From: an uncultured Gammaproteobacteria bacterium
GTDB taxonomy: Bacteria; Patescibacteriota; Microgenomatia; UBA8517
DNA length: 64,000 nucleotides
Direction of reading: 5' to 3'
Assembly: GCA_964488535.1 (NCBI GenBank)
Contig: CAZAUT010000003.1
Coordinates: 2,232-66,231, forward strand
How positions within the stretch are numbered: the stretch's first letter is position 1; the number at the start of each line of letters is the position of its first letter. The notes under the pieces were generated by a model, which worked only from the letters and a program-made list of their open reading frames with translations, had not been told where the DNA came from and did not search any database. Shown piece after piece: positions 1 through 64,000 of the stretch. A program made the position numbers and the translations under genes.

Positions 1-20
1 CAAATAAAAAGCAAAACATT

Positions 21-335
21 ATGTCCCCTTTACTTGAAAAAGAAACAAATATTGGAAAACTGTATTTTAATAAATTCTTAAGATACGGAAAAAACATTAT
101 CTATGACTCACCAAGGAAAAACCACAGCGTAATCGCATCCGAGCATGGTGGAGAAGTCTACGTCGATGACGGTGGTTATATAGAACCATTTGGTAAATTT
201 CCATATAACGAAAATAAAATTATATTTACATCTACCACAGAGACCTGTTACATCAAAGGTGATAAAAAGGAACAAAGAAGAATAACCAAAATTACGGCAA
301 AAGAAATTTTAGGTGAAGATAAAGTAGCGGATTAA
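21..335 (+). CDS. hypothetical protein, paralogue of 9882..10286
   Basis: ORF of 104 aa. It shares GG(Y/W)(I/L)EP, TCx(I/L)KG..KE and a C-terminal EILGEDKVA motif with ORF 9882..10286. No recognised domain. Confidence 0.4.
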   Translation: MSPLLEKETNIGKLYFNKFLRYGKNIIYDSPRKNHSVIASEHGGEVYVDDGGYIEPFGKFPYNENKIIFTSTTETCYIKGDKKEQRRITKITAKEILGEDKVAD

Positions 336-353
336 AATTCAAGAACCTGAAAG

Positions 354-611
354 GTGGTGAAAATTATGAGTAAGGAAAGTGGATTATTAACATACAAACA
401 AGTGCTTAATCCAAAAGGCTGTGGAGCAGGAACTGAAAATGCTTGTTTTGCAATCACTAGTGGCATAAAAGGATTTGAATGCATGTTGATCACATGTCCA
501 CAAATGGCACAACTTGCAGGAATATCACTGGGATGGCGGGTAAATGTAGATCAGCAGGATAATAAAGTTTGGTGTCCTTTAGGAGTATTGGATAATTCAA
601 AAACCGAGTAA
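354..611 (+). CDS. small Cys-rich hypothetical protein
   Basis: ORF of 85 aa with several Cys residues and no recognisable family. It follows ORF 21..335 directly on the same strand. Confidence 0.3.
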   Translation: MVKIMSKESGLLTYKQVLNPKGCGAGTENACFAITSGIKGFECMLITCPQMAQLAGISLGWRVNVDQQDNKVWCPLGVLDNSKTE

Positions 612-641
612 AAAAATATGAAACGCGCGTTTCAAAAAAAA

Positions 642-1442
642 TTACTTCACAAATGGTACAAAATGAAATGTTCCAAATTCCTCCCTTGCCCTACGAAGCC
701 TTGGCGAAGTGGGGTTATTTATATCACTAACTGTTAAGCCACGTTTTTTCGTAATTCGAACCATCGTCTTATCCCTTCCTTTTCCCAACGGAGCCACAAG
801 TACTCCCCCGACTTTCAATTGTTTAAATAATTCCTCCGGTACATTTTCAACCCCGGCAGTTATAATTATCGCGTCGTACAGAGAGTGTTCTTTCCACCCC
901 CACTCCCCGCTTCCCGTTCTTACAAATACATTCCTATACCCCAACCTTGAAAGGTTGTTCCCTGCAAGGTGTGAGAGTTCGGAAATAATTTCCACCGTAT
1001 AGACCTTGTTAAAAAAGTACGACAGCACCGCTGCCTGATATCCGCTTCCCGTCCCAATCTCTAAAACACATGTATTACGTATAAAGTATTTTGTATTAAG
1101 TATTTCTTTATCTCTTTCATATATTTGAGTTATTCGTTTCAGTTTTGCGTTTGTAATTTGGAGATTCTTTCGGATTTCGGATTTCGAATTTCGAATTTCC
1201 GTTGCAAGTTGTGTCATCTTTGCAACGGTGTACGGTTGACTCATCGTCTGTCCGTATCCAATATCAACGGGGTAATCATCGTAGGCGATATTCCAGTACT
1301 TCTTCGGAACAAACTCGTGCCGGGGAACTTGAAGCATTACATCTAAGACGCGTTCATCTTTGAAGCCATATTTTTTCCGAATGGTTTTTACCATCTGACA
1401 ACGTCTATCCTTATAAGGATTGTGTCTGTTGTTTTCTGTCAT
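642..1442 (-). CDS. pcm: protein-L-isoaspartate O-methyltransferase, carrying in-frame repeat insertions
   Basis: Motifs GYGQTMSQP, VLEIGTGSGYQAAVL, YDAIIITAG and LKVGGVLVAP. It contains a tandem SKSEIRNSKSEIRK segment and a palindromic-element insertion near the C-terminus. Confidence 0.8.
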   Translation of the reverse strand: MTENNRHNPYKDRRCQMVKTIRKKYGFKDERVLDVMLQVPRHEFVPKKYWNIAYDDYPVDIGYGQTMSQPYTVAKMTQLATEIRNSKSEIRKNLQITNAKLKRITQIYERDKEILNTKYFIRNTCVLEIGTGSGYQAAVLSYFFNKVYTVEIISELSHLAGNNLSRLGYRNVFVRTGSGEWGWKEHSLYDAIIITAGVENVPEELFKQLKVGGVLVAPLGKGRDKTMVRITKKRGLTVSDINNPTSPRLRRAREEFGTFHFVPFVK

Positions 1443-1568
1443 CCCAAATCCAGTTCAGGATCTAACATAGGAATGAAGATTCTGAAACAAGTTCAAAATA
1501 ACACTGACCATTTCAAAAAACAACCCCCTTCACTCCTATATACTATATGCAATCTACTATATACTAAT

Positions 1569-1904
1569 TTACACTTTCTTCACAAACATCCGGACATATT
1601 TACCCAAAAACGGAACTTCATATTCTTGCCCTTGCCATGCTTTGTATACCAGCATAAGCCACAGGACAAAAGCCATAATTCCCAAAAGCCCGCTTAAGGG
1701 AATAAGTATGATTGTAATTCCCAATACCCACTGCAAAACAAAGATTGCTCCGAACACCACTATCGACTGCATTGCGTGAAATTTGACAAAAGGATCCTTT
1801 TCCACAAGCAAAAAGAATACTCCCGAAACAGGACCCAAAACATACGATAGTGCTGCTGCTGTATTTTTCGGAAGACCCGTTAAACTCTTTTTCTCATCTG
1901 CCAT
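1569..1904 (-). CDS. DUF4870-family small membrane protein
   Basis: 111 aa with two or three TM segments and an HAMQS motif typical of the DUF4870 / YvlC-like family. Confidence 0.55.
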   Translation of the reverse strand: MADEKKSLTGLPKNTAAALSYVLGPVSGVFFLLVEKDPFVKFHAMQSIVVFGAIFVLQWVLGITIILIPLSGLLGIMAFVLWLMLVYKAWQGQEYEVPFLGKYVRMFVKKV

Positions 1905-1919
1905 AAATTTTCACCACCA

Positions 1920-2010
1920 ATCTAAGAGTAAAAGAGCAGGAGAGCGGGAGAGCAGGAGTTTTTTTAACTTTTTACTTCTACTCTTCTACTCTTCCACTCT
2001 TCTACTCTAA
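1920..2010. repeat. GA-rich / TC-rich inverted repeat (gagagcgggagagcagg ... ctcttctactcttccactc), long hairpin
   Basis: The sequence shows an arm of G/A heptamer repeats, a T-run, then the complementary C/T-rich arm. The same motif family recurs at 10595-10640, 12475-12530, 21540-21650, 55720-55775 and 63470-63540. Confidence 0.6.
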
Positions 2011-2972
2011 TACATCTCTATTACAAAAAATAAGAAGTATATCCCCAAAAGTACTCCCGCCTCCCACCTGTCCAAACGTCTTTTTGAATGGACAAATAAA
2101 TAAAAAAGAAGAAAAACCGCAACAAAGGCAACGGCAGGAATAAGGTAACTCCGTCCGGAAAGCGAATTTATTGGATTTATAACAGCAGAAAGACCAATAA
2201 CCAAAGTCGTGTTAGCAACGATAGATCCCATCAGATTGCCTATAAACATCGAGGACTCTTTGTCTTTCAGTGATTGCAGGGAAAACGCAAATTCGGGCAG
2301 TGAAGTGCCGACAGCGAGTATGAATAATCCGATTATAAATATCGGAATGTTGGAGCGTTCTCCCAAAACCGAAGAAAATTTAACAATCGTATCGGCGGAA
2401 AAAAGCATTAAAGAGATTCCGATAAAAACATTTGCCAAACTCTTCCATTTATCCTCCGAAATGTGGCGGATTTTTCTGATAAATTTTGTAAAGGACAACC
2501 CCATTTCGTATTCTTTTACCGCCTGCTCACCGAAACCTCTAAAAAAGCTTATCGTATAGGCTCCATAAACAAGAAGCAGGATAAATCCGTCAATCCGTGT
2601 CAGTTTACCGTCAAAAAGCAGAATGTAAGGTAAAATACCGCAGACGAAACTTATTCCGGCAATTTTCTTAACAACGGCATCCGAGATATAAACCCGCCCT
2701 GTTATCAGTGCAGCACCTGCTCCGATAAGGGCTATGTTGGCAATATTGGAACCCAACGGAACACCAAGGGATAATCCAGATTTTCCGCTTGCTGAAGAGG
2801 TAACTCCCATAAACAGTTCCGGAAATGAAGTTCCGATGGCGATAATAACAGCAGAAAAACCGACTATACTGCTTCGGTTTATGAGCTTTCTTAACGAAAT
2901 CACGGTCAGATCTGCCGATTTGATCAGCAAAATCGAAAATATAATAACCAATATCAAAAGTAAAAATGACAT
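2007..2972 (-). CDS. Na+/Ca2+ exchanger (CaCA family, YrbG-like)
   Basis: About 10 TM segments and duplicated alpha-repeat motifs GTSFPE and GTSLPE. Confidence 0.8.
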   Translation of the reverse strand: MSFLLLILVIIFSILLIKSADLTVISLRKLINRSSIVGFSAVIIAIGTSFPELFMGVTSSASGKSGLSLGVPLGSNIANIALIGAGAALITGRVYISDAVVKKIAGISFVCGILPYILLFDGKLTRIDGFILLLVYGAYTISFFRGFGEQAVKEYEMGLSFTKFIRKIRHISEDKWKSLANVFIGISLMLFSADTIVKFSSVLGERSNIPIFIIGLFILAVGTSLPEFAFSLQSLKDKESSMFIGNLMGSIVANTTLVIGLSAVINPINSLSGRSYLIPAVAFVAVFLLFYLFVHSKRRLDRWEAGVLLGIYFLFFVIEMY

Positions 2973-2989
2973 AACCTTATAAATTGCTA

Positions 2990-3262
2990 AATTGTTAAAT
3001 GGTTAAATTGTTATTTAGTCAATAAAATATTTTCTATTTTCTGATTTTCCATTTTCTATTACAAATCTCTATTTTTCCTCAACAAGTTTCCATTTCCTGT
3101 TTTTTCTCCTAATATCCTAGTATCGTAATATCCTAATATCTTTTTTATTTTCCTATTCTACTTATTCTACTTTATCTACTTATTCTACTTTTTCTCCTAA
3201 GCACTTGATCACTTCCTATTTTTTCTCCTAATATCCTAGTATCATAATATCTTAATATCATC
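2990..3262. repeat. intergenic period ~8 tandem-repeat array (cctaatat / ctattttc / tacttattc families)
   Basis: Direct reading shows degenerate tandem units such as tcctaatatcctagtatcgtaatatcc and ttctacttattctactttatctac. Confidence 0.6.
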
Positions 3263-3263
3263 C

Positions 3264-5741
3264 TCAATACTCTCTCTCATGAAACACATCATGCCGGAAG
3301 GCAATTTTCGACAATTCTATTGTAACAAACATAACACCCGAAGAAAGAAAAATTACAACCCACTGTTCAATATTAAGGGGTGTAAGCCTGAAGAAATTTC
3401 TGGAAAACGGAATTGTAAAAGGCAGTATCTGGAAAGCTAAACCTGCAAAAACAGCCAGATTTAGCCATTTATTGTCAAAAGGATTTTCCGTCCAAAAAGG
3501 ATCCTTTAAAGTTCTGATGGAGAAAACATACACAAGAGAATTCACACCAAGTGCAGCAAAGGCAACCGATCTTGCCAAAGTCTCATCTCCCCCGCTTGTG
3601 TTCAGATAATAGCGGAACAGGAAAAGAGCAATAAGCCCGCCGGATAACGAAACGATTAAAATCAGCGCTTTCATCCATTTGTTTATAATTCCGACCCCGG
3701 GTTTCAAAGGTGGCCGTAACATGACGTTTTTGGCTTTCGGATCGATGGTTAAAGCCAAATGAGGAAAGCCGTCGGATACAATATTAATCCATAATATCTG
3801 GACGGCCGATACAGGCAAAGGCAAGAAAAGAATTATTGAGCCTACAACCGCGATTATCTCCTCAAAAGAATCAGACAGCAGATACAAAATAATTTTTCTT
3901 ATGTTGTCAAAAATACCCCGTCCTTCACGGATTGCAGAAATAATTGTTGAAAAACTGGAGTCAAGAAGTATAAGATCCGCTGACTCTTTCGCAACGTCGG
4001 TCGCTTCGCCTACCACAACTCCAATATCGGCTTTGTGAAGAGCTGGTGCATCATTTACTCCATCTCCCATCATAGCAATAATCTCATTATTCAATTTTAA
4101 TGCGTTTATTACCTTTAATTTTTGCTGCGGTTTTGTACGTGCAAATATGATAGGTGTTGCGTCTACTTCAAATAGTTTTTTAATTTTTACGGCAACTTCC
4201 GCGTCTGACATCTCCTCAAGCTCGTGTCCTAAAAACATTCTCTCTTTGGCAACATCCATTCCAAGTTCGTTCATCACCATCCGCGCAGTATCTGCATAGT
4301 CACCCGTAATTAATATTGTCTTAATCCCCGCAGTCTTTGTTTTTTCAAATACATCTCCAATATTTTTCCTGACAGGATCGGTAAAAACCAGAAGTCCGAC
4401 CCATGTTAATCCGCCCTTAACATCATGTTCGGATATTTTTTTCCTCTCTTCAGTGAAACCTTTTTTTGCCATTCCGATAACGCGATATCCTTCTTTCGTT
4501 TTCTCCTTTATCGTATCTCGTATCTCGTCTTGAGTATCACGTTTAAGTGTTGACCACTCCAACAAATGTTCCGGCGCTCCGTTAACGAAAAGCTCCTCTT
4601 TCTGTCTTTTATGTTTAACTAACGTTGCATAAAATCTGTTTTGGGGAGTAAAGGGAATGGAATCTACTATCGTACAATATTTATAGAAATCTTTCTCGTC
4701 TTTATCAAAATGAACAGAGTGTTTTTTCAGCCAATTTCTTGCAGCAACCATAATGGGATCATCGGGTGTCGCGAAATGTTGGTAGCAAACTTCCTCAACA
4801 TCCCCGATTTCTTCGACCACTTTTAATTTTCCGTAAGTCAAAGTTCCCGTTTTATCAACACAGATCGTTGTCACCGAACCTAATGTCTCTGCTGACAGAA
4901 GGTCTTTTACGAGTCCTTTTCTTTTTAATATTTTTTGCATCCCAACCGCCAAAACAACCGTCAGAGCAATTAAGAGTCCCTCAGGGATGGAAGAAACCGC
5001 AAGGGCGACTGAAGTTGTAAATATTTCTCTTTTATCCATTCCGGTCAATAGTCCGATGACAAATACAAAAACAGTTAGAAATACCACCAATACCGTAAGC
5101 TGTCTGCTGAAAGCTTTCAACTGCTTAGTAAGCGGAGTGTCTTCATCGGGTTTTTGGATTTGCTCCGCAATCTTCCCCATTTCGGTCAACCCTCCTGTTT
5201 TTGTAACCTCATAAACCGCCTCTCCTGAAGAAACAATTGTTCCCATATAAATGTCGTCGCCGGTATCTTTTTCTACTGGAACGGATTCGCCTGTAAGCAT
5301 CGCCTCTTCCAAAAAGAGACGGTTCGCACGGATAAGTTTTCCGTCAGCGGGAACTTTCTCGCCCTGTTCAAGATCGACAATGTCTCCAGGTACGATGAAT
5401 TTAGTCTCAATTCTCTTTTTTATTCCTCCTCTTACAACTTCAGCAGTCTGCGTTATCATACTTCTCAACGACATCAAAGCGTTATTAGCCTTTTTTTCCT
5501 GAACATATCCGAGGGTGGAGTTGACAATTACCACAAAAAATATAATTGCCGTATCCGACAGTTCTTTCAAAAAGAAAGTAACTGTTCCGGCTGCCAAAAG
5601 AACATAAACAAGAGGGTTTTTGAATTGTGATAAAAATATCGCCAAAGAAGTCGGCGGTGCTTTTTCGGGAAGGGTGTTATACCCGTATTTGGTCAATCGC
5701 TCATTTGCTTCTTTTTCCGTCAATCCAATAACATTTTCCAT
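3264..5741 (-). CDS. cation-transporting P-type ATPase (Ca2+ type, PacL/SERCA-like)
   Basis: Motifs ICVDKTGTLT (phosphorylation site), TGD, MMGDGVNDAPAL, and about 10 TM segments. It is adjacent to the CaCA exchanger. Confidence 0.85.
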   Translation of the reverse strand: MENVIGLTEKEANERLTKYGYNTLPEKAPPTSLAIFLSQFKNPLVYVLLAAGTVTFFLKELSDTAIIFFVVIVNSTLGYVQEKKANNALMSLRSMITQTAEVVRGGIKKRIETKFIVPGDIVDLEQGEKVPADGKLIRANRLFLEEAMLTGESVPVEKDTGDDIYMGTIVSSGEAVYEVTKTGGLTEMGKIAEQIQKPDEDTPLTKQLKAFSRQLTVLVVFLTVFVFVIGLLTGMDKREIFTTSVALAVSSIPEGLLIALTVVLAVGMQKILKRKGLVKDLLSAETLGSVTTICVDKTGTLTYGKLKVVEEIGDVEEVCYQHFATPDDPIMVAARNWLKKHSVHFDKDEKDFYKYCTIVDSIPFTPQNRFYATLVKHKRQKEELFVNGAPEHLLEWSTLKRDTQDEIRDTIKEKTKEGYRVIGMAKKGFTEERKKISEHDVKGGLTWVGLLVFTDPVRKNIGDVFEKTKTAGIKTILITGDYADTARMVMNELGMDVAKERMFLGHELEEMSDAEVAVKIKKLFEVDATPIIFARTKPQQKLKVINALKLNNEIIAMMGDGVNDAPALHKADIGVVVGEATDVAKESADLILLDSSFSTIISAIREGRGIFDNIRKIILYLLSDSFEEIIAVVGSIILFLPLPVSAVQILWINIVSDGFPHLALTIDPKAKNVMLRPPLKPGVGIINKWMKALILIVSLSGGLIALFLFRYYLNTSGGDETLARSVAFAALGVNSLVYVFSIRTLKDPFWTENPFDNKWLNLAVFAGLAFQILPFTIPFSRNFFRLTPLNIEQWVVIFLSSGVMFVTIELSKIAFRHDVFHEREY

Positions 5742-6037
5742 CCCTTTAATCCTAACACAAAACCTGTTTGTCTTTATGGCTATATTGTTACGTTGCTATA
5801 TGGCTATATTGCTAACACACATTTTCCATTTCATGATTTTCAATTTACTATTTTTTCCTAATATCTTTATATCCTAATATCGTAATATCTTTTTCTCTTT
5901 TCCCGATGATACTTAATACTTTATACATGATACGTTATACATTATACGTAATACATTTTCTCCCCATATACCATATACAACATACAATATACTCGTCATC
6001 TTATTATCTTTATATCTTTGTATCTTTATATCTTTTC
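5742..6037. repeat. intergenic tandem-repeat array (ggctatattg, cctaatatc, tatacgt/tatacat families)
   Basis: Sequence such as tggctatattgttacgttgctatatggctatattgctaac and tacgttatacattatacgtaatacat. Confidence 0.6.
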
Positions 6038-7870
6038 CTATCTCCCCTGAAGCCCGAAAAGCATCTTTATTTCCTGAAGCGTTGTCGCTTCCTTTACGCT
6101 TTTATCTTCTCTAAACTTAACAAGTCTCGGAAAGCGAAGGGCATATCCGCTTGTGTGAATCGGGCTTTTGGTCAAGTCATCTCCCGCAAGCTCAACCACA
6201 AACTTTGGCTCAACCCAAAAATCGGGAGTGTAGTTTTTGTGCGCCTCATACTCTTTCGGCTTTTCTCTTACTTCTAATCGCTTAAGCCTTATTGCTAACT
6301 CTCTAAATTCTTCATCCGTTAAGCCCGTTCCTATTTTGGTTAAAGTTAATATCCTCCCCTCGCCCACCGTAGCCTTGCGCGAAGGCGGGTCAACAACTCC
6401 CACCAAAAATTGTCCTAAACCGAACGACGCCCTTTTACCTTTGCCGACGGTATAGCCCATGACTACGCAGTCAACCGTATCCGAAAGTTTTCCCACCGCT
6501 TCCTCTCCCTGCTTCATTTTTACCCACCGCCAGCCGGTCCGTCCCGAAACATATTTGCTATCATACTTCTTGATAAATATTCCTTCCAAGCCATCTTTGA
6601 TTTTTTTTCTGTATTCGTTATTTATAACTTCAGGATCTTCAGTCACTACCATCGCGTCAACAACCAATAAATTATTTTCCTTGGAAATTATATTCTCTAA
6701 AAGTTTTCTTCTTTTATAATACGGCTCGTTCATCATATTTTTTCCGTCGCAATACAAAACATCAAATACCTGAAAGCTTAAAGGCACTGCTTCGCAGGTA
6801 ACAGAAATCTGATGCACCCTCCTTCTTTTCATCGTCGTCTGGAAATCGGCAAATTTTTTCATTTCGGGATCCATCCCAACGGCTTCGGAATCGAGAATTA
6901 CTTCGCTGCAATTTACATATTTCCCGATTTCCGAAAGTTCCGGAAACATCTCCGTCACATCATTTGAGTTTCTGGTAAATGCTTTTATAAATACATTAGT
7001 TTGTTCGTGATTCGCATGCTTCGTTTCTTCGTTGTTTTGAATTTTTAATTTTTGTTTTGAGTTTTGAGTTTTAAGTTTTGAGCTTTTATAGTGGATTAAA
7101 ACACGAAGTCCGTCAAACTTCGGCTCGATTGCCACTTTACCCATTTTTTCGATCATTTCGGCAGGTGACTTTATCCTTTGTCCGAGCATCGGAAGAACCG
7201 GAACTCCGACAACGGGGGTTACGTTTTTACACGTCTCGTCAATTCCCCTGAGCTTTACACTTTTAGCTAATAGCCCTACATCCGGTAAAATATTGTAGGC
7301 CTCTTCTATCTTCTTACTCTCACTCTTCCCCCCCGTTTCCATCCAGGAAAGCGCATCAATGATTGTCTTATCAGAAAAACCCAAACGCAATTTGCCAACA
7401 GGAATTCTTGCCAAATACCGGGCTGAAAGCGGATCAACACTTTTCAATAATTCCGCCAATTTATCAATTTTTCTTTCAACACTTCCCCCACCCTCGTCCA
7501 CCGCAATCTTATAAAGTACATCATATACTTCGTCAACTGAAGAATTTGTTTTCTGCTTTCTGTTTATTGTTTCTTGTGCAAGCAGCTCCGTCACTATTCC
7601 CAAATCTCCTTTTACTTTATATTCCCGTACCACATCCTCCACTTCACTTCCATACGCCTTCGCCACCGCCTGTATCACCAATTTGTCCGCCATATTAAAG
7701 ACAATTCCTTTGTAGTTTGGAGCAAGTCCGCCAAGGGCTAGATAGCAAATTTTGTCTATTTCATCAGGTGAAGATGTTTTAAAAAGTTCCGCCAGTATTC
7801 TCGTGATCTCAAGACGGGAGGGCGTACTTTCAAGTCGTTGAAGAAAAATCGAAAATTGCGAAAAAGTCAT
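6038..7870 (-). CDS. ATP-dependent DNA ligase, carrying in-frame repeat insertions
   Basis: KxDG adenylation motif (IEPKFDGLRV) plus downstream ligase motifs. A low-complexity insertion KLKTQNSKQKLKIQNNEETK is encoded by gttttgag repeats, and a palindromic-element insertion gives DPPSRKATVGEG. Confidence 0.8.
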   Translation of the reverse strand: MTFSQFSIFLQRLESTPSRLEITRILAELFKTSSPDEIDKICYLALGGLAPNYKGIVFNMADKLVIQAVAKAYGSEVEDVVREYKVKGDLGIVTELLAQETINRKQKTNSSVDEVYDVLYKIAVDEGGGSVERKIDKLAELLKSVDPLSARYLARIPVGKLRLGFSDKTIIDALSWMETGGKSESKKIEEAYNILPDVGLLAKSVKLRGIDETCKNVTPVVGVPVLPMLGQRIKSPAEMIEKMGKVAIEPKFDGLRVLIHYKSSKLKTQNSKQKLKIQNNEETKHANHEQTNVFIKAFTRNSNDVTEMFPELSEIGKYVNCSEVILDSEAVGMDPEMKKFADFQTTMKRRRVHQISVTCEAVPLSFQVFDVLYCDGKNMMNEPYYKRRKLLENIISKENNLLVVDAMVVTEDPEVINNEYRKKIKDGLEGIFIKKYDSKYVSGRTGWRWVKMKQGEEAVGKLSDTVDCVVMGYTVGKGKRASFGLGQFLVGVVDPPSRKATVGEGRILTLTKIGTGLTDEEFRELAIRLKRLEVREKPKEYEAHKNYTPDFWVEPKFVVELAGDDLTKSPIHTSGYALRFPRLVKFREDKSVKEATTLQEIKMLFGLQGR

Positions 7871-8057
7871 AAGCTATTATAAATCCTAAATCCTAATTTC
7901 CAAATCCTAAATAATTTTCAAATGTTCAATACAAAATTTTTTAGGATCCTTATATATTTGAATTTAAATATTAGAGTTTGTTTAGAATTTAGAGTTTAGT
8001 GCTTAGAATTTATCTTTGTAACCATCAGCTGAACTAATTCCGATCAGTTGATTTGTA
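7871..8057. repeat. inverted-repeat element of the aaatcctaaat ... tttagaatttag family
   Basis: aaatcctaaatcctaatttccaaatcctaaat and tttgtttagaatttagagtttagtgcttagaattt are reverse complements. The same family sits upstream of nrdR at 47165-47300. Confidence 0.5.
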
Positions 8058-8258
8058 TTATGTATTTATCAAATATGTGGAGAAAAATAGGTATCCGAAA
8101 AATACCATAAGAAAAAAGAGTATCCCGAATGTTAATGTTAAATACCCGTGTTCGTTTCGGTGAATTAGTTTGTTAAGACCGTCGCCAAACATCGTTATTC
8201 CAAATATCGCAGGTAATACCAAAACTATGTACAAAAATTGTGGGTCAGATGGACTCAT
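8058..8258 (-). CDS. small membrane protein, hypothetical
   Basis: 66 aa with two predicted TM helices. Confidence 0.3.
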   Translation of the reverse strand: MSPSDPQFLYIVLVLPAIFGITMFGDGLNKLIHRNEHGYLTLTFGILFFLMVFFGYLFFSTYLINT

Positions 8259-8334
8259 ACCTTAAAAAATAAATACAAATTTCAAATAAATACCAATAAA
8301 TACAAATTACCAATAAATAATTACCCCAAACACA

Positions 8335-8718
8335 CTATCTTTTTCTGGAATTGGAAATAATCCTACTAACTATGGCTACAATTTCTTCCCCTTCTTTAAT
8401 CAAAACACTTATTTTATCTTTAAAGATAATATTTAATTCGTACAAAAGTTTTAACCAATAAACGCTTTCTTTACCCTCTTTTCTTACCGTTGTAAAATTA
8501 TGAACAAAATCTTTCGAGGAAGATACTCCATCGGCTTCCTCGGAATTGGCGCCCATTGAAGTTGAAGACCGCAACAATTGTCCAATAACAATTTTATTTT
8601 CATCCGATTTAGGAAGCGACTTTGTTAATTTAATGACACTGATCACAAACATAAAAATTCGCCTATAAATATTGTATTTTCTGTTTTTAATTGGTAATTG
8701 GTACTTATTGGTGTTCAT
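8335..8718 (-). CDS. four-helix-bundle protein (Avd / 23S rRNA intervening-sequence protein family)
   Basis: GQLLRSSTSMGANSEEA and ESVYWLKLL motifs of the family. The true start is probably the internal Met (MFVISV, near 8652). Confidence 0.65.
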   Translation of the reverse strand: MNTNKYQLPIKNRKYNIYRRIFMFVISVIKLTKSLPKSDENKIVIGQLLRSSTSMGANSEEADGVSSSKDFVHNFTTVRKEGKESVYWLKLLYELNIIFKDKISVLIKEGEEIVAIVSRIISNSRKR

Positions 8719-8734
8719 TGGTATTTATTGGTAT

Positions 8735-9796
8735 TTATTTTGTAATTACATACCTCGCTGCTTTCGTCTTTCCTTCTTTCTTAATAATCTTATTTTCGAT
8801 CAGATAGTTCATGTCACGAAGAACTGTGTCTTCCGATACCATCGGGAAAAGTCTTTTTAGTTCCCCCATTCCGACATATCCGACCTCGCCCATGTGTTCA
8901 ATCAATTTCATCTGCCGTTCAGTAAGAGCGATCTGGTTCCCGATCAAGCCTTTAAGACGGGAATCAACGGAGAGTTTTCTAATTCTTTCTTTTATTTTCG
9001 TTAATTCAATAGCCACCACCTGGGTAAAGTACTCAAGCCACTCCGTCAGATCTTTTTCAAAAACATCACCCTGTTGTGAATCCGTCTTTTCAAAGGCTTC
9101 ATAATAACTTGCAGGGTCGGCGTCAAAATGCTCTTCAAGGGAGAAAAAGCTTTTTATATCATAGTTCTCCCTCATTAATACAAGAGTTGAAAAAGCTCTG
9201 ACTGTCCTTCCATTTCCTTCCACAAAAGGGTGGATAGAAACAAGAATATAATGAACAATTCCCGCCTTCAATATTGGATGTTCCTCCCGTGTATAAGGGC
9301 TATTTAACCATGCAATAAACTGCTCCAAAAGTATCGGCACTCTGGGAAAATTTGGCGGTTGAAAAACAATTTTTCCGCTGCCTTCTTCCTTAATAACAAC
9401 TTCACTTTTTCGCAATATCCCGCTTTTTTCGGGCGCAACAACCTTATCTACCGTTTCTTTGTGAATGTCGGTCAACATCGAAATTTCATACCCCCCCCGT
9501 TTTTCTTTCAGTTCATCCAGGAGTCCGACAACCCTCCTGTAATTTATGACTTCCTGGACATCGCGCTCTCTGGCAAATATCTCTTGTCCCTCCAACACCT
9601 GCCTCGCCTGGTCAATATTAAGGTCGTTTCCCTCCAAATGCGTACCGTGGTGAACGGTCCGCAATATAGCTTCGCTTTTAAATCTCTTTTCGTACAAGGG
9701 AACCAAGGGGGCATTTTCGATAACCTCTTTGGCAGCCTCAATCGCGCCGATGTTTCGAAGAATTTTGTTTGTAATTACAAACTTAGGTTCAAACAT
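8735..9796 (-). CDS. Fic/DOC family protein with C-terminal winged-HTH
   Basis: Canonical Fic motif HPFVEGNGRTVR, and a C-terminal wHTH-like segment. Confidence 0.8.
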   Translation of the reverse strand: MFEPKFVITNKILRNIGAIEAAKEVIENAPLVPLYEKRFKSEAILRTVHHGTHLEGNDLNIDQARQVLEGQEIFARERDVQEVINYRRVVGLLDELKEKRGGYEISMLTDIHKETVDKVVAPEKSGILRKSEVVIKEEGSGKIVFQPPNFPRVPILLEQFIAWLNSPYTREEHPILKAGIVHYILVSIHPFVEGNGRTVRAFSTLVLMRENYDIKSFFSLEEHFDADPASYYEAFEKTDSQQGDVFEKDLTEWLEYFTQVVAIELTKIKERIRKLSVDSRLKGLIGNQIALTERQMKLIEHMGEVGYVGMGELKRLFPMVSEDTVLRDMNYLIENKIIKKEGKTKAARYVITK

Positions 9797-9881
9797 ACCT
9801 TAAGTATTACTCTACTTATATCATATATCAGTATGCGTTTAAAGTGCGGAAAAAACATCTGTTATTGACAATTCCCTATCT

Positions 9882-10286
9882 TTGCAGATACAATCCGCGC
9901 TAATGGCACCACTACTTGAACATGGGGTTAACCTTGATCCGGGAATCCGATACCGTTTCGTAAGTAATGGAAAAACTATTGCTTGTGCACCTCACGACCT
10001 CTTTGGTTTCGACTCTTCCAGACCGGATAATAATTTGACGCACACTCAATTGGCAATAAAATATAAACTTTCCACAGAAATAGATGAACACGGGAGACCA
10101 TTTGTGGCTTCGGCGGGATGGCTTGAGCCGGTAATGTCTGATAAAGGATACAAATGGCGTCTTGACAATGAAGTGAACACTTGTGCCTTAAAAGGTAACT
10201 GGAAAGAACGAGAAACAGCCTTTGCAAATGTTCGGCAAAAGTTAATTGAAATCTTGGGTGAAGATAAAGTTGCTGTTGGTGAATAA
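9882..10286 (+). CDS. hypothetical protein, paralogue of 21..335
   Basis: 134 aa with the shared AGWLEP, TCALKGNWKE and EILGEDKVA motifs. It is divergent from the Fic gene. Confidence 0.4.
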   Translation: MQIQSALMAPLLEHGVNLDPGIRYRFVSNGKTIACAPHDLFGFDSSRPDNNLTHTQLAIKYKLSTEIDEHGRPFVASAGWLEPVMSDKGYKWRLDNEVNTCALKGNWKERETAFANVRQKLIEILGEDKVAVGE

Positions 10287-11168
10287 TCACTTCATTAAAT
10301 CAAAAAACGTCTCAGGTATTTTTTCAGCAAGGTCATCAGAATTGTAGTTTACCCCAACCTTTTTATACAACTCATCCGCCACAGCTTTCTCTATATAACT
10401 TGCCGCACAAGCTGCTAAAAACGGCTCGTTCTTGGCAAGTAACGCAACTGTCAACCCCGCCAACACATCCCCGCTTCCCCCTTTGGTAAGTCCAGGATTT
10501 CCACCTGTTACTTTTACACACTCATTTGGTGAACAAACCACTGACTTGGAACCTTTGGCAACAATAATACAGTTGTGTTTTTTTGCCATTTCCTGAACCA
10601 CTTCCACTCTTCTACTCTTCCACTCTTCTACTCTAAAGAGTATTTCCAACTCTTTAGCATTCGGAGTTAGTATAGCGTTGTTGGGAATCCATTTATTATC
10701 TATGGTTTGCAAACTCCCTGCATCAATCACCCACTTCTTATGAGGGAACTTCAACAGTAATCTTTTAGTAATTTCTCTCGTTTTATTTCCTTCCCTGTCA
10801 TATTTTTTCACCCCTAATTCATTGTTCATAATTCTTGATTCATGCGTAAAGCGCATCATCCCCGGCCCGATCAAAACCGCGTCCGACTTTTCAATATACG
10901 CATCAACTTCCTCCCATGGAACCAATATAAAAGAGGACAATTCTGCTTTTAGTCGCTCAGCAACCCCGCCTACGCTTGACTCCGGCGAAGCAAAGAAAAC
11001 CATATCCACAACTCTTGAAGCGGCTTTTAACGCCAGTATGGGTGCTCCATGGAAGAGTGATGATCCTCCGATTATTGTTACCTGCCCATTTTCCTCATTA
11101 GACGAACCCCATGCTGGACTATATAAACCTGTTAACAGTTTGGTATCAAATATTTTCATAATAAACAA
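10287..11168 (-). CDS. ADP-dependent NAD(P)H-hydrate dehydratase (YjeF C-terminal domain)
   Basis: Motifs GGSSLFHGAPILA, VLIGPGM and GGSGDVLAG. It contains an in-frame EEWKSRRVEVV insertion encoded by the tcttctactc repeat. Confidence 0.7.
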   Translation of the reverse strand: MFIMKIFDTKLLTGLYSPAWGSSNEENGQVTIIGGSSLFHGAPILALKAASRVVDMVFFASPESSVGGVAERLKAELSSFILVPWEEVDAYIEKSDAVLIGPGMMRFTHESRIMNNELGVKKYDREGNKTREITKRLLLKFPHKKWVIDAGSLQTIDNKWIPNNAILTPNAKELEILFRVEEWKSRRVEVVQEMAKKHNCIIVAKGSKSVVCSPNECVKVTGGNPGLTKGGSGDVLAGLTVALLAKNEPFLAACAASYIEKAVADELYKKVGVNYNSDDLAEKIPETFFDLMK

Positions 11169-11169
11169 A

Positions 11170-11262
11170 AATGGATAAGTCCCGTAGCCACGCTCTTGCG
11201 ACGCGAGGACGTAGACCTCGGGAGCAAGTAAGTGTGGTATCGGGAACCATTATCCTCCCCGC
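11170..11262 (-). ncRNA. conserved ~90-nt noncoding element, copy E1 (putative sRNA, leader or miniature element)
   Basis: It shares gcgaggaYgtaRacctcgRgagMaag and gtaagtgtgKtat blocks with the copies at 29590-29700 and 18800-18930. Each copy lies immediately 5' of a minus-strand gene. Confidence 0.3.
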
Positions 11263-11371
11263 TTGAATCCCATGCAGATTTGTAGAGCTTTTTCAGATCT
11301 TCTTTACCGAAGGTTTTCATATAATGATTATAAATATTATAATCGTTATAATTGGTATAACATAGACATGT

Positions 11372-11695
11372 ATGAATAAAACAGAAGAACAAATCTACAA
11401 AAAAGAGGTCGCAAAACAAAAAATGATCCATGAGGCGGTTATGGACGATGCAAAAGAATTCAAAAAGCAATTTGTTGCAAGATCTTTAAAGCTTGTTACA
11501 AGTGGGTTCGGACTTGTCTCGGCACTAGCATGGAATGAATTGATCAAAGAAGCTGTCGAAGTATATATAAAACCTTACTTCGGAAAAAACTCGGGATTAA
11601 TTTCTTTGGCAATTTATGCACTACTCGTAACTGCTCTTGCTGTCTTTATAACTTATCAATTGAGTAAGATTTCCGATTACTCTAAGGAGGATTAG
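11372..11695 (+). CDS. DUF5654-like small membrane protein
   Basis: 107 aa with two C-terminal TM helices, a type common in CPR genomes. Confidence 0.45.
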   Translation: MNKTEEQIYKKEVAKQKMIHEAVMDDAKEFKKQFVARSLKLVTSGFGLVSALAWNELIKEAVEVYIKPYFGKNSGLISLAIYALLVTALAVFITYQLSKISDYSKED

Positions 11696-11994
11696 TCATC
11701 AACAATTCCCTTTTTTGGCTGCCCAGCCTCCTCAAAACGCAATCTCATTTTAATTGTATCCACCTGATAATAACGGCCTGTTTCAACAGTTTGAGGTCCG
11801 CTGCCTTCCGCAACCGTAAGAAAAGAACCCTTTCGATCTGATGATAATGGTTTGCCAGGATTATTCTTCGCATGTTGAATTACCAAATCATCATATATTT
11901 TCCTTTGCTCACTTGTGAGATTGTCGAGCCTGTTCCTAAACTGCTTTTGCAAAAATTCTGATTCCATATTACCTCCTATTTTACACCCAACCAA
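11692..11994 (-). CDS. hypothetical protein
   Basis: 100-aa ORF. The start is probably the internal MESEF. Confidence 0.3.
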   Translation of the reverse strand: MVGCKIGGNMESEFLQKQFRNRLDNLTSEQRKIYDDLVIQHAKNNPGKPLSSDRKGSFLTVAEGSGPQTVETGRYYQVDTIKMRLRFEEAGQPKKGIVDD

Positions 11995-12151
11995 TATCTC
12001 CTTTCCACAAGAGATTGATTGTGTTACTTAGTTACTTGGTTACTTTATGGAGATTCGTAATTGGGAATTGGTGTACATTTGTGCACATTGGTACTTATTT
12101 GTATTTATTTCCCTATATACAACATACAATATACTTTTTCTCATAGTATCT

Positions 12152-13450
12152 TTATATCTTAATAATCTTCCCCTCCACTCCCTCTATGTAGTGTGGGTCT
12201 GCTGTAGTTATTAAAGTTTGCTGTTTATCTACAATTCCCATCACAACATCCCTATGTTCATGATCGAGTTCTGAAAAAATGTCATCAAGTAATAGAACCG
12301 GCTTATCACCCGTAATACTTTCAATATACGACAGTTCCGCAAGTTTCAGCCAAAGTATTCCCATTCGGGCTTCTCCTCGAGAACCGTATGTAGCAAGATT
12401 TCGAGTAGAATATTTTCCATTTTCCATTTTCTCCCGCAGGACGGGATCCTGCTCCGCAGGAAATTTTCCATTTATTCCCTTTTCTTTTACTCTTCTACTC
12501 TCCTGCTCTTCCACTCTAAAAACGAAATCATCCCTATGCGGTCCTACCAGCGTCGTCCCCGCCGCTACCTCCTCGTTTTCATATTGCTTCAGCCGTCCTT
12601 CACTTATAACACTACTATCATACTGTAAGCTGTAGACCGTCGACTGTAGACTTGTATCTATTTTCCCTTTCCCCCTTTCTTTATTTCTTAAGTTCTTTGT
12701 ATTATTTTTATATATTGGAAATTGGTGCTCATTGGTATTTATTGGATATTGGTATTTATTTATGTAATCGATTAGTTCCCCCCTCTTTTCGGTAATGTAA
12801 TTTCCATGTTTTATAAGGAGTTTATCCCAATACATCAACTGCCCACGGGACAAATTCTCATCCCTTATCCGAAGTAAGAGCCGATTTCTCTGCCGAAGCC
12901 CTTTTTCGTAGATCATCACCGATCTTCGGTATTCACGATCGGTCTGCGACAAAACCGAATCAAGAAATCTTCGCCGAAGCGATGGTGAAGCCGTCACCAA
13001 ATCCATGTCCCATGGACCAAAGAGAACTACCTTCAGATTCCCTGCAAAATCCAAAAGTCTCTTTGCAACTCCATTAACCATTAGTTTTTTTCTCTGCGCC
13101 CTCTGTACTCCTCCGCCATGCAATTCTATTTCACCGTTGGTTAAAACCACCTCTAGGTTTGTATTATGTATTATGTATTTTGTATTATGCGTATTTTCGC
13201 TTAATACATTATTCATGATACTTAATACTGCGGAGACACGAGCAATGCTCGTGTTGTAGCTTATCATCTCCCCCTCCACCCTTGCTTTAAAACTCTTTCC
13301 CGTTGCCAAAAGATAAATTGCTTCCAAAATATTGGTTTTTCCCACAGCATTATCTCCGACAACAATCGTCGTCTTATCCGAAAATTCAAATTTCTTTTTG
13401 CTAAAATTCCTGAAGTTGGTAAGCATCAAATGTTTAATAAACATAATCAA
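12152..13450 (-). CDS. recF: DNA replication and repair protein RecF, carrying in-frame repeat insertions
   Basis: N-terminus LTNFRNF ... VGDNAVGKTNILEAI (Walker A) and a C-terminal LLLDDIFSELD signature. Several in-frame segments are encoded by the ttggtatttattgg, gtattatgtat and tcttctactc repeat families. Confidence 0.8.
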   Translation of the reverse strand: MIMFIKHLMLTNFRNFSKKKFEFSDKTTIVVGDNAVGKTNILEAIYLLATGKSFKARVEGEMISYNTSIARVSAVLSIMNNVLSENTHNTKYIIHNTNLEVVLTNGEIELHGGGVQRAQRKKLMVNGVAKRLLDFAGNLKVVLFGPWDMDLVTASPSLRRRFLDSVLSQTDREYRRSVMIYEKGLRQRNRLLLRIRDENLSRGQLMYWDKLLIKHGNYITEKRGELIDYINKYQYPINTNEHQFPIYKNNTKNLRNKERGKGKIDTSLQSTVYSLQYDSSVISEGRLKQYENEEVAAGTTLVGPHRDDFVFRVEEQESRRVKEKGINGKFPAEQDPVLREKMENGKYSTRNLATYGSRGEARMGILWLKLAELSYIESITGDKPVLLLDDIFSELDHEHRDVVMGIVDKQQTLITTADPHYIEGVEGKIIKI

Positions 13451-13523
13451 GTCCGTTAAGTATAATATATTTTATACGAAACACTTTGCAGGTTATAATC
13501 TGTATATAAAGAAATAAATATTT

Positions 13524-14876
13524 ATGGAAAGCCAAGATACTCAGGAGACTAAGAATTCATTTACGCCTGATAATTTAAACATCTCCGACATTTTACCAAA
13601 AATAAGTACTCTAAAAGATGGTGAATATCTTAGAATTTCCCATGCTTTTTCAATTTTCAAAATCGGGGGTAAAACCATTGGGATAGACCCTTCTGTTCAA
13701 GGACGGCAGTATCTTAATGAAAAAGGAAAGTTGATTCCCCCTGGGAGCGATAACGCATTTATGTCCATAAAACCGAGAGAGACAGAGTATACGTGGGAGA
13801 TGATTCATGCAGAGCCAGAAGCTGCCAATGACAAAGTACTTAACAACACACAGAGGGTGGGAAAATATCTTGCACCTTACATCGATTACTTTCTTATATC
13901 TCATTTGGATGCTGATCACCTGGATTTTGAGTTAATCAGATCAGCCATGGAAAACAATCCCAATCTGAATGTATATGGCCCTCTAGGATGGCAAAAGTTT
14001 ATTTACAAATACCACACACTGGAATCAGATGATTCAAAATTCCCACAAAGCGGTCCTAACTTACCAAGAGATATTGAAAAAAGACTTCACGGATTGAGTC
14101 CAAAACATGCAATAGAAGGGAAAGATGTTGGCTTATCGTTTAAAGGACTTAATCTGAATGAAATAGACCTGTCTCAAGGTAGGGGGTTACCAAAAATTAA
14201 ATCCTTTGACATTCCACATGCCGGAGCCATAACAAATGTCGAATATGTTCAAGGGTTTTTACTCGAAGATGAAAATAACCGAATTCTCTACCTACCCGAT
14301 TCTGCCTTGTCTCCTGAAATCATAACAATCATTCGAAATTTACACAATGAAAAAAAACTTACACGAATGTTGATATCTATTGCCACAATGGGGTCAGAAA
14401 GTTTTTATGGAATTGATCCTAAAATTGCAGATAAATTAAGGGAAAACATTGAGGAACCTATTTCGCATTCCGCATATCTTCCCCTAATCGCTATTGCATT
14501 AACAGACAGTGAAACACCTGTTGATGTTATTCACCATGGATTTTTCTACCGGTCAAGACAGAAAAAATCGCTTTTCCGTCACAAATATCCCATTCCCAAA
14601 AATACAGATTCAATTGAGCCGAATGAATGGTTAAATCAATTTAAGTCGTATATTCAAAACTGTTTGGATACGATGCAGGGATCCATTAATAAGTTAGGAC
14701 CCGATGTGCTTTCTTTCGGAAAACAAGGAAGAACCAGTGTAAAAAGATTTATCGGTGATCTTTTTGCGAGATCGAAATTTTCAAATCAAATTGTTAACTG
14801 GATAAAAACTAACGGCGTACCAGATGGAATTATTAATAAAATTAATATTCCAGAAGCAGGTAAGATTGTTCATTAG
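13524..14876 (+). CDS. hypothetical protein, possibly MBL-fold
   Basis: 450 aa. An SHLDADHLD segment resembles the metallo-beta-lactamase HxHxDH motif. The call is weak. Confidence 0.3.
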   Translation: MESQDTQETKNSFTPDNLNISDILPKISTLKDGEYLRISHAFSIFKIGGKTIGIDPSVQGRQYLNEKGKLIPPGSDNAFMSIKPRETEYTWEMIHAEPEAANDKVLNNTQRVGKYLAPYIDYFLISHLDADHLDFELIRSAMENNPNLNVYGPLGWQKFIYKYHTLESDDSKFPQSGPNLPRDIEKRLHGLSPKHAIEGKDVGLSFKGLNLNEIDLSQGRGLPKIKSFDIPHAGAITNVEYVQGFLLEDENNRILYLPDSALSPEIITIIRNLHNEKKLTRMLISIATMGSESFYGIDPKIADKLRENIEEPISHSAYLPLIAIALTDSETPVDVIHHGFFYRSRQKKSLFRHKYPIPKNTDSIEPNEWLNQFKSYIQNCLDTMQGSINKLGPDVLSFGKQGRTSVKRFIGDLFARSKFSNQIVNWIKTNGVPDGIINKINIPEAGKIVH

Positions 14877-16030
14877 GATAAGGAGGAAATTAAATCAAAA
14901 TACTCTTTTTCGTACTTTTTGAATGTATCTTCAATATTGTGCTTACTGATTATTTTCAAACTTGCAGCTGAAAATTTTGAGATATTGTTTTTATGTCCGA
15001 TCAGTTCATCTATTTTTACAGCCATATTTTTATAATCCTCTGGCATAAACAGATATCCATTTTCACCATCGTGTACCAATTCTGGCAATGCTGCTGAATC
15101 TGAAGCGATGACCGGTAATCCAGACGCAAGAGCTTGCATAGTTACAATACTTTGCGCTTCAACGGTTGAAGGTATCACAAATAAATCCGCGTTTTTGTAA
15201 AGATCTGGTACATCTTTTTCATTCACATATCCGGTAAAATAAATCTTCTTTTCCAAATGCAGCTTCACAGTTAGATTTCTCAATTTGTCATTTTCGTCAC
15301 CATCTCCGGCAATTATTAATTTACAAATTTTCTTTACTTCACCCATTGCTTTAATTAGAACCTCTAATGATTTGTCTTTATCCAATCTTCCAAAATACAG
15401 TAAAGTTGGAACTTCCTGCATACTCTTTCTGACCCCATTATGAAAATGCTTGATGTTTATTCCGTTTGATATCGCTTCTATTGGTTTGATAACACCTAGG
15501 TTTATTAAATATTTTTTTATAGTAAATGTTGGCGTGATTATCCTGCTGCACTTGTTGGAAAATTTTTTCATATAATATGACGTCAATGCTTCAATCTTGT
15601 CTAATTTAGAAAAAATATGTAATCCCGGAATAAAACCTTTCATATAGCTAGTCAAATATCGGGGAATAAAGTGGTGCGTATAAAGAGTCGGAATTTTATT
15701 ATTGTTTGCTAAGTTTATAGTATAATTTGAGATATAAGCAGGGTCGTGCAAATGAATGATATTAGGTTTAAAGTTATTAACAATCTTTTCAACTTCAGAA
15801 AATGCCGGAAGGATGATTCTATGGCCTGTTCTGAACGGGTTTGGGAAAGATTTTAAACGAAACTCCAGAACATTGTTGACAATCATTTTAGAGGATTCAA
15901 GTGAATAAGACGGACATATAACTCCCACATTATGTCCTCTGCTAGCCATTGCCATCGAAATGGAACCGGCAACGGTTGATACTCCTGACGTAAAGGGAGG
16001 ATAGCTTCCTGATACAACTAAAATGTTCAT
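14873..16030 (-). CDS. glycosyltransferase family 4 (group 1)
   Basis: C-terminal EAQSIVTMQALASGLPVIASD (the E-x7-E-like GT4 signature). Confidence 0.75.
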   Translation of the reverse strand: MNILVVSGSYPPFTSGVSTVAGSISMAMASRGHNVGVICPSYSLESSKMIVNNVLEFRLKSFPNPFRTGHRIILPAFSEVEKIVNNFKPNIIHLHDPAYISNYTINLANNNKIPTLYTHHFIPRYLTSYMKGFIPGLHIFSKLDKIEALTSYYMKKFSNKCSRIITPTFTIKKYLINLGVIKPIEAISNGINIKHFHNGVRKSMQEVPTLLYFGRLDKDKSLEVLIKAMGEVKKICKLIIAGDGDENDKLRNLTVKLHLEKKIYFTGYVNEKDVPDLYKNADLFVIPSTVEAQSIVTMQALASGLPVIASDSAALPELVHDGENGYLFMPEDYKNMAVKIDELIGHKNNISKFSAASLKIISKHNIEDTFKKYEKEYFDLISSLS

Positions 16031-17616
16031 TTTAATAAATCTTTTAGTTCTTCTATATTAATTTTATCCAAGTTATCTCCTGTCCACAAAGATGTTTTGT
16101 TGTTTAAAGCAAATCGCTTTTGTTTTTCAATTAAATTCTCTTCAAGCCCTGTTCCGGGTCTGAAAATTATACAGTCTGGATCGTTAACCCAAATTTTATT
16201 ATGTAAAAAATTCCTGGTTCCACAACTTCTTAAATTCTCCCTTAACATGCCGTTGTTAACGACCGAATTAACAATCGGTATTTTGCAGATAGATGGATTC
16301 AAAGTGTCCAAGCCCACCCTGCAGTAATCTATCAGTCCAACCAGAGGTGAAATTTGAGTTATAGCTGATCCAATTAATACATCTTTTCCCGCTGCTTTTT
16401 TTATTGTCTCAAACCCCAACCTTAACGCCTGCACTCTTGTCATGGGAACATGATAATTATTTGAAAAACAAACGGGATATGTAAAATCAGTTTTTATATA
16501 TTCAAAACCGTATCCAACAATTTTCTTAATTGTTTTAGTTAAATGTTCTTGAAATTCAGGATGTGTTGGGTCAAGAGCCCTTAAAGATAAAAAGGGTGAG
16601 AAATCAAAGGGAGATGTTAACCTCGCTTCAAAATATTTCCCTCTTTTATCTTTTAAAAACCAATCCGGGTGATTTTTAAATATCTCAGAATCGGGACTTG
16701 CCACAAATGGAGCAAGCCAAATACCCGCCATCATTCCCTGCTTTTTTATTTCTTGTACGATAAATGGCAATCCTTTAGGAAAATGCTTTTCAACAGCTTC
16801 CGGCCAATCTCCCCAAGGGGTTGGGACACCATCTATTTGAACTATGTCAAACTTTAGCCCTCTCTTGTCAATTGCAGTAAGCTGGTCAAGAATATATTTC
16901 TCATTAACTTTATTTCCCTGAAAATAATATGCACAACATAATCCCTTTATCGGCTTTTTTATTTTATAACCGGAATTATTTTCACTTAATAGATCTGCAA
17001 AAACTGACAAAGAATCTTCTTTTTTACCATAAATAAATGCTATTTTTTCAGAAGATACCCTCTCACTCGGTAGCAACTTCATCTCATCTAATTGGCAGGT
17101 AATTCTAACCCTTATACCTCCATCTTCTTTCTTTAAAAATATTTGGGTAAACTGATCTTTTGTTGTTACTGCACCAATAACCAATGACCAACCATCACCA
17201 ACTAACTGCGTATACCATTCGCTAACCATAGAATTATCCAAATATCCATAATCTTTTTGGAATGAAAAGGGGTTTTGATCGCGTTCAAGAAACAACTTTT
17301 TCTTCTTTGTCGGAGTTATATCATTTCTATAACCGGAAAATCCGGATTGTGTCCAAGCGTTTTCTAATACTTTACTGGGGACATGTCCTCGAAGGACAAA
17401 GTCTGCTACTATAATCGAATATACACTTATGATTTTATTGATATTATTCGAAATTTTAACCTGAAAAGTAATTACACCGTCTTTAGTAAAGTTCCTTCTA
17501 TCTAGAGTAATCCCTTTGTAATTTCCACTCTTAACTAACAAGTCTTTGCCGTCAATATTGCAAAACACACCATATGATGAATTTTCTGCGTAATTATTAA
17601 GCAATGAAACAACCAT
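16027..17616 (-). CDS. glycoside hydrolase, alpha-galactosidase-like (clan GH-D)
   Basis: FDIVQIDGVPTPWGDW and GFEYIKTDF resemble the GH36/GH27 DDGW and KxD catalytic motifs. Confidence 0.45.
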   Translation of the reverse strand: MVVSLLNNYAENSSYGVFCNIDGKDLLVKSGNYKGITLDRRNFTKDGVITFQVKISNNINKIISVYSIIVADFVLRGHVPSKVLENAWTQSGFSGYRNDITPTKKKKLFLERDQNPFSFQKDYGYLDNSMVSEWYTQLVGDGWSLVIGAVTTKDQFTQIFLKKEDGGIRVRITCQLDEMKLLPSERVSSEKIAFIYGKKEDSLSVFADLLSENNSGYKIKKPIKGLCCAYYFQGNKVNEKYILDQLTAIDKRGLKFDIVQIDGVPTPWGDWPEAVEKHFPKGLPFIVQEIKKQGMMAGIWLAPFVASPDSEIFKNHPDWFLKDKRGKYFEARLTSPFDFSPFLSLRALDPTHPEFQEHLTKTIKKIVGYGFEYIKTDFTYPVCFSNNYHVPMTRVQALRLGFETIKKAAGKDVLIGSAITQISPLVGLIDYCRVGLDTLNPSICKIPIVNSVVNNGMLRENLRSCGTRNFLHNKIWVNDPDCIIFRPGTGLEENLIEKQKRFALNNKTSLWTGDNLDKINIEELKDLLK

Positions 17617-17844
17617 GGATTTATGCTAGATTGTAGCGTAAGTCAACTATACATAATAATATGTTCTTTTGTACAGAGAAGTAACAACATGTGCCAATTG
17701 CTGTGGGCTATTTGTTGACACTTTGGCCTGCCCGCTATGTCTGACATCAACTCTGACAGGCGGGGCAAAAATATCTTCCTGGGTACATACGATTCATGCA
17801 ACACCTAAACACTTTCTACGTTCGGGGATAAATTGATATTTTGA

Positions 17845-18780
17845 CTATTTCTGACAATTAGGACACATGTATGTCCCCCTCCCTCCAAGTTTTATTTTTA
17901 CAATCGGTGTTTTACATCGATTGCAGGGTTCCCCCTCCCGCCCGTAAACAAGCGTAAAATCCTGATAGTGTCCTTCACTTCCGTCGGGGGTCACAAATGC
18001 CTGCTCACTGGCACCTCCTTTTTTTATCCCCTCTTTCAGAACTGTCTCTATCGCCTTAAATAACTTAATCACTCGATCACTTGATAACTCAATCGCTTTT
18101 TCCTTCGGATTTATTCCCGCAAGCCACAAAGCATCATTAGCATAAATATTCCCTACCCCCGCCATCTTCGTCTGGTCCATTAAAAGTATTTTTATCGGCT
18201 TTTTGCTCTTTGAGAGAATCTCCGAAAAATCTTTCTCCCTCAAATCCCTCAAAAACTCCTTCCCCAATTTTTTTATGAAGTTTTGAGTTTTGACTTTTGA
18301 ACTTTGAGTTAGTTCCATCCACCCAAACCTCCTGTAATCATTAAAATAAAGAACCGCCCCTTGCCCTTCCGTAGCCTTGTGCGAAGGAGGGTCGTCTAAA
18401 TGAAAAATTACATGTGTGTGTTTCCCCGCCTTCGCCACTCCTTCTTTTAAACGTTCGGGGTTCACATATGCTTCGGCGGGCAAGCCAGGAACTCCCCCAA
18501 CTACCTTGGGCGATAGTTTTTTGTTTTCTGTTTTCTGTTTATTCCTGTAAATAAACTGTCCCGTCATTTTGACGTGGGTCACAATGGAGTACCCGTTTGA
18601 CAAATCCATAACCAACACCTTTCCAAATCTTCTGACACTTGTAATCTTTGCTCCAATTAGTTTTGTCCTATCCCATACCCCGTACTTCGTAATTCTTAAT
18701 TCAAAATTGACTATCGTATGTCCGACAAGAAACCTCTCAAGCTGAACACGTATACTTTCCACCTCTGGCAATTCTGGCAT
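17845..18780 (-). CDS. mutM: formamidopyrimidine-DNA glycosylase (Fpg/MutM), carrying in-frame insertions
   Basis: N-terminus MPELPEVE and a C-terminal zinc finger CNRCKTPIVK...CPNCQ. It has a DPPSHKATEGQG palindromic-element insertion and a gttttgag-repeat insertion. Confidence 0.8.
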   Translation of the reverse strand: MPELPEVESIRVQLERFLVGHTIVNFELRITKYGVWDRTKLIGAKITSVRRFGKVLVMDLSNGYSIVTHVKMTGQFIYRNKQKTENKKLSPKVVGGVPGLPAEAYVNPERLKEGVAKAGKHTHVIFHLDDPPSHKATEGQGAVLYFNDYRRFGWMELTQSSKVKTQNFIKKLGKEFLRDLREKDFSEILSKSKKPIKILLMDQTKMAGVGNIYANDALWLAGINPKEKAIELSSDRVIKLFKAIETVLKEGIKKGGASEQAFVTPDGSEGHYQDFTLVYGREGEPCNRCKTPIVKIKLGGRGTYMCPNCQK

Positions 18781-18799
18781 GATACTATTTTAACAGATT

Positions 18800-18930
18800 T
18801 CTACCCCTCGAAGCCCAGCTTAGTGGGGCGAAGTAGGACAACTCTTTCCCTGTAACCATGCCCCTCGCGAGCGCGAAGCTGTAAGATTCTGGCACGGGGT
18901 AAGTGTGTTATGGAGTCGGGTAATTCGGGC
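18800..18930 (-). ncRNA. conserved noncoding element, copy E3, upstream of fpg
   Basis: It shares gcgaagctgtaag..cacggggtaagtgtgttat blocks with E1 and E2. It also contains a copy of the cgaagcc..ggcgaag palindromic element. Confidence 0.3.
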
Positions 18931-19025
18931 ATATCATCAGTATATAGTATGCAGAATACTGTATACAGGACTTCATTGTTTTATTTGCTGTTGATGTAGT
19001 ATTAATATTATCCTATAATACTTCA

Positions 19026-19259
19026 ATGAACAAAGAAGTGTTGACTAAAAACACCAATACTTGGAAAGATGTTGTTACACGCGGTTGTTGCGATGGATCA
19101 ATTTTAACTTTATCGGCTGCCTTAGTGCGAGCTTACGACACGAAAGATTTGCCAACTCTTTATCCCGCATTTTTGTTACTGGGTTTGGTAAATTTTGTTA
19201 TGCTTCCTAATTTAAGAGAAATTAGATCTAAAATGAGAACTCCGGTCGATCTCAGTTAA
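19026..19259 (+). CDS. small hypothetical membrane protein
   Basis: 77 aa with a hydrophobic C-terminal half. Confidence 0.25.
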   Translation: MNKEVLTKNTNTWKDVVTRGCCDGSILTLSAALVRAYDTKDLPTLYPAFLLLGLVNFVMLPNLREIRSKMRTPVDLS

Positions 19260-19303
19260 ATACAAAATTATTTCCCTACAAACCGTTGTATTTTCCTGTT
19301 ACT

Positions 19304-20515
19304 TTAAATCACTTTTTTAATTTCCTTAACAAATTTCTCTTTTGAAAACCTTTTTGCATTGTTCATTATAACCTGCCTGTTCCACTTAATTTTTTCAAAT
19401 CTTTTTATCGCATTTAAAATACTTTTTGTATCATCGCTGTTAACAAATAATCCGGTTATTTCGTCAACTACACTTTCTTTGAATCCTCCGCCATTATATG
19501 CAATAACGGGACAACCTGCAGCCTGCGCTTCAACCGCTGTCATTCCAAAATCCTCATTCTTGGCAAGAGCAATAAAACCTTTTGCATTCGAATACAGTTC
19601 CCACAATTTTTCATCACTTACTCTCCCCATAAATTCAATGTTTCTGAATTTATGTTCCTTAATTCTTGATTCAACATCTGAATACCCCGCCGCCTCCCCT
19701 ACAATCTTCAGTTTGTATTTCCCATCCAATTTTGAAAATGCATCAACCGCATTTTCAATTCCTTTCGCTCCCACCAACCTCGAAACAATTAAGAAGTATT
19801 TCTTATCTTTTTTTCCCTTAATTCTTGCTTGCCCTTCGAAGCCTTGGCGAAGGAGGGATACACGATACTTGATACTTTCCGTATCCACCGGCGGATAAAT
19901 AACTACCGAATCTCTTTTATAAAATTTGTCTATTCTTCTTTTGACATTTGCTGAATTCGCAATAAACAAATCCACTCCAGCTGTTATTTTTTGTTTATTG
20001 CTTATTGCTTTTTGCTTACTGCCGTATGGCATTTGTGCTGTCTTAAAATCATACTGACGTAAAAAATGTCCGACAATAGAAGCATAAATTTTTACCGGCC
20101 AGTACTTTGTAAAGCCAACCGATGTTTCATATCCATAAAGCCATCGTGGCGGTGTATGACAATAAGCTATCACTTTGGTGTGCGGTCCAATTTTAAATCC
20201 CCGGGTTATATACCAGCTGCAAGAAGTAATAACCAAGTCATATTTTGATAAATCCAAACTACCCCAAATTAACGGAATTAAAAATCTTAAGGGGCTATAC
20301 AATTTCCAAATTTTTAAAATTGGTGCCAACCAACTTTCGTGTATTTCCGCATCCGGAAATTCTTTTTGAGCAGTACTACCTTTAACCGTAAATGCGGTAT
20401 AAATAGGCGCATTTGGGTACATTTCTATTAATACCTTCAATACGCGTTCAGCCCCTCCAAATTCTTTAATGTAGTCATGCACAAGCGCCACGCGCTTGTG
20501 TGTATTATGTATCAT
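19304..20515 (-). CDS. glycosyltransferase family 4 (group 1), carrying an in-frame palindromic-element insertion
   Basis: EDFGMTAVEAQAAGCPVIAYNGGG signature. The insertion LLRQGFEGQA is encoded by cccttcgaagccttggcgaaggaggg. Confidence 0.75.
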   Translation of the reverse strand: MIHNTHKRVALVHDYIKEFGGAERVLKVLIEMYPNAPIYTAFTVKGSTAQKEFPDAEIHESWLAPILKIWKLYSPLRFLIPLIWGSLDLSKYDLVITSCSWYITRGFKIGPHTKVIAYCHTPPRWLYGYETSVGFTKYWPVKIYASIVGHFLRQYDFKTAQMPYGSKQKAISNKQKITAGVDLFIANSANVKRRIDKFYKRDSVVIYPPVDTESIKYRVSLLRQGFEGQARIKGKKDKKYFLIVSRLVGAKGIENAVDAFSKLDGKYKLKIVGEAAGYSDVESRIKEHKFRNIEFMGRVSDEKLWELYSNAKGFIALAKNEDFGMTAVEAQAAGCPVIAYNGGGFKESVVDEITGLFVNSDDTKSILNAIKRFEKIKWNRQVIMNNAKRFSKEKFVKEIKKVI

Positions 20516-20518
20516 GTA

Positions 20519-20905
20519 TTACGTATTATGTATTTCTGCACTTTTTATAAGTCCGTTTATCAACTTATGTACGATAATTGTTTGATAATATACTTTATCG
20601 AAATCATCTTTTTCAATATAGCCAATATCCCTGGATATGATTAATTGGTTTTGAACCTCTGTCAAAGAACCCAAAGAAGTGGAGTAGAATTGTACTTTTT
20701 CTTTTCTTGTACGTCTACTAAATCCCTCTGCGATATTGCTGCTAACCGAAATTACAGCACGCAATATTTGGGGGATTAAAATGAAAGCTTCGCTCTTGGG
20801 AAAATTCTTCACAATTTTATAAACCAAAATTACCAACTTATGAGCTTCTTTCCATGCATTTAAATCTGTAAAGTTTGTTATCTTTTTGTTTTGCTGCTCA
20901 TACAT
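20519..20905 (-). CDS. four-helix-bundle protein (Avd / 23S rRNA IVS family)
   Basis: LNAWKEAHKLVILVYK .. FPKSE .. NIAEGFSRRTRKEK. Confidence 0.75.
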   Translation of the reverse strand: MYEQQNKKITNFTDLNAWKEAHKLVILVYKIVKNFPKSEAFILIPQILRAVISVSSNIAEGFSRRTRKEKVQFYSTSLGSLTEVQNQLIISRDIGYIEKDDFDKVYYQTIIVHKLINGLIKSAEIHNT

Positions 20906-20979
20906 AATACTTTATACCTTATACGTTATACATATTTTACATTGCGTTATACATAATACTTTATACGTTATACTCAAAC
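20906..20979. repeat. tandem-repeat array, tatacgt/tatacat family
   Basis: atacataatactttataccttatacgttatacatattttacattgcgttatacataatactttatacgttatac. Confidence 0.6.
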
Positions 20980-22002
20980 TCAAAACAACATACCTTGCTC
21001 ACTTACAGAGTTTATATCTTTCAACTTAACCTTCTCTTGACCAATCTCTGGTTTTGAGTTTGATAGTCTCCGCAGGAGACTTTTGAATCCATACTCCATA
21101 AAAAGCCCTACGGCTTTCTCGCTTCCCAAATCCCACTCCCCCATTTTTTTAATATCAATTTCTGTCGGAACGTTGGTGTCAATTGTCGCCAATTCGTACG
21201 ACAGGTCGGCTCCTTCCCTGTCTTTCTCTAATTTATTTCTTACATTTGGATTTATTTCCGACAGGTGTTTATAAACATTCTCCTTCGTTTTATATTTTGT
21301 CAATAAGTCCCTCGCCGTTTTCGGACCAATCCCTGCCACTCCGGGGTAATTGTCCGACGAATCTCCAACCAACGCTTTATAATCAACCATTTGTTTGGGC
21401 TCAAAATCAAATTCTTGCTTTACCTCTTCAACTCCGTATAATTTCCCTTCTTTTAATCCTTTTACCGGAACATAGACCTTCACTTTGTCATTTATGAGCT
21501 GAAAAATATCCCGATCGCCGGTGACGATGATAACTTTGTCGATCAGAGTAGAAGAGCGGGAGAGCGGGAGAGTAGAAGTTCTTATTGATTTCTGATTTTT
21601 CTCATGTTTCTTACTTACACTCTTCCACTCTTTTACTCTTATACTCTGCTTGGCAAGCGTCCCAAGCACATCATCCGCCTCAAACCCCGCTTTCTCATAA
21701 ACCGGAATTCCAAATGCTTCCAAAACATCGTGCATTTTGGTAATTTGTTGGGAAAGAAAGTCATCCATTTCAGGACGCTGTGATTGATAGTGAATATACT
21801 TTTCTTTTCTGAAAGTCTTTTCCGGGCGGTCAAAACAAACCGCAATATGGGTGGGTTTAATGTCGTTTATAAGTCCCAGAAGCATTGAAACAAATCCATA
21901 AACAGCATTTATAGGTTCTCCTTTTTTAGTCGTTAAGGGAGGCAAAGCATGATACGCCCGATGCATGATCGCATTTCCGTCAATAAGAATCAGTTTTGAC
22001 AT
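20980..22002 (-). CDS. stand-alone 5'-3' exonuclease (PolI N-terminal / FEN-like), carrying an in-frame repeat insertion
   Basis: N-terminus LILIDGNAIMHRAYHALPPL and an H3TH region. A 40-aa low-complexity insertion is encoded by a gagtagaag / ctcttccactc inverted repeat. Confidence 0.8.
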   Translation of the reverse strand: MSKLILIDGNAIMHRAYHALPPLTTKKGEPINAVYGFVSMLLGLINDIKPTHIAVCFDRPEKTFRKEKYIHYQSQRPEMDDFLSQQITKMHDVLEAFGIPVYEKAGFEADDVLGTLAKQSIRVKEWKSVSKKHEKNQKSIRTSTLPLSRSSTLIDKVIIVTGDRDIFQLINDKVKVYVPVKGLKEGKLYGVEEVKQEFDFEPKQMVDYKALVGDSSDNYPGVAGIGPKTARDLLTKYKTKENVYKHLSEINPNVRNKLEKDREGADLSYELATIDTNVPTEIDIKKMGEWDLGSEKAVGLFMEYGFKSLLRRLSNSKPEIGQEKVKLKDINSVSEQGMLF

Positions 22003-22299
22003 TATTGAATTTTAACACCTTTATCCCATAAAGTTGACATTCACACACACTAAGATACCGGTGATGATTGAAAAGTTTGGTCAATATGGAATAGACAGAG
22101 CGATTTCGGATAGAATTTTAGCTACGAGCAGTGGTACCAAGAAGCGAGAAGAGACTCCATTCAGGAAATAAAAAGGGCTGCATTTAACAGTAATGAAAGA
22201 CTTGCGGTACTACTCGGTATACTCCAACACTTCTTGGGAAATCAACCAAAAATGCTTAAAAGTGAAGCTCTTGGCTGGCAAAGTAAAAAAATATTGATG

Positions 22300-22660
22300 G
22301 GTATAAAGAGGTATTCCAAACTGCCAATCACCCCGGATTGGAATTTGTGACCGAATACAGACGCGACGGCGTCGGGCAGTTATACGCATACGACAGGCAA
22401 TTCGTTTATACTCCTTTGGACAAGTAAGCGGCATCAAACGTTTTAAAAAACACTCGCGATGTCTGTATCCTCTCGGATATTTTTCGGTGAACTGTATCAC
22501 CGAAAAAGGTGTTCAAGGAGAAGCTTACCCCATTACCAACCTTTATCTGGAACAAATTCTGTCGAGCCGGTTATCGAAACAGATTTCGCACCACAACGGT
22601 GTCCTTTTTCGTTTCTTGCAGACACTGCAAAAGCTGCCGCCTTAGACCTTCCTTCGGGGG
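22300..22660 (-). ncRNA. rnpB: candidate RNase P RNA
   Basis: A GC-rich noncoding island of ~360 nt. On the minus strand, GAUAACCGGCUCGACAG matches the P4 5' strand region GAAAGUCCGGGCUCCAUAG. About 255 nt downstream, ACAAAUUCCAAUCCGGGGUGAUUGGCAGUUU matches the conserved 3' end ACAGAACCCGGCUUAUCGGUCAGUUU. Confidence 0.45.
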
Positions 22661-22776
22661 TATTTAAAAAAGTTCTGCTTGCTTGTGTGCACGCTTGTCC
22701 ACCATCTCCGTGATAGTGAACGATTACATATTCACAACCTTCAGCCTTCATACGGATTGTTCAATATAAATATTTA

Positions 22777-22980
22777 TTACACGCCATCCTGTCTCTTGTC
22801 GTATTCCCGCATTCTTCCGATATAATTTCCATCCATCATTGCGCGCCAAGCCGTTCCGTCTTCATCGTACACCGGATGCACAACTTCCTTCCTTTTGAGT
22901 CTTATACTCCAATTCTGAAAAGCAGTTAAAAATGGTGATTTTTTTGTCTCTTTCGGTTTTTCAATAGTCATCTTCTTCAC
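22777..22980 (-). CDS. small hypothetical protein
   Basis: 67-aa ORF lying between ftsH and the RNase P RNA candidate. Confidence 0.3.
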   Translation of the reverse strand: MKKMTIEKPKETKKSPFLTAFQNWSIRLKRKEVVHPVYDEDGTAWRAMMDGNYIGRMREYDKRQDGV

Positions 22981-23040
22981 CTCCTGACTTCTCTACATCC
23001 CTCCCAATATCCTAGTATCTTAATATCTTAATATCTTTCC

Positions 23041-25032
23041 CTATTTCTTCCCCACAATCTTCTCAAACTGTTCCCGATCGAGCGTTTCTGTTTTCAAAAG
23101 TTCACTGGCTACATTATCAAGTTTTACCTTATTTTTCTTAACCAGGACAACTGCTTCTTTATACGCTGTATCCATAATTTTTTTGATTTCCATATCTACT
23201 TTCTCCTGCATTGCCGGAGAAACATTGGCCGGCTCGTAAAACATTGCTTTTCCCATTTCGTCCGCTTCGTACTGCGGTCCCAGGTTGATCGGCCCCAAGG
23301 GACTCATTCCGAATTCGACAACCATTGCCCGCGCAAGACGGGTTGCCTGTTCGATATCACTGCTTGCACCGCTGGTCATTTCATTAAATATCAATTCTTC
23401 CGCAGCCCGCCCTCCCAGCATAGCGGAGATTTGCTCTTTTATTCTTGAACGGGTTTCGTGAGTTCGGTCCGCTGCAGGAGGAATAAGGGTATGTCCGAGA
23501 CTTATCCCCCGCGCAACAATTGAAATCCTCTGAACCGGATCCATGTGGGGAAGAAAGTGAGTAACAATGGCGTGTCCGGCTTCATGGTATGCAGTTATTT
23601 TTTTGTCCTCCTCGCTTTGAAGACGCTTTTTCGCAGGTCCAAGTTTGACCTTAGTCCCTGCTTCCTCAATATCCTTCTGTTCGATCGCTTCCTTATTCTC
23701 ACGCGCTGCCAGAATCGCAGATTCGTTCAGTACATTTTCAAGATCGGCTCCCGAATACCCCACTGTCGAATCCGCAACCTTTTCCCAGTTAATGTCTTTA
23801 ACAAATTTTTTTCCTTTGGCATGAATTTTTAAAATTGCCAATCGGCCGTCTTTATCCGGCATATCAAGCATTACACGCCTGTCAAAACGGCCCGGACGAA
23901 GAAGAGCCGGGTCCAAAAGATCCCCTCTGTTTGTCGCTGCTATAACTACAACATTATCATTCGAAGTAAATCCGTCCATCTCAACCAAAATCTGATTTAA
24001 CGTCTGTTCGCGCTCGTCATGTCCGCCAACGATTCCACGCCCGCGTTGTCTTCCGATTGCATCAATCTCGTCAATAAATATTATTGAAGGTGACTGTGTT
24101 TTAGCAGTTGAAAACAGATCGCGCACGCGACTGGCACCAACACCCACAAGCATTTCCATAAACTCACTTCCGGCCATGGAAAAGAAAGGCACGCCGGCTT
24201 CACCCGCTACCGCCTTGGCCAAAAGGGTTTTTCCAACACCCGAAGGTCCGAATAAAAGCACTCCCTTAGGCGTTCTTGCTCCGATCTTCTGATACTTTGC
24301 CGGATTTTTCAAAAAATCTACAATTTCCACCAACTCTTTCTTTGCCTCGTCAACTCCCGCTACATCAGAAAAAGTGACATTTTGTTTTCCTTTTGAAAAA
24401 AGTTTTGCTTTGCTTCTGCCGAAAGAAAAGATGTCCTGTGCACTCCTGTTTTGGGCTCGAAGGACAGCAAAAAATATCGCTCCGAAAAGAACTACCGGAA
24501 GAAGGATTCCCAATATCTCACCGAAAGAATTAGAAAGCGATTGGTCAACAACCCGATATTTTATATCTGACGGTTGTTTGTTTATTTTTTCAAGTAATTC
24601 CGCCAAGCTGTCCGACGGTTCTTTTGTGGTTGTTTTTACGCTTCCATCCTGATATGTCAGTACCAGTTTTGAATCCTGAACAATAATTTCTTTTACTTTA
24701 CTTTCTTTAATATCAGTTAAAGCCTGAGAGATATCAAGCTTCTGGTCGGTATTGGCAATTTCAAAAATCGAGAGTATAAAAGGCGCAAAAAAGATAAAGA
24801 GCATAAAGGCCAGAAGCATTTTCCAAAGGTTTATACGCAGTTTTACCTCCACTTTCTTTTCGGCCGGTTTTCCATATTTTCCCTTTTTTCCGTCCTTTCC
24901 GTTCTTAACCTTTTTTTCCAATGCTGGCTTTTTCTCTTTTTTCTGATCCTCTTTTACAATTCGCTCAAGATCCTTCAGAGATTTTATCTTTACAAATTTT
25001 ATTTTAGGAATTATTGACATGTTAATAAACAA
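23041..25032 (-). CDS. ftsH: ATP-dependent zinc metalloprotease FtsH
   Basis: N-terminal TM segments, AAA motifs GPSGVGKTLLAKAVAGEAGVPFF and DEIDAIGR, and the zinc-binding HEAGHA. Confidence 0.9.
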   Translation of the reverse strand: MFINMSIIPKIKFVKIKSLKDLERIVKEDQKKEKKPALEKKVKNGKDGKKGKYGKPAEKKVEVKLRINLWKMLLAFMLFIFFAPFILSIFEIANTDQKLDISQALTDIKESKVKEIIVQDSKLVLTYQDGSVKTTTKEPSDSLAELLEKINKQPSDIKYRVVDQSLSNSFGEILGILLPVVLFGAIFFAVLRAQNRSAQDIFSFGRSKAKLFSKGKQNVTFSDVAGVDEAKKELVEIVDFLKNPAKYQKIGARTPKGVLLFGPSGVGKTLLAKAVAGEAGVPFFSMAGSEFMEMLVGVGASRVRDLFSTAKTQSPSIIFIDEIDAIGRQRGRGIVGGHDEREQTLNQILVEMDGFTSNDNVVVIAATNRGDLLDPALLRPGRFDRRVMLDMPDKDGRLAILKIHAKGKKFVKDINWEKVADSTVGYSGADLENVLNESAILAARENKEAIEQKDIEEAGTKVKLGPAKKRLQSEEDKKITAYHEAGHAIVTHFLPHMDPVQRISIVARGISLGHTLIPPAADRTHETRSRIKEQISAMLGGRAAEELIFNEMTSGASSDIEQATRLARAMVVEFGMSPLGPINLGPQYEADEMGKAMFYEPANVSPAMQEKVDMEIKKIMDTAYKEAVVLVKKNKVKLDNVASELLKTETLDREQFEKIVGKK

Positions 25033-25188
25033 GGAGAATTATAGCACGGAGAGTATTAATTTCTAATTACTAATTTCAAATTTCTAAACAAGCTCAAATT
25101 ACGCAATTCCCAACTATAAAAATGTCCCATTTTGACATTTGGGTTTGGGACTTGATTTGTCATTAGGTTAATCAGGTCAATTAGAAAT

Positions 25189-25668
25189 TTACATCACCCT
25201 CGTTCCATTCGGTACTTTTTCCATTGGAGTAAGTAGTACCGGTTTGTCGGAAACTTCCTCATCCCCTATTTTTATGGGTTTATCCAATATCAAATCTGCT
25301 GCCATCATCATTCCTTCACTATAGTCCCCCTCGGGACCAATTTTCTTTTTTTCCATATTAACTACAAAGGGAAATTGTTTTCCGATGAGATCGTCCGGCT
25401 TGAAAAAGTGCATTATGCCTGCAAAAATCGTAATTGGGGCCGATTTTTGCCCTGAGCGACCAAGAGGAGCCGAAGAGCTATTGCCGTCATTCTGGCCCAG
25501 TCCAGAATCTGACTCTGTCATCCTGAGCGTAGTCGAAGGATCTTTCTTTGTATCACCTACGTCTACAGTTAACTTCATCACCCAATGGCTCCACTCCGGC
25601 ACTACTGCCTCAACAACAGTCCCAATCCTAATGTCTAATTGTTTGAACTGGTTAAAAGTAACGTTCAT
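25189..25668 (-). CDS. tRNA-binding domain protein (CsaA / Trbp111-like), carrying an in-frame insertion
   Basis: The LDIRIGTV...LIGK...GMMMA pattern of the OB-fold tRNA-binding domain. A 38-aa low-complexity insertion is encoded by a palindromic segment. Confidence 0.55.
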   Translation of the reverse strand: MNVTFNQFKQLDIRIGTVVEAVVPEWSHWVMKLTVDVGDTKKDPSTTLRMTESDSGLGQNDGNSSSAPLGRSGQKSAPITIFAGIMHFFKPDDLIGKQFPFVVNMEKKKIGPEGDYSEGMMMAADLILDKPIKIGDEEVSDKPVLLTPMEKVPNGTRVM

Positions 25669-25692
25669 ATGGCATGTATATTGTATAAAGTA

Positions 25693-26073
25693 TTACGAAT
25701 TATGTATTTTTTCAACTCCTTTTATTAAACCATTAATTAGTTTATGAACAACAATCGTCTGATTATCTAAAACCTCAAAATTGTGCATATCAAGATAATT
25801 TACTCCACGGGCAATAATTATTTGATTTTGAAGCTCGGTTAACGACCCCTGAGCCATAGTATAAAACTGAATTTTTTCCTTTCTCGTCCGTCTACTAAAA
25901 CCCTCTGCAACATTACTTGAAACTGAAACGACAGCCCTTCTCATTTGAGAAACAAGTGCATATATCTCCTTTTGAGGAAAACGTTCTGTAACTTTGTAAA
26001 TTAATATTACTAATCTATAAGCTTCTTTCCAGGCATTCAAATCAGAAAACCTACGAATTTTCTCCTCATACAT
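25693..26073 (-). CDS. four-helix-bundle protein (Avd / 23S rRNA IVS family)
   Basis: LNAWKEAYRLVILIYK..FPQKE..NVAEGFSRRTRKEK. Confidence 0.75.
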   Translation of the reverse strand: MYEEKIRRFSDLNAWKEAYRLVILIYKVTERFPQKEIYALVSQMRRAVVSVSSNVAEGFSRRTRKEKIQFYTMAQGSLTELQNQIIIARGVNYLDMHNFEVLDNQTIVVHKLINGLIKGVEKIHNS

Positions 26074-26160
26074 AATACCTAATTCAAAATACTATATTCA
26101 ACAGAGCCCAACCTTCTCATACACTTACCTCAAATTCTTCCCTGAAAAAATTTGTAGACG

Positions 26161-27660
26161 TTACCCGTTCAATTTATTGATAATTCCAATAACTTCGTAT
26201 ACTTCACGCATCGTTTCTTTTGCAACAAGTCTGGCTTTTTCGGCACCTTTTTTCAAGATATTCCTGGCTAAATCGATATTATTCTCAAGTTCATTCCTTC
26301 TCTTTCTAGCTTCGGTGAATTTGCGTTTATGGGCTTCAAACAATTTCTCCTTTACCTCTACATCACCAACTTTTCCTTCCCGGTATTTTGTTTTCAGGTC
26401 GTCAACCTCTTCTTTGTCGTCGTTTATTATATCGTGATAAATAAATACAGGATTTCCCTCAACCTTCCCCGGATCCGTTGCTTTCTTCCTATTGGGGTCC
26501 GTATAGCTTCCCATAATCTGTCTTCTTATTGCCGTTTCGTCATCAAAAATTCCAATAATATTTCCCAAACTTTTACTCATTTTTCTTTCTCCGTCAGTAC
26601 CCACAACTCTGCCATTGGCACCCGTTTTAATTAACGGCTCCGGAACCGTAAAAACCTCCCCATGAACCCTATTGAAATTTCTTGCCGTTTCGCGCGCGAA
26701 CTCAACGTGCTGTCTCTGGTCATCACCAACAGGAACCCCGTCGGGTTTATAAAGCAAAATATCTGCTGTCATTAATATGGGGTAATTAAAAAGTCCCATA
26801 TTGATATCCTCTTTTGAAACCCCTTTAGCCAGTTTGTCTTTAAAGGCATGCATCCGGTTTGCCAAGCCAAAGGGAACGTAATTGGCTAAAACAATTGCCA
26901 ACATACTGTGTTCTGGTACATCCGACTGACGGAAGTAAATCCCTTTTTCGGGATCAAGCCCCAAGGCAATGTAGTCAAAAACGTTACTGACAATACACTT
27001 TTCAAGTTCATCTTTGTCTTGAACGGTTGTTAAAGCGTGTAAATCTGCAACAAAATAAAACGATTCAACCCCTTTTTCCAATAATTCAAATTGGGGTTTA
27101 ACTGCACCGGCGTAATTACCAAGATGAAGCGTGTTCCCGCTTGGAGTAATCCCGGACAATACCCTCTTGGCTACTCTTTGCGTTACTCCTTCTTCAATAA
27201 AATCACCAATAACTGCATTGGTTACTTTCTGTAAAATTTCTGGTTTTATCTTTAAATCGTGTTCAAAGCTGCCGGTTCCACCATAGGCATATTCTCTTTC
27301 AAGAATTGTCTCATCCATCAAGGTTAATAAATGTGTGACCATTGGAGTAGCCCCCTTTAAAGCACTTGTTACTTTTTTTATTTCATCTTCTGAAGCCATC
27401 TTAAGATCTGGGGTATTGAGATAAATCTTAATTTTTTCTGTATCCAATTTATGATCGTCTCTCCTAAAAACGGCAATAAATTTTTTATCGGTTTTAAAAA
27501 TAAGTGTTGAAACACCATCTTCGGCACCAATATTTAAAAACTCCAAACCTTCCTCCACAGTTTTAATTGGTGGATGTTTGATAATTTCATATTCCACACC
27601 TAAATTATCAAGTTCTTTCTGAAGTTCCTGCAATCTTCTATTTTCAATTTTGTCTTTCAT
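26161..27660 (-). CDS. trpS: tryptophanyl-tRNA synthetase with an N-terminal YbaK/ProX-like domain
   Basis: The C-terminal ~330 aa carry TLHLGNY (HIGH), VGDDQRQHVE (TrpRS GxDQ) and KMSKS. The N-terminal ~170 aa look like a YbaK/ProX deacylase domain (EIIKHPPIKTVEE, YAYGGTGSF). Confidence 0.75.
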   Translation of the reverse strand: MKDKIENRRLQELQKELDNLGVEYEIIKHPPIKTVEEGLEFLNIGAEDGVSTLIFKTDKKFIAVFRRDDHKLDTEKIKIYLNTPDLKMASEDEIKKVTSALKGATPMVTHLLTLMDETILEREYAYGGTGSFEHDLKIKPEILQKVTNAVIGDFIEEGVTQRVAKRVLSGITPSGNTLHLGNYAGAVKPQFELLEKGVESFYFVADLHALTTVQDKDELEKCIVSNVFDYIALGLDPEKGIYFRQSDVPEHSMLAIVLANYVPFGLANRMHAFKDKLAKGVSKEDINMGLFNYPILMTADILLYKPDGVPVGDDQRQHVEFARETARNFNRVHGEVFTVPEPLIKTGANGRVVGTDGERKMSKSLGNIIGIFDDETAIRRQIMGSYTDPNRKKATDPGKVEGNPVFIYHDIINDDKEEVDDLKTKYREGKVGDVEVKEKLFEAHKRKFTEARKRRNELENNIDLARNILKKGAEKARLVAKETMREVYEVIGIINKLNG

Positions 27661-28298
27661 ACATCTTTTAATATTTTAGCTTTTAAACCAAAAAAATCAT
27701 ATGCATTTTCTCCGGCAAGTACAGGATAGAAATTCTCGTTTGAGTCATTGTATACCTGAAAGTTAATATAATCGCCTTTATTTTTGATCTTATCATAAAC
27801 CTCATATACGGTGATTTTACTTTTAATACATCCTTTCTTTCTAATTGTCTCAATTATATTAAGTGTTCGTTCAAACGATTTTGGGTCGGTATGGTTTCCG
27901 ACTTCAATCGATACGCCATTTCGATAATTAATCAAGGCATGTCCTTTTTTAATATTATGTTTCATATAAACAATATCTTTGATACCAAGGGTTTTTGCAA
28001 AATTCAACATTTTCAAATCAACCATAATTACAAATGGTTTTGACATGGCAGAAAATGTATGAAGGTCAATGACAATGGTTTTTTTGTCAATCTTATATAA
28101 AACCTCCCGGGCTCGTTTTTCTTCATAACTATTACCCTTTTTTCCAAATGATGCGTTCATGTCTATTTGAATAAACCGCTTTCCCAGACTAAGTGCTTTT
28201 TTATTCGCAATAATTTGCCTTACTCCGGAAGAAGCCAAAGCCAAAACAGGCATGGGTTCGTCTCCGTGTATTGCTGTTACAAATTGTATATTTTTCAT
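27657..28298 (-). CDS. succinylglutamate desuccinylase / aspartoacylase (AstE/AspA) family protein, short form
   Basis: IHGDEP (the HGNE-type zinc motif) and DLH. At 213 aa it is shorter than typical family members. Confidence 0.5.
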   Translation of the reverse strand: MKNIQFVTAIHGDEPMPVLALASSGVRQIIANKKALSLGKRFIQIDMNASFGKKGNSYEEKRAREVLYKIDKKTIVIDLHTFSAMSKPFVIMVDLKMLNFAKTLGIKDIVYMKHNIKKGHALINYRNGVSIEVGNHTDPKSFERTLNIIETIRKKGCIKSKITVYEVYDKIKNKGDYINFQVYNDSNENFYPVLAGENAYDFFGLKAKILKDV

Positions 28299-28300
28299 AA

Positions 28301-28930
28301 TTAACTCTCCTTTACATATCCGGCAAAAATAATCGCATCGCCCCGCAGATGGTCAAACCCATTTCCCTTAATTGCGATCGAATCAAATTTTTTGATGTCG
28401 CCATACAAACTCGAGCCGCCATATCGTCCTCTATCAAACGGACCAATCTCTGACATCTGCAAATTTCTCGTTCCAATCAATTCAGCAATCTCCACAGACA
28501 TATGAAAATCATAATGAGAAATTTTCTCTCCAAGTTTTCGCATAATAAATGATTGTGTATGAAAAGCCAAAACATCTGAACCACATTCTCTTATATCGTT
28601 TTCTAAAAATGTCTTCGCAAATCCATTTCCCCGCACCGACTCTGACGTTATAATTCCTTCAAGGTGATATACACTCATATTTCGATAAAATCTCAAGCTT
28701 GTTGCTATAAACGCAACCGATTTACCGTTTTTATCTTGAGCTATCCTCAATCTATCACAATCAATCACATGGTCATAAACATCTTTATACAAAGCATCTG
28801 TAACGGTTCTCATAAAACCTTCTGCTGTTAATGGTGTAAGTGAAAGAGCCAAATTGTGTTTATGATTTTCGGATAAAGTTTCTTTTGGTCTTATAATTAC
28901 TTCGCCAAAGTACCCCCTGCCCTTCGACAT
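28301..28930 (-). CDS. putative GNAT-family acetyltransferase
   Basis: HLEGIITSESVRGNGFAKTFL resembles GNAT motif A. The call is weak. Confidence 0.35.
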   Translation of the reverse strand: MSKGRGYFGEVIIRPKETLSENHKHNLALSLTPLTAEGFMRTVTDALYKDVYDHVIDCDRLRIAQDKNGKSVAFIATSLRFYRNMSVYHLEGIITSESVRGNGFAKTFLENDIRECGSDVLAFHTQSFIMRKLGEKISHYDFHMSVEIAELIGTRNLQMSEIGPFDRGRYGGSSLYGDIKKFDSIAIKGNGFDHLRGDAIIFAGYVKES

Positions 28931-29154
28931 TGCTCAGGGTTAATAACCCATTTGCACTCTCAGAGCAAGAGGCTCCTTTCACAATGTTTGGTTCATATTC
29001 TTTTGACATATTTTTTTGTACACCAATAACGCAAAAAACCCTTGCAAAACCACCACAAAATGATGATCTTACAAGGGTTCTTCAATTAAAGCTTATTGCC
29101 GTTCCGCAGCTTTAGCGAAGGACGGTGCCACCTTGTTTTAATATCTTACCCCAA

Positions 29155-29181
29155 CCAATAAAAAAGTCGCCTATCGGCGAC
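29155..29181 (-). terminator. rho-independent terminator (GTCGCCGATAGGCGAC + U-run) on the minus strand
   Basis: A perfect 6-bp stem with a 4-nt loop, followed by TTTTTTATT on the minus strand. It lies ~240 nt downstream of tRNA-Met. Confidence 0.45.
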
Positions 29182-29455
29182 AAACAGTTCGAATAAGATA
29201 TCCTCATTATTCGGTACTCCGACTGTCTGCCGACATACCGTTGTGACGTGATGACGCTTCACTTGCGTGGTAGACTATCGCCTACCCGGCTCCGGGATCC
29301 CAACCAATCCCTTCACAGCCTTTTTTAAATTATGTTGGTATAGTACCAAAATTTCGAAATAATTGCAAACATACTGAAGTTGAAAAGAATTTTGACATGT
29401 CGATCTGCGATTGCCATAGCGATTTGAAAAATCGGTATGTCGCAAAAATTTGCTG

Positions 29456-29527
29456 TGCCAAGGGAGAGGATCGAACTCTCGACATCGCGCTTATGAAACG
29501 CGCGCTCTACCACTGAGCTACCTTGGC
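29456..29527 (-). tRNA. tRNA-Met (CAT anticodon; elongator Met or Ile2/lysidine type)
   Basis: The minus strand reads GCCAAGGTAGCTCAGTGGTAGAGCGCGCGTTTCATAAGCGCGATGTCGAGAGTTCGATCCTCTCCCTTGGCA. The cloverleaf is complete, with anticodon loop TTCATAA and no GGG/CCC initiator signature in the anticodon stem. Confidence 0.8.
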
Positions 29528-29540
29528 AATATTTTTTGCG

Positions 29541-29577
29541 CCATGAAACGATTGCTCTACCACTGAGCTACGTTGGC
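29541..29577 (-). pseudogene. truncated 5'-half copy of tRNA-Met, ending in the anticodon loop after CAT
   Basis: The minus strand reads GCCAACGTAGCTCAGTGGTAGAGCAATCGTTTCAT then GGCGC. It lies 12 nt upstream of the intact tRNA-Met. Confidence 0.5.
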
Positions 29578-29589
29578 AAAATTTGTCAT

Positions 29590-29700
29590 GAAACGACTAC
29601 CCTGCCATTACCTGCCCCGTAAAAGCGATACTTCGATGCGAGGATGTAAACCTCGAGAGAAGCGAGCTCTGTACGGGGAGCTACCCCGACATTCCCTATT
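29590..29700 (-). ncRNA. conserved noncoding element, copy E2, upstream of tRNA-Met
   Basis: cgatgcgaggatgtaaacctcgagagaagcgagctctgtacgggg shares blocks with E1 and E3. It contains the hairpin CGAGG-7nt-CCTCG. Confidence 0.3.
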
Positions 29701-29906
29701 TTACTAAAGCGTTGTATTAACTTCAATCTTGAAGTATAATTTACCCTGTTCTTTACCATAATTCCTAATTCATAATTCGTAATTCAGGAAAAATGTGCGG
29801 GGTAGTGTCCCGAAAAAATTTCGCTTTGCTCAATTCAACGGGACGAGCAGATGAAACTTCGCATACATTGGTAATTTTAATCGTATTTTAACAACTTAAT
29901 CATATG

Positions 29907-30227
29907 TGCGGGGTAGTGTACGGCTGCACGGAAGGCTCAAAATGGGCTTCCCGCTTAGCGGGATAAATTTGGCTATATCGGTGAAACCTAAGCTTTATAG
30001 AGTATGGCAACGCCGAGGAAAGACTACGTTCAAATTTTATGAAAGTAGAATCCGTAGAGACTATACGCCAAAGCACGTTCATATAAACTGAATGTACAAG
30101 ACATAGTCCGACACTCCCAAATACCTTTTGGTATTTGACAGTAAACTGTATAGTTCATTGCAAGAAATTGGAGATTACAGAATAAGCATAATCTTCCAGA
30201 TCAGGTTCAACTCCTGACCCCGCAACA
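29907..30227 (+). ncRNA. ssrA: tmRNA (SsrA)
   Basis: The 5' acceptor strand TGCGGGG pairs with the 3' CCCCGCA. The 3' T-arm CAGGTTCAACTCCTG is near-identical to the E. coli tmRNA T-arm GGGTTCAACTCCCGC. A candidate tag ORF at 30007-30042 (GCA ACG CCG AGG AAA GAC TAC GTT CAA ATT TTA TGA, giving ATPRKDYVQIL) aligns in position and codons with E. coli ANDENYALAA. Confidence 0.6.
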
Positions 30228-30241
30228 CATTTTTCAGAAAT

Positions 30242-30676
30242 TTAAAAACTGCTTTTCTGAAAAAAAATCTCTGCCCACTTCCTCCAATTTGGTACCGTGT
30301 TGTCCTCATTAATAATTTCATCCTTGGGCACAAGTTTAACCAAAATCTCATCCGGCGGTAAGATCAGAATCAGCTCATTTTCTTTTGTCATGTTCAGTTG
30401 ATTACGAAGCTGCTTTTCAATATAATCGTCACTTGTAATCTCTTCATATTTACTCTTTAATTGGGCTTCCCTGTCGCGAAGTTCAACCAGTTCTCTTTCT
30501 TTTATGTCCGCTTCCTCGTCAATATTTCTCAGTCTCTTGAAAGTACGCACGGAAGAACTTAAAAACATCACTAAAGAAACGAGAAAAGCGATGGATAAGA
30601 TCTTCTCTTTAACCGCAGACGAACGTTTTTCTGAATTATTTTTGATTAGACTATATTGTCTCATAATATTGACCAA
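30242..30676 (-). CDS. FtsB/DivIC-like septum formation initiator (TM + coiled coil)
   Basis: 144 aa with an N-terminal TM helix followed by a heptad-rich segment (ELVELRDREAQLKSKYEEI). Confidence 0.45.
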   Translation of the reverse strand: MVNIMRQYSLIKNNSEKRSSAVKEKILSIAFLVSLVMFLSSSVRTFKRLRNIDEEADIKERELVELRDREAQLKSKYEEITSDDYIEKQLRNQLNMTKENELILILPPDEILVKLVPKDEIINEDNTVPNWRKWAEIFFQKSSF

Positions 30677-30762
30677 GTGCCATACGACGTGATAATATAC
30701 TGTCCGATAGCTTATTTTTTAAGGGTTAGGTCTCCAAAATAAGTCTAAAGACATTATATAAT

Positions 30763-31626
30763 ATGACGCAGGTTGTTCTTAAAGACCTTTTGCCCAAATT
30801 CATACAACACCTCAAGGATAATAAAAGATCCCCATCGACAGTATTGGCGTACAAAGCAGACCTCGATCAGCTGGTTTCATTTCTCACAGAGAAAGGTAAA
30901 GTATTGACCGAAGATGTAGAAGCATCCGACATTGAAGGGTTCCGTGATACGCTGCTAGCCAACAAGTATACGCCGAAATCCGTTTCGAGAAAACTAAATG
31001 CCGTAAAAACGTTTTTCAGGTTTTTGACCGACAACAAAATATCTCCCAAAGATCCGTCGTCTTCAGTTTCTCACCCCAAAATCGAGTCAACTATGCCGAA
31101 ATTTTTATCTGCCATTGAATACAGAGCCTTGCGGGATGTGGTCCGAAACGACGCCAGGATAGCTGCAATAATTGAATTGATCTTAGAGGCCGGATTGAGA
31201 ATTTCTGAAGTAGCCGGACTTAAAAGGGAAAACTGCAAAAACCACATCCTTAAAATTGAGGCTTATGCAACTCAGGAAGCTCGGGAAATTCCTCTCAATG
31301 CATCGGCAAAGGCTGCCCTCGACAGGTATCTTAACGAGAGGCCGGATACCAAGTCTCCCTATGTATTCGTAAGTAAAAACGGAAAACCTCTTGCCATAAG
31401 AAATATCAGAGCAGCTATCGACAGATATTTCCAAAAAGCCGAAATTCCCGGATACACCGTAAACGATCTCCGCACTACTTTTGTCGTACAAAACTTAAAA
31501 GCCGGCGTGGATCTTATTCTTCTTTCCCGTGTTTCGGGCCCCAAAAGACTCTCAACGACGGAAAGATATCTTCAGCTTGCCCAAATCACCCAATCGGGCA
31601 AGAAACAGGAGTTGGTGGAGTTGTAA
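30763..31626 (+). CDS. tyrosine site-specific recombinase (XerC/XerD/integrase family), with divergent active-site residues
   Basis: Core-binding N-domain, ARG-I in GLRISEVAGL, DLRTTF in place of HxLRH, and C-terminal LSTTERY carrying the catalytic Tyr. Confidence 0.7.
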   Translation: MTQVVLKDLLPKFIQHLKDNKRSPSTVLAYKADLDQLVSFLTEKGKVLTEDVEASDIEGFRDTLLANKYTPKSVSRKLNAVKTFFRFLTDNKISPKDPSSSVSHPKIESTMPKFLSAIEYRALRDVVRNDARIAAIIELILEAGLRISEVAGLKRENCKNHILKIEAYATQEAREIPLNASAKAALDRYLNERPDTKSPYVFVSKNGKPLAIRNIRAAIDRYFQKAEIPGYTVNDLRTTFVVQNLKAGVDLILLSRVSGPKRLSTTERYLQLAQITQSGKKQELVEL

Positions 31627-31654
31627 ACCCAATAAATTAGCCCAATTAGTCAAA

Positions 31655-32203
31655 TTAGTCCAATTTGCCTAATTTGTAGTTACTTCTTTTTCTGTACAAA
31701 TTTTCACGAAATCCACCTTCCTTCACAAACTTTTCTTGTTTTGACTTCAGCAGTTTGTCCAAAAGATAACCCTGCTTGTAACACAAACAAATCATTAAAT
31801 TTGCAAAATTTTCGGGGTTGTTAAAATCCAATCCTGTCCAATCGGCTAAATCATCCAAAGTAGTTGGTTTACCAACGCTTTCTTTAAAACTCCGTATTCT
31901 TAACACCCGCGGGTCGTTTTTGTCCCATACCGGCAAATTCCTCATCCTTAAAAAATCCTCATAATCCTCCGAAAGTTCCGAATATGAACTTCTGCTGACA
32001 CTATTAAGCATAATGTCGCTGGCTATTGAAAGTTCTTTTGAACCTTCAACAATATTCTGCTTGCCGCTTCTTGCGGCTTGAATCATCTGCTCAACGGTTC
32101 TTTTGAATTTTGGGTGAGACAAAAATCTTTCACAAAAAATGTTTGTTAAATCGTAGATCGTAACTGAAGTTCGATAAACCAGAAGTTCTTTATATCCTCC
32201 CAT
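31655..32203 (-). CDS. four-helix-bundle protein with a C-terminal suffix domain
   Basis: LLVYRTS..IYDLT...QMIQAARSGKQNIVEGS plus a ~70-aa C-terminal extension. Confidence 0.6.
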   Translation of the reverse strand: MGGYKELLVYRTSVTIYDLTNIFCERFLSHPKFKRTVEQMIQAARSGKQNIVEGSKELSIASDIMLNSVSRSSYSELSEDYEDFLRMRNLPVWDKNDPRVLRIRSFKESVGKPTTLDDLADWTGLDFNNPENFANLMICLCYKQGYLLDKLLKSKQEKFVKEGGFRENLYRKRSNYKLGKLD

Positions 32204-32407
32204 TATCTCAAGTTAGCCCAATCGGACAAATTAGTCAAATTCAGATAATCAGCCAAATTAGACAAATTAGCCACACGCCAATAAACCGTTTTTTATTTTC
32301 AACATATTTGTGGCCCGGGATGGGTTCGACCAAGTCTGACTTGGGTTACTCTCCATCGACTTCCATTTTATGACAGATACTAATCTGACATGTCAGAAAT
32401 TGAGATT

Positions 32408-32446
32408 GTGGGCGTGCATGGGATCGAACCATGGACATCTACTTTA
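32408..32446 (-). pseudogene. 3' half of a split tRNA (AAAGTAG..GTCCATGGTTCGATCCCATGCACGCCCA)
   Basis: An anticodon-stem 3' strand, variable loop, T-arm and acceptor 3' strand CACGCCC that match the 5' half at 32569-32602. Confidence 0.45.
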
Positions 32447-32462
32447 TGGCAATAAATTTCCT

Positions 32463-32534
32463 GTGGGCTGAGATGGGTTCGAACCATCGACATCTACTTT
32501 ATAAGAGTAGCGCTCTACCACTGAGCTATCAGCC
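32463..32534 (-). tRNA. tRNA-Ile (TAT anticodon)
   Basis: The minus strand reads GGGCTGATAGCTCAGTGGTAGAGCGCTACTCTTATAAAGTAGATGTCGATGGTTCGAACCCATCTCAGCCCA. The cloverleaf is complete, with anticodon loop CTTATAA. Confidence 0.7.
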
Positions 32535-32568
32535 CTTAAATTTATTGACATGTCAAACTCCGTTTGCC

Positions 32569-32602
32569 ATAAGAGTAGCGCTCTACCGCTGAGCTACACG
32601 CC
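32569..32602 (-). pseudogene. 5' half of a split tRNA (GGGCGTGTAGCTCAGCGGTAGAGCGCTACTCTTAT)
   Basis: Acceptor 5' strand, D-arm, anticodon stem, and a loop ending at CTTAT. Its 3' partner lies 125 nt downstream on the minus strand, beyond the intact tRNA-Ile. Confidence 0.45.
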
Positions 32603-32614
32603 CTCAACTTCTGT

Positions 32615-32650
32615 CATAAGAAAGGCACTCTAACCACTGAGTTACCGAGC
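32615..32650 (-). pseudogene. additional truncated tRNA 5' half (GGCTCGGTAACTCAGTGGTTAGAGTGCCTTTCTTAT)
   Basis: A third 5' half that also ends at CTTAT. No matching 3' half was found. Confidence 0.4.
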
Positions 32651-32971
32651 CGTGAGGTTATTATATCAAGAGATGTGTAAAAACTTAACACGAGGTTGAA
32701 AATTTGTTGATAGTTACTTGGTTACTTTGACAAACGCGGTACGTGATACGAAATGCGAGATACGAAATACGTAAAACGAAAATGGTTAGTAGAAATCAGA
32801 AAATTGTAATGGATAATAGAGATTGGAAAATGGTACTCAAATTTCTATTTTCAATTTTCCATTACTAATTTCTACTTTCTCTCAACCAATTTCTGTTCCT
32901 GTTTATTGTTTTTCCTCCCAATATCCTAATATCCTAGTATCTTAATATCTTCATCTCTCAACAATTTGTAT

Positions 32972-33808
32972 TCACAAATTATTGTTCACCGCTCCCCTTA
33001 TCCCCTCCCAATCCTTAACTTTTCTTATTTTGAGGTTTTTATTCCATGCGGCCCGAAGTACGGAAAGGTCAACACCTAATTTTTTGGCGTGTCCCAAAAT
33101 GGCTACGGTATCCTTGGGGAAACATTTCAAACCAAAACCTCCAAACGGAGACGCCTTCAAAAATGCCTTACCTACTCTCGGATCGGCACCTACCATCTCT
33201 GCAATTTCGTTATAATTAACCCCCAATTTCTTTGCCAGTTCCGCCATTTCATTGGCAAAAATTATTTTGGTTGCCATAAAAGTATTACTCATATATTTCA
33301 CCATCTCAGCCGATGTCGGGTCGGTTATATAAACTTTCACTTTATAGCCCATTACGTCACGGTGAAGACGGGCAATTCTGTTGGCAACATCTTCGTTAAA
33401 GGCACCGATGACAATACGGTCCGGGTGTAAAAAATCCCATGGAGCATTGATTTCGGTTAAAAATTCCGGATTCATGGCAAAATCCACTTTCGGATATTTC
33501 TTTGCGTATTTGGCGGTTGTGCCCGGAATCACAGTTGATTTAACAATTACGGGAATGTTCTTTCCGGCCAGTAGAGGAGCTATCCCGTCAACAACCTTGT
33601 CCATTATGGAAAGATCGATACCTGTGTGATCCGCTTTCATCGGTGTGGGAAGACAAAGAAAAATAAAGTCGGACTTTTCGCAGAGTTCCCCGACCGGAGT
33701 CGATCCTTTATCGGTCTTATTGTTCCACAGAATTTTATGTTTCCTGCCAAAACCCGTTCCGGTAGCCTTGCCTACTATTCCCCAACCGATAATACCAAGC
33801 GTAGCCAT
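32972..33808 (-). CDS. UDP-glucose / nucleotide-sugar 6-dehydrogenase family protein (short form)
   Basis: N-terminal Rossmann fold GIIGWGIVG and catalytic GFGLKCFPKD. At 278 aa it appears to lack the usual C-terminal UDP-binding domain. Confidence 0.65.
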   Translation of the reverse strand: MATLGIIGWGIVGKATGTGFGRKHKILWNNKTDKGSTPVGELCEKSDFIFLCLPTPMKADHTGIDLSIMDKVVDGIAPLLAGKNIPVIVKSTVIPGTTAKYAKKYPKVDFAMNPEFLTEINAPWDFLHPDRIVIGAFNEDVANRIARLHRDVMGYKVKVYITDPTSAEMVKYMSNTFMATKIIFANEMAELAKKLGVNYNEIAEMVGADPRVGKAFLKASPFGGFGLKCFPKDTVAILGHAKKLGVDLSVLRAAWNKNLKIRKVKDWEGIRGAVNNNL

Positions 33809-33945
33809 GATGAGAAATTTACTACTTTATAAAAAAAATCGCAAGGGAGGAAAAATCTTCACAAATATATACCAATTTCAAATGTCCACCAATTCCCAAT
33901 AAGAAATTTGTATTTATTTGTATTTATTGGTACTTATTGGAAATT

Positions 33946-36270
33946 CTATAGTTTTGATCTTCTTGCAATCTCTGCTTCAACAAGCCGAATGTCGCGCCCA
34001 TAATTAAGTCTGCTCATTTCGCGTATGATTTCGGCCACCTTCGGATTTTCCATAGCCTTTATTTTCTCAACATCGCGGAAAAGATCCATTGAAAATGGCG
34101 GAACGGGTTCATTATTTACCGTAGTTTTGACATAGACGTGATATTTTTCAATGTTAAGAAGGTCGTCTTCGGCAAAAACGGGTGTAAATTCATGCTGAAG
34201 GTAACTCGCGTCCGTAGTTCCGATTCTAAAAGAAATTATCGTGCCGACGTTCCCGAAAACGGCGTTTTTAACCTCTTCCTCCACCTGTCCGATAAACTGA
34301 TTTGCAACACAAAGTGCCAGAGCATATTTTCTGGCTTCGGAGAGAATGACAGCAAAATCAGGGGTTGCAAAATTTTGGAACTCATCAACATAAAGATAAA
34401 ACGGACGTCTTTGCTCTTTAGGTACGTCTGTCCTGCTCATTGCTGCCATAAGAATTCTTGGAACCAAAATAAGCCCCAAAAAGCTGGAGTTCTCCTCCCC
34501 GATCGTACCTTTTGAGAGATTGATAAAGAGAATCTTTCCGTCATCCATAACCCGGCGGAGATCGAAAGATGACTGGGATTGGCCGATTATATTCCTCACC
34601 ATCTTGTTTGTAACAAATCTTCCGAATTTTGAAGTAATATAGTCCAAAACTTCAGATTTATGAAAATCGGACGTCTGTGCAATCTGGTCGGTCCAGTAAC
34701 GCCGGACAATCGGATCCTTCACTTTAGGCAGCAGTTCCTGCACATAGCGCGAGTCTGTCAAAACCCTCATTACCTCGATAAAAGTGTTGCCATCCTCGCT
34801 CATAACCGTCAGCATTGCATTTCTTACTGCATGTTCAAAACGAGGGCCCACAATACCGGTTTTATAGGGATCGAAAAGCTTATACATCATGTTTATGACG
34901 GAAGTGGATGCAAAGTGCTTCTGATCTTCCGTTTTGGCTTCAAGAAGGTTTAACCCCATCGGTCTTTCCGTGTCGGAAGGGTTGAAATAAATAACATCCT
35001 CGGCCCGTTCCGGCGGGATGAGATTTAAAAGTTCCTCTACCGCGTCTCCATGCGGATCGATAAAACACACTCCCTCGCCGTTTCGTATGTCCTGAATTAC
35101 AAGATCTTTTAATAGCTCCGACTTTCCGACACCGGTTTTTCCGACAATATACATATGCCTCATTCTGTCTTCATCGGTAATGTAAACCGGCCGTTTTGTT
35201 CCCTGGTATGAACTTAATCCCAAATACGTTCCCGTCTGAGGAATTCTGGCCGGGGCAGGTGCGGTTTTTGAATAAACCCAATGTATATGGGGTGTTGTAA
35301 TCGTTTTATTGGGAAAATGATATATCGACGCAAGTTCCTCGGAATTAAGTATTGTTTTTTTATTTCCCATGATATGAAACATTGGGTGGTAACGGTAAAT
35401 AAAGTCTTCAATAAAAGCGCCTTTTTGTCTTACCTTTCTCCCTTTAAGATAATTAAGATCTCCGTTAAATTGTGCAAATGCACTGCTGATATTCGACAGG
35501 TGGGATTTTGCCGTCTCTTTGTTGTTGGCAACAACAACAATCCTGATTGATGTGTCAAAACCAGATTTGGATATTTTGTTTTCCACCGCCTCAAGCGTTT
35601 TCGCGGGAACGGAAAACTTTGCTTTCTCCGGATCTGCCTCCTGTTTCTTCGTTGAAGAAATAAAGCCGGATCCGGCTTTACTCCAGTTATTTTCTGCGGG
35701 AGAAATGAGTATTTGAATTGCAGCTGACTCACCATCGCCCATCTTTGCCAATGCTGCAGTTATAACCGACATAGGATCGGTGGGCAATTCTTTATATGTT
35801 TTCATCGGAAAGTAGTTGTCCCTTGCCAGTTGAAATGCCTTATAGGCAACCTTTCCTTCCTCCGTAAAGATATTGTATTCCTGTACTTCGGTCACGTCTG
35901 CATCGGGATACGCTCCGTGAATCTGTTTTTCTATCATGTCCTGAAATTTTTTCGGTGTCCAAACGTAAAAACGGATATCTTCCTTTTTGGCAACAATCTC
36001 GAAAGAAATCGTTGGCTGTGTTTTATATTTTTGTTTCCAACCGCCTTCTTTTATTGAATAAAGCGCGGAAAACATCTGCTCCATCGCATCAATTTTTATC
36101 TCATTATTTTTATGAACTGCCACCTGCAGTAAAACCGAGTCTATCGATTCTTCTTCTCTGTTTCGATGTTTGATATTCGTAAAAATAAAAAAAACCGCAA
36201 CGGCAGCAAAGAAAATAAAAAGAGACAATATTGCTAAAAATATTAGGATTATATCTATTTCGCTATACAT
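33946..36270 (-). CDS. type IV coupling protein-like P-loop ATPase (VirD4/TraD/TraG family), membrane anchored
   Basis: N-terminal TM helix, Walker A IVGKTGVGKS, Walker B YLYVDEFQNF, then ARKYALALCVANQF..GNVGTIISFRIG, which parallels the TrwB RKFGLRVVAGLQ..FRSLVVLG region. Confidence 0.55.
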   Translation of the reverse strand: MYSEIDIILIFLAILSLFIFFAAVAVFFIFTNIKHRNREEESIDSVLLQVAVHKNNEIKIDAMEQMFSALYSIKEGGWKQKYKTQPTISFEIVAKKEDIRFYVWTPKKFQDMIEKQIHGAYPDADVTEVQEYNIFTEEGKVAYKAFQLARDNYFPMKTYKELPTDPMSVITAALAKMGDGESAAIQILISPAENNWSKAGSGFISSTKKQEADPEKAKFSVPAKTLEAVENKISKSGFDTSIRIVVVANNKETAKSHLSNISSAFAQFNGDLNYLKGRKVRQKGAFIEDFIYRYHPMFHIMGNKKTILNSEELASIYHFPNKTITTPHIHWVYSKTAPAPARIPQTGTYLGLSSYQGTKRPVYITDEDRMRHMYIVGKTGVGKSELLKDLVIQDIRNGEGVCFIDPHGDAVEELLNLIPPERAEDVIYFNPSDTERPMGLNLLEAKTEDQKHFASTSVINMMYKLFDPYKTGIVGPRFEHAVRNAMLTVMSEDGNTFIEVMRVLTDSRYVQELLPKVKDPIVRRYWTDQIAQTSDFHKSEVLDYITSKFGRFVTNKMVRNIIGQSQSSFDLRRVMDDGKILFINLSKGTIGEENSSFLGLILVPRILMAAMSRTDVPKEQRRPFYLYVDEFQNFATPDFAVILSEARKYALALCVANQFIGQVEEEVKNAVFGNVGTIISFRIGTTDASYLQHEFTPVFAEDDLLNIEKYHVYVKTTVNNEPVPPFSMDLFRDVEKIKAMENPKVAEIIREMSRLNYGRDIRLVEAEIARRSKL

Positions 36271-36355
36271 ATATCTATCTTCACAAATACGTACAAATTA
36301 TAAATGAGTACTAATTTCCAATAAAAAATTCTTTCGTTGGTAATTTTTGAAATTC

Positions 36356-36718
36356 CTAAACAGAATTTTCTTTAGGGCTTGTAATCTTTTTAATCATTCT
36401 CCAACCGAAATGAATCGCTTTCTTGATTAGCCTGATCCAGAATACCGCAAACCAGGTTATTGCATTTTCCGAATCGCCCTTCGACCAATCTTCGAGCTGC
36501 TGCTGAGAAGCCGGTATCTGAATCGTCACCGTTTGAGTTTGCGGTGTTTGGATCAGAGGCTTCCCCGAATCGTCGTTGACCTGTGCCTGAAACTGGCTGG
36601 GAACTTTTTGTACAATACCTCCACGTTCCAGCTCCGGCGGAATTTCAACATCGGTCGGTCTTTCTTTAATTAAAGGCGGTCCGGGGGAATGCTGTTCCCT
36701 TTCAACATCGGTGGACAT
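36356..36718 (-). CDS. hypothetical protein with a C-terminal TM helix
   Basis: 120 aa: a Q/P-rich N-terminal half and ITWFAVFWIRLI as the TM segment. It lies immediately upstream of the coupling-protein-like gene in the same orientation. Confidence 0.35.
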   Translation of the reverse strand: MSTDVEREQHSPGPPLIKERPTDVEIPPELERGGIVQKVPSQFQAQVNDDSGKPLIQTPQTQTVTIQIPASQQQLEDWSKGDSENAITWFAVFWIRLIKKAIHFGWRMIKKITSPKENSV

Positions 36719-37026
36719 GCTAATTCATTATAACCAAAATTATCAAATTGTTATATGGCTATATGGCTATATTGTTACTACTTATTATTATTCTAACCTC
36801 GATTGACGAAGATAGATTCCCACGGCTGAAGCCGTGGTACATATATCATTTCAAACGCCTCGCGTTTGGATTGTCTGGTTCAATTCATCCCCCGCTGGGC
36901 GGGGTCTTCTTGAACTAATGATAAAATCTCTTCTTTATTGATTTATCACCTTTAACTATCAATTTCTTGATCACTCAATCAACTTGATTAACTCAATTAA
37001 CTTAATCAACTATTTGCTTGCGCAAT

Positions 37027-37056
37027 TTGACAAAGAAGAAGTAGTAGTAGTACAAT
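37027..37056 (+). promoter_or_regulatory. sigma70-like promoter, TTGACA-N18-TACAAT
   Basis: atttgacaaagaagaagtagtagtagtacaatg. A near-identical atttgacaaagaagaag box sits at 38284-38300 upstream of the second small Cys-rich ORF. Confidence 0.35.
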
Positions 37057-37426
37057 GCCCCATAATTATTTCATGAGTATAGAGTACATATTGGTTTCCG
37101 CAGATACACCGGCTGGTCAAGAGCATCACCTTAAAAAATATGCGCCTCCAGGATGTCCTGTCTTGGGTTGTTTAGATGAACATCGGAAAAGAGGCGAAGA
37201 TTGGTCTTATGCTTATCCGAAACCGGAAGAACAAAAACCATGGCCTATAGAATATTCAGGAACAGGAGAGGGTTTCACTCTCACATGCAGTCCTTGGTTT
37301 AACAGCAGAGTATGTGAAAGTTGTCGTTTAAATGAAAAAAATGGCGGCCATAAATACACCCACAAACCAACTTTGGGAGAAAAGATCAAAAAGGTAGTAC
37401 AGCAAATTGGAAATAAAATTTCCTAG
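37055..37426 (+). CDS. small Cys-rich hypothetical protein (cassette gene A)
   Basis: 123 aa with Cys pairs CPVLGC and CESC. The start may be the internal Met at 37073. Confidence 0.35.
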   Translation: MPHNYFMSIEYILVSADTPAGQEHHLKKYAPPGCPVLGCLDEHRKRGEDWSYAYPKPEEQKPWPIEYSGTGEGFTLTCSPWFNSRVCESCRLNEKNGGHKYTHKPTLGEKIKKVVQQIGNKIS

Positions 37427-37509
37427 GATTACTACTTCTTTGCTATCTTTGCAGAAAACCGTATTCACTTCAAGGTTGTTAACCTTCAAACCACCCACTT
37501 TTCCTCCCC

Positions 37510-37568
37510 AACCCCCTCTTTCCAATTCACCCACCTCGCCAGCATAAACAAATAATCCGATAAGATAA
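37510..37568 (-). pseudogene. remnant of the 3' end of a PduO-type adenosyltransferase gene
   Basis: ccaattcacccacctcgccagcataaacaaataatccgataag matches about 50 nt of the 3' coding end of the intact gene at 38700..38760. Confidence 0.35.
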
Positions 37569-37982
37569 TTAATCCAAATTCGTTTTTAGTCCGATCTGTT
37601 TGAAATGGTGGTCAAATGTAAAAATCTCATCAAACCTGTATTTTTTAAATTGATAAACAATTGAACCGTCGGTAAATGATAATTTTTTGTCATCGTATTT
37701 CTTGAGTTCTTCGAACACAAAACTATTTTCCAATTCCGATATTTCCATTACCCGTAAATTAAGCATTGCCCCTTTGTTTACAGCATCGTTAAAATCAATT
37801 ACCGCATATAGACCGGCATCATAAATTAGACGGGTAAATACTTCAGACAATACCAAATTATTCGTAAAAAAAAGCGGGCGTACTTTCGTAATTATATTAA
37901 TATACTTCTTTGCCTGAAGATGGTTTATGTCATTTTTATTTTCCAAAGCAAGCCATGCACCGGAATCAATAAATATTTTCAT
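37569..37982 (-). CDS. vapC: PIN-domain toxin VapC
   Basis: N-terminal MKIFIDSGAWLAL acidic-residue pattern of the PIN domain. It overlaps the upstream RHH gene by 4 nt. Confidence 0.75.
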   Translation of the reverse strand: MKIFIDSGAWLALENKNDINHLQAKKYINIITKVRPLFFTNNLVLSEVFTRLIYDAGLYAVIDFNDAVNKGAMLNLRVMEISELENSFVFEELKKYDDKKLSFTDGSIVYQFKKYRFDEIFTFDHHFKQIGLKTNLD

Positions 37983-38293
37983 TTGTAATAAATTTCATCC
38001 ACATTCTCAGACAAATTTACTTTTTTTCTGCCTGTTGAAACAGAACCGATAATCTTCTCAAGCCATAAATAATCACTGGGAATTTTACGGCTGTTTAATG
38101 AAAGCATTTTCCCCACTCTGGAAGAAGCGCCATCTACTGCCTCTCTTATCACTTCCGACCTTGTAAATCCGATTAATTTTGACGCTTCGTCCAAAATCTT
38201 AACACTTTGCGGCTCCAAATATACCTGATACCTTTTCATATACATACACCATACCATAGGTGTATATAATAAGTCAATACACCCATTTGACAA
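37979..38293 (-). CDS. vapB: RHH/CopG-type antitoxin VapB
   Basis: MKRYQVYLEPQSVKILDEASKLIGFTRSEVIREAV ribbon-helix-helix pattern. The real start is probably the Met at ~38239. Confidence 0.55.
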   Translation of the reverse strand: MSNGCIDLLYTPMVWCMYMKRYQVYLEPQSVKILDEASKLIGFTRSEVIREAVDGASSRVGKMLSLNSRKIPSDYLWLEKIIGSVSTGRKKVNLSENVDEIYYK

Positions 38294-38316
38294 AGAAGAA
38301 GAAGAAGTAAAATACT
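38284..38316 (+). promoter_or_regulatory. promoter-like box, TTGACA + A-rich -10 (second copy)
   Basis: atttgacaaagaagaagaagaagtaaaatact. Confidence 0.3.
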
Positions 38317-38328
38317 GAAAATTCTTAT

Positions 38329-38682
38329 TTGTATATGGAAATCACAAAAGGTGGCACAGATAAATCAAATAAGGTTCTTCTTTGCGATGTTTCCCGCAAT
38401 GTGAAATATCAGCATAGTGTACCTTCCAGACCAAGCAGGGGAACGTGCGATAGTGGGGACGGAAGCGTTCATTGTGATTGGTGTAAACACGCGCAAGAAT
38501 TTTTAACAGAACATGCAGTAAATAATTCGGCAGATGGTGCAGAAAGTATTCGTTTTGTTCCCAATCCGGACGATCACTCTCTCACAGTCGTTTACCCTTC
38601 AAAACCCGATGGAACGTTTATGAGTAGGTCTGTTGCTCGCGGACACCTGTCCGATCCCGAAAAAGTTGATGTTGTAGATTGA
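38329..38682 (+). CDS. small Cys-rich hypothetical protein (cassette gene B)
   Basis: 117 aa with CDSGDGSVHCDWCKH. The table start is TTG; the first ATG is at 38335. Confidence 0.35.
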   Translation: MYMEITKGGTDKSNKVLLCDVSRNVKYQHSVPSRPSRGTCDSGDGSVHCDWCKHAQEFLTEHAVNNSADGAESIRFVPNPDDHSLTVVYPSKPDGTFMSRSVARGHLSDPEKVDVVD

Positions 38683-38699
38683 TTCGTATTTTTATAATT

Positions 38700-39236
38700 T
38701 CACTTTATCCACTTCTTTTCTCTAATCCCCTTTTCCCAATTCACCCATCTGGCCAATACAAACAAATAATCCGACAGGCGATTAAGGTATTTCAAAACCC
38801 CCGCCGGAACCTTTTCCGCCTCACTTAATCCCACCACTTCTCTCTCCGCTCTTCTGGCCAGTGTCCTTGCATACTGAAGCCTTGCTGCAACCGGACTTCC
38901 GCCCGGATAAATAAAATTTGAAAGTTTCGGCAGTATTTTATCGGTTTCGTCTATTTCCTCTTCCAATTTTCTTGTTTCTTTACTTTCTAATTTCAAATCT
39001 GATCCTGCTAAAATTGAACCCGTTGTCAGTAAATTATTTTGAACCAGCCTTAGTTTTACCTTCAATTTTTCATCAGAAGTTTCCGCTATAACAATTCCCA
39101 AAAAACTATCAATCTCATCAACCGCTCCGATTGCCCGGGTATTGCATGACGATTTTGAAACACGGACCGATTTTCCGTCAACTTTTCTGAAAAGTCCCGT
39201 TGTTCCGTCATCGCCGGTTTTTGTATAAATAACCAT
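38700..39236 (-). CDS. ATP:cob(I)alamin adenosyltransferase, PduO type
   Basis: N-terminus IYTKTGDDGTTGL and C-terminal RLSDYLFVLAR. Confidence 0.75.
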   Translation of the reverse strand: MVIYTKTGDDGTTGLFRKVDGKSVRVSKSSCNTRAIGAVDEIDSFLGIVIAETSDEKLKVKLRLVQNNLLTTGSILAGSDLKLESKETRKLEEEIDETDKILPKLSNFIYPGGSPVAARLQYARTLARRAEREVVGLSEAEKVPAGVLKYLNRLSDYLFVLARWVNWEKGIREKKWIK

Positions 39237-39281
39237 AAATATAAAGATATCAAGATATTAAGATATTAGAATACTACGATA

Positions 39282-39653
39282 TTACGAGTGGGAAAGCTTC
39301 TCGGTTGAACGAATAAGTCCGCCAAGTATAACCCCCGATTTTTCGGATTGTTTCATTATCTCTTCAAACCCTTCATTGGATAAGTATCCTAAATCCTTGG
39401 CAATTAACGACTGTGTTTGAACCTCTGAAAGTGAACCTCTGGCATCGAAATAGAAATTCAACCTGTCTTTGTAGTGGTATCTGGAGAATCCTTCTGCTAT
39501 ACAAGATTCATTGGAAACAACGGCACGTCTGATTTGTGAAGTCAATCCAAAAGTTTCCGACTTTGGAAAACTCCCGGAATACTTGTAAATCATAAGTGTT
39601 AACTTATGCGCCTCTTTCCAAGCATCCAAATCCTGAAATGTTTTTATTTTCAT
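39282..39653 (-). CDS. four-helix-bundle protein (Avd / 23S rRNA IVS family)
   Basis: LDAWKEAHKLTLMIYK..FPKSE..CIAEGFSRYHYKDR. Confidence 0.75.
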   Translation of the reverse strand: MKIKTFQDLDAWKEAHKLTLMIYKYSGSFPKSETFGLTSQIRRAVVSNESCIAEGFSRYHYKDRLNFYFDARGSLSEVQTQSLIAKDLGYLSNEGFEEIMKQSEKSGVILGGLIRSTEKLSHS

Positions 39654-39767
39654 TCTCCTAATATCTCAATATCCTAATATCGTAATATCCTAGTATCCCA
39701 GTATCTTTCTTTCTATCCTGTGCCCTCTCCTAATATCGTAATATCGTAGTATCCTAATACCGTTTCT
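39654..39767. repeat. tandem-repeat array, cctaatatc / gtaatatc family
   Basis: tcctaatatctcaatatcctaatatcgtaatatcctagtatcccagtatc ... ctcctaatatcgtaatatcgtagtatcctaataccg. Confidence 0.6.
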
Positions 39768-41927
39768 CTAAAGTTCGCATGTACTAAACCCGCACTTTTT
39801 GCATTTGAAGCATTTATTATCCCTGACCAGTAAAATATTACATGTGGGACATTTTCTCAATGAGGGAAGGGTTCTTTCCGACGACCCGAACTCAAAAACC
39901 TGGTTGTTTTTTGCCTTATCGCGGTAAACGGTAAGGCCTTTGCAACCCAGTTTCCAGGCCAAAATGTACGCCTGTTCGACATCGTCGGGTGTTGCGTGAG
40001 AAGGCATATTAATTGTTTTTGTTATCGCGTTGTCTGTCCACTTCTGAAAAGCAGCCTGCATTCTGATGTGATCGCGCCAGTCAATATCGTGTGCCACTTT
40101 AAAAACATTCCGAAGATGTTTCGGAATCTCGGTTATACCCTGCGCACTTCCATGATTCTGAACCACCTTTTGAATAAGACTGTCGCTGTAAACGCCGTAT
40201 TCTTTAAGCTTTCTCGTAAAAATGCCGACTGTGTTTTTTAACCGCATCCCGTCCAAGACGTTTTGTTCATATGCAAGTGCAAAAAAGGGTTCTATCCCGA
40301 AAGAAGTCTCACAAATGACTGCATTTCCGCTTGATGGCGGGAAAGTTAAGAGAGCTACATTTCTTGGCTTGTCCTTCCTTTCCGCCCAAATTGATTTATT
40401 AACAAGCGGAAATGCTCCCTTTTCTTTTGCCAAATGCACCGAAGCCTCAAAGCCCGACTGATACATCGTCTGCGTGACTTTTTCGGCTAGATTAAAGGCT
40501 TCGACACTGTCATAGGGTATTTCCATCATGGCAAGCGTTTCCGCCCAGCCGACACAGCCGATTCCGATCCTTCTGTGTTTTTTTACTGCCTCGGAAATTT
40601 CCTGTACCGGAAACCATGAAGCATCAATTACATTATCCATTAACCGCACCGCTGTCTTCATTGTCTTCTGCAATCCTTCAAAATCAAATCCGCCGTCCGG
40701 CGGACCATGTATCACAAATTTGGTAAAATTTATATATCCCAGATTACAGGACTCGTATGGATATAAAGGAACCTCTCCGCAGGGATTGGTCGTCATTAAA
40801 AGCCCCTGTTTTCCGAGAAGCGGATTGGATAGTGCCGTTCCTTTGTTTATTGCGGATAAATTAATAATTCCCGGATCTCCCGTTTGCCACGCCATTTGGG
40901 CCATTAGTTCAAGAATCGAATTTGCTTTAACTTTATTCACGACTTCACCCGTTCTTGGATTTATAAGGTCCCAGTTATCACCGTTTTGCGCTTTTTGCAT
41001 AAACTCATCGGTAACACCAACCGAAATGTTTGTTTTTGAAAGATAGCCGTCGTTTTGCTTCGAGGAAATAAAATTAAAAATATCGGGGTGGCTCGAATTC
41101 AATATTGCCATGTTTCCGCTTTCATATTTCCCCTCCTGTTTGAACAGGGATGTCATAAGATCAAACATTTCGATCAGTTTTACCGGCCCTGCAGCCAGGT
41201 TTGGAGCGCCCCCAACCGGATCTCCCTCGGGACGGATCATTGAGAAATTATAACCGCATCCCCCGCCGTGTTTTTTAATTAAAGTGGATTTGTGAAGAAT
41301 ATTGAAAATTGAATTAATATCATCCTCGATTGGCCAGACAAAACAATTAGCAAGCTGGGGAGATTTTTTTCCGGCATTGGCAAGCGTTCTTGTACCCGGA
41401 AGAAACTTGAAACTCATCATCAGATCAAGAAAGCGCTTGTTCCATAGACTTCTCTTTTCTTTTGTTTTTTCGACATCGGAAAGGCATTTTGCAACCCTTT
41501 CAAACATTTGCCGTGGTGTTTCCAAAATCTCCCCCTTCTCGTTTTTTTTAAGGTAACGTGACTTAAGAATGTATAAAGTATTGTAAGAAAGTCCAATATC
41601 GTCCTTCACCCCAAGCGATTCTTTATCCTGTCTCAAATGTTTTTTGTTCTCCCGGTATCTGATAAATTCTTTCGCTGTTTTTGCGTGACCGCGTTCAATA
41701 AGAACCTTTTCTACAATTTCGCCGATTTCCGAAGTTTTTATGTTTTCACCGACAGCGTACTTTTCCTTCAAAACAGTCAAAACCTCGTTCCTTAAGGAAA
41801 GTGCCGTCTTTTCGTCCTTTCCTCCGACATTCCGTGCTGCAAGAAAGATACTCCGGAAAATTTTCTCTCCGTCAAACGGCTCGTTTATTCCGCTCGCTTT
41901 GATAACGTATTTGGCTGGTTGCTTCAT
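39768..41927 (-). CDS. nrdJ: adenosylcobalamin-dependent (class II) ribonucleotide reductase with an N-terminal ATP-cone
   Basis: ATP-cone VIKASGINEPFDGEKIFRSI, NCFVWP, radical-site TTNPCGEVPL, and a C-terminal CxxC...CxxC zinc ribbon. Confidence 0.85.
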   Translation of the reverse strand: MKQPAKYVIKASGINEPFDGEKIFRSIFLAARNVGGKDEKTALSLRNEVLTVLKEKYAVGENIKTSEIGEIVEKVLIERGHAKTAKEFIRYRENKKHLRQDKESLGVKDDIGLSYNTLYILKSRYLKKNEKGEILETPRQMFERVAKCLSDVEKTKEKRSLWNKRFLDLMMSFKFLPGTRTLANAGKKSPQLANCFVWPIEDDINSIFNILHKSTLIKKHGGGCGYNFSMIRPEGDPVGGAPNLAAGPVKLIEMFDLMTSLFKQEGKYESGNMAILNSSHPDIFNFISSKQNDGYLSKTNISVGVTDEFMQKAQNGDNWDLINPRTGEVVNKVKANSILELMAQMAWQTGDPGIINLSAINKGTALSNPLLGKQGLLMTTNPCGEVPLYPYESCNLGYINFTKFVIHGPPDGGFDFEGLQKTMKTAVRLMDNVIDASWFPVQEISEAVKKHRRIGIGCVGWAETLAMMEIPYDSVEAFNLAEKVTQTMYQSGFEASVHLAKEKGAFPLVNKSIWAERKDKPRNVALLTFPPSSGNAVICETSFGIEPFFALAYEQNVLDGMRLKNTVGIFTRKLKEYGVYSDSLIQKVVQNHGSAQGITEIPKHLRNVFKVAHDIDWRDHIRMQAAFQKWTDNAITKTINMPSHATPDDVEQAYILAWKLGCKGLTVYRDKAKNNQVFEFGSSERTLPSLRKCPTCNILLVRDNKCFKCKKCGFSTCEL

Positions 41928-41936
41928 GTTGATAAT

Positions 41937-44243
41937 TTAAAGCCTGCACTTACTCCACCCGCATTCTTTGCAACTTCTACATCCTCCCTCAAATTCCAAA
42001 ACTCCTTTGCACTCCGGGCAGTTTTTTTCTTCTTTCTCCAATTCGGGCTTATACTTTTCACCGGTATTTATTACTTGATCCTCCTTGCTGCCATCTCTGT
42101 AAACCGTAATGCCCTTACATCCGAGTTTCCATGCCAGCATGTACGATTTCTCAACCTCCTCAACCGTCGCCGTGTTTCTGAAGTTTATGGTTTTTGACAC
42201 AGCATTATCGGCATATTTCTGAAACGCTGCCTGTATTCTTACATGCCACTGGGGATCAATGTCGTGTGTTGTAACAAAAACTTTTCTGATGTCACCGGGA
42301 AGTCCGGGTACATTTTGAATTGAACCGTGATTTTTGATAATTTTTTCGATCAACGTATCACTAAACAGATTTTTTTCTTTTAATATTTCCTCAAAAACCG
42401 GATTAATATAATAAAGTTTTCTGGTAGATCTATTCTTGTGATCCTCGTTATAGAAAGAACTCCTTGTATAAACAAGGGCAAAACTTGGCTCGACACCGCT
42501 TGTTGTATCTCCAATCATCGATACTGTACCTGTTGGAGCAATAGTAATCATCGTACAATTACGATATTTCTCTGCGGATCCTTTGTAGGTCGATATGTCC
42601 CAATTGGGAAATACACCGCGAGTTTTGGCTAATTCAAGCGAAGCTTCTTCGGCTTTGCGTTTAACAAATTTTGCAATCTTATCCGCAATCCGTACACCGT
42701 CGGGGCTGTTATAGGCAATATTCAATTTAAAAAGTGTTTCCGCAAAACCTACCATTCCCAAACCTATTTTCCTGTTTCCGTACTTTACGATTTTTTCGGT
42801 TTCGGGTAAAACATAGTAGTTTGTTTCAATCATATTGTCCAAAAAACGGACAAGTGTTTTAACCGTATCTCCCAACTCTTCCCAGTTAATTTCCCATCCG
42901 CCATTCTTCCTGATTAAATGGTTTGCTAAATGAACGGAAGAAAGGTTGCATGACTCGTAAGGTAACAAAGGTTGTTCACCACATGGATTCGTTGCATTTA
43001 ACACTCCAAGGCTTGGAGTGAAGTTATCCTCTTCCATCCGGTCTAAAAAGACCATCCCGGGATCGCCGGTTTTCCACGCATGTTCACAAATTTCATGAAA
43101 AAGTTTTCGGGCAGAAACTTTCTTCACCGCCACTCCATCCCGTGGATTCACCAGAGAAAACTTCTTATCAGCCACGACCGCTTCCATAAACTCATTTGTC
43201 GCACCGACAGAAATGTTAAAATTCTTCATATTTCCGTCTTCGTCCTTGATTTTAATGAACTCAAAAATGTCAGGGTGGTTAACATTTAAAATACCCATAT
43301 TTCCACCGTGTTTTTTGGATCCCTGCATAATTTTTGACAAGGCTGCACTGTAAACCTGCAAAAAGTCCACAGGCCCTGAAGCGGTATTTGGAACATTTCT
43401 TACCTTGTCACCCTTGAAACGTATATCACTGAAGTTAAATCCTGTTCCTCCAAAGTTTTTTTGAATGAGAGCTGCCTCGCCAAGTGTCTGGAAAATTTTA
43501 GAAATAGAATCTTCAATTTTCAAGACGAAGCATGGGGAAAGTTGCTGCAAACAATGGTCATTACCGGCTTCATACATAGCACTGGTAGTGCATATAAATT
43601 TAAACTTAACCATTTTATTAAAAAATACCTGTGCTGCCAATTCGACATCTTTTTCGTTACCCCAATTAATTTCTGTTTTGGCGATATATTTCGCAACTCT
43701 CCAGAAAATCTGTCCCGGAGTCTCTTCCGGCTTTCCGTCAGCACCCAACTTGGAACATCTGGCAACAAGGGTTGTCCTGGCATTGCCGGTCATTTCCGGT
43801 TCGCGGATGATAAATTCGTCTTTTTTTGACTGTTCCTTCCTTTCTTTGTATAAAATATAATATCTGGCCGTTTCGAAATAACCTTTCTGTGCAATGACAG
43901 GTTCAACAATGTTCCGGATTTCTAATGTGGAAATGACTGGTTTCTTAAAAATTAAAAGCTTGGATAGGACTTCTTTTAATATGGCGTTTGAGTCCTCTTT
44001 GGAATAGGACATCGTATCCTTGCCGGCTAAGATAATACTTTTTACTATTTTATTCCAAATGAATAATTGTGTCTGTCCGTCCGATTTTATTACTTTTTTT
44101 ATTTTTAATTTGGGTAAATTTGCTTTTATGTAATCTTTGTCTTTTTTCATATCAACACTCCGAATAACCGCATCCGTGACACGTCTTGCAGCCCATTTCG
44201 TGAACCAAAGTTGCGTTTCCGCAAGACGGACAAAAATCGGCAT
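41937..44243 (-). CDS. nrdJ: class II ribonucleotide reductase paralogue 2, with ATP-cone
   Basis: ATP-cone VIKSDGQTQLF, ATNPCGEQPL, and a C-terminal CPECK..CRSCKECG. The start is probably the Met at ~44153. Confidence 0.85.
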   Translation of the reverse strand: MPIFVRLAETQLWFTKWAARRVTDAVIRSVDMKKDKDYIKANLPKLKIKKVIKSDGQTQLFIWNKIVKSIILAGKDTMSYSKEDSNAILKEVLSKLLIFKKPVISTLEIRNIVEPVIAQKGYFETARYYILYKERKEQSKKDEFIIREPEMTGNARTTLVARCSKLGADGKPEETPGQIFWRVAKYIAKTEINWGNEKDVELAAQVFFNKMVKFKFICTTSAMYEAGNDHCLQQLSPCFVLKIEDSISKIFQTLGEAALIQKNFGGTGFNFSDIRFKGDKVRNVPNTASGPVDFLQVYSAALSKIMQGSKKHGGNMGILNVNHPDIFEFIKIKDEDGNMKNFNISVGATNEFMEAVVADKKFSLVNPRDGVAVKKVSARKLFHEICEHAWKTGDPGMVFLDRMEEDNFTPSLGVLNATNPCGEQPLLPYESCNLSSVHLANHLIRKNGGWEINWEELGDTVKTLVRFLDNMIETNYYVLPETEKIVKYGNRKIGLGMVGFAETLFKLNIAYNSPDGVRIADKIAKFVKRKAEEASLELAKTRGVFPNWDISTYKGSAEKYRNCTMITIAPTGTVSMIGDTTSGVEPSFALVYTRSSFYNEDHKNRSTRKLYYINPVFEEILKEKNLFSDTLIEKIIKNHGSIQNVPGLPGDIRKVFVTTHDIDPQWHVRIQAAFQKYADNAVSKTINFRNTATVEEVEKSYMLAWKLGCKGITVYRDGSKEDQVINTGEKYKPELEKEEKNCPECKGVLEFEGGCRSCKECGWSKCRL

Positions 44244-46662
44244 GACGGCTTAACAGAGACAATTGATTATTTCTGTCGTCACTCAGTCCTTTTGTACCGT
44301 AATTGTAAGACAGACCATTGCCGTTAATAAGTAATTTCTCCTGAACCGGCTGGTTATACTCCTTCTTGTTTTCCGGAATCATTCCAACATCCAGAGATAA
44401 GGCTCTGGCAATTGCATCCGGCAGTGATAATATTCTGTCCGATCCAAAACCAACACTTCTTGACCCGCCTATGCCTTGAAGTTGTTCTATTATAATTGCA
44501 GCTCTCTCTCTGCCGGTTAAGTTGCTGCCCAATCTTAAGGATTTGGAAATGACACGACCTAAGGCTTCCGCCATTGCCTGCACGTCACTGCCCGCCCTTC
44601 CGATATTAATGAATGTCTCAACCGGACTTCCCGTTTCATCATGATTTACAGTAATAAATGCTGTCCCCACAGGTGTTTTCAAACGGTAGGTTGAACCGGA
44701 CACTTTAATTGGCCGTTCCCAAATTGCTAAAAACGATTTTGATTCGCCGTTTTTGTATACTCCATTTTTTGATTCCGCCTTCTCCTCTTTCTTTTCATTT
44801 CTTATCAACGTCCCTTCCCTTGATCCTTCTCTCATGTAAGATATTCCCTTGCATCCGGTGTCGTAGGCAAGCATGTAAAGCTTCTTTACATCGTGCGCTG
44901 TGTGAGACTTCGGAGCGTTCACGGTCTTACTGATAGAAGAATCGGTATAGGTTTGTATTAATGCCTGAATTTTTACGTGCTCATCAGGGGATAAATTGTC
45001 GGCAGTTACAAAGTAGGACGGGATATTTTCCTTTCCGTTGTTTTCTATCCATTCCTGATAGAGCGGATGATACATCGTCCTCTCCCCCAACCGGTCTTTC
45101 TGAATATAGGAGAATGAGAAAACAGGTTCTATTCCCGAAGATACTCCTGCAAGAAGTGCTATTTTTCCGGTCGGAGCTTCCGTTGTCAGAAAACAATTTC
45201 TAATACCCTGACGGCGAATTTTTTGTCTGATCTCCTTCGGCAAATTTTTAATAAAACCACCCCGAAGAAAATTCTCTTTGTTGTAAGCAGGAAAAACACC
45301 CTTCTCTTTTGCTAAATCACTTGAGCAGTCATAAGATGTATCACGAAGGGTTTTGTAAATTTTTTCTATAAGTTTTAATGATTCTTCCGAGCCGTAGCGA
45401 ATCTTCAATTTAATGAGCATGTCGGCAAGTCCCATTGTTCCAAGACCAAGTCTTCTTTCTCTTTTTTGTGTCTCTTCGATTTCGGGGTAAAGATAATTTT
45501 CCGAATCAACTGCATTATCCAAAAATCTCACTCCCACTTTAATAGTCTTAGTAAAATCATCAAAGTCAAATACATCTCCGTTAACAAAGGCAGACAGATT
45601 AAGTGAACTTAAATTGCATACCCCCCAAGCCGGTAATCCCTGTTCACCGCATACGTTTGTTGCAATTACTTTTTCAAAATACCAGGAATTGTTCATATCA
45701 TTGTATCTGTCCATATACACAACACCCGGTTCGGCCGATTCCCAAGCCGATTCGCATATTCGGTCCCACAGCTCACGCGCTTTGATTGTTTTATAAATTT
45801 TTGTGGGATAACTTTTTCTTTTCCACTCGCTCAAATCGCCGCTCCATTCTTGTCTATACTTCTCAAAATCGGTATCCGGAAATTCCAAATGCCAGTCTTT
45901 GTCGTTTTTCACTGCCTCCATAAACGAGTCCGACAAACAGATGCTCAGATTGGCTCCGGCAATTTTTCCCGTTTCTTTCTTTATCGAAATAAATTCTTCA
46001 ATGTCGGGATGCCAATCCCAAAGCATTATCATTAACGCCCCGCGCCTTGTCCCTCCCTGCTGAATAATGTCATGAACGGCAACAGAATAAAGGTTTGCCC
46101 ATGAAACAGCACCCGAACTTGTTCCGTTAACGCTTTTTAAATATGATCCGTTTGGCCTGAGCGTGGAAATGTTGAAACCTACTCCTCCGCCCCGTGCGCT
46201 AATTTCCGTGACCTGCTCCAAAGTTTTTATAATTCCGCCTCTCGTATCCTGAGGGTTTGGTATAACAAAGCAATTAATCATTGTTGCATTGGAACCGCTG
46301 CCTGCTGCCGTCAAAAATCTTCCGGCCGGACAAAATTTAAAGTCCACCATGGCTTCATAAAAATTCTTTTCCCATACTTTTTTTTCTTTGGAGGTTTTTT
46401 CCGCTTGAGCAAGCGCAAAGGATACACGATGCCACATCTGTTCGGGGTATTTTTCCATTGGTTTTCCTTTCTCGTTTTTTAGAGAATATCTGTCAAGAAA
46501 CAACTGTTTTCTTATCCCCGTTAAGGAAGTGCCCTCATGAACTGTTACAAGATGACGAATACTGTTGTATTTTGAACCCAAAGTTTTTGATAACTTTTTT
46601 ATTTTCATAATTTTAAAATCACAAAGTACACGGGATAAATCGGGAAGAATGGCGGATAACAC
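44152..46662 (-). CDS. nrdJ: class II ribonucleotide reductase paralogue 3, no ATP-cone, long C-terminal extension
   Basis: NCFVIP, ATNVCGEQGL (Pro to Val in the NPCGE motif), and a C-terminal CPSCG..CKTCHGCG. The start is probably MKIKKLSK at ~46611. Confidence 0.8.
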   Translation of the reverse strand: MLSAILPDLSRVLCDFKIMKIKKLSKTLGSKYNSIRHLVTVHEGTSLTGIRKQLFLDRYSLKNEKGKPMEKYPEQMWHRVSFALAQAEKTSKEKKVWEKNFYEAMVDFKFCPAGRFLTAAGSGSNATMINCFVIPNPQDTRGGIIKTLEQVTEISARGGGVGFNISTLRPNGSYLKSVNGTSSGAVSWANLYSVAVHDIIQQGGTRRGALMIMLWDWHPDIEEFISIKKETGKIAGANLSICLSDSFMEAVKNDKDWHLEFPDTDFEKYRQEWSGDLSEWKRKSYPTKIYKTIKARELWDRICESAWESAEPGVVYMDRYNDMNNSWYFEKVIATNVCGEQGLPAWGVCNLSSLNLSAFVNGDVFDFDDFTKTIKVGVRFLDNAVDSENYLYPEIEETQKRERRLGLGTMGLADMLIKLKIRYGSEESLKLIEKIYKTLRDTSYDCSSDLAKEKGVFPAYNKENFLRGGFIKNLPKEIRQKIRRQGIRNCFLTTEAPTGKIALLAGVSSGIEPVFSFSYIQKDRLGERTMYHPLYQEWIENNGKENIPSYFVTADNLSPDEHVKIQALIQTYTDSSISKTVNAPKSHTAHDVKKLYMLAYDTGCKGISYMREGSREGTLIRNEKKEEKAESKNGVYKNGESKSFLAIWERPIKVSGSTYRLKTPVGTAFITVNHDETGSPVETFINIGRAGSDVQAMAEALGRVISKSLRLGSNLTGRERAAIIIEQLQGIGGSRSVGFGSDRILSLPDAIARALSLDVGMIPENKKEYNQPVQEKLLINGNGLSYNYGTKGLSDDRNNQLSLLSRHADFCPSCGNATLVHEMGCKTCHGCGYSEC

Positions 46663-46714
46663 CGGATTTTTCCCTGCGTTTTCCTGTCATAATCCTGTTT
46701 CTTCCTGTGTGCTT

Positions 46715-47155
46715 CTACTCTTTGATCGCGCGTGCAAAATCCTCCAAATCCTCAAACTGCAGATAAACGCTTGCAAACCGAAGCCACGCCACCTTGTCGA
46801 TTCTTTTTAATTTTTTCAGTATTGCAATACCTATAGCTTTACTGGAAACCTCCTCTTTTTCTTTTCTCAACATCTCCCTCTCCACCCTATCCACGATATC
46901 GTTAACCAAATCCATTGAAACGGGTCTTTTCTCAACGGCTCGTAATATTCCCTTTTTGATCTTCTCTCTGTCATAAGGTTCTCGCCTGCCGTCTTTTTTT
47001 ACAACCCACATTGCTGATCCGCCAATCTTCTCGTAAGTTGTAAATCTTTTTTTACATTTTAAACATTCCCTTCTTCTTCTCAAAGATTTTCCTTCATCAA
47101 CCATGCGCGACTCTAAAACCTGTGTATCGTTTGCTGTACAAAATGGACAACGCAT
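46715..47155 (-). CDS. nrdR: transcriptional repressor NrdR
   Basis: N-terminal zinc ribbon MRCPFCTANDTQVLESR...CLKCKKRFTTYE followed by an ATP-cone. Confidence 0.85.
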   Translation of the reverse strand: MRCPFCTANDTQVLESRMVDEGKSLRRRRECLKCKKRFTTYEKIGGSAMWVVKKDGRREPYDREKIKKGILRAVEKRPVSMDLVNDIVDRVEREMLRKEKEEVSSKAIGIAILKKLKRIDKVAWLRFASVYLQFEDLEDFARAIKE

Positions 47156-47531
47156 ACCTTAATTTATAAATTCTAAATCCTAAACAAATCGAAATTTTTC
47201 AATATCAAATGCATTTAACTTTTCTTTAAGTGAATTTTTATATTTGTTATTTTGTATTTGTTTAGAATTTAGGGTTTAGTGCTTAGAGTTTGCTTGGATT
47301 TCATTCAAGCTTTTCATATATGAAAACGAAAAGTACTACCCGTTGTACTGGTTGTGATGTTCATACACTACCTGTCTTTAGTCAACTATAAGTAACTGTA
47401 TCAAATTACGGCATTTTCCGCACGCCATGAAGCTGAAAATATGTCAATTACCGAAAATTCATGTGGAATTATTATAAGATTAACGCCATATACTCCGAAG
47501 CATGATGATAGACATTCCTCAAAGAAATAAT

Positions 47532-48158
47532 TTATTGCCAATCGAACGGGTTATTCGGTACCCGTGATCCTTTCTCCAGAAGGGAATTTCTGGCCCGTTC
47601 AAATGTTTTTATGGGAATGTTCTTGTAAAGAACAATTGTCGGCCGTATATCATCCGGAACTTTTAATTCCAATTCGGAAAGGACTTCATAATGCTTAAGG
47701 GAAGCATACGCCAAACGCGAAGATACATCCTGCGAAAATATCCCTTTCTCCTTTCTTAAACTTTCTTCATATAAAGATGCCTCTTCAAGGTATTTTTCGG
47801 CTTTAGTCAAAGTTGACACAGCATTTTCATTTTTCCCGCGTTCAAAAAGAAGTATTGACGAACCGAGGCGTTTGTCGGCAAAAAGAATTTTAAGTTCAAT
47901 CTTTTTTAGTTTGTCGGGAGTCAAAGCAATCCACATCCTGTCGCGTATTGCCTTAACGGGCCAGAGCACACTGTCGGGCAAAATACTGCCCGGATATGCA
48001 AGGCTGTACTCAATATTTATGTCTTCCTCCGCCAGAGCAGAAGGGGTTTTTATATGATTTGTTTCAAATCTAACAGCAGCTGATCGAAAAACAGACGTAA
48101 AAAGTATCCCTAAGGCAAAAATAATAACAGCGGAATAGACCAAAGCTTTCCGAAACAT
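47532..48158 (-). CDS. hypothetical membrane-anchored or secreted protein, DUF5667-like
   Basis: N-terminal TM helix followed by a helical domain. The family assignment is tentative. Confidence 0.3.
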   Translation of the reverse strand: MFRKALVYSAVIIFALGILFTSVFRSAAVRFETNHIKTPSALAEEDINIEYSLAYPGSILPDSVLWPVKAIRDRMWIALTPDKLKKIELKILFADKRLGSSILLFERGKNENAVSTLTKAEKYLEEASLYEESLRKEKGIFSQDVSSRLAYASLKHYEVLSELELKVPDDIRPTIVLYKNIPIKTFERARNSLLEKGSRVPNNPFDWQ

Positions 48159-48259
48159 ACTATTTCTTACTATACGCCCACCAGTTGCTCAAATCAAATT
48201 CCCGTTATTATTTACCGCTTATTGTTCACTATTCCCAACTAGTGCCTAGTTGCTAGTTT

Positions 48260-48946
48260 CTACCTAAAAAGAATAATCGGCCATTCCCATAATACATGAA
48301 GAATAACAGGGGCAGCAATATTTTTTGTTCTTAAAAATAAAACCGATGCACCGAACCCATAAGCAAACGTCAGAAGTAAAAAAACGGCAAACTGAATTCC
48401 GCTGAGACTCCATTGGTAATAAGCTATCGGCATGTGGATCAAGGTCCATAAAACCGTTGTGAGAATTATTGACGAGTATTCGTTTTTCAGCTTTCGCACC
48501 ATATCGCTCAAAAGATACCCGCGGAAAACAATTTCTTCCGTTAAGGAGGTAATAAACGAAAGAACTATAGCTCCTCCAAAAAAGAGAGATCCTATATTTG
48601 CATTAAATTCCAATCCTTTATATTTCGTGATATTGGCAATAAGACCTAAAAAGGCAAATCCAACACCAAGGGCAATTGAAATATATACTGAAGGGAATAA
48701 ATTTTTTAATGTGATACCAAGATCCGAAAGCTTCAGTTTTTCCCTAGGGATAATATAAAAAAAGGGCAGAAACCAGACGATGGGTTTTATATAAAGTTCT
48801 TCAGTTGTATCGGAAAATTTGAAATTTGCGCGATACAAAGACCAGACTATAAATAAATAAATAAAATATATAAGAGGTGTTGCCAAACCTTTATGTTTAT
48901 ATGTTGTTGATTGTTTATCCATAAACAAATATAACTTAAAACTCAA
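48260..48946 (-). CDS. CPBP-family intramembrane metalloprotease (CAAX protease / Abi-like)
   Basis: Multiple TM helices and the EEIVFRGYL motif, with a downstream His. Confidence 0.7.
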   Translation of the reverse strand: MSFKLYLFMDKQSTTYKHKGLATPLIYFIYLFIVWSLYRANFKFSDTTEELYIKPIVWFLPFFYIIPREKLKLSDLGITLKNLFPSVYISIALGVGFAFLGLIANITKYKGLEFNANIGSLFFGGAIVLSFITSLTEEIVFRGYLLSDMVRKLKNEYSSIILTTVLWTLIHMPIAYYQWSLSGIQFAVFLLLTFAYGFGASVLFLRTKNIAAPVILHVLWEWPIILFR

Positions 48947-49026
48947 AAGTCAAAACTCAAAACAAAAACTTAAAACTGAAAAGTTTTTAGCTTTAATCTG
49001 AAACTTTGAACTTTAAGCTTTTAGCT
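48947..49026. repeat. inverted tandem-repeat element, ctcaaaac / gttttgag family
   Basis: aaactcaaaagtcaaaactcaaaacaaaaacttaaaactgaaaagtttttagctttaatctgaaactttgaactttaagc. Confidence 0.55.
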
Positions 49027-49563
49027 TTAAGCTTTCTCCATTTCGCATTCTTCAAACGCCATGTCTATTGTTTCTATTATTAAATTTACCCTATCTTTGG
49101 CTTCGGTTAAAGTGACGGCGTTCTTCTCGTTGGGAAACCAGTGGAACAAAAGATTTCTGCATTCTTTCCAACACATCCAAAGCTTATTTGCAAGATCCTC
49201 TCCGTTACAAAGTTCTTTGATTCTGTCGTATACGCCTTCTTTTTCCCGCAGCTCCTTCTCCAGCGAAGGATTAAGGGCCTTACCGATCCTGAAATGTTTT
49301 CCGTAATAATCGTTTTCGGAAATAAAACCGAGGTCAAGAAATAATTTTTTCAAAAATCCCTCGTAGCCTTTTGCAGCCGGGAAAACGATAAATGAGTAGT
49401 CGTGAAACCCCTCTTTTTGCACAACCCCCCTCCCAAATGTTTCTGAAAAATTTGTTTCCCATTTTTGTGCTGTTTCAACCAAAAGAAGAGATTGCATTAA
49501 CAGCTCTTTTATGTCGGAATGAACATAACTCCACCAGACCCTTTTCTCCAATTCCTCAACCAT
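49027..49563 (-). CDS. hypothetical protein with a possible HEPN-like Rx4H motif
   Basis: 178 aa, fully alpha-helical by eye, with KECRNLLFHWF (Rx4H). There is no other recognisable family. Confidence 0.3.
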   Translation of the reverse strand: MVEELEKRVWWSYVHSDIKELLMQSLLLVETAQKWETNFSETFGRGVVQKEGFHDYSFIVFPAAKGYEGFLKKLFLDLGFISENDYYGKHFRIGKALNPSLEKELREKEGVYDRIKELCNGEDLANKLWMCWKECRNLLFHWFPNEKNAVTLTEAKDRVNLIIETIDMAFEECEMEKA

Positions 49564-49642
49564 ATACTTATAATAGCAAATTATTTTGAAGTTGTTTTGA
49601 AGAAATCGCTAATGACCAAAAAGAAAGCGTAAAAGAAAATCC

Positions 49643-52099
49643 GTGTCACAATGTAATATAATATGCAACATGAAGAAGAAAGAAAGACATAAACAAAAAA
49701 CAGGGATCGAAAAGCGAAAAGTAGAAAGCAATAAGAAATTAAAAAGTATATTGAATGTTGTATATCGTATGTTGGGGAAAGCAGTAAACAGAAAGCAGAA
49801 AGCAAAAAACAAGAAAACAGTAAACAAAAAGCAGAAAGCTCTCCTTCGTATGAAGCTACGGACAAGCGAAGTAATTAACAAAAAGCTAAAGACAAGAATC
49901 CCGCGGAAATCTTTTTTGCATAATAAAAAATTCCGCATCATTATCGCCTGTGGTCTATTGACTGCAGTCGTTGCCTTCACAACGTGGCTTTTTTGGGGAC
50001 TTCCCCTTCCTACAAAACTACTGAAATCACAGGTTCCGGTTTCCACAAAATTATATGATCGTAACGGAGAACTAATATACGAGATATATGCCGATAAAAG
50101 AAGCTCACCCGTTAATATTGACGAACTGCCGTCCTACGTCATTGACGCCACAATCTCAATTGAAGACAAGGATTTTTACAGACACCACGGCTTCTCAATT
50201 TCCGGTATTACGCGTGCTGCCTATAACACGCTTTTCAAGCAAAAGCTGCAGGGCGGTTCAACTTTAACGCAACAACTGGTGAAGAATGTACTCCTGACGC
50301 CCGAACGTACCGTCAAAAGAAAGATGCGGGAATTGGTAATTACGGTTATCGTCGAAATACTGTATTCCAAAGAGCAAATCCTTGATCTTTATTTTAATCA
50401 GATTCCTTATGGTTCCACCGCTTACGGAATAGGATCCGCAAGTGAATTGTATTTTGATAAAGATGCCAAGGATCTTACTCTTGCAGAAGCTGCACTTTTG
50501 GCAGGAATTACCGCAGCACCGACAAAATACTCTCCCTTTGGGGCTCATCCGGAGATCGCTAAATCAAGACAGGAAATTGTTCTTGCCCGTATGGTCGAGG
50601 ACGGGAAGATAACGCAGGAGGATGCAGATGAGGCCAAATCACAAGAACTGAAATTCGCCGAACCGCAAAAGTTTAACGCTCCTCATTTTTCTCTCTGGGT
50701 AAAAGAACTTCTGGCTGATAAATACGGGGACACACTGGTTGAACAAGGAGGTCTTCGTGTTACAACTACCCTTGATATGGATCTTCAAGAATACGCGGAA
50801 GGCACGGTCTCGGGTGAGTTGGCGAAATTGAAAAAACAAAATGTCGGAAACGGTGCAGTACTTGTCACCCGCCCCGGGTCAGGGGAAATTCTTGCAATGG
50901 TTGGATCAAAAGATTATTTCGCCAAAGACGAAGATGGAAAAGTAAATGTCATTTTTGCCAACCGCCAACCGGGATCATCCATAAAACCCATAAACTATGC
51001 TCTGGCTCTGAAAGACAGAAAGATCACTCTTTCCACTCCCCTGGCTGATGTGCCGACTTGTTTCTCGGTCTACGGACAAAAGGCGTACTGTCCGGTGAAT
51101 TACGACGGATCGTTCCATGGAGCAGTCCAGCCGAGATTTGCATTGGGAAATTCCTACAACAGTCCCGCGGTAAGAGTCTTGGCTCTTAATGGTTTGGAAC
51201 ACTTTATAGATTTTGCCAATCAGATGGGATTAACGACGTTTATTGATCCAAAAAATTACGGATTGTCGCTAACTCTTGGCGGGGGCGAAGTAAAACCGTA
51301 TGACATGGCAACCGCCTTTGGTGTTTTTGCAAACGAGGGAGTAAAAATACCTCTCAATCCGATACTTAAAATTACAGACTGGAAAGGAGAAGTGTACGAA
51401 GAAGTTGATCCCAACAAGATTGACGGAACAAGAGTACTTGATCCTGAAGTGACATTTTTAATCTCTCACACCCTTCACGACAATAATGCAAGATCGGCTG
51501 CTTTCGGCAGCAACTCATACTTGGTAGTCAAAAACCATTCCGAGGTGTCTGTAAAAACCGGAACAACCAACGATAGAAAGGATAACTGGACGATCGGTTA
51601 TACTTCTCAAATTCTTACTCTCGTCTGGGTCGGGAACAATGATAATTCGGAAATGAGCGGAGCCGTTTCCGGTGTCTCAGGAGCATCGCCAATCTGGAAC
51701 TCTGTAATTAAATATGCACTTGATAAGGCCGAAAAAAGCTATTACAACCAAGAAGATGATGGGCACGCCTGGCCGAGACAGCCTGAAGGAATCGTCGGGA
51801 AAAATGTCTGTGCAACAACTGGAAACATACCAACCAATCCTGATTCTCCAGAGTGTGGAACTAGGTTTGAATATTTCATCAAAGACGCAATTGGTGCGAA
51901 TATCCAGGCGGGACAAAAGGATGTACTTGTATTCAAAGATACAAGACAGCTTGCCAATGAAGATGCCCTTCCCGAACAGGTAGAAGTACAAAACCACCCC
52001 TTCCTTCTCGACCCTTTGGGGACTCTTGTCTGTCTCGATTGTCCCCTGGCAAGTTCATCTGCTAAAATCAGCTACCCTTTGATTGCTGCGCCCAACTAA
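49643..52099 (+). CDS. class A penicillin-binding protein (transglycosylase + transpeptidase)
   Basis: GT51 motifs EDKDFYRHHGFS and GGSTLTQQLVKN. Transpeptidase motifs RQPGSSIKP, SYN and KTGTT. Confidence 0.85.
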   Translation: MSQCNIICNMKKKERHKQKTGIEKRKVESNKKLKSILNVVYRMLGKAVNRKQKAKNKKTVNKKQKALLRMKLRTSEVINKKLKTRIPRKSFLHNKKFRIIIACGLLTAVVAFTTWLFWGLPLPTKLLKSQVPVSTKLYDRNGELIYEIYADKRSSPVNIDELPSYVIDATISIEDKDFYRHHGFSISGITRAAYNTLFKQKLQGGSTLTQQLVKNVLLTPERTVKRKMRELVITVIVEILYSKEQILDLYFNQIPYGSTAYGIGSASELYFDKDAKDLTLAEAALLAGITAAPTKYSPFGAHPEIAKSRQEIVLARMVEDGKITQEDADEAKSQELKFAEPQKFNAPHFSLWVKELLADKYGDTLVEQGGLRVTTTLDMDLQEYAEGTVSGELAKLKKQNVGNGAVLVTRPGSGEILAMVGSKDYFAKDEDGKVNVIFANRQPGSSIKPINYALALKDRKITLSTPLADVPTCFSVYGQKAYCPVNYDGSFHGAVQPRFALGNSYNSPAVRVLALNGLEHFIDFANQMGLTTFIDPKNYGLSLTLGGGEVKPYDMATAFGVFANEGVKIPLNPILKITDWKGEVYEEVDPNKIDGTRVLDPEVTFLISHTLHDNNARSAAFGSNSYLVVKNHSEVSVKTGTTNDRKDNWTIGYTSQILTLVWVGNNDNSEMSGAVSGVSGASPIWNSVIKYALDKAEKSYYNQEDDGHAWPRQPEGIVGKNVCATTGNIPTNPDSPECGTRFEYFIKDAIGANIQAGQKDVLVFKDTRQLANEDALPEQVEVQNHPFLLDPLGTLVCLDCPLASSSAKISYPLIAAPN

Positions 52100-52170
52100 G
52101 TTACTCTCATGTGCAAACTTTCGCTTGAAGCGGAATTTTAAGCCTTATTCTTTATTACACAAAAGCCGAA

Positions 52171-52401
52171 GTGTTATTATTAAATATGGCAAACACACCT
52201 TCCCCTTCCGACAACCATGCGTCATATATTGACCCGAGCGGAAAAGAAGTTGAAAAGTCTTATCAAAAAGTCGGTTATCTGCCCAACAGGACATTTACAA
52301 TCATACTTTTGATAATATTTCTTGTTACCGCAGTTTCCGCAATAGTGATAACCGATTATAATTACAGAAGGGAAAGAGACAGGATCATGTCGCGTAAATA
52401 G
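52171..52401 (+). CDS. small membrane protein, hypothetical
   Basis: 76 aa with a single TM helix. Confidence 0.25.
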   Translation: MLLLNMANTPSPSDNHASYIDPSGKEVEKSYQKVGYLPNRTFTIILLIIFLVTAVSAIVITDYNYRRERDRIMSRK

Positions 52402-52404
52402 ATA

Positions 52405-53100
52405 TTGGCAAAAAGCGTAAAATCTATGTTTATTAACCGGCTTCGCCTTTTTCAGAATCTTCTCGTTCTTTCGTTGGTTACCTTAATTACCATTGTCTGG
52501 TCCACGGTTATTTTTTTATCTCATCAAAATGAACAATTATTTAAACAAGGAAAAATCATTTCCTCATATGAAGAATGTGCTGGTTCAGGAAATGTAATTT
52601 TGGAATCCTACCCTTCCATATGTATCACCAAAGACGGACAGCGGTTTGTACAGCAGTTGCAGACTTCAGTAAATGAACCTGATAACTGGCAGGAATATGT
52701 TGACAGTGATTACAATTTCTCGGTATCCCATCCGTCTTACATCACACCTCAATTCGGCACAAATGATCTTGTCTTAAAGTCAATCTATTTTCATGAAACC
52801 GGAGAAGAAACACGATTCTGGATGACAATTGAAGTGAATCAAAGTAGTTTGGAATTTTCCAATGCGGTAGAAAACGAACTTGCGATAATCTCGCACGGCA
52901 ACGGAAAATTGTTAAAAAAAGCCGATATTTCAATTCAGAACTATAACTCCATCAGGGCAGATTATGATTCACAAAGTAGTGGTGGAAAACCGATTTCGCA
53001 TATATATATCGACAAAAAACCATACATCTACGCCATACATACTTACACCAAGGACGTTGACCAAATTCTCTCTACCTTTCGATTTGAATCTGATCAATAA
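52405..53100 (+). CDS. membrane-anchored hypothetical protein, paralogue 1 of 3
   Basis: Conserved N-terminal anchor FQNLLVLSLVTLITIVWSTVIFLSHQN and C-terminal DQILSTFRFESDQ. Confidence 0.5.
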   Translation: MAKSVKSMFINRLRLFQNLLVLSLVTLITIVWSTVIFLSHQNEQLFKQGKIISSYEECAGSGNVILESYPSICITKDGQRFVQQLQTSVNEPDNWQEYVDSDYNFSVSHPSYITPQFGTNDLVLKSIYFHETGEETRFWMTIEVNQSSLEFSNAVENELAIISHGNGKLLKKADISIQNYNSIRADYDSQSSGGKPISHIYIDKKPYIYAIHTYTKDVDQILSTFRFESDQ

Positions 53101-53103
53101 TAC

Positions 53104-54300
53104 TTGAATTTAATGAATATTAAACTTCGCTTTCTTCAAAACCCTCTTGCATTGTCTGCCATAACTTTAATAGTTATCGTCTGGTCAACAGTTTCTTTTC
53201 TTGCATACCAAAATAAACTTCTAAAAATTCAAGAGAAACATTTTGAAAAAAATATCCCAAAAAGTATATCCGAAAGCATTTCTACTGCACCACCTTTTCC
53301 ATTCGGATCATTTTCTATATCATCCATTCCCAACTGGCGTAAGTATTCGAATTCTGAATTAAACTATTCTATTGAATTTCCAAACGATTGGAACTTTTCT
53401 ATTAACGACACATACCCAGAAAATCCGATTTTCTATATCTCTAAAGACAAATTAAGCAATTGGCATGAATGCCATAGAAAAACATCTTGTTTGGTAATCC
53501 AAACAAACATGGGTGGACGTGGCGGTTATATGTTCATGACAAAAACTCGTCAATCCTTATACAATCAAAATAACGTATCTGGAATACGAACCGACATTCT
53601 CGCATATGATGGAGGTGTTTACAGTTTTTTTATTAATATTGACGAACATATTCAACGACCACTGTGGAAACAGGGAACAATAGACATTTTTCCCAAAATC
53701 ATTAATGAAAAATTTTCCGAAACGGAAATGTTGCATCGTACCGGCCAAACCTCATTTGATTCACGGCTTGATAGCATTGCAACAGATACTGAAGATTTAT
53801 CTCTCCTTAGCCAAATCCTCTCCACATTTAAATTCACCGACAACAACCATAACAATTCGCTAAAGTGTATAAATGCTTTTGCGAACTCCAAAATTGAACT
53901 GCCCAACCACTCCATCCTCAATGGAACAGTAAGTGGGCAGGTTTTTTGGCCGTCTGAAAAACTACCAATAGGCATTAAAGTATGTGCATATAACACTTTA
54001 AACTATGCTAGATATTGCACCTCAGAAATCTTAAACGAAAATCCCTTCTATTCCTTATCTATCCCTGAAGGAAACTATTATATTTTTTCACTCTCCGCAG
54101 ACGGTTTAATTGGGGTGGATGGAATGTTAACAAAAAACAATGATCGCTATGTAGATACGGATACCGCAGGTTCAATAATTAGTGAAGCTCCTTTGCATAT
54201 ACATGTCGGCGCAAACACTACAACAGAAAACATAGATGTCGGTGATCATGTAATTGGTAAAAATACTCTTTCCTGTCCGGAAGTAAAAAACAACAAATGA
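53104..54300 (+). CDS. membrane-anchored hypothetical protein, paralogue 2 of 3
   Basis: Anchor LQNPLALSAITLIVIVWSTVSFLAYQN and C-terminal SQILSTFKFTDNN, with a longer central region. Confidence 0.5.
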   Translation: MNLMNIKLRFLQNPLALSAITLIVIVWSTVSFLAYQNKLLKIQEKHFEKNIPKSISESISTAPPFPFGSFSISSIPNWRKYSNSELNYSIEFPNDWNFSINDTYPENPIFYISKDKLSNWHECHRKTSCLVIQTNMGGRGGYMFMTKTRQSLYNQNNVSGIRTDILAYDGGVYSFFINIDEHIQRPLWKQGTIDIFPKIINEKFSETEMLHRTGQTSFDSRLDSIATDTEDLSLLSQILSTFKFTDNNHNNSLKCINAFANSKIELPNHSILNGTVSGQVFWPSEKLPIGIKVCAYNTLNYARYCTSEILNENPFYSLSIPEGNYYIFSLSADGLIGVDGMLTKNNDRYVDTDTAGSIISEAPLHIHVGANTTTENIDVGDHVIGKNTLSCPEVKNNK

Positions 54301-54339
54301 TGTTTGTTCAAACTCTAAATAAACTGATACCCAAGTAGT

Positions 54340-55074
54340 ATGTTATCCAACAAATTTCATTTTTTTCAAAACACCCTCACCCTTTCTGCTGTTGCTTTTA
54401 TCATTACCTTCTGGTCAACAGTTTCTTTTCTTGCATACCAAAACAATCAATTTAAAGAATATTCAGATGGATACAAAAGAGGTATAGACATATTTAAAAC
54501 AACACCAGCCCCTTCACCGGTTCCTACAATTTATCAACTGCAAATAACTGAGGATAACAATTGGTATGTTTTTAAAAATGAAGAATATCATTACACAATT
54601 AGCTATCCTAAAAATTTTAGGCTAATTGGTCGAGACCCTGCATCTATTGAAATAGACTTAGACCAAACGGAGGGGGCACCAACAAGATGGTTAAGAATTA
54701 ATGTTGTTTCCCCGGAAAATATTTCTCAATACCAAATACTTAACAATTTAGAAGTTGGTGAGACCACGGTTGATAAAGCAAATGAATTCAATACATGGAA
54801 AAGACTGAATAACAGAGATATTGCCAATGTTTCAGCAAAAGTGTTTATTAACGAAAAACCGTGGGAACTTCCGATACTAAAACTGATTATTCTTGAACAT
54901 AACAATGTCTTTCTAATAATAAAATATGTTCCATATAACAGTACCCAAGAGTCTATAAAAAAACAACCAGATGACCCTGAAGCCCGGATTGATTTTGTTG
55001 GTATCTTTGACCAAATTCTCTCCACCTTTCGATTTGACTCAGAGTTGCAACATTCAAATTTACCCGCTGAATGA
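54340..55074 (+). CDS. membrane-anchored hypothetical protein, paralogue 3 of 3
   Basis: Anchor FQNTLTLSAVAFIITFWSTVSFLAYQN and C-terminal DQILSTFRFDSELQ. Confidence 0.5.
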   Translation: MLSNKFHFFQNTLTLSAVAFIITFWSTVSFLAYQNNQFKEYSDGYKRGIDIFKTTPAPSPVPTIYQLQITEDNNWYVFKNEEYHYTISYPKNFRLIGRDPASIEIDLDQTEGAPTRWLRINVVSPENISQYQILNNLEVGETTVDKANEFNTWKRLNNRDIANVSAKVFINEKPWELPILKLIILEHNNVFLIIKYVPYNSTQESIKKQPDDPEARIDFVGIFDQILSTFRFDSELQHSNLPAE

Positions 55075-55159
55075 TTTTGGTATTACCGAAACTTTAATTT
55101 CCATTTACCAAAATCTCCACATTGTTGTCTTTTATATTTCTTTGATCTTTAGATCTTAA

Positions 55160-55480
55160 GCTTTACTTGCATTTTCCCTTCAATTACTCGATTGCTTACT
55201 CACTTAATCGCTTAATCGCTTCGTCGCCTTATCCCTTTGTATTTTTATTTCCTTCCCTGACAATACTTAATACATAATACGTTATACACTTTCCCCATTC
55301 CCCCATACATGCTTCATCCTACTTACTACATTCTGCATACTACGTGCTTTCTTTCTCCCTATATACTATATACAGCATACAATATACTGTTTCTTCCCTA
55401 GTATCCCAATATACTCCCTTGACCTCTTTTGTTATCTTTTTATCCTTTTAATCCTATTTATTTTTAAATATTTAGGTACT
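55160..55480. repeat. intergenic tandem-repeat arrays (cgcttaatcg, tacgttatac, tatacagcatacaatatac families)
   Basis: Direct reading shows several period 7-10 families in succession upstream of the second PBP gene. Confidence 0.55.
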
Positions 55481-55493
55481 AAATTGAATTAAA

Positions 55494-57815
55494 ATGGGTT
55501 ACTGCCAAACCCGAAAACCAAATGTTAAACAATTTTCAAAATTAGCAAAAAAAGGCCTCAAATTCTTGAAAGGCCTTGTGCTTTTGGTCGGCAAACCGTT
55601 CTACCTTATTTTCCTGCTTCTTCTTACCGTTCTAAATTCCGTTCTAAATTTCGCGTTTTCAAGAAAGTATAACAATTATAATCGTTATAATAATTATAAT
55701 TTTTATATTAAACTCCTTCTTACCTCTTCTACTCTTCTACTCTTCTACTCTTCTACTCTTTCTGGTCTTCCTTCCCCCAAAACCCTCTCTACAACCCATC
55801 CTCCTCTTTCGACAAAGATCTATGATAGGGACGGCTTTTTGCTTTATACAATTTACGATAATGAAAACAGGTCGCTTGTTTCAATTAAAGACATACCCGC
55901 CCATCTGATTCTGGCTACTCTGGCAATCGAAGATAACGAGTTCTACAAACATCCCGGTTTTTCTGCAAAGGGAATACTCCGTGCCCTATCGAAAAATATC
56001 AGTGACGGTACAATGTACGGAGGTTCAACAATTACCCAGCAGCTCGTTAAAAATACACTTCTTTCTTCCGAAAAAAGTATCGAAAGAAAAATAAAGGAAC
56101 TTTTTCTGGCTATAGAGATCGAACTTTTATACCCCAAAAACAGAATTCTTGAAATGTATCTCAACACGTCTCCTTACGGCGGTCCGGTATACGGCATCGG
56201 TCAGGCTGCAAGGGTTTATTTCGACAAAGATGTCGAAAAATTGTCGTTGGCAGAATCGGCTTTTCTGGCGGGTATTCCAAAAAGTCCCAATATATATTCG
56301 CCGTTTATCGGTGATATCGATAGAGGACTGGAAAGACAAAAAGAAGTGCTTTCTCTCATGCTTTCAAATGGTTTCATAACTTCTGTTCAATTTGAAGAAG
56401 CAATGTCCGAAACACTTTCGTTCTCAGGCAATAAAATAAAAATATATTCTCCTCACTTTGTTATGTATGTAAAAGATCTTCTTGAAAAGGATTTCGGAAA
56501 GGATACTGTCTCCCGCGGAGGACTGGAGGTTACGACAACTCTTGATATAAATATCCAAAAGGCAGCCGAAAAAGTTGTATCCGAGGAAATTGCAAATCTC
56601 AAAAACCAGAAGGTCACAAACGCTGCGGTAATTGTTCTCAACCCAAAGAATGGAGATATTCTGGCAATGATCGGATCCGCGGATTATTTTAATAAGACAA
56701 ATAATGGCAATGTAAACGCCGTTCTTTCGCTTCGTCCTCCGGGTTCTTCAATTAAGGTTGTCAACTATGTATATGCTTTATCACACGGCTATACCGCTGC
56801 AACCGTTGTCGACGACTCCCCCGTCTCATATTCTTATTCCGGATCACCTCCCTACTCGCCGGTCAATTATGACAGAAAGTTTAAAGGAAAAATGACAGTC
56901 AGATCGGCGCTTGCACAGTCAAGGAATGTCCCTGCTGTTAAGATTCTTAATTCTTACGGAATCGAAAATATGATAGCCACGGGGAAGAGCATGGGTATCT
57001 CAACATGGGAAGAAAGCCAAAATTTCGGTCTTTCAATGACACTTGGAGGTGCAAATACAACTTTGTACGATCTTGCGGGTGTATACTCCGTCATTGCCAA
57101 TTACGGTGTAAAACCAAACATCAACCCGATTCTGTCTGTGAGGAACTACAACTCATTACTGCTTTCACAAAAGGCATGCGTCAGAAGCAATCATTCGGCG
57201 GTTTTACCGACTGTTCCGATACAAAAACTAAAAACTCTTGCAGATATTCCCCGTCTATCTCTCATATCACTCACAAGTGCATCATACTCGGCGGATTTTG
57301 AAAAAAATGATACCTGCAAAGTCAACTACGTCATAGATCCCAGAGTTGCGTTTATCATTACCGATATTCTAAAAGACAATAAGGCACGATCACCTGCATT
57401 CGGAGCAAACTCCCAGCTCACAATTAAAGACCATCCCGAGGTGGCAGTAAAAACCGGAACAAGTAATTCCATACGTGACAATGTCGCCATTGGTTATTCT
57501 CAAGATTATTTGGTGGCCGTGTGGGTGGGAAATAATGACAATTCGCCGATGAGTAATATTGCTTCCGGGGTTACCGGTGCAACGCCGATTTTTAATAAAA
57601 TAATGACAAAACTGCTTGAAAACGACGAAAGTAAGGATTGGGAAATCCCGTCAGGTTTGGTAAAACTGCCGGTTTGCACGTCCTTCAAAGTTCCCGACAG
57701 TGAAGAAATTATCGTCAAAAGATATGAGGAGTGGTTTTTGGAGGAAAATGTACCGAAAAATGTGTGTTTAAAAAAAACAACTAAACATTTGAAGGAAAGT
57801 GGGTTAATGCTCTGA
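55494..57815 (+). CDS. class A penicillin-binding protein, second copy, with in-frame repeat segments near the N-terminus
   Basis: EDNEFYKHPGFS, GGSTITQQLVKN, RPPGSSIKV and KTGTS. N-terminal YNNYNRYNNYNFY and SSTLLLFYSSTL are encoded by the aattataat and tcttctactc repeats. Confidence 0.85.
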   Translation: MGYCQTRKPNVKQFSKLAKKGLKFLKGLVLLVGKPFYLIFLLLLTVLNSVLNFAFSRKYNNYNRYNNYNFYIKLLLTSSTLLLFYSSTLSGLPSPKTLSTTHPPLSTKIYDRDGFLLYTIYDNENRSLVSIKDIPAHLILATLAIEDNEFYKHPGFSAKGILRALSKNISDGTMYGGSTITQQLVKNTLLSSEKSIERKIKELFLAIEIELLYPKNRILEMYLNTSPYGGPVYGIGQAARVYFDKDVEKLSLAESAFLAGIPKSPNIYSPFIGDIDRGLERQKEVLSLMLSNGFITSVQFEEAMSETLSFSGNKIKIYSPHFVMYVKDLLEKDFGKDTVSRGGLEVTTTLDINIQKAAEKVVSEEIANLKNQKVTNAAVIVLNPKNGDILAMIGSADYFNKTNNGNVNAVLSLRPPGSSIKVVNYVYALSHGYTAATVVDDSPVSYSYSGSPPYSPVNYDRKFKGKMTVRSALAQSRNVPAVKILNSYGIENMIATGKSMGISTWEESQNFGLSMTLGGANTTLYDLAGVYSVIANYGVKPNINPILSVRNYNSLLLSQKACVRSNHSAVLPTVPIQKLKTLADIPRLSLISLTSASYSADFEKNDTCKVNYVIDPRVAFIITDILKDNKARSPAFGANSQLTIKDHPEVAVKTGTSNSIRDNVAIGYSQDYLVAVWVGNNDNSPMSNIASGVTGATPIFNKIMTKLLENDESKDWEIPSGLVKLPVCTSFKVPDSEEIIVKRYEEWFLEENVPKNVCLKKTTKHLKESGLML

Positions 57816-57955
57816 TTTCTATTACTTTATCGCGAATCGCCCTAATTGTAATATCTCCCGCAATTTACGGTAGCTGTAAATCATGTTGCGAAGGTACCTT
57901 TTGAAAAACGGATGAAAGACTACGAACTGCCTCACGTGGTGTGATTTTTATTCTT

Positions 57956-59038
57956 TCATTTCCCATTGACTGCATCATAAACAATTTTTGACAATTCTGC
58001 AAATGCCTTGTCTGCTTCGTCTAGATCGGCATCTTTGCTCATAATCACAACAATATAGGGATTGTCTGCATATACAATTCCTGCATCATTGACCACTCCC
58101 GTTTCCCTACCGTATTTGTGGGCAATTTTAATTTTCGAAGGTAATCCCGCCGGAAGATGGTTTTCATACTTCGTATCCGTCAAATACGACAGTAGTTCGG
58201 TGGTATTTTTGTTGTTTAACAATTTACCTTCCCACAATTTTCGGAAAAATAACCCCACATCATAAGGTGTTGTTTCATTTGTATCGACACTCGTATCAAC
58301 CATACCAATATCATTAATTATTTCGTTCACTCTTTCCTCACCTAAAATTTTTACGCAAATATTAAAGGCTGTGTTGTCCGACTCCTTACCCATCAAACGG
58401 ATTAGTTCGCGGTAAGAAAGTTCGTACCCTGCCGGTTTATAATAAAGTGAACCTGACCCTTCAGCTTTATCTTCCTTTTTCAATTTATATAACGTTTTTA
58501 AATCCAGATTTTGTCTCTCTTCCTCGATATACATTCCTGCCATGACCGGAAGTTTTATCAGCGAAGCTGCCTGAAACATCTCTTTTTCTCTTACTCCGAA
58601 TTCATAAGAATCGTTGCCGTCTAAAACATAAACAAAAAGTCCGTATTCTCCCTGAAGCGGATCGGTATGTTTTATAAATTCTTCAACTGCACGGACGGAT
58701 ATGTTTTTTTCATTCCTCTTTCCGATTTCCACTGTCCTTTTTACCGATAAATCAATTTTGGGAAGTTTCAGGGCAAAGGGATTGTTTACCAATAATCCGC
58801 GTGAACGCGCAGAAAAATACAAAGACAGCCCAAATGTGAATACTATCAGAAAAAAAATTATTACTCTGTCAAGTGTTTTCCATGGACGTATAGGCTCCTT
58901 TCTCCTCCTTTTATTTTCAGGCTTCAGATCCTTGATTTTTTTTACCTTTAGGTTTTTCTCTTCCTGCTTTTCTTGCGCACTTTCGTCTTCTTTATTATCT
59001 TTAAGCTTAGTATTTTTATTTTTTCCGAATATTCCCAT
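57956..59038 (-). CDS. membrane-anchored class A beta-lactamase-like serine hydrolase
   Basis: Lys-rich N-terminus plus a TM helix, then AASLIKL (SxxK), ESDNTAF (SDN) and HKYG (KxG-like). Confidence 0.5.
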   Translation of the reverse strand: MGIFGKNKNTKLKDNKEDESAQEKQEEKNLKVKKIKDLKPENKRRRKEPIRPWKTLDRVIIFFLIVFTFGLSLYFSARSRGLLVNNPFALKLPKIDLSVKRTVEIGKRNEKNISVRAVEEFIKHTDPLQGEYGLFVYVLDGNDSYEFGVREKEMFQAASLIKLPVMAGMYIEEERQNLDLKTLYKLKKEDKAEGSGSLYYKPAGYELSYRELIRLMGKESDNTAFNICVKILGEERVNEIINDIGMVDTSVDTNETTPYDVGLFFRKLWEGKLLNNKNTTELLSYLTDTKYENHLPAGLPSKIKIAHKYGRETGVVNDAGIVYADNPYIVVIMSKDADLDEADKAFAELSKIVYDAVNGK

Positions 59039-59088
59039 AAAGAAATTATATGTTAATTATTAAATTATTAAATTATTAAATTATTTAT

Positions 59089-59556
59089 GTGATTGTTCCG
59101 AAAGTGAAAATTCTCCACACTTCAAGATACATATTGACACACGCTAATTTACAGAATATATTTGTGCCAATTACTATGAGTCCATTTTTTGAAATCGAAG
59201 GTGATATTAAAACCTATTATGATGACAGCCCGCAGGGAAGTCGCCGGCAAGTGGTTTTAACAAGAAGATCCCGATTATATCAAGGTGACGTTGTCGACTT
59301 GTTTCAGTTTGAAGGCATTCTCAGACCACAAGTGGCTGCTGTACATGTAGTAGATGATAATAATTTAAAAATTGTAAGATTCCCAACAGAAGACTTAAGA
59401 TTAGAAGAAGAAAGTTTGGATATGCAGAACTTTGAAGCTCCAGTGCGACGCGTATTTCCCATTGAAAGAAGAGTTTCCAGAGAAAGTGTAATACTTACCA
59501 ATCGGAAAATAACCGAAATTCACGCGGTAATTTACGAAGAAAAAGAAGAAAAATAA
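59089..59556 (+). CDS. hypothetical protein
   Basis: 155-aa ORF with no recognisable motif. Confidence 0.3.
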   Translation: MIVPKVKILHTSRYILTHANLQNIFVPITMSPFFEIEGDIKTYYDDSPQGSRRQVVLTRRSRLYQGDVVDLFQFEGILRPQVAAVHVVDDNNLKIVRFPTEDLRLEEESLDMQNFEAPVRRVFPIERRVSRESVILTNRKITEIHAVIYEEKEEK

Positions 59557-59617
59557 CAAATACCCCCATATTTCTTCTTTTACCACAAAAAAACTTAATA
59601 TTAAAAATCGCTTAATT

Positions 59618-60604
59618 TTAGCTTCTGCGGGAGTCCCAAATCTCGGGATTTACCAAGTTCTCCGGCTTTTCACCGCTAGCGGTTTTGAGTATCGCATCAA
59701 CCGCCAACTGTCCCATTTTCTCTCTGGCCTCAAAGGTAGCCGAGGCAATATGGGGAGTTAATATTACATTCTCCATTCCGATAAGCTCCGGATTAATGTT
59801 CGGCTCCGTTTCAAAAACGTCCAAGCCCGCTCCCCCGACCTTACCTTCACGAAGCCCGTCAACAAGCGCGTGCTCATCAACGATTGGGCCTCGGGCAGTA
59901 TTAACAATAATAACACCGTGCTTCATTTTTCCGATTGCGTCACGGCCGATCATTCCTCTTGTTTCGTCAGTTAGGGGAACATGTACGGAAATAAAATCCG
60001 ATTCGCTATAAAGCCGATCCAAATCCGCAAACTCTATTCCGAATTCTTTCTCTGCTTCTGAGTCGGGAGATCTTTTGTTATACAAAACCCTCATATCAAA
60101 TCCTTTTACTCTTTTGGCAGCCATCGTCCCAATTCTCCCGAGACCGATTATTCCCAACGTCTTTCCCTTCAACGCACGCCCAAGAAAAATATTAGGTTCC
60201 CACCCGCGGTAACTTCCTCTTTTGGTTGACTCGTCCGCCTCGACTATTCTTCTGGCAAGAGATAGCATCAAAGTTACCGCGTGTTCGGCAACGGCTTCGT
60301 TGACTTCGTCGCAAGGGGTATTTGCAATCAAAACATTTCTGTCGGTTGCGTCTTTGACGGTGATATTGTCAAATCCAACCGCATAATTACTGAATATCTT
60401 TACTTGGGGGCCAATTGCATCAATCACATCCCCATTTATCTTATCCGTCAGAAAAGACAAAACCGCATCCATTCCCCTCGCACGTTCCAGAAACTCCTCC
60501 GGTTCCAGAGGTCTGTCATGTTCACAAACATAAACCTCGTTTCCCGAATTTATCAAGCGGTCAAGATGTGTTCCCGGAAATTTTCTTGAAACAAAAATTC
60601 GCAT
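59618..60604 (-). CDS. D-isomer-specific 2-hydroxyacid dehydrogenase (glyoxylate / hydroxypyruvate reductase family)
   Basis: NAD-binding GIIGLGRIGTMAAKR plus a catalytic-domain pattern including HIASAT. Confidence 0.8.
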   Translation of the reverse strand: MRIFVSRKFPGTHLDRLINSGNEVYVCEHDRPLEPEEFLERARGMDAVLSFLTDKINGDVIDAIGPQVKIFSNYAVGFDNITVKDATDRNVLIANTPCDEVNEAVAEHAVTLMLSLARRIVEADESTKRGSYRGWEPNIFLGRALKGKTLGIIGLGRIGTMAAKRVKGFDMRVLYNKRSPDSEAEKEFGIEFADLDRLYSESDFISVHVPLTDETRGMIGRDAIGKMKHGVIIVNTARGPIVDEHALVDGLREGKVGGAGLDVFETEPNINPELIGMENVILTPHIASATFEAREKMGQLAVDAILKTASGEKPENLVNPEIWDSRRS

Positions 60605-60639
60605 AAAAGTTTATTAAGTTGACTGAGTTAATTAAGAAA

Positions 60640-61002
60640 TTAAGTTGATTTTTTTATTGTCAAGATATTACTGTTGATTCCCTTAGCCAAACCACCATAT
60701 TCATGGTCCATATTTTGAAAATTCACTTTATCAATATATCCTAAACCGAGTGCTATTGACAAGTGGCTTTGGGTTTCAAAACATTCTCCACGGGGAACAT
60801 ATAACGATCTGACTTTATCCTTATAGTAATATCTTCCATAAGCTTCCGCAATTCCGGCAGTAACTCCGTTTGCCGAACTTCTAGTTTGACTTATTAAGTT
60901 GTATTTTTCTTCTTTTGGATAGGTTGAAGTAATTTTGTAAATTTCTACCTCCAACTCGTATGCCTCCCTCCAAATATTTAAGTCCCTAAAACTACCAACC
61001 AT
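60640..61002 (-). CDS. four-helix-bundle protein (Avd / 23S rRNA IVS family)
   Basis: LNIWREAYELEVEIYK..YPKEE..GIAEAYGRYYYKDK. Confidence 0.75.
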   Translation of the reverse strand: MVGSFRDLNIWREAYELEVEIYKITSTYPKEEKYNLISQTRSSANGVTAGIAEAYGRYYYKDKVRSLYVPRGECFETQSHLSIALGLGYIDKVNFQNMDHEYGGLAKGINSNILTIKKST

Positions 61003-61098
61003 AAATATTCATTTAGTTAACCAATTATGTAAATCAACTGAAAATCCCAATCTGCTTGTTTTACTTAATTTACTTAGTTAACCAATTATCGTAATTAA

Positions 61099-62091
61099 CT
61101 ATATCTCCCCCACCCCCACCCCGCAACTTCCCGCCCGATCCAGCCATTCTTGCATTTTTTCTTCTGTCAAAAGACCTTTTTGCGCCCCGACATATCCGAT
61201 AACCGAGGCGGAATTTACCGTTCCCCATACAAGCGCTTCAGAAATATCCTTCCCCTTAATAAGGGCGGAAAGACATCCCGAACCAAAAGCGTCTCCAGCC
61301 CCCGTTCGCTCGTACGCATCAACCGGCATAACGTCCGATTTAAAATATTTTCCTTCATACTTCGCAAATGCGCCATTTGGTCCGTCGGTAATCACTGGTA
61401 CTTTCGGACCCAAAGAAGACACTCTGTCCAGAAGTTCTTTTTCCTTCCCTCTGCTTTCGTCAAACCCGGAAATCTTTTCCGCTTCTTCACGATTGATGTA
61501 AACCATGTAAGAAATCTCCAAAACATTTTTTATCTTTTCTACACCCGCCCTGATCTGCCGGCTACCCGGATTGAATACTACTTTTATATCAGGTTTATCT
61601 TTAATGTTTCTGACGATCTTTTCGTAAGTGTCTTCAAAATCACTCCCCATTGAAGTTAAATAAATCCAAGAGACATTGGGGAACTCAACAGGTAATTGAT
61701 AATCAATTTCATCTTTATAGGTAAATATTGTTCTTTCTCCCGAATAATTGATTGCCAGTGAATAATTTGACCTTTTGTCCTTTGCCCGATAAACGAACGA
61801 TGTGTCAACACCGTCTTTGATAAGTTTTTCAACTATCTGGTTTCCGATATCATCATCTCCCAGAGTCAGCAGAGGTGCGCTTTTTATTCCTAACCGCCTT
61901 GTTCCAACCGCATTATTTGCAGCATTTCCTCCTATGGAAAATTCCAGCTCCTTAACCGGAATCTTGTCGCCGTAAGAAAAACATATAAGGCAGTCCTTAT
62001 CGTTTGTCTGGCATAGCGCCTCGCTTTCGGTTGGAAAAATGAAAGCGTCCAAAGACGCATCGCCAATGGTTAATAGGTCAATATTACTCAT
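61099..62091 (-). CDS. PfkB-family carbohydrate kinase (ribokinase / phosphofructokinase-like)
   Basis: GGNAANNAV and the anion-hole motif TGAGDAFGSG. It overlaps the aldolase gene by 4 nt. Confidence 0.75.
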   Translation of the reverse strand: MSNIDLLTIGDASLDAFIFPTESEALCQTNDKDCLICFSYGDKIPVKELEFSIGGNAANNAVGTRRLGIKSAPLLTLGDDDIGNQIVEKLIKDGVDTSFVYRAKDKRSNYSLAINYSGERTIFTYKDEIDYQLPVEFPNVSWIYLTSMGSDFEDTYEKIVRNIKDKPDIKVVFNPGSRQIRAGVEKIKNVLEISYMVYINREEAEKISGFDESRGKEKELLDRVSSLGPKVPVITDGPNGAFAKYEGKYFKSDVMPVDAYERTGAGDAFGSGCLSALIKGKDISEALVWGTVNSASVIGYVGAQKGLLTEEKMQEWLDRAGSCGVGVGEI

Positions 62092-63461
62092 GTTTTACAA
62101 AAATCATCGATACTTTTATGAACATCGGGCATGTCAATCTTACCTAAAACAAGTTCTTTGGTATTACCTACATTCAAACATCCGAACAAAAATTCAAACT
62201 TCTGTTCGAGTGTTTTTCTTATCTCAGACCTGCTTCCGCCGTCAATTTCCCAAATTTCTTTTTTGAATTTTCCCAGCGCTTTTTTTCTCATTTTATAATG
62301 AAACTGTTCGACACTTTCCCCCTCTTTCTTTTCACTGCCCTCTTCGGTATCAATCCAGGAGTACATCTTCTCAAGAAGATCCTTCGGAAAAGAATCGTGG
62401 TCAAGTAAAAGGTTCTGAAACCCCGTGGCGAGATGAATCTCCAATGTTTCGGACAGCGGAAATTGCGAAAACAAGTTGTCCGGAAGGGTTGATGCCCCAT
62501 GCTGGACAGCACCCCCCATGCCATAAACATTCCTGGCGACTCTTGATATATCAGTTAACACTCCGAAGTCAACTTTCACATCGGCAAGGGATCCGTTAGG
62601 CAGAACAACGCCTCCATGGTGCGTCCCTGTCTGGACGCTAACTTTGCTCAAAGCGCTGTCCGTACCCCACTTTTCCAGAAGCCCGTCCATATAAACTCTG
62701 AAGTCTTCAACCGTCGAATTTTTACCGCCAATATGGCCAATCTCTCCACCAATCGAAATTACGACACCAGAAGGCTGCCCACTTCGGATAAATTTGCCCA
62801 CTTCCAAAGTCGAGAGTATATTAGGTTGCTGCTGTAATTGCACACTCTCTTTTTCAGTGTCAACAAGGGTTGACATGTCAATATCGATATTGTAAAAACC
62901 GGCATCTATAGCCTCTTGTGTTAACTTTTTAATTGCTTCCGTTTCGCCTTCGGCCGGAACCCCGGGCGACGCAGCTTTTGCCTGAAAATGATCACCCTGA
63001 ATAAATACCGGACCTTTATATCCTTCTTTTATAGCTGCACCGAGAATAACTGATGAAAATTCCTCCGGTCGTTGACCGGTATAACCTATCTCGCTTCTGG
63101 CTATCTCGACAATAAATGCACACGAATTTAATTTAGAGGCAACCTTGAAAACCGCGCGGGCGGTGTCATATGCCATCACTCTTATATTTATCGCCGGCAC
63201 TGTAAAATCATGCGCCACCTCACCCTTACCTCTTGCCATATACAGATTGTTTATCGACGACGGTTTAATACCCAGCGATTGCGCAATTTCCCAAATTAAA
63301 AACCTCGTAAACTTTTTCTCCTCCGTTTTTCCAAAAACAGATATCCAGACCAATCTGTCCCATTTGTCACTCTGTAAAAATGAATGGTTTATAACCAGTA
63401 TCCCGTTCGAAGTAATTTCAATATTGCCGGAAATTATTTCACTTATTTCTTCATTGTCCAT
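62088..63461 (-). CDS. class II (metal-dependent) fructose / ketose-bisphosphate aldolase family protein
   Basis: FIQGDH, IGGEIGHIGG, THHGG and VQHGAST, matching the class II aldolase His/Glu pattern. Confidence 0.6.
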   Translation of the reverse strand: MDNEEISEIISGNIEITSNGILVINHSFLQSDKWDRLVWISVFGKTEEKKFTRFLIWEIAQSLGIKPSSINNLYMARGKGEVAHDFTVPAINIRVMAYDTARAVFKVASKLNSCAFIVEIARSEIGYTGQRPEEFSSVILGAAIKEGYKGPVFIQGDHFQAKAASPGVPAEGETEAIKKLTQEAIDAGFYNIDIDMSTLVDTEKESVQLQQQPNILSTLEVGKFIRSGQPSGVVISIGGEIGHIGGKNSTVEDFRVYMDGLLEKWGTDSALSKVSVQTGTHHGGVVLPNGSLADVKVDFGVLTDISRVARNVYGMGGAVQHGASTLPDNLFSQFPLSETLEIHLATGFQNLLLDHDSFPKDLLEKMYSWIDTEEGSEKKEGESVEQFHYKMRKKALGKFKKEIWEIDGGSRSEIRKTLEQKFEFLFGCLNVGNTKELVLGKIDMPDVHKSIDDFCKT

Positions 63462-63469
63462 ATTAAAAT

Positions 63470-63545
63470 CAGAGTATAAGAGTATAAGTAAAGCATAACT
63501 TTTGTTAAAATACTTCTACTCTCCCGCTCTTATACTCTATTCAAT
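63470..63545. repeat. inverted repeat, gagtataagag ... ctcttatactc
   Basis: agagtataagagtataagtaaagc ... ctactctcccgctcttatactc. Confidence 0.55.
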
Positions 63546-63599
63546 CTACCATTTAATTCTTGCAACGGCAAGGATTTTCCTGCATACTGAATGTACAAT

Positions 63600-64000
63600 T
63601 ATGAAACAAAAAACCGACCCCGCATCCGATTCGCTCATAAGCGGAATTAATCCTCCAGCCGAGGCCCCTTCTGCGGAGTCCGGTATACCTCCGGCTCCTG
63701 CACCAATTGACCTGCCGGTATCACCGTCTTCCCAGCCGTCGACAACCGTCCAGGACAGCCAACAGATGCCGGCGCCTGCACCGCAAAACATGAATGAGCA
63801 TCCTTATTCCGGTTTTCAGACCCAAAGCGTACAAAATCAGGCTCCTTCCGGCCAAATCTTCACACCCACACAGGTTCAGACAGCGGAAACGCCTTTCATT
63901 CAACCGCCTGCCGTTCAGACTCCCGATCCCATACAAACCCAAAACATACCTCAAAATACATCACCTTTTGATCCGCCCCCGGCCCCGCCACAAGCACCAC
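63600..64000 (+). CDS. partial (5') ORF encoding a Pro/Gln/Ala-rich low-complexity protein, running off the window
   Basis: ATG at 63600 opens MKQKTDPASDSLISGINPPAEAPSAESGIPPAPAPIDLP... There is no stop before position 64000, and local GC is elevated by Pro and Ala codons. Confidence 0.4.

What the first reader, a model, noticed from the sequence alone, without database searches (positions are those of the whole stretch)
683..714. A REP/RPE-like imperfect palindrome inserted in-frame in at least four conserved genes
Near-identical ~28-nt elements with core CCTTCG-(A/C)GTAGCCTTG(G/C)GCGAAGG lie inside pcm (683-714), the DNA ligase (6363-6391), fpg (18364-18393) and a GT4 glycosyltransferase (19831-19856). 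In every case the reading frame is preserved and a short extra peptide is added: NPTSPRLRRARE, DPPSRKATVGEG, DPPSHKATEGQG and LLRQGFEGQA. Intergenic copies exist at 18805-18834 and 29101-29130. This resembles Rickettsia palindromic elements, which colonise protein-coding genes in frame, but I am not aware of it being described for this kind of genome.
Basis: seen in the sequence. Interest (0 to 1): 0.75.

Follow-up and report, generated by a model that had tools for sequence, protein, structure and literature searches.

The report
Thirty-base hairpin repeat inside genes
A 30-base DNA hairpin repeat sits in frame inside at least four housekeeping genes of this tiny Woesebacteria-like genome, and the same repeat occurs in many bacterial phyla, so it looks like an undescribed, very widespread relative of the REP repeats.

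Summary
Four copies of one GC-rich element lie in frame inside pcm, the ATP-dependent DNA ligase, fpg and a GT4 glycosyltransferase. I also found a fifth, expanded copy in fpg, two diverged intergenic copies and one degenerate genic copy.

Alignments with orthologues show that the copies are lineage-specific insertions in variable loops. The element is read in three frames and in both orientations, so it is a DNA entity and not a peptide motif.

It is not special to this genome.

- **Unit:** CTTG-CCCNNC-GWA-GCY-TT-RGC-GAA-GNNGGG.
- **Structure:** the stems covary strongly, with 93% of cells paired against 31-52% in slid controls.
- **Size:** 82% of copies are exactly 30 nt, that is 10 codons. 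Four nested copies show a 30-nt insertion with no target duplication.
- **Known families:** there is no Rfam family, and I found no description in the searchable literature.
- **Mobilising enzyme:** no transposase was seen.

The best reading is a new, cross-phylum REP-type hairpin repeat. Its size and stop-poor frames let it persist inside genes in gene-dense genomes. The way it moves is inferred, not shown.

The parts
685..714 (+). Canonical 30-nt copy, CTTGCCCTACGAAGCCTTGGCGAAGTGGGG. It lies inside pcm (ORF 642-1442, - strand) and is translated antisense as (N)PTSPRLRRAR(E).
   Evidence: 48.2 bits, E 1.5e-10. The PCMT alignment A5 shows that only the closest orthologue, P0122, has a diverged copy at this site; 20 other orthologues lack it.
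6359..6389 (+). 31-nt copy, CTCGCCCACCGTAGCCTTGCGCGAAGGCGGG. It lies inside the ATP-dependent DNA ligase (ORF 6038-7870, - strand); peptide PPSRKATVGEG.
   Evidence: 43.2 bits, E 3.2e-9. It is absent from the syntenic orthologue in L001, which reads VGVLD--GE-EVRT.
18360..18391 (+). 32-nt copy, CTTGCCCTTCCGTAGCCTTGTGCGAAGGAGGG. It lies inside fpg (ORF 17845-18780, - strand); peptide DPPSHKATEGQG, in the turn between two beta-strands.
   Evidence: 39.2 bits. It is absent from all 21 closer orthologues in alignment A1 and present at the same site in P0050, P0051 and P0056. The empty site in L004 differs by a net +30 nt. In the AF2 model residues 132-140 form a low-confidence loop between strands 122-128 and 142-148.
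18425..18484 (-). Second fpg copy, in the opposite orientation, so the hairpin strand is the coding strand. It has normal ends, CTTGCCCGCCGAAGC ... GCGAAGGCGGG, and a loop expanded by about 33 nt. Peptide GLPAEAYVNPERLKEGVAKAG.
   Evidence: sequence. Orthologues P0003, P0005 and P0007 carry GLPAE..(6 aa)..KAG at the same site and the others lack it. The covariance model did not detect it because of the long loop.
19828..19857 (+). Canonical 30-nt copy, CTTGCCCTTCGAAGCCTTGGCGAAGGAGGG. It lies inside the GT4 glycosyltransferase (ORF 19304-20515, - strand); peptide LLRQGFEGQA, in the variable interdomain linker.
   Evidence: 48.4 bits, E 1.3e-10. It is absent from the syntenic GT4 of L001 and L003.
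29095..29125 (+). Diverged intergenic copy, ATTGCCGTTCCGCAGCTTTAGCGAAGGACGG. It has the TTTA loop variant, and its outer stem is CCG/CGG instead of CCC/GGG, a compensatory change.
   Evidence: 18.9 bits, E 0.0066. It lies between ORF 28301-28930 and tRNA-Met 29455-29527.
18804..18838 (+). Old, diverged copy with an 11-nt loop in the spacer just upstream of the fpg start codon.
   Evidence: Weak alone (9.2 bits, E 2.2). It aligns with clear copies at the homologous position upstream of fpg in L132 (28.2 bits) and L139 (22.7 bits).
49835..49869 (-). Degenerate copy whose left-arm CCC (the GGG of the host coding strand) is deleted. It lies inside the Lys-rich N-terminal tail of the + strand ORF 49643-52099, again antisense to its host gene; peptide KALLRMKLRTSEV.
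   Evidence: (13.3 bits, E 0.19). Tentative.

Best explanation
These are copies of a REP-type repeat: a small, non-coding DNA hairpin that multiplies or has multiplied in genomes.

**Anatomy.** The unit is 30 nt. It has a 4-nt 5' tag, CTTG, followed by a 26-nt hairpin. The hairpin has a 6-bp outer stem (CCCNNC/GNNGGG), a purine-rich 3x3 internal loop (GWA/GAA), a 3-bp inner stem (GCY/RGC) and a TT loop.

**Distribution.** The family is spread over many bacterial phyla. In large genomes it sits between genes as singletons, inverted pairs and arrays, like classical REPs. In gene-dense, AT-rich CPR genomes such as this one there is almost no intergenic room.

**Why copies survive inside genes.** The unit is exactly ten codons and is open in most reading frames. 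Insertions into surface loops and linkers of proteins therefore keep the frame and survive selection as 10-residue decorations. They then decay slowly, and the window copies have weakened stems.

**Shown:**
- the repeat family;
- the covarying hairpin;
- lineage-specific presence and absence in loops;
- the 30-nt unit without target duplication;
- the use of several frames and both orientations.

**Inferred:**
- It moves as single-stranded DNA through a trans-acting HUH/Y1 (RAYT- or IS200-like) or similar enzyme. This rests on the tag-plus-hairpin build, the absence of duplication, the preference for hairpin loops as targets, and the strand bias.
- The encoded peptides are neutral passengers.
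For: **Repeat family.** There are 4 core matches against 0 in shuffles. The covariance model R1 finds 4 strong and 1 significant copy in the window, and 131 hits in 100 loci from other genomes, about 28 of them beyond the seed copies.

**Hairpin.** In 125 copies, 93% of cells pair, against 31-52% when partners are slid. The covariation score is reached by 0 of 500 shuffles. Three pairs show compensatory changes:
- pair 14-34: GC 43, UA 33, GU 12, AU 9, CG 6;
- pair 15-33: CG 78, AU 10, GC 9, UA 8;
- pair 22-25: CG 60, UA 48.

The right arm and column 25 were not part of the search pattern, so this is an independent test. The consensus folds as drawn, at -10.7 kcal/mol with z -2.6.

**Insertion, not ancestral sequence.** Shown for fpg, the ligase, GT4 and PCMT. 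Of the six copies in the stretch syntenic with L001, only one is shared.

**DNA entity.** The element is read in three frames and in both orientations, and intergenic copies exist.

**Unit and boundaries.** 105 of 128 copies are exactly 30 nt. Nested copies in L010, L064, L038 and L020 are exact 30-nt insertions without duplication, three of them in the apical loop of the outer copy. There is no significant flanking repeat.

**REP-like organisation.** Inverted doublets and tandem arrays occur. Geomonas paludis has an intergenic array.

**Hosts elsewhere are diverse housekeeping genes.** They include aminoacyl-tRNA synthetases, LigA, UvrC, TGT and HsdM.

**Strand.** Genic copies run 32 antisense to 12 sense, p = 0.006. 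At the two variable stem positions G-T outnumbers A-C, about 20 to 5-6 on the tag-bearing strand.

**Precedent.** REP superfamilies shared by several phyla, and intragenic in-frame REPs, are described in PMC3733652.
Against: - No transposase or RAYT was found among the 34 window ORFs scanned, and none recurs next to copies in 142 loci.
- The window copies all differ from one another and have weakened stems, so nothing shows recent movement here.
- Classical REP families co-evolve with their own RAYT and are species- or genus-specific. A core conserved across phyla is not what that model predicts.
- The same site in fpg is filled in this genome and in a distant clade but empty in all closer relatives. 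That needs either repeated precise loss, a hot spot, or recombination.
- No pair of near-identical genomes with a filled and an empty site was available, so the absence of target duplication rests on nested copies only.
Confidence: 0.65

Rival explanations
1. The hairpin spreads without a dedicated enzyme. Possible routes are recombination or gene conversion between copies, templated repair, or replication slippage at a very stable DNA mini-hairpin. Horizontal DNA uptake would seed it across phyla.
For: - No transposase was seen in the window or next to copies.
- CGTC-type REPs, the other cross-phylum family, also lack a dedicated transposase (PMC3733652).
- Tandem arrays with 31-37-nt periods look like slippage products.
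- The filled fpg site recurs in distant lineages, which fits recombinational transfer.
Against: - Exact 30-nt insertions into unrelated sites with sharp, constant ends are hard to get from conversion or slippage.
- No flanking homology is seen at insertion sites.
Confidence: 0.15
2. The hairpin is a host-selected functional signal that happens to be tolerated in coding DNA. It could be a binding site on DNA, for example for a topoisomerase, a nucleoid protein or a replication factor, or an RNA structure that modulates message stability or translation.
For: - The core sequence and the purine-rich internal loop are conserved across phyla, and the stems show compensatory changes. That is the signature of selection on structure.
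- A copy has stayed at the same place upstream of fpg in three distant genomes.
- REPs in E. coli are known to bind gyrase (as cited in PMC3733652).
Against: - Copies are patchy between close relatives.
- Positions within genes are unrelated to one another.
- Window copies have decayed stems, with z about 0.
- In genic copies the G-T wobble strand is mostly antisense to the message, which argues against an mRNA role.
- No Rfam family matches.
Confidence: 0.12
3. The shared segment is a protein-level module, such as a selected flexible peptide or modification site, or simply ancestral coding sequence.
For: - Several hosts use the same frame, giving (P)PSHKA[ST]EG(Q/K) in fpg, LeuRS, SerRS, GT4 and TypA.
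- The KASEG reading is the commonest.
Against: - The same DNA is read in three frames and on both strands, giving unrelated peptides.
- Intergenic copies exist.
- Most orthologues lack the segment.
- What is conserved is base pairing, not codons.
Confidence: 0.03

Closest known systems
REP (repetitive extragenic palindromic) sequences, in particular the GTAG- and CGTC-tagged superfamilies of Di Nocera et al. 2013 (PMC3733652)
   Same: - A 20-40-nt stem-loop with a conserved tetranucleotide tag at one end.
- Stems vary by compensatory changes between subfamilies.
- Copies occur as singletons, inverted dimers and clusters.
- Some families are shared by several phyla.
- Some copies lie in frame inside genes, including DNA repair genes, a DNA ligase and tRNA synthetases.
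- CGTC REPs have no dedicated transposase.
   Different: - The tag is CTTG, not GTAG or CGTC.
- The loop is a conserved 14-nt module with its own mini-hairpin and a GWA/GAA internal loop.
- The same core is kept from 31% to 71% GC genomes in about ten phylum-level groups.
- In CPR genomes most copies are intragenic rather than extragenic.
- No RAYT link was found.
Rickettsia palindromic elements (RPE-1 and relatives; Ogata et al. 2000, from my own knowledge and as cited in PMC3733652)
   Same: - Palindromic repeats inserted in frame into conserved genes of a small genome.
- They add peptide segments at permissive surface positions without destroying the host protein.
   Different: - RPE-1 is roughly 100-150 bp and confined to Rickettsia; there is no sequence similarity.
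- RPE-4 and RPE-6 are CGTC-type REPs.
- The present element is 30 nt and cross-phylum.
Mobile GC clusters of yeast mitochondrial DNA, and the very small dispersed repeats of heterocystous cyanobacteria (Elhai et al. 2008). Both are from my own knowledge and were not checked here.
   Same: - Short GC-rich palindromic units scattered in AT-rich genomes that are also full of short tandem repeats.
- They can lie in frame inside genes and nested in one another.
- Their mechanism of movement is unknown.
   Different: - Different sequences, hosts and sizes.
- Each is restricted to one lineage.
IS200/IS605 ends and their miniature derivatives (single-strand 'peel and paste' transposition by Y1 HUH transposases; PMC6006769)
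   Same: - A hairpin plus a short flanking tetranucleotide as the recognised substrate.
- No target duplication.
- Strand-specific behaviour.
   Different: - Those elements need two different ends and a specific target tetranucleotide.
- Here a single 30-nt hairpin is the whole unit, and only a weak G/C preference at position -1 is seen.

Membership tests
REP sequences | Short (20-40 nt) unit | tested here: met
   105 of 128 copies are 30 nt and the rest are 29-32 nt.
REP sequences | Imperfect palindrome able to form a stem-loop | tested here: met
   93% of cells pair, against 31-52% in slid controls. Three pairs carry compensatory changes. The consensus folds at -10.7 kcal/mol, z -2.6. The window copies alone are not significant.
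REP sequences | Many dispersed copies per genome, often as inverted dimers or clusters | tested here: inconclusive
   There are 5-8 copies in this 64-kb window. Doublets, tandems and arrays occur in other genomes. Whole-genome counts could not be made.
REP sequences | Extragenic location | tested here: not met
   In the window, 6 of 8 copies lie inside ORFs. In low-GC loci, 44 of 75 copies lie in ORFs of 150 aa or more. The array in Geomonas lies in the spacer between two genes by my reading of the sequence, although ORF listing shows overlapping mechanical ORFs in this GC-rich DNA. Intragenic REPs are nevertheless on record (PMC3733652).
REP sequences (GTAG or CGTC superfamily) | Terminal GTAG or CGTC tag next to the stem | tested here: not met
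   The terminal tag is CTTG; in alignment A2, which was ascertained with a pattern that fixes TTGCCC, the free position before it is C in 91 of 125 copies. GTAG occurs only inside the loop module, and in half of the copies it is GAAG.
REP sequences | Association with a RAYT (Y1 HUH transposase, PF01797) gene | tested here: inconclusive
   None was found among the 34 window ORFs scanned. No gene family recurs near copies in 142 loci. RAYTs are usually single-copy, so only whole genomes could settle this.
Rickettsia palindromic elements | Sequence membership in an RPE family, Rickettsia host, about 100-150 bp (RPE-1) | tested here: not met
   The unit is 30 nt, the host is Woesebacteria-like, and the consensus is unrelated. 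It only behaves in a similar way.
MITEs | 70-300 bp with terminal inverted repeats and a target-site duplication | tested here: not met
   The unit is 30 nt. There is no duplication at four nested insertions and no significant flanking repeat.
Any described structured RNA family (Rfam 15) | Match to a curated covariance model | tested here: not met
   Nothing overlaps the elements in the window at gathering score, or in five element-rich loci at E <= 1.

The most novel reading that the evidence does not exclude
This is a third, previously unrecognised REP superfamily, tagged with CTTG and carrying a GCGAAG core.

- It is shared horizontally by a large part of the bacterial domain.
- It is built to live inside genes: exactly ten codons long, free of stop codons in most frames, and inserted without duplication.
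- That makes it the main small repeat able to persist in ultra-compact CPR genomes, where it decorates essential enzymes such as tRNA synthetases, ligases and repair enzymes.
- It would be moved by a still unknown, broadly distributed single-strand DNA enzyme that reads the conserved GWA/GAA internal loop.
Probability: 0.3. Interest if true: 0.8.

Novelty: new variant of a known kind. Interest (0 to 1): 0.64.

Why it matters
**A new repeat class.** If the family is what it seems, it adds a new, easily searchable class to the small palindromic repeats of bacteria. Its core is conserved across phyla, which is hard to reconcile with the current picture of REPs as private partners of one transposase per lineage.

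**Protein length variation.** It would explain a share of the puzzling length variation and 'extra loops' in proteins of candidate phyla radiation bacteria. It also gives a concrete source of new peptide segments in essential enzymes.

**A practical filter.** The covariance model can flag these segments in protein alignments and structure predictions.

**A route to experiments.** Geomonas paludis Red736, a cultured isolate, carries an array, so the mobilising activity could be tested in the laboratory.

Tried and rejected
It gave 0 hits even with 3 mismatches, because of indels.
- **Single-sequence folding of the window copies.** As DNA and as RNA it was no better than shuffles, so structure had to be tested comparatively.
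- **Rfam.** There was no family for the element. A suspected location inside a 23S rRNA gene in L101 was wrong: the copies lie 3.4 kb away from it.
- **Literature.** String searches for the core DNA and the encoded peptides found only unrelated primers, or nothing. Searches on CPR plus palindromes or REPs found nothing relevant.
- **Close relatives.** The metagenome scan for close fpg relatives, meant to find filled and empty sites at near-identity, gave nothing closer than 61% identity.
- **Companion gene.** All-against-all comparison of ORFs around 142 copies found only class I tRNA synthetases recurring, and they are hosts, not partners.
- **Target-site duplication or stem extension in the flanks.** Not found.
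- **Other collections.** Plasmids gave four marginal hits and E. coli genomes none. Viral contigs gave 22 loci, so there is no sign of a plasmid or phage vehicle.
- **Ideas considered and dropped.**
  - A peptide motif: rejected because three frames are used.
  - A translational bypass or spliced element: the copies are stop-free and in frame.
  - A terminator: there is no T run after the hairpin.
  - A DNA uptake sequence: the distribution is cross-phylum.
  - A group II intron domain V or a small ribozyme: the conserved cores do not match.

Full report
**1. The observation**

Reading the window at the given places shows four closely related GC-rich segments on the + strand, each inside a - strand gene:
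- 685-714 in a protein-L-isoaspartate methyltransferase;
- 6359-6389 in an ATP-dependent DNA ligase;
- 18360-18391 in formamidopyrimidine-DNA glycosylase (fpg);
- 19828-19857 in a family 4 glycosyltransferase (GT4).

The window is about 39% GC, so the segments stand out. The shared core AGCCTTG(N0-2)GCGAAG occurs four times and never in 100 shuffles.

**2. Insertions, and a DNA entity**

The source is a Woesebacteria-like member of the candidate phyla radiation (names given by sources).

*fpg.* The 21 closer orthologues aligned (67-83% identity in the alignment) read LD-RGG-VLYFND, where the window has LDDPPSHKATEGQGAVLYFND. Three more distant orthologues carry the same insert at the same place. 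At the DNA level the empty site of the closest relative differs by a net 30 nt. Solved Fpg structures align on either side of the region but not across it. An AlphaFold model, of only moderate quality (mean pLDDT 59), puts the insert in a low-confidence loop between two strands.

*Ligase and GT4.* The ligase insert and the GT4 insert are absent from the syntenic genes of L001.

*PCMT.* The insert is shared only with the closest orthologue. It lies in a loop that takes many different insertions across the family.

*Frames.* The four copies are read in three different frames.

*A fifth copy.* It lies in fpg at 18425-18484, on the - strand, in the opposite orientation and with an expanded loop. 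It gives GLPAE...AKAG and is shared with three orthologues.

This rules out a peptide motif and ancestral sequence.

**3. Not confined to this genome**

I scanned one genome per species with TTGCCCN{2,4}GWAGCYTTN{0,2}GCGAAG. By my own estimate this pattern should give a few tens of chance matches in the whole collection. By my count of the record titles, the loci divide as follows.

| Group | Loci |
|---|---|
| Patescibacteria | about 50 |
| PVC group | 20 |
| Bacteroidota | 16 |
| Proteobacteria | 15 |
| Acidobacteriota | 7 |
| Unclassified | 6 |
| Cyanobacteria | 2 |
| Nitrospirota, Elusimicrobia, Dependentiae, Geomonas paludis (cultured isolate) | 1 each |

Locus GC runs from 31% to 71%. 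Some hits lie on multi-megabase chromosomes, so mis-binning cannot explain the spread. A few hits, such as L052, look like chance matches.

The element is rare in viral contigs, with 22 loci. It is nearly absent from plasmids and absent from E. coli genomes.

**4. Anatomy**

Aligned copies give the consensus (G/C)-CTTG-CCCNNC-GWA-GCY-TT-RGC-GAA-GNNGGG.

*Covariation.* The bases after GCGAAG and the base closing the inner loop were not specified in the search, yet they pair with their partners. 93% of cells pair, against 31-52% when partners are slid. Three positions show abundant compensatory changes, and no shuffle reaches the observed covariation score.

*Which strand.* At the two variable stem positions, G-T pairs outnumber A-C on the tag-bearing strand by about 20 to 5-6.

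*DNA or RNA.* The two loop variants, C-TT-G and T-TT-A, and the G-x-A/G-A-A internal loop are, from my own knowledge of DNA mini-hairpins and sheared G-A motifs, more typical of stable DNA than of RNA. That is a lead, not a test.

*Folding.* The consensus folds as drawn (-10.7 kcal/mol, z -2.6). The window copies fold poorly, so they are decayed.

*Known families.* No Rfam family matches.

**5. Unit size and junctions**

105 of 128 copies are exactly 30 nt from CTTG to GGG. Four copies are nested inside other copies (L010, L064, L038, L020). Removing exactly 30 nt restores a normal outer copy, with no duplicated bases. Three of the four sit in the apical loop of the outer copy.

The flanks show only a G/C preference at position -1. 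There is no significant direct repeat and no stem extension.

Thirty bases is ten codons. The element also has stop-free frames in both orientations (176 sense and 186 antisense open frames summed over 75 copies). An insertion therefore keeps the reading frame without any further event.

**6. Genomic setting**

In low-GC loci, 44 of 75 copies lie in ORFs of at least 150 codons. Of these, 32 are antisense and 12 sense to the host, against an expected 51% antisense (p = 0.006). All three frames are used.

Hosts are diverse housekeeping genes:
- Leu-, Val-, Ile-, Ser-, Thr- and Arg-tRNA synthetases;
- NAD-dependent ligase and UvrC;
- tRNA-guanine transglycosylase;
- HsdM;
- a GTPase and a U32 peptidase.

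In larger genomes the copies look like ordinary REPs. There are inverted doublets and tandems. In Geomonas paludis about eight full or partial units form an array in a spacer between two genes.

The part of the window syntenic with L001 holds six copies, of which only one is shared. So there is turnover between related genomes.

One copy upstream of the fpg start is kept at the same place in three distant genomes.

**7. Mechanism**

What fits a single-strand, HUH-type (RAYT or IS200-like) mobilisation is:
- a tag plus hairpin as the whole unit;
- no duplication;
- loops of hairpins as targets;
- strand asymmetry.

What does not fit, or is missing:
- no such gene among the 34 window ORFs scanned;
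- no such gene recurring near copies;
- a core conserved across phyla, whereas REP families normally track their own transposase (PMC6006769; PMC3733652).

The CGTC REP superfamily is a precedent for a multi-phylum family without a dedicated transposase. An insert of that type (..MDSRLRGNDN..) appears, by my reading, in one Woesebacteria Fpg.

I therefore commit to a REP-type selfish hairpin filtered by selection into permissive protein loops, with confidence 0.65. I treat the enzyme as unknown.

**8. Comparison and novelty**

In-frame palindromic repeats are known: RPEs, and intragenic REPs in Opitutus, Thauera, Xanthomonas and others (PMC3733652). The kind is therefore not new.

What I could not find described is this family. 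Its distinguishing points are:
- a CTTG tag;
- a conserved 14-nt loop module;
- an exact ten-codon unit;
- a cross-phylum spread;
- predominance inside genes in CPR genomes.

The literature library is incomplete, so prior description cannot be excluded. I rate it a new variant of a known kind, with interest 0.64.

Noticed in passing
window 1121-1163, 7040-7082, 18266-18308 (genic); 7966-8008, 47246-47288 (intergenic): A second, AT-rich kind of in-frame insert. Runs of a GTTTTGA-like heptamer sit inside pcm, the ligase and fpg, giving Lys/Gln/Asn-rich peptides such as KLKTQNSKQKLKIQNNEETKHANHEQTN. The same repeat fills intergenic spacers. The 23-residue ligase insert is absent from the L001 orthologue.
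   Followed up: partly
window, most intergenic spacers, e.g. 1966-2026, 3069-3259, 8668-8750, 31626-31683, 32193-32286: Nearly every spacer is built from short tandem units: octamers ACTCTTCT and ATATCCTA, the 10-mer TTGGTAxTTA and the 9-mer AATTAGTCA. This recalls the short tandem repeats of heterocystous cyanobacteria.
   Followed up: no
window 29891-30132 (+): A group I intron match just above the Rfam gathering score (51.9 bits, cutoff 50). No obvious host gene was identified. Nearby are tRNA-Met (29455-29527) and tRNA-Ile (32463-32535), partial tRNA duplications (29543-29584, 32569-32610) and a Xer-like tyrosine recombinase gene (30763-31626).
   Followed up: no
L132 38-112; L139 923-994; window 18781-18850: In two distant Woesebacteria-type genomes, a copy of the hairpin lies between a duplicated first ~20 nt of fpg (ATGCCTGARYTNCCNGARG) and the real fpg start. 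The window keeps the copy and a remnant (GAGTTGTCC) at the same place. This looks like an old insertion near codon 7 that was rescued by a duplicated start.
   Followed up: partly
Fpg orthologues P0009, P0010, P0015, P0019-P0021, P0025, P0026, P0032, P0036 (alignment A1): Other GC-rich in-frame inserts occur in Woesebacteria Fpg proteins. They include one or two 9-residue units GSPRGGALR, SGSTSSPSRVKS, PASPAGRQ, and ..MDSRLRGNDN.., which reads like a CGTC-type REP. Several repeat families therefore colonise genes in this lineage.
   Followed up: no
window 12430-12461 and 11181-11225: Two further GC-rich palindromic islands unrelated to the element. CTCCCGCAGGACGGGATCCTGCTCCGCAGGA lies inside the RecF/SMC-like ORF 12152-13450, which is 56 residues longer than its L001 counterpart. 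CCCGTAGCCACGC...GACGTAGACCTCGGG lies in a spacer.
   Followed up: no
L134 2830-2862; L112; L012; L027: A 31-32-nt subfamily with one extra base in the loop (and in most copies one more in the left arm) is always read in the frame giving (D)PPSHKA[ST]EG(Q/K). It occurs in unrelated hosts: fpg, GT4, LeuRS, SerRS and a TypA-like GTPase. How the frame is kept with a unit that is not a multiple of three is unexplained.
   Followed up: partly

Follow-up and report, generated by a model that had tools for sequence, protein, structure and literature searches.

Six small genes for four-helix-bundle (4HB) proteins are scattered over the window, the whole 64-kb stretch of Woesebacteria DNA analysed here, and the locus raises the question of what such genes are and whether they form units with the short tandem repeats that lie beside them. 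An earlier note had likened them to Avd, the accessory protein of diversity-generating retroelements (DGRs), and had suggested that each gene and its flanks form a mobile or recombining unit. In our judgement the six genes are probably cassettes of the intervening-sequence (IVS) type located outside rRNA; the stem and its excision by RNase III belong to this reading by analogy.

Family membership and inverted arms of the six genes

ORFs are present at all six minus-strand positions reported previously (8335, 20519, 25693, 31655, 39282 and 60640), and they are real. All ORFs and arms listed below are on the minus strand. Five of the six pass the cut-offs of the family models PF05635 (33.8 bits) and TIGR02436 (24 bits), namely copy 1 (8335–8718, 127 aa, four-helix-bundle protein; 64.6 and 79 bits, respectively), copy 2 (20519–20905, 128 aa; 117.8 and 113 bits), copy 3 (25693–26073, 126 aa; 117.6 and 112 bits), copy 5 (39282–39653, 123 aa; 109.4 and 101 bits) and copy 6 (60640–61002, 120 aa; 97.4 and 86 bits). 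The family also goes by the names “23S rRNA IVS protein” and “S23 ribosomal protein”. Copies 1, 2 and 3 retain its conserved RxxxSxxxNxxE motif (PMC3936711) in full, copy 5 retains it in part, with C in place of N, and in copies 4 and 6 it has diverged. Copies 2 and 3 are 62% identical, and their similarity begins about 15 nt upstream and ends about 30 nt beyond the stop codon.

In copy 4 (31655–32203, 182 aa) the four-helix bundle carries an insertion and is joined by a suffix domain at the C-terminus. Its N-terminal part stays below the family cut-offs (PF05635 19.3 bits, TIGR02436 19.4 bits), while TIGR04258, “4helix_suffix”, is matched at 55.7 bits against a cut-off of 40. Alignment to the family profile with hhalign gave a probability of 75% (E = 2.5e-5), and the best PDB matches of an AF2 model (pLDDT 84) are 2gsc and 2rld, with target-normalised TM scores of 0.73–0.79; the accompanying Foldseek E-values are weak (0.16–0.7), as is usual for helical bundles. 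Profile comparison and the predicted fold confirm the earlier assignment of this copy as a suffix-domain variant of the family. The reference folds of the family are Xcc0516 (2gsc) and BT_0352 (2rld). The sequence of copy 2 matches 2gsc, the nearest solved structure, at E = 3.8e-17; this structure was deposited as a five-chain entry, and a title cited in PMC3936711 refers to an assembly of five four-helix bundles. None of the six proteins matched a family among the PADLOC defence-system models at E ≤ 0.001.

Each copy has protein-coding genes on both sides, or a tRNA on one side and a protein-coding gene on the other. A neighbouring XerC-like gene is conserved housekeeping. As the minus strand carries 47 of the 70 ORFs in the window, the shared strand of the six copies is not special. 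A search with Rfam found no rRNA gene in the window, and the cassettes are thus not strictly IVSs.

The flank on one side of each gene is the reverse complement of that on the other side, so that inverted arms are present at all six copies, a feature missed in the earlier note. In cassette 1, the 5′ arm (AAATACCAAT)n at 8684–8726 overlaps the start codon and is, over 43 nt, 79% complementary to the 3′ arm (ATTGGTATTT)n at 8278–8320 (46 expected 5′:3′ base pairs; TRF array at 8688–8739). The 5′ arm of cassette 2 (20900–20932; TRF array 20900–20974) is built of GTATWAY-type 7-mers, overlaps the ATG and is 82% complementary over 33 nt to a 3′ arm at 20501–20533, which overlaps the stop codon as well as the start annotated for the downstream GT4 gene. 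Cassette 3 carries degenerate 7-mers at 26068–26100 (33 nt, 76% complementary; not detected by TRF) and a 3′ arm over the stop codon at 25675–25707, with 36 expected pairs. The 5′ arm of cassette 5, (GATATTAG)n at 39648–39697, ends in AGGAGA-ATG (50 nt, 76% complementary; TRF array 39656–39705), and a second array lies on the same side at 39723–39759; its 3′ arm, (CTAATATC)n at 39246–39295, overlaps the stop codon (48 expected pairs). In cassette 6 the 5′ arm, of TTAACTAAGTAAATTAAG type, lies at 61061–61082, i.e. 59–80 nt upstream of the ATG, and is not detected by TRF; it is 82% complementary over 22 nt to the 3′ arm at 60618–60639, directly after the stop codon (32 expected pairs). Cassette 4 has the weakest arms: an upstream array (CTAATTTGN)n at 32226–32268 (43 nt, 72% complementary) and a partly palindromic downstream array at 31635–31677 (TRF 31634–31674) that overlaps the stop codon.

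The flank scores of copies 1, 2, 3 and 5 (47, 36, 31 and 41) exceed those of all 63 other ORFs in the window, which served as controls, whereas the score of copy 6 (27) is matched by one of them and that of copy 4 (24) is equalled by four and not individually significant. As a group, the six copies differ from the other ORFs at p = 4e-5 (Mann–Whitney). In predicted 5′:3′ flank pairing, five of the six rank within the top six among 40 small genes, with 32–48 bp. A stem closing over the ORF is strongly supported for copies 1, 2, 3 and 5, moderately for copy 6 and weakly for copy 4.

The presence of tandem arrays beside every copy, as originally described, holds for copies 1, 2, 4 and 5, where TRF finds arrays on both sides; copies 3 and 6 have inverted arms without a TRF-detectable array. 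The repeat unit varies among copies (AAATACCAAT, GTATWAY, CTAATTTGN, GATATTAG) and measures 7–10 nt, with typically about 4–5 units per array. TRF detects 89 merged arrays in the window, amounting to 20% of the non-ORF DNA plus 1.3 kb inside ORFs, and as only eight of these touch a 4HB gene, adjacency alone is not remarkable. Arrays of the cassette unit types also occur solo and inside ORFs, and the arms could thus have been recruited from a genome-wide repeat pool. In-frame array inserts are found in the genes for RecF, Fpg and the 5′–3′ exonuclease. The GATATTAG-type arrays (family D1) are all in the same orientation and upstream of genes (7/7). Gene-free inverted-array hairpins of the cassette unit types are present as well, and no 4HB remnants were found in those of the window. 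Even so, to call the flanks ordinary intergenic repeats would be wrong: they form inverted pairs closing over the ORF, and orthologues keep the same unit type.

Bracketing, exchange and age of the cassettes

The same arrangement was found in a survey of 73 non-redundant metagenome homologues, with 436 other ORFs as controls. The median flank score is 34 versus 16 (p = 5e-35), 78% of the homologues lie above the 95th percentile of the controls, and the high-scoring controls are simply neighbours of cassettes. The arms occupy positions −27 to +6 around the ATG and −12 to +17 around the stop codon, period 7 dominates, and 95% of the cassettes are co-oriented with the upstream gene versus 79% of other ORFs. 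Among cultured loci (Nostocales, other cyanobacteria and Riemerella) the score exceeds 25 in 10 of 12 cases, compared with 9–19 for controls; inverted arms are missing from two loci, those of Pseudanabaena, where the arrays are direct, and of PCC 7120, which has a 3′ array only. The same bracket is found in three phyla, and tandem 7-mer arrays serve as cassette arms in plasmids of Nostoc, Calothrix and Aulosira. The number of heptamers varies, both between L063 and L064 and between C052 and N. punctiforme. PF05635 genes are known to be wedged inside cas operons (PMC3936711), a location seen again among the loci examined. In the literature searched, no description of inverted arrays paired around a PF05635 gene was found.

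Comparison of closely related loci reveals how the cassettes behave. In L024, two copies show 96% identity that is confined to the stretch between the outer ends of their two arrays; they share the termini TTGAATCAT...ATGATTCAA and are unrelated beyond. Likewise, similarity between L012 and L013 is limited to −25 to +14. In Nostoc plasmids whose neighbouring proteins are 97–98% identical, a junction is either precisely empty (TAG-gtt-ATG, TAATG) or holds array, ORF and array, and different junctions of a Nostoc operon are occupied in different strains, with exact empty sites. The dS of the element is 0.09 versus 0.57–0.69 for its neighbours in one comparison, and 0.29 versus 1.4–1.8, 1.1 versus 2.1–2.6 and 0.9 versus 1.2 in the others, summarised as 2–8 times below adjacent genes. 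The proteins themselves are under strong purifying selection (dN/dS 0.03–0.09). Arm complementarity is retained despite otherwise diverging sequences and, between orthologues, so is the arm unit type. These sequence comparisons show that arms and ORF form one evolutionary unit: insertion, deletion, duplication and exchange all affect it as a block, and related cassettes in the three phyla have been gained, lost, copied and exchanged in this way.

As to the copies of the window itself, relatives display three states at the exo|GT4 site, that of copy 2: a 4HB gene is also present in L029, L078 and L082, a pseudogene in L006, and the site is empty or without a 4HB gene in L003, L005 and L093. The related proteins at this site (58–71%) have quite different arms. 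Copy 3 has a same-site orthologue in L102 (70% identity). The position of copy 4 is conserved in L095–L099 and L102; the unit type of its upstream array is the same in the L095 and L102 orthologues, and the latter is without a 3′ arm. The L102 orthologue of copy 5 is 63% identical, compared with at most 48% to other copies; this gene is absent at the site in L003. Overall, the same-site orthologues of copies 3, 4 and 5 show identities of 63–72%, matching housekeeping neighbours. This co-divergence identifies them as old residents rather than recent arrivals, and mobility is consequently historical, not demonstrated, for this genome. Synteny and divergence show that, in the lineage of the window, copies 3, 4 and 5 at least have long been in place and were inherited vertically. 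Vertical conservation at fixed sites, which the earlier note had named, together with ordinary intergenic repeats as flanks, as what would speak against mobility, is thus found for these three copies; at the same time, sites 2, 3 and 5 are unoccupied in several syntenic Woesebacteria. The proposed mobile or recombining unit is borne out at the level of the family by L024, L012/L013, the Nostoc junctions and dS, and not as recent mobility of the window copies.

Proposed mechanism and alternative readings

In the IVS-type reading, each gene is cargo carried by a cassette of about 450 bp, an S23p/PF05635 ORF between two inverted arms of about 30 nt. The arms consist of short tandem repeats, mostly 7-mers; the 5′ arm extends over the ribosome-binding site and the start codon, and the stop codon lies within the 3′ arm. 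The cassette sits co-oriented between protein-coding genes of an operon and fills the whole spacer. In a read-through transcript the arms may form a stem of about 30 bp with each other and so conceal the start codon. Judging by the IVSs of Coxiella and Leptospira, this stem would be a substrate of RNase III, and cutting the cassette RNA out would make the insertion tolerable within a transcription unit. The protein, whose relatives of solved structure appear as pentameric barrels that bind nucleic acid, probably acts on the arms in expression, maintenance or spread of the cassette. It should be noted that the arm mismatches comprise 49 G·U versus 52 A·C in the sense strand (p = 0.84) and 131 others, and in the absence of a G·U bias there is no positive sign of selection acting on an RNA stem rather than on a DNA inverted repeat.

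A rather unlikely alternative is that the protein is a sequence-specific tandem-repeat binder whose pentameric ring reads 4–5 units as TRAP does, mobility being secondary; the arms would then be autoregulatory operators, and solo arrays with the same unit that precede other genes would make up a regulon. The array length of about 4–5 units, the co-orientation of all seven GATATTAG-type arrays upstream of genes, the low dN/dS and the five-chain 2gsc entry, together with the five-bundle assembly of the cited title, fit this view, as does the arm unit that each paralogue has for itself and that is conserved between orthologues at 63–72% protein identity. However, the different arms of related proteins at the exo|GT4 site argue against it, arrays also occur where no cognate gene is visible, and putative binding alone does not explain the inverted layout and the overlap with start and stop codons.

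It is quite unlikely that the six are just small genes with a regulatory or housekeeping role, ordinary and vertically inherited, never mobile, with generic intergenic repeats or terminator-like hairpins as flanks. The same-site orthologues of copies 3, 4 and 5 in L102 and L095, with neighbour-like identities, would be expected of such genes, as would strongly purifying selection, and 89 arrays across the window, some inside ORFs, make generic flanks conceivable. This reading is, however, already contradicted at the family level by duplicates similar only within the unit, the precise empty sites in closely related Nostoc plasmids, the reduced element dS and a bracket shared by three phyla, and the other ORFs of the same array-rich window are without inverted flanks.

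A bolder extension, speculative and in our view quite improbable, is that PF05635 proteins and repeat arrays are cognate pairs, the pentamer recognising its own 4–5-unit arms in single-stranded or hairpin form and driving insertion, maintenance or copying of the cassette without a conventional transposase, integrase or reverse transcriptase. If so, gene-free arrays and hairpins, among them the in-frame inserts in RecF, Fpg and the exonuclease and the STRR repeats of cyanobacteria, would be non-autonomous derivatives of a new class of protein-guided mobile hairpin element, and rRNA IVSs, STRRs and the spread of the very large orphan PF05635 family would be explained together.

Very unlikely is a non-autonomous DNA transposon (MITE-/REPIN-like or an IS200/IS605-type hairpin) with a passenger gene and a transposase in trans. 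Inverted-repeat termini, unit-limited duplicates, the lack of a G·U bias, fitting a DNA-level repeat, and the gene-free hairpins of the same unit types in the window are in keeping with it. Conversely, no transposase was detected in the window or beside the 80+ loci examined, and as the arms differ between cassettes, one trans-acting enzyme could not recognise all of them. No recombinase was found, and the cassette encodes none. The loci examined gave no consistent target-site duplication, an ATTCTAA repeat in N. punctiforme being a single anecdotal case resembling one. The cargo, moreover, always belongs to the same protein family under purifying selection, unlike a passenger gene, and the gene-free hairpins hold no 4HB remnants.

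Finally, that the genes are accessory (Avd) genes or relics of DGRs is extremely improbable: the superfamily is shared with Avd, weak sub-threshold bAvd/NF033474 matches occur and an Avd chain of a DGR RNP is among the distant fold matches, but no copy passes the Avd models (the best scores are 27.7 bits for NF033474, with its cut-off of 80, and 31 for PF22296, with its cut-off of 40), scans of 30 larger ORFs of the window with Pfam gave no reverse transcriptase, the direct-repeat families of the window are arrays or paralogues only, with no template/variable repeat (TR/VR) pair, and recent copies differ by ordinary transitions, not adenine-specific changes. The label “Avd-like” is therefore apt at superfamily level only; the earlier remark that neither a reverse transcriptase nor a TR/VR pair is visible stands within the window, and the link to DGRs finds no support here.

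Comparison with known systems

With Avd, the window proteins share the four-helix-bundle superfamily and a small, basic nature, but the genes stand alone in unrelated operons, without the companions or the adenine mutagenesis of a DGR. MITEs and REPINs are likewise short inverted-repeat elements, and integron gene cassettes are promoter-less single-gene cassettes co-oriented with the host unit; here, however, arms are not shared between copies, and there is no RAYT, other transposase or IntI/attC/attI platform. Homing-type selfish genes (the homing endonuclease/intein cycle) provide a parallel for the empty, intact and degenerate states at one site, for an element younger than its flanks and for precise insertion with intact host genes, whereas the cassettes have no nuclease domain or identified conserved target and their cargo is conserved long-term in some lineages. 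The STRR heptanucleotide tandem repeats of heterocystous cyanobacteria, reportedly described by Mazel et al. in 1990 as dispersed repeats without an associated gene, are also tandem 7-mers in intergenic DNA; the cassettes differ in pairing inverted arrays around a PF05635 gene.

The closest counterpart in our preferred, IVS-type reading is the ORF-bearing IVS of 23S rRNA in Coxiella burnetii and Leptospira. The differences are that those elements occupy rRNA helices 9, 25 or 45, whereas spacers between protein genes of operons are occupied here, with six copies in 64 kb; that Coxiella S23p appears unexpressed and decaying, whereas the proteins here are under strong purifying selection; and that RNase III excision there is set against predicted stems of 32–48 bp only. 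The Coxiella IVS measures 428–444 nt, with a 28-bp terminal stem, the S23p ORF in the loop and 2–3 tandem heptamers (GACAGAT) just before the S23p ATG, strain-variable in number, and RNase III cuts it at the first repeat (PMC4990558). The likenesses thus comprise the S23p/PF05635 family, a size of about 430–450 nt, terminal inverted repeats forming a stem over the ORF, heptamers of strain-variable number directly before the ATG, sense orientation in a transcription unit and sporadic presence with horizontal transfer (PMC4990558).

The four-helix-bundle proteins and their flanks

The six four-helix-bundle (4HB) genes lie on the minus strand exactly where the earlier note had placed them, at 8335-8718 (copy 1), 20519-20905 (copy 2), 25693-26073 (copy 3), 31655-32203 (copy 4, 182 aa), 39282-39653 (copy 5) and 60640-61002 (copy 6). 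Five of the six copies match both PF05635 (23S_rRNA_IVP), at 64.6-117.8 bits (cut-off 33.8), and TIGR02436 (four helix bundle protein), at 79-113 bits (cut-off 24). The N-terminal part of copy 4 stays below threshold for the family models (19 bits), and the protein has a TIGR04258 suffix domain, scoring 55.7 bits (cut-off 40); its subfamily comprises 4,764 database relatives under the NCBI name "four helix bundle (suffix domain-containing) protein". Copy 4 aligns to a 23-sequence family profile with an alignment probability of 75%, and its AlphaFold model (pLDDT 84) returns Xcc0516 (2gsc) and BT_0352 (2rld) as best PDB matches. With mutual identities of 19-62%, the six copies are old paralogues. 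The family accounts for 6 of the ~65 genes of the window, in a reduced CPR genome. The source organism is a relative of Candidatus Woesebacteria; its TrpRS shares 67% identity with the one from RIFCSPHIGHO2_01_FULL_39_32 and 83% with the one on a MAG contig, and for the MetRS-beta-like neighbour no relative of the organism was found above 64% identity. Defence-system models matched none of the six proteins. To our knowledge, PF05635/TIGR02436 is a very large family whose function is known only within DGRs.

The link to Avd and DGRs drawn in the earlier note is not borne out. None of the six copies reaches the cut-offs of the Avd models NF033474 (at most 27.7 vs 80) or PF22296 (at most 31 vs 40), and differences between recent copies are without adenine specificity. 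The note's observation that no reverse transcriptase (RT) and no TR/VR pair are visible holds within the window, where a transposase and a cassette-linked integrase are equally lacking. Given the missing RT and TR/VR pair and the low Avd scores, a DGR association was rejected.

The flanks of each 4HB gene are mutual reverse complements, a property overlooked in the earlier note. These arms, 22-50 nt long and 72-82% complementary, reach up to or into the start and stop codons; their repeat unit varies from copy to copy: (AAATACCAAT)n in the 5' arm and (ATTGGTATTT)n in the 3' arm of copy 1, GTATWAY-type 7-mers at copies 2 and 3, CTAATTTGN at copy 4, and (GATATTAG)n (5') and (CTAATATC)n (3') at copy 5. 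As duplex-energy scoring of flanks proved noisy in AT-rich repeats, it was dropped in favour of local alignment and full folding. By flank score, i.e. the complementarity of a gene's 5' and 3' flanks, copies 1, 2, 3 and 5 exceed all 63 other ORFs of the window, copy 6 is equalled by one of these controls and copy 4 by four (overall p=4e-5 for the six copies vs the other ORFs). In full transcript folds, pairing of the 5' with the 3' flank places five of the six copies within the top six of 40 small genes, the expected number of base pairs between flanks being 32-48 in five copies and 14 in copy 4.

Repeat arrays and other features of the window

Short-period tandem arrays occur throughout the window (89 after merging), where they make up 20% of non-ORF DNA and a total of 1.3 kb inside ORFs. 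Only eight arrays touch 4HB genes, flanking copies 1, 2, 4 and 5; the claim that every copy adjoins such arrays therefore stands for these four and fails for copies 3 and 6. Since arrays characterise the window at large and not the 4HB genes, mere adjacency of these genes to them is unremarkable.

Intergenic DNA is mostly concatenated arrays with units of 7-10 nt and ~3-5 copies each, for example at 2973-3263, 5742-6037 and 55075-55493. One relative (L006) is likewise array-rich, and another (L003) is compact with few arrays. Arrays also run in frame within conserved genes, adding ~10-55 codons compared to the orthologues in L003, L005 and L006 with frames open throughout: in RecF (12412-12760 and 13160-13189), the 5'-3' exonuclease (21553-21647), Fpg (18059-18310), PCMT (1079-1199) and NnrD (10601-10634). 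In addition, gene-free spacers hold "empty" hairpins, an array followed by its own reverse complement, at 33809-33945, 36271-36355, 7871-8057, 47156-47531, 48947-49026, 63462-63545, 1905-2006 and 32792-32879. The first two share the arm unit type of cassette 1. An origin of these hairpins as decayed cassettes was rejected, since tblastn finds no 4HB remnants inside them. A 72-nt repeat terminating in a TCCTAATATC array occurs in seven copies of one orientation (3069-3140, 3188-3259, 5818-5889, 22964-23035, 32878-32949, 39618-39689 and 39690-39761); on the coding strand it reads GATATTAGGAG and lies shortly 5' of minus-strand genes. The array unit is also present in the empty copy-5 site of L003 (L003:422-454).

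Further features were noted in passing. A tRNA-Ile(UAU) at 32409-32603 (minus) has its anticodon loop split by a 123-nt insert, which itself holds a complete tRNA-Ile(UAU) (32463-32535); in-silico splicing of the outer halves yields a valid tRNA, and the further outer tRNA-like halves at 32311-32651 gave no valid spliced product. The anticodon loop of the tRNA-Leu(CAA) at 29907-30226 (plus strand) is interrupted by a 249-nt group I intron, detected with the intron option of ARAGORN and by Rfam RF00028 (51.9 bits), and a duplicated 5' tRNA half adjoins tRNA-Met at ~29530-29600. Three ribonucleotide-reductase-like ORFs stand in tandem on the minus strand at 39768-41927 (719 aa), 41937-44243 (768 aa) and 44152-46662 (836 aa). 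The non-coding segment 37495-37560 looks like a gene-end fragment: over 66 nt it is an 80% match to 38709-38774, where the Cob_adeno_trans-like gene (38700-39236) has its 3' end, and it lies 1.2 kb downstream of that stretch. Finally, the adjacent plus-strand ORFs 52405-53100, 53104-54300 and 54340-55074 are without Pfam match, share a 95-nt N-terminal segment (62-78% identity) and are flanked by class A penicillin-binding-protein genes at 49643-52099 and 55494-57815.

Arms and ORF as a discrete unit

A profile of three copies was used to collect 80 metagenome loci with relatives of 53-68% identity, leaving 73 clusters after removal of redundancy. The median flank score is 34 in these clusters vs 16 in 436 other ORFs of the same loci, and 78% of the clusters lie above the 95th percentile of the controls (p=5e-35). 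Their arms are ~30 nt long, the 5' arm spanning -27 to +6 around the ATG and the 3' arm -12 to +17 around the end of the stop codon, with a dominant repeat period of 7. The best match of a 5' arm is its own partner in 19 of 69 cases, where ~1 is expected by chance. The idea that such brackets also enclose other kinds of gene was rejected, as high-scoring non-4HB ORFs are few and all neighbours of cassettes (ORF plus arms). Twelve plasmid loci from annotated genomes of cultured organisms were scored as well, and 10 of them reach 27-56 (controls 9-19), with (TAGGGTG)n/(CACCCTA)n in Calothrix, (CAGGAGT)n in Nostoc and Aulosira, (GGGAAAA)n in Geminocystis and Nostoc ATCC 53789, and (GGTTYAA)n in Riemerella. 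The two exceptions are Pseudanabaena, with direct heptamer arrays, and PCC 7120, with a 3' array only.

Duplicates and insertions show that arms and ORF together form a discrete unit. The metagenome locus L024 carries two copies 1.5 kb apart that are ~96% identical over a block of ~455 bp and unrelated beyond it; TTGAATCAT, at the outer end of the 5' array, and ATGATTCAA, at that of the 3' array, delimit the block. The similarity between loci L012 and L013 has the same limits. In a Nostoc plasmid operon whose neighbouring proteins are 97-98% identical across strains, the ORF441|ORF288 junction holds a cassette in C052 and N. punctiforme and reads TAG-gtt-ATG in ATCC 53789. Conversely, the ORF288|ORF1542 junction holds a different cassette (40% identical, other arms) in ATCC 53789 and TAATG or TAAgtttATG in C052/N. 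punctiforme. In orthologous metagenome contig pairs, cassette dS is 2-8x below that of adjacent genes (0.09 vs 0.57-0.69; 0.29 vs 1.4-1.8; 1.1 vs 2.1-2.6; 0.9 vs 1.2) and the switch in identity coincides with the array's outer boundary, which indicates cassette exchange between lineages. In L024 (1356-2360), near-identical cassettes stand on either side of mreB, and locus L084 has three within 4 kb; high local cassette density is thus common in related genomes.

Cassettes are co-directional with the upstream gene in 95% of cases, vs 79% for other ORFs, and fill the spacer that separates the stop codon of one neighbour from the start codon of the next. In Nostoc punctiforme pNPUN01 (L110:1400-1900), ATTCTAA, with which the upstream ORF closes (stop codon included), is found again at the opposite end of the cassette, just ahead of the downstream ATG, possibly as a 7-bp target duplication. 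This did not generalise over 67 junctions. An origin of the arrays by in-phase extension of the final heptamer of the gene upstream, or by a TSD-like process, is rejected as a general rule because identity equals that of controls (0.36 vs 0.36, p=0.47).

The earlier note had raised the gene and its flanks as a possible mobile or recombining unit, to be refuted if copies sat at fixed syntenic positions with ordinary repeats as flanks. Synteny around the window's 4HB genes is kept in seven relatives. In L003, L004, L005, L092 and L093, sites 2, 3 and 5 are empty and the arms are missing too; site 2 of L006 holds a frameshifted pseudogene with an internal deletion, so cassette decay does occur. 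L102, a 194-kb Woesebacteria contig syntenic with window 39653..10287, has orthologues at three sites: 63% identical to copy 5 at site 5 (at most 48% to other copies), 72% to copy 4 at site 4 (other copies not close) and 70% to copy 3 at site 3 (60% to copy 2). These identities are on par with those of housekeeping neighbours (53-72%), and the arm unit type is unchanged at each site. The location of copy 4 next to a convergent XerC-like gene is also kept in L095-L099. The copy-2 site holds a 4HB gene in L029, L078 and L082, with arms that differ and are self-complementary as pairs, and with proteins that resemble copy 3 at least as closely as copy 2. The 4HB proteins are under strong purifying selection, with dN/dS of 0.03-0.09 (79 non-synonymous vs 202 synonymous differences). 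Vertical orthologues and purifying selection together mark the cassettes as functional and long-lived, though gained, lost, replaced and duplicated from time to time. Of the six window copies, at least three are fixed, vertically inherited residents rather than recent arrivals. The mobile-unit proposal applies to the family, and historically to this genome; three sites are occupied in L102, sites stand empty in other relatives, and the flanks are inverted.

Relation to the intervening sequences of rRNA genes

By analogy with the experimentally studied intervening sequences (IVSs) of rRNA genes, the arms would pair in a read-through transcript and mask the RBS and AUG. The paired arms may offer an RNase III site, and the cassette RNA would be cut out and be tolerated within a transcription unit. 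Arm mismatches show no sense-strand excess of G.U (49 G.U vs 52 A.C), so that the complementarity could equally belong to the DNA level, as a recombination substrate or as a product of the insertion mechanism; this comparison gave no sign of RNA-level selection on the stem, which may nonetheless function as RNA. The most economical guess is that the 4HB protein might bind its own arms, given the paralogue-specific arm types, the arm types shared by orthologues and the pentameric relatives.

PF05635 genes have been described wedged within cas operons (PMC3936711), and the loci examined here have them at cas6|cas4 and cmr2|cmr3 junctions. The cassette view would explain 4HB genes wedged in cas, par and biosynthetic operons, and would caution against taking such genes for working parts of the host operons or for DGR markers.

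We know of no settled answer to the origin and purpose of rRNA IVSs, an open question since ~1990. Some published hypotheses treat the IVS as a transposition remnant, or as a mobile element whose ORF serves mobility. The 23S IVS of Coxiella burnetii has an S23p ORF in its loop and, immediately 5' of the ATG, two to three tandem heptamers (GACAGAT) in strain-variable number, and RNase III cuts it where the first repeat begins (PMC4990558). The window cassettes have the same anatomy. They lie outside rRNA, the defining location of an IVS (no rRNA gene occurs in the window), and are thus classed as working like IVSs, not as IVSs. Our literature search returned no description of hairpin or heptamer brackets around non-rRNA family members and, beyond the Coxiella IVS paper, nothing that links heptamer/STRR repeats to 4HB genes. 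The cassettes are read here as IVS-type units outside rRNA that have heptamer-array arms and occur in several phyla. If stand-alone members in CPR, cyanobacteria and Bacteroidota share the IVS build and behave as units that are inserted, deleted and exchanged, the IVS would be one case of a general cassette, and RNase III cutting, arm binding and DNA movement would become testable in tractable hosts such as Nostoc and Anabaena.

What the first reader, a model, noticed from the sequence alone, without database searches (positions are those of the whole stretch)
11170..11262. Family of conserved ~90-nt noncoding elements placed immediately 5' of minus-strand genes (yjeF-C, fpg, tRNA-Met)
Three copies (11170-11262, 18800-18930 and 29590-29700) share ordered blocks: GCGAGGAYGTARACCTCGRGAG forming the hairpin CGAGG-N7-CCTCG, then AAGCGAGCTNTGTAAG, then ACGGGG..GTAAGTGTGKTAT. 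Each sits just upstream of a gene start in the same relative orientation. They could be a shared promoter/leader module, a small RNA family, or a miniature mobile element that carries a promoter.
Basis: seen in the sequence. Interest (0 to 1): 0.5.

Follow-up and report, generated by a model that had tools for sequence, protein, structure and literature searches.

The report
Hairpin element at replaced gene ends
A roughly 66-nt, strongly base-paired element conserved in more than a hundred Microgenomates (CPR) genomes sits at the outer edge of tiny insertions that replace the first or last few dozen bases of conserved genes and tRNAs, leaving the displaced original end beside it; it matches no described RNA or repeat family that I searched and looks like a new small element that spreads horizontally.

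Summary
The three copies are real members of one family. A covariance model scores them at 85.9, 69.1 and 17.3 bits; copy 2 keeps the arms but has a different apical domain. The 22-mer core occurs in about 110 loci from about 90 Microgenomates (CPR) genomes and in no viral, plasmid or phage record. It matches no Rfam family. Structure is strongly supported: 18 pairs, 97% paired, 17 pairs with compensatory changes. The structure is favoured on the strand that is usually antisense to the neighbouring gene.

The window shows this for yjeF-C (25 codons), fpg (MPELP) and tRNA. The two gene-end copies differ almost only at synonymous sites, so they diverged as functional genes in separate lineages. 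An element-free allele that is 99.5% identical up to the junction shows the hairpin sits exactly at a recombination breakpoint.

Best reading (about 0.5): the hairpin is the cis-acting end of a small, non-autonomous cassette that replaces gene ends and spreads laterally through conserved gene ends. The enzyme, and whether the active form is DNA or RNA, are unknown.

The parts
11180..11245 (+). Element copy 1 (type 1): hairpin core with three helices plus an apical stem
   Evidence: CM hit 11178-11249, 85.9 bits. The 22-mer lies at 11203-11224.
11246..11320 (-). Displaced yjeF-C 5' fragment A' (ATG at 11320, 25 codons, MKTFGKEDLKKLYKSAWDSSGEDNG). It abuts the 3' foot of copy 1.
   Evidence: tblastn matches yjeF residues 1-25 to 11320-11246. 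The peptide resembles orthologue N-termini more than the functional start does.
11160..11179 (-). Spacer between copy 1 and the functional yjeF-C start. The upstream ORF that runs through the element stops at a TGA overlapping the ATG.
   Evidence: Sequence reading.
10287..11159 (-). Functional yjeF-C (NAD(P)HX dehydratase) gene, with replacement 5' end A2 at 11085-11159
   Evidence: Pfam PF01256; homologues.
18848..18915 (+). Element copy 2 (type 2): arms conserved, apical domain GCGCGAAGCTGTAAGATTC instead of the 22-mer
   Evidence: CM hit 18846-18920, 17.3 bits. Type-2 relatives occur in L037, L066, L038, L007 and L062.
18916..18932 (-). Displaced fpg start fragment A' (ATGCCCGAATTACCCGA, MPELP), abutting copy 2
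   Evidence: Sequence. The same duplication is seen in L043, L085, L100, L110 and L070.
18804..18828 (+). Mini-hairpin F between copy 2 and the fpg ATG. It marks an older layer of the same kind of event.
   Evidence: Shared with L124 and L131, where F alone separates a duplicated fpg start from the real one.
17845..18780 (-). Functional fpg gene
   Evidence: Pfam PF01149, PF06831 and PF06827.
29615..29678 (+). Element copy 3 (type 1)
   Evidence: CM hit 29613-29683, 69.1 bits. The 22-mer lies at 29638-29659.
29679..29690 (-). Displaced 5' end of another tRNA (GTCGGGGTAGCTC, positions 1-13), abutting copy 3. A promoter-like site at 29726-29698 lies just upstream of it.
   Evidence: Sequence; promoter scan.
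29528..29614 (-). Spacer of copy 3. It holds older tRNA-Met 5'-half fragments (29543-29584 and 29586-29598), each ending right after anticodon CAT.
   Evidence: the repeat finder D13; sequence.
29455..29527 (-). Intact tRNA-Met(CAT)
   Evidence: ARAGORN and Rfam.
29808..29843 (-). Degenerate arms-only remnant of the element, antisense to the + strand intron-containing tRNA-Met. The duplicated tRNA start is at 29794-29808 versus 29905-29919.
   Evidence: CM 10.5 bits, E 2.2, weak; sequence.

Best explanation
The element is the conserved cis-acting end of a family of very small, non-autonomous DNA cassettes in Microgenomates.

A cassette is ordered as follows: a replacement copy of a gene's terminal 6-80 nt, then a spacer of 3-60 nt, then the hairpin. 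It sits inside the end of a conserved gene, tRNA or promoter. The gene stays intact because it reads into the cassette-borne end. The original end is pushed outward and lies directly against the hairpin's 3' foot.

Shown:
- the structure and its covariation;
- the strand asymmetry of folding;
- the architecture and its sharp junction;
- presence/absence polymorphism;
- purifying-selection-type divergence between the two gene-end copies;
- an identity breakpoint exactly at the hairpin.

Inferred:
- Cassettes spread between genomes by recombination. The conserved gene end serves as one homology arm and the gene body as the other. This resembles homing of an intron, except that a spare gene end is carried instead of the insert being spliced out. 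It would explain why targets are genes with highly conserved extreme termini.
- The hairpin, folded as single-stranded DNA on the motif strand, is the recognition and cutting site of a trans-acting strand transferase. Candidates are an HUH-type or Xer-like tyrosine recombinase. This enzyme would make the rare de novo insertions and the precise joint at the hairpin foot.
For: Family and structure:
- 116 pattern hits, about 110 of them in CPR genomes, and 117 CM hits.
- 18 pairs, 97.3% paired, 17 pairs with double changes, 349 compensatory cells, 0 of 500 shuffles as good, slid controls no higher than 0.066 against 0.488.
- No Rfam family matches. No hit in viral contigs, plasmids or phages.

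Single-strand signature:
- GU/UG pairs 71 versus AC/CA 18.
- RNAalifold energy -23.9 versus -15.9, and 98 of 112 copies are more stable on the motif strand.

Architecture:
- 25 of 101 loci have significant flank duplications.
- In 23 of the 26 best-scoring loci, one copy starts within 0-4 nt of the 3' foot while the other lies 3-60 nt from the 5' side.
- The same geometry holds at gene 5' ends, gene 3' ends and tRNA 3' ends.

Recurrent targets, each at the same codon in different classes of Microgenomates: Fpg, YchF, UvrA, TrxB, MreB, GT4 and YjeF-C.

Foreign origin of one copy:
- Differences by codon position are 27/13/105, with 96 synonymous and 25 non-synonymous codons.
- The window's A' matches orthologue starts (23/25 aa to P0034; 81.6% nt to L199), whereas the functional start A2 gives no HSP.

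Empty site:
- L197 is 99.45% identical to L008 over 730 nt up to the junction.
- L008 then has a 147-nt insert (hairpin, spacer, replacement gene end).
- After that, identity is 67-85% for about 250 nt, then 98% again. The four left-side mismatches are all third-codon positions within 17 nt of the junction, as a conversion tract would give.
- 25 related fpg loci lack the element.

Tandem arrays and nested variants occur.
Against: - No transposase, HUH or integrase gene is linked to the element in about 110 loci. In the window the only recombinase is a Xer-like gene 1 kb from copy 3.
- Copies in one genome are not each other's nearest relatives (4 of 53), so there is no sign of recent intragenomic transposition.
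- About 70% of loci show no detectable duplication.
- Orientation is biased, not absolute: 25 versus 10 in co-directional contexts. One subclass lies sense-strand directly upstream of tRNAs or genes, behind a terminator.
- Many neighbours are stress or repair genes (lexA, hrcA, lon, dinB, uvrA, fpg, trxB), which a regulon would also explain.
- The near-invariant loops and extensive covariation show long-term selection on the structure. That fits a host function as well as it fits a parasite's recognition site.
- Most loci are MAG contigs, and a 66-nt repeat could seed chimeric joins. The right side of the L008 breakpoint might therefore come from a co-occurring strain. The left junction and the element-free allele are unaffected by this.
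Confidence: 0.5

Rival explanations
1. A passive GC-rich hairpin with a host function (for example a barrier to transcription, replication or branch migration, or a protein-binding site). It is not itself mobile. It ends up at recombination breakpoints because a structured 66-nt heterology stops heteroduplex extension. The gene-end duplications would be a general by-product of frequent allelic replacement in these naturally competent genomes.
For: - Gene-end fragments occur without the element: tRNA-Met and tRNA-Ile 5' halves in the window, and the different mini-hairpin F at fpg in L124 and L131.
- No linked enzyme is found, and there are no intragenomic bursts.
- Structure and loops are strongly conserved.
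- L033 and L045 have their identity break at the start of A', not at the hairpin.
Against: - The displaced fragment abuts the 3' foot within 0-4 nt in 23 of 26 cases. That argues for a defined joint rather than a diffuse barrier.
- The same element sits at more than 30 unrelated sites, and it is absent from orthologous sites.
- Tandem A-E-A-E-A arrays occur.
Confidence: 0.2
2. A structured RNA. It could be a cis-acting leader, or a small RNA transcribed from the motif strand. In the tRNA-linked subclass such an RNA would be released by RNase P, and it might regulate stress and repair genes.
For: - Covariation typical of functional RNAs.
- The G-U excess on one strand.
- The subclass where the element lies 2-6 nt upstream of tRNA-His and tRNA-Tyr on the same strand, after a terminator.
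- Enrichment of SOS, heat-shock and oxidative-stress genes, with the element placed just upstream of -35 boxes that carry LexA or CIRCE operators.
Against: - In most loci the favoured strand is antisense to the adjacent gene, with no promoter-like site upstream of it.
- Position relative to promoter, RBS and start codon varies from upstream of -35 to inside the coding region.
- Targets include tRNAs and gene 3' ends.
- The flanking fragment is conserved at the amino-acid level, not the nucleotide level, so it is not selected as an antisense guide.
- There is no terminator or RBS-sequestering platform.
Confidence: 0.15
3. A scar of larger integrase-bearing integrative elements. The hairpin would be an arm-type site of attP that remains, together with attL/attR-like repeats, after the element's interior was deleted (CIME-like).
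For: - The topology matches integration into a gene end with restoration of the gene: intact gene end, insert, then displaced end.
- There is a perfect 22-nt repeat at a tRNA-Gly 3' end in L072.
- A tyrosine recombinase lies near copy 3.
Against: - No full-length element with an integrase was seen at any of about 110 loci.
- Inserts are always 90-200 nt.
- Targets are too diverse for one site-specific integrase.
- No second fragment of fpg or yjeF occurs elsewhere in the window.
Confidence: 0.1

Closest known systems
Integrative elements that target gene or tRNA ends and restore them, and their integrase-less derivatives (CIMEs)
   Same: - Insertion lies inside the end of a conserved gene or tRNA.
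- The element supplies a replacement end.
- The displaced native end remains as a direct, partly diverged repeat on the far side.
   Different: - The insert is only about 90-200 nt and has no integrase.
- Targets are dozens of different genes, at both 5' and 3' ends.
- The repeat length varies from 6 to 80 nt.
- The conserved module is a single long hairpin.
Homing introns and inteins, and intronless homing of free-standing endonuclease genes
   Same: - Occupies the most conserved motifs of conserved genes and tRNAs.
- Filled and empty alleles coexist.
- Short co-conversion-like tracts flank the insertion.
- The same site is occupied in distant lineages.
   Different: - Nothing is spliced out. 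Function is kept by carrying a spare gene end.
- There is no endonuclease gene and no ribozyme core (Rfam negative).
Hairpin-type repeats: REP/REPIN, Correia, RUP and Rickettsia palindromic elements, and MITEs in general
   Same: - Short, GC-rich, imperfectly palindromic and non-coding.
- Dispersed, often next to genes.
- Non-autonomous.
   Different: - Low copy number.
- Near-invariant loops across classes of bacteria.
- No fixed-length target duplication.
- No RAYT or parent IS found.
- Associated with xenologous gene-end duplicates.
Folded single-strand recombination sites (integron attC, CTX-phage attP used by XerCD, IS200/IS605 ends)
   Same: - Function resides in a structure on one strand only.
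- Stems covary while a few bases stay fixed.
- The joint lies at the foot of the hairpin.
   Different: - No attC R/L boxes and no cassette arrays.
- Not located at dif.
- A single hairpin rather than left and right ends.
- Duplications are present.
'Small tRNA introns with defined secondary structures' reported for CPR tRNA genes (Castelle et al. 2018, as summarised in bioRxiv 10.1101/2025.07.03.662931)
   Same: A tRNA 5' fragment, the insert and a full tRNA could together be read by a tRNA finder as a tRNA with a small structured intron after the anticodon.
   Different: This is untested because the original paper was not available. In the loci examined here, the tRNA downstream is complete and needs no splicing.

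Membership tests
Any Rfam 15 family | Covariance-model score at or near the family's gathering threshold | tested here: not met
   No hit at the three window sites at gathering or at E<=10. No hit at the element in 23 further loci.
MITE | Terminal inverted repeats derived from a parent IS, plus a fixed-length target-site duplication | tested here: not met
   The whole element is one hairpin. Flank duplications vary from 6 to 80 nt and are often xenologous. No transposase was found in 57 window ORFs or in the neighbour clusters.
REP/REPIN | 20-40-nt palindromes in hundreds of copies, mostly at gene 3' ends, with a RAYT gene | tested here: not met
   Only 1-4 exact cores per genome and 3-4 copies in 64 kb. 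Copies lie mostly at gene starts. No Y1 transposase in the window.
Integron attC | R''/L''-L'/R' boxes (RYYYAAC...GTTRRRY), arrays of promoterless cassettes next to intI/attI | tested here: not met
   The element's ends are CCCCGTA...TACGGGG. Copies are dispersed next to housekeeping genes. Whether the Xer-like recombinase has an IntI patch was not tested.
IS200/IS605-type ends (PATE) | Distinct left and right subterminal hairpins, no target duplication, insertion 3' of a fixed tetra- or pentanucleotide | tested here: not met
   There is a single hairpin. Duplications are present. No common tetranucleotide appears at junctions.
Gene-end-restoring integrative element | Insertion in a gene end with an element-borne replacement end and a displaced native end as a direct repeat | tested here: met
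   window parts at 11246-11320, 18916-18932 and 29679-29690.
Gene-end-restoring integrative element | A site-specific integrase encoded within the inserted DNA | tested here: not met
   Inserts are about 90-200 nt and no integrase family is enriched among neighbours.
Homing intron/intein | Filled and empty alleles at a conserved site, with co-conversion of flanks | tested here: met
   L197 versus L008. Twenty-five empty fpg loci. This rests on one well-resolved pair only.
Homing intron/intein | Removal by RNA or protein splicing, and a homing endonuclease gene | tested here: not met
   No ribozyme hit. The gene has its own complete start after the insert. No ORF lies in the insert.
Cis-regulatory leader/riboswitch | Sense-strand 5' UTR position, an expression platform, and a coherent gene set | tested here: inconclusive
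   The favoured strand is antisense in most loci and no platform was found. However, a sense-strand subclass exists, and stress/repair genes are over-represented by eye.

The most novel reading that the evidence does not exclude
A natural 'home-and-rescue' selfish element. A 66-nt hairpin would invade the most conserved ends of essential genes and tRNAs across Microgenomates species by carrying a synonymously diverged spare copy of the gene end. The host gene is therefore never broken. The diverged spare copy, together with the hairpin, might also protect the filled allele from whatever nuclease or recombinase opens empty alleles. This would be a mobility strategy distinct from transposition, site-specific integration and intron or intein homing.
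Probability: 0.25. Interest if true: 0.9.

Novelty: new variant of a known kind. Interest (0 to 1): 0.75.

Why it matters
CPR bacteria have tiny genomes, yet here a conserved structured element marks places where the ends of housekeeping genes, tRNAs and regulated promoters have been swapped for foreign copies.

If the reading is right, three things follow:
- It reveals a previously undescribed way for selfish or exchangeable DNA to occupy essential genes without splicing.
- It gives a sequence tag for mapping horizontal allele replacement in uncultivated bacteria.
- It warns annotators that short ORFs, 'tRNA fragments' and 'small tRNA introns' next to these hairpins are displaced gene ends.

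The hairpin's invariant loops also imply a conserved, still unknown protein partner specific to Microgenomates.

Tried and rejected
1. Cyanobacterial small dispersed repeats or STRR. This was my first guess from the many short tandem repeats. It was dropped once the genome scan placed the element in Microgenomates; the literature search for it returned only an unrelated paper on REPINs.
2. Known RNA families and self-cleaving ribozymes. Rfam was negative at both permissive and gathering thresholds. By eye, no hammerhead, twister or pistol core is present.
3. Local target-site duplication followed by neutral decay. Rejected for the diverged pairs by the codon-position test (27/13/105). A few young, near-identical pairs (L072, L023, L007) remain compatible with it.
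4. Antisense guide or sRNA made of the hairpin plus the flanking fragment. Rejected because the fragment is conserved at the protein level, not the nucleotide level.
5. A large island splitting a resident gene. No second fpg or yjeF fragment exists in the window.
6. Promoter inside the element. None was found.
7. Linkage to GIY-YIG nuclease or 23S-IVP genes. These occur in 9 and 5 of about 110 loci at variable distances, which I judge to be about background.
8. Phage or plasmid origin. No hits.
9. Clustering of copies by genome or by target. Uninformative, with too few variable sites.
10. Resolving recombination boundaries in the ychF set. The genomes are too diverged.
11. Literature search by sequence and by keywords. 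No paper on this element was found; the hits on tRNA group I introns were used only for an in-passing item.

Full report
**1. Checking the observation**

The three sites exist. Inside the window the similarity is thin.
- The 22-mer hairpin block is shared only by copies 1 and 3 (20/22 identical).
- GTAAGTGTGKTAT is shared only by copies 1 and 2.
- The third block is essentially copy 3 alone.
- blastn-short finds no cross-match.

The case is settled by outside data. The degenerate 22-mer GCGAGGANGTANACCTCGNGAG occurs in 116 stretches of the species-representative genome collection. All but six of these lie in Microgenomates-type CPR genomes: Levy-, Woese-, Gottesman-, Roizman-, Curtiss- and Amesbacteria, plus many bins with generic labels. 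The six exceptions are in GC-rich coding sequence of unrelated organisms. Each genome carries 1-4 exact cores.

A covariance model built from 96 of these copies returns window 11178-11249 (85.9 bits), 29613-29683 (69.1 bits) and 18846-18920 (17.3 bits, E 0.024). It also returns a weak arms-only remnant at 29803-29845 on the minus strand. Copy 2 keeps the outer arms but carries a different apical domain. This 'type 2' also occurs in L037, L066, L038, L007 and L062.

The window itself comes from a Woesebacteria-like genome. Its YjeF-C protein is found on one NCBI contig, and the nearest homologues (up to 70% identity) are named Woesebacteria.

**2. The element**

The consensus is CCCCGTAnnnnCGCYCYTBCGAS-GCGAGGAYGTARACCTCGSGAG-VAAGTAAGYnnnnTAYGGGG, about 66 nt.

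On 112 copies aligned to the model:
- 18 pairs in 4 helices are 97.3% paired.
- 17 pairs show changes on both sides, covering 349 cells.
- None of 500 shuffles reaches this level.
- Sliding the partners lowers the covariation score from 0.488 to no more than 0.066.

The apical stem is closed by a covarying C-G/U-A pair around a GUA triloop. A tandem G-A/A-G motif and the loop GUAAG are nearly invariant.

The structure is strand-specific:
- G-U pairs number 71, against 18 A-C pairs.
- The motif strand folds better in 98 of 112 copies.
- RNAalifold energy is -23.9 on the motif strand versus -15.9 kcal/mol on the complement.

No Rfam 15 family matches, even at E<=10. There are no matches in IMG/VR, PLSDB or the phage collection. 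No paper contains the core sequence.

**3. Surroundings: displaced gene ends**

All descriptions below are in the orientation of the motif.
- The left neighbour is a gene whose start faces the element in 62 loci, against 20 where an end faces it. The right side is unbiased.
- In co-directional gene contexts the split is 25 to 10.
- Divergent contexts outnumber convergent ones 17 to 3.

In 25 of 101 loci the two flanks contain a significant direct duplication. In 23 of the 26 best-scoring cases, one copy begins within 0-4 nt of the hairpin's 3' foot, and the other lies 3-60 nt from the 5' side and continues into the intact gene. The duplicated segment is the end of the neighbouring gene.

In the window:
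- yjeF-C. The intact start MKIFDTKLLTGLYSPAWGSSNEENG is at 11159. The displaced copy MKTFGKEDLKKLYKSAWDSSGEDNG occupies 11320-11246.
- fpg. The intact start MPELPEVE is at 18780. The displaced fragment ATGCCCGAATTACCCGA is at 18932-18916.
- tRNA. The intact tRNA-Met is at 29527-29455. The first 13 nt of a different tRNA abut copy 3, preceded by a promoter-like site.

The same sites recur in other genomes:
- Fpg after MPELPEV
- YchF after GLPNVG
- UvrA after GAREH
- TrxB after GSG
- MreB after IDLG
- GT4 after ALVHDY
- YjeF-C

The geometry also holds for gene 3' ends (TrxB C-terminus, L092, L048) and for tRNA 3' ends (L009, L072).

In a further class the element, followed by CTGCGG and a hairpin of variable sequence, lies directly upstream of the -35 box of lexA, hrcA, lon and dinB promoters. 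These promoters carry SOS or CIRCE operators.

A minority class lies sense-strand, after a terminator and a second hairpin, 2-6 nt upstream of tRNA-His, tRNA-Tyr or a gene start.

**4. The two gene-end copies are xenologues**

Over 16 loci, differences between the displaced and the functional copy fall 27/13/105 on codon positions 1/2/3. Synonymous codon differences number 96, non-synonymous 25. In L031, thirteen codons are all identical at the amino-acid level despite about 13 nucleotide changes, including TCA versus AGT for serine. By my own arithmetic, chi-square against a uniform distribution is about 100. Neutral decay of a local duplicate cannot produce this pattern. Each copy evolved as part of a working gene in a different lineage.

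In the window, the displaced yjeF-C fragment looks like the local orthologous start. It matches P0034 at 23/25 residues and L199 at 81.6% nucleotide identity. The functional start is the outlier.

**5. Empty site and breakpoint**

The metagenome contig L197 encodes P0012 and keeps the DUF5654-yjeF synteny of the window. It has no element and only 44 nt between the two genes.
- L197 is 99.45% identical to L008 (Woesebacteria GW2011_GWB1_39_12) over 730 nt, up to the last base of the displaced fragment.
- The only four mismatches are third-codon positions within the last 17 nt.
- L008 then carries a 147-nt insert: hairpin, spacer and replacement codons 1-25.
- Beyond the insert, the genes are 67-85% identical for about 250 nt, 98% for about 150 nt, then 52-80%. 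Downstream they are not collinear.

The hairpin therefore sits exactly at a recombination breakpoint, with short conversion-like tracts on both sides.

Further support:
- Twenty-five Microgenomates-type fpg loci from metagenomes have no element, even with CM filters off.
- Many of those loci keep the GT4-fpg operon junction that the filled alleles also retain at the displaced start.
- L033 and L045 are 90-100% identical upstream and 42-84% identical from the displaced fragment onward.

Caveat: these are MAG contigs, and a repeat could seed chimeric assembly. That could affect the right-hand side of a breakpoint. It cannot affect the junction itself or the existence of the empty allele.

**6. 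Mechanism**

The data fit a small cassette ordered as replacement gene end, spacer, hairpin. The cassette is transferred between genomes by recombination. The conserved gene end acts as a short arm and the gene body as the long arm. This explains:
- why targets share highly conserved extreme termini;
- why displaced fragments often look freshly functional;
- why the same codon is occupied in different classes of bacteria.

The precise joint at the hairpin foot, the strand-specific fold, the tandem A-E-A-E-A arrays, the nested variants and a few near-identical young duplications (L072 22/22, L023, L007) suggest one further step. A trans-acting enzyme may recognise the folded single strand and make de novo insertions. 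That step is inference.

No transposase, HUH protein or integrase is linked to the element. The window holds only a Xer-like recombinase and a VirD4-like ATPase as conceivable partners. Copies within a genome are not each other's closest relatives.

Gene-end fragments also occur with other junction sequences: mini-hairpin F at fpg in the window, L124 and L131, and bare tRNA 5' halves. End replacement is therefore a wider habit of these genomes, and this hairpin is its most conserved marker.

**7. Rivals**

- Passive structural element that merely stops heteroduplexes (0.2).
- Structured RNA regulator or small RNA (0.15). This is kept alive by the sense-strand tRNA subclass and by the many stress and repair genes among the neighbours.
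- Scar of integrase-bearing islands (0.1).

An antisense-guide role for the flanking fragment, a promoter inside the element, a large island and a phage or plasmid origin were tested and rejected.

**8. Comparison with known systems, and verdict**

In logic the element resembles integrative elements that restore their target gene. In choice of sites and in the filled/empty polymorphism it resembles homing introns. In form it resembles REP-, MITE- or attC-like hairpins. It fails at least one defining feature of each: it has no integrase, no splicing or endonuclease, no fixed target duplication or parent IS, and no attC boxes.

I file it as a new variant of small non-autonomous mobile or recombination elements, with confidence of about 0.5 in that reading. 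The family, its structure and the displaced-gene-end architecture are solid. The enzyme, the active nucleic acid and the driving force remain open.

Noticed in passing
window 29907-30224 (+): A tRNA-Met(CAT) gene is interrupted by a 249-nt group I intron between anticodon-loop positions 33 and 34. Exon 1 is 29907-29937, the intron 29938-30186 and exon 2 30187-30224. ARAGORN missed it on genomic DNA, but the spliced sequence is called tRNA-Met. The position matches the known 33/34 site of tRNA-fMet introns (PMC13011429).
   Followed up: yes
window 29543-29598 and 32569-32660 (-): tRNA 5'-half fragments that end right after the anticodon lie upstream of tRNA-Met and tRNA-Ile(TAT). No hairpin element separates them. 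They look like a stack of displaced 5' ends from successive replacements.
   Followed up: partly
window 32463-32535 (-): tRNA-Ile with anticodon TAT (UAU), which I recall being unusual for bacteria.
   Followed up: no
window 8338-8718, 20522-20905, 25696-26073, 39285-39653, 60643-61002: Five 23S-rRNA-intervening-sequence (four-helix-bundle, bAvd-like) protein genes occur in 64 kb. Each is embedded in arrays of short 7-10-nt tandem repeats. They look like another class of inserted cassette.
   Followed up: partly
window 10592-10636, 1966-2026, 12475-12527, 21605-21657, 55717-55769: Tandem octamer arrays (ACTCTTCY) recur in intergenic DNA. They also occur in frame inside coding sequence, for example in yjeF-C, where they encode EEWKSRRVEVV.
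   Followed up: no
window 6356-6391 and 18358-18393: A 36-nt GC-rich palindromic repeat (CCCCTCGCCC...GCGAAGGCGGGTC) is inserted in frame in the ATP-dependent DNA ligase gene and in fpg. The Fpg N-terminal domain is about 38 residues longer than the Pfam profile.
   Followed up: partly
window 18804-18828; L124 ~60-85; L131 ~945-970: Mini-hairpin F (CCCCAC..GCT..CG.GGGGTA) sits between a duplicated fpg start and the real start. It is a second, smaller junction element with the same architecture.
   Followed up: partly
window 30763-31623 (+), 33949-36270 (-): A Xer-like tyrosine recombinase and a VirD4/TrwB-like coupling ATPase lie between the tRNA genes. They are the only candidate DNA-transfer or recombination enzymes in the window.
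   Followed up: no
window 39771-46662 (-), 46718-47155 (-): Three tandem paralogues of the ribonucleotide reductase large subunit lie next to nrdR.
   Followed up: no
L002 5995-6099, L035 2261-2355 (=L071), L111, L080 900-1010: Element variants with an extra 33-nt hairpin (or a longer insert) nested between CGAC and GCGAGG. This gives a Y-shaped fold and shows that the apical region tolerates insertions.
   Followed up: no
L199 560-735: The element-free yjeF locus of a window relative carries a different hairpin (GTCGTCATTCTGG...CCAGAATGACGA) in the DUF5654-yjeF intergenic region.
   Followed up: no
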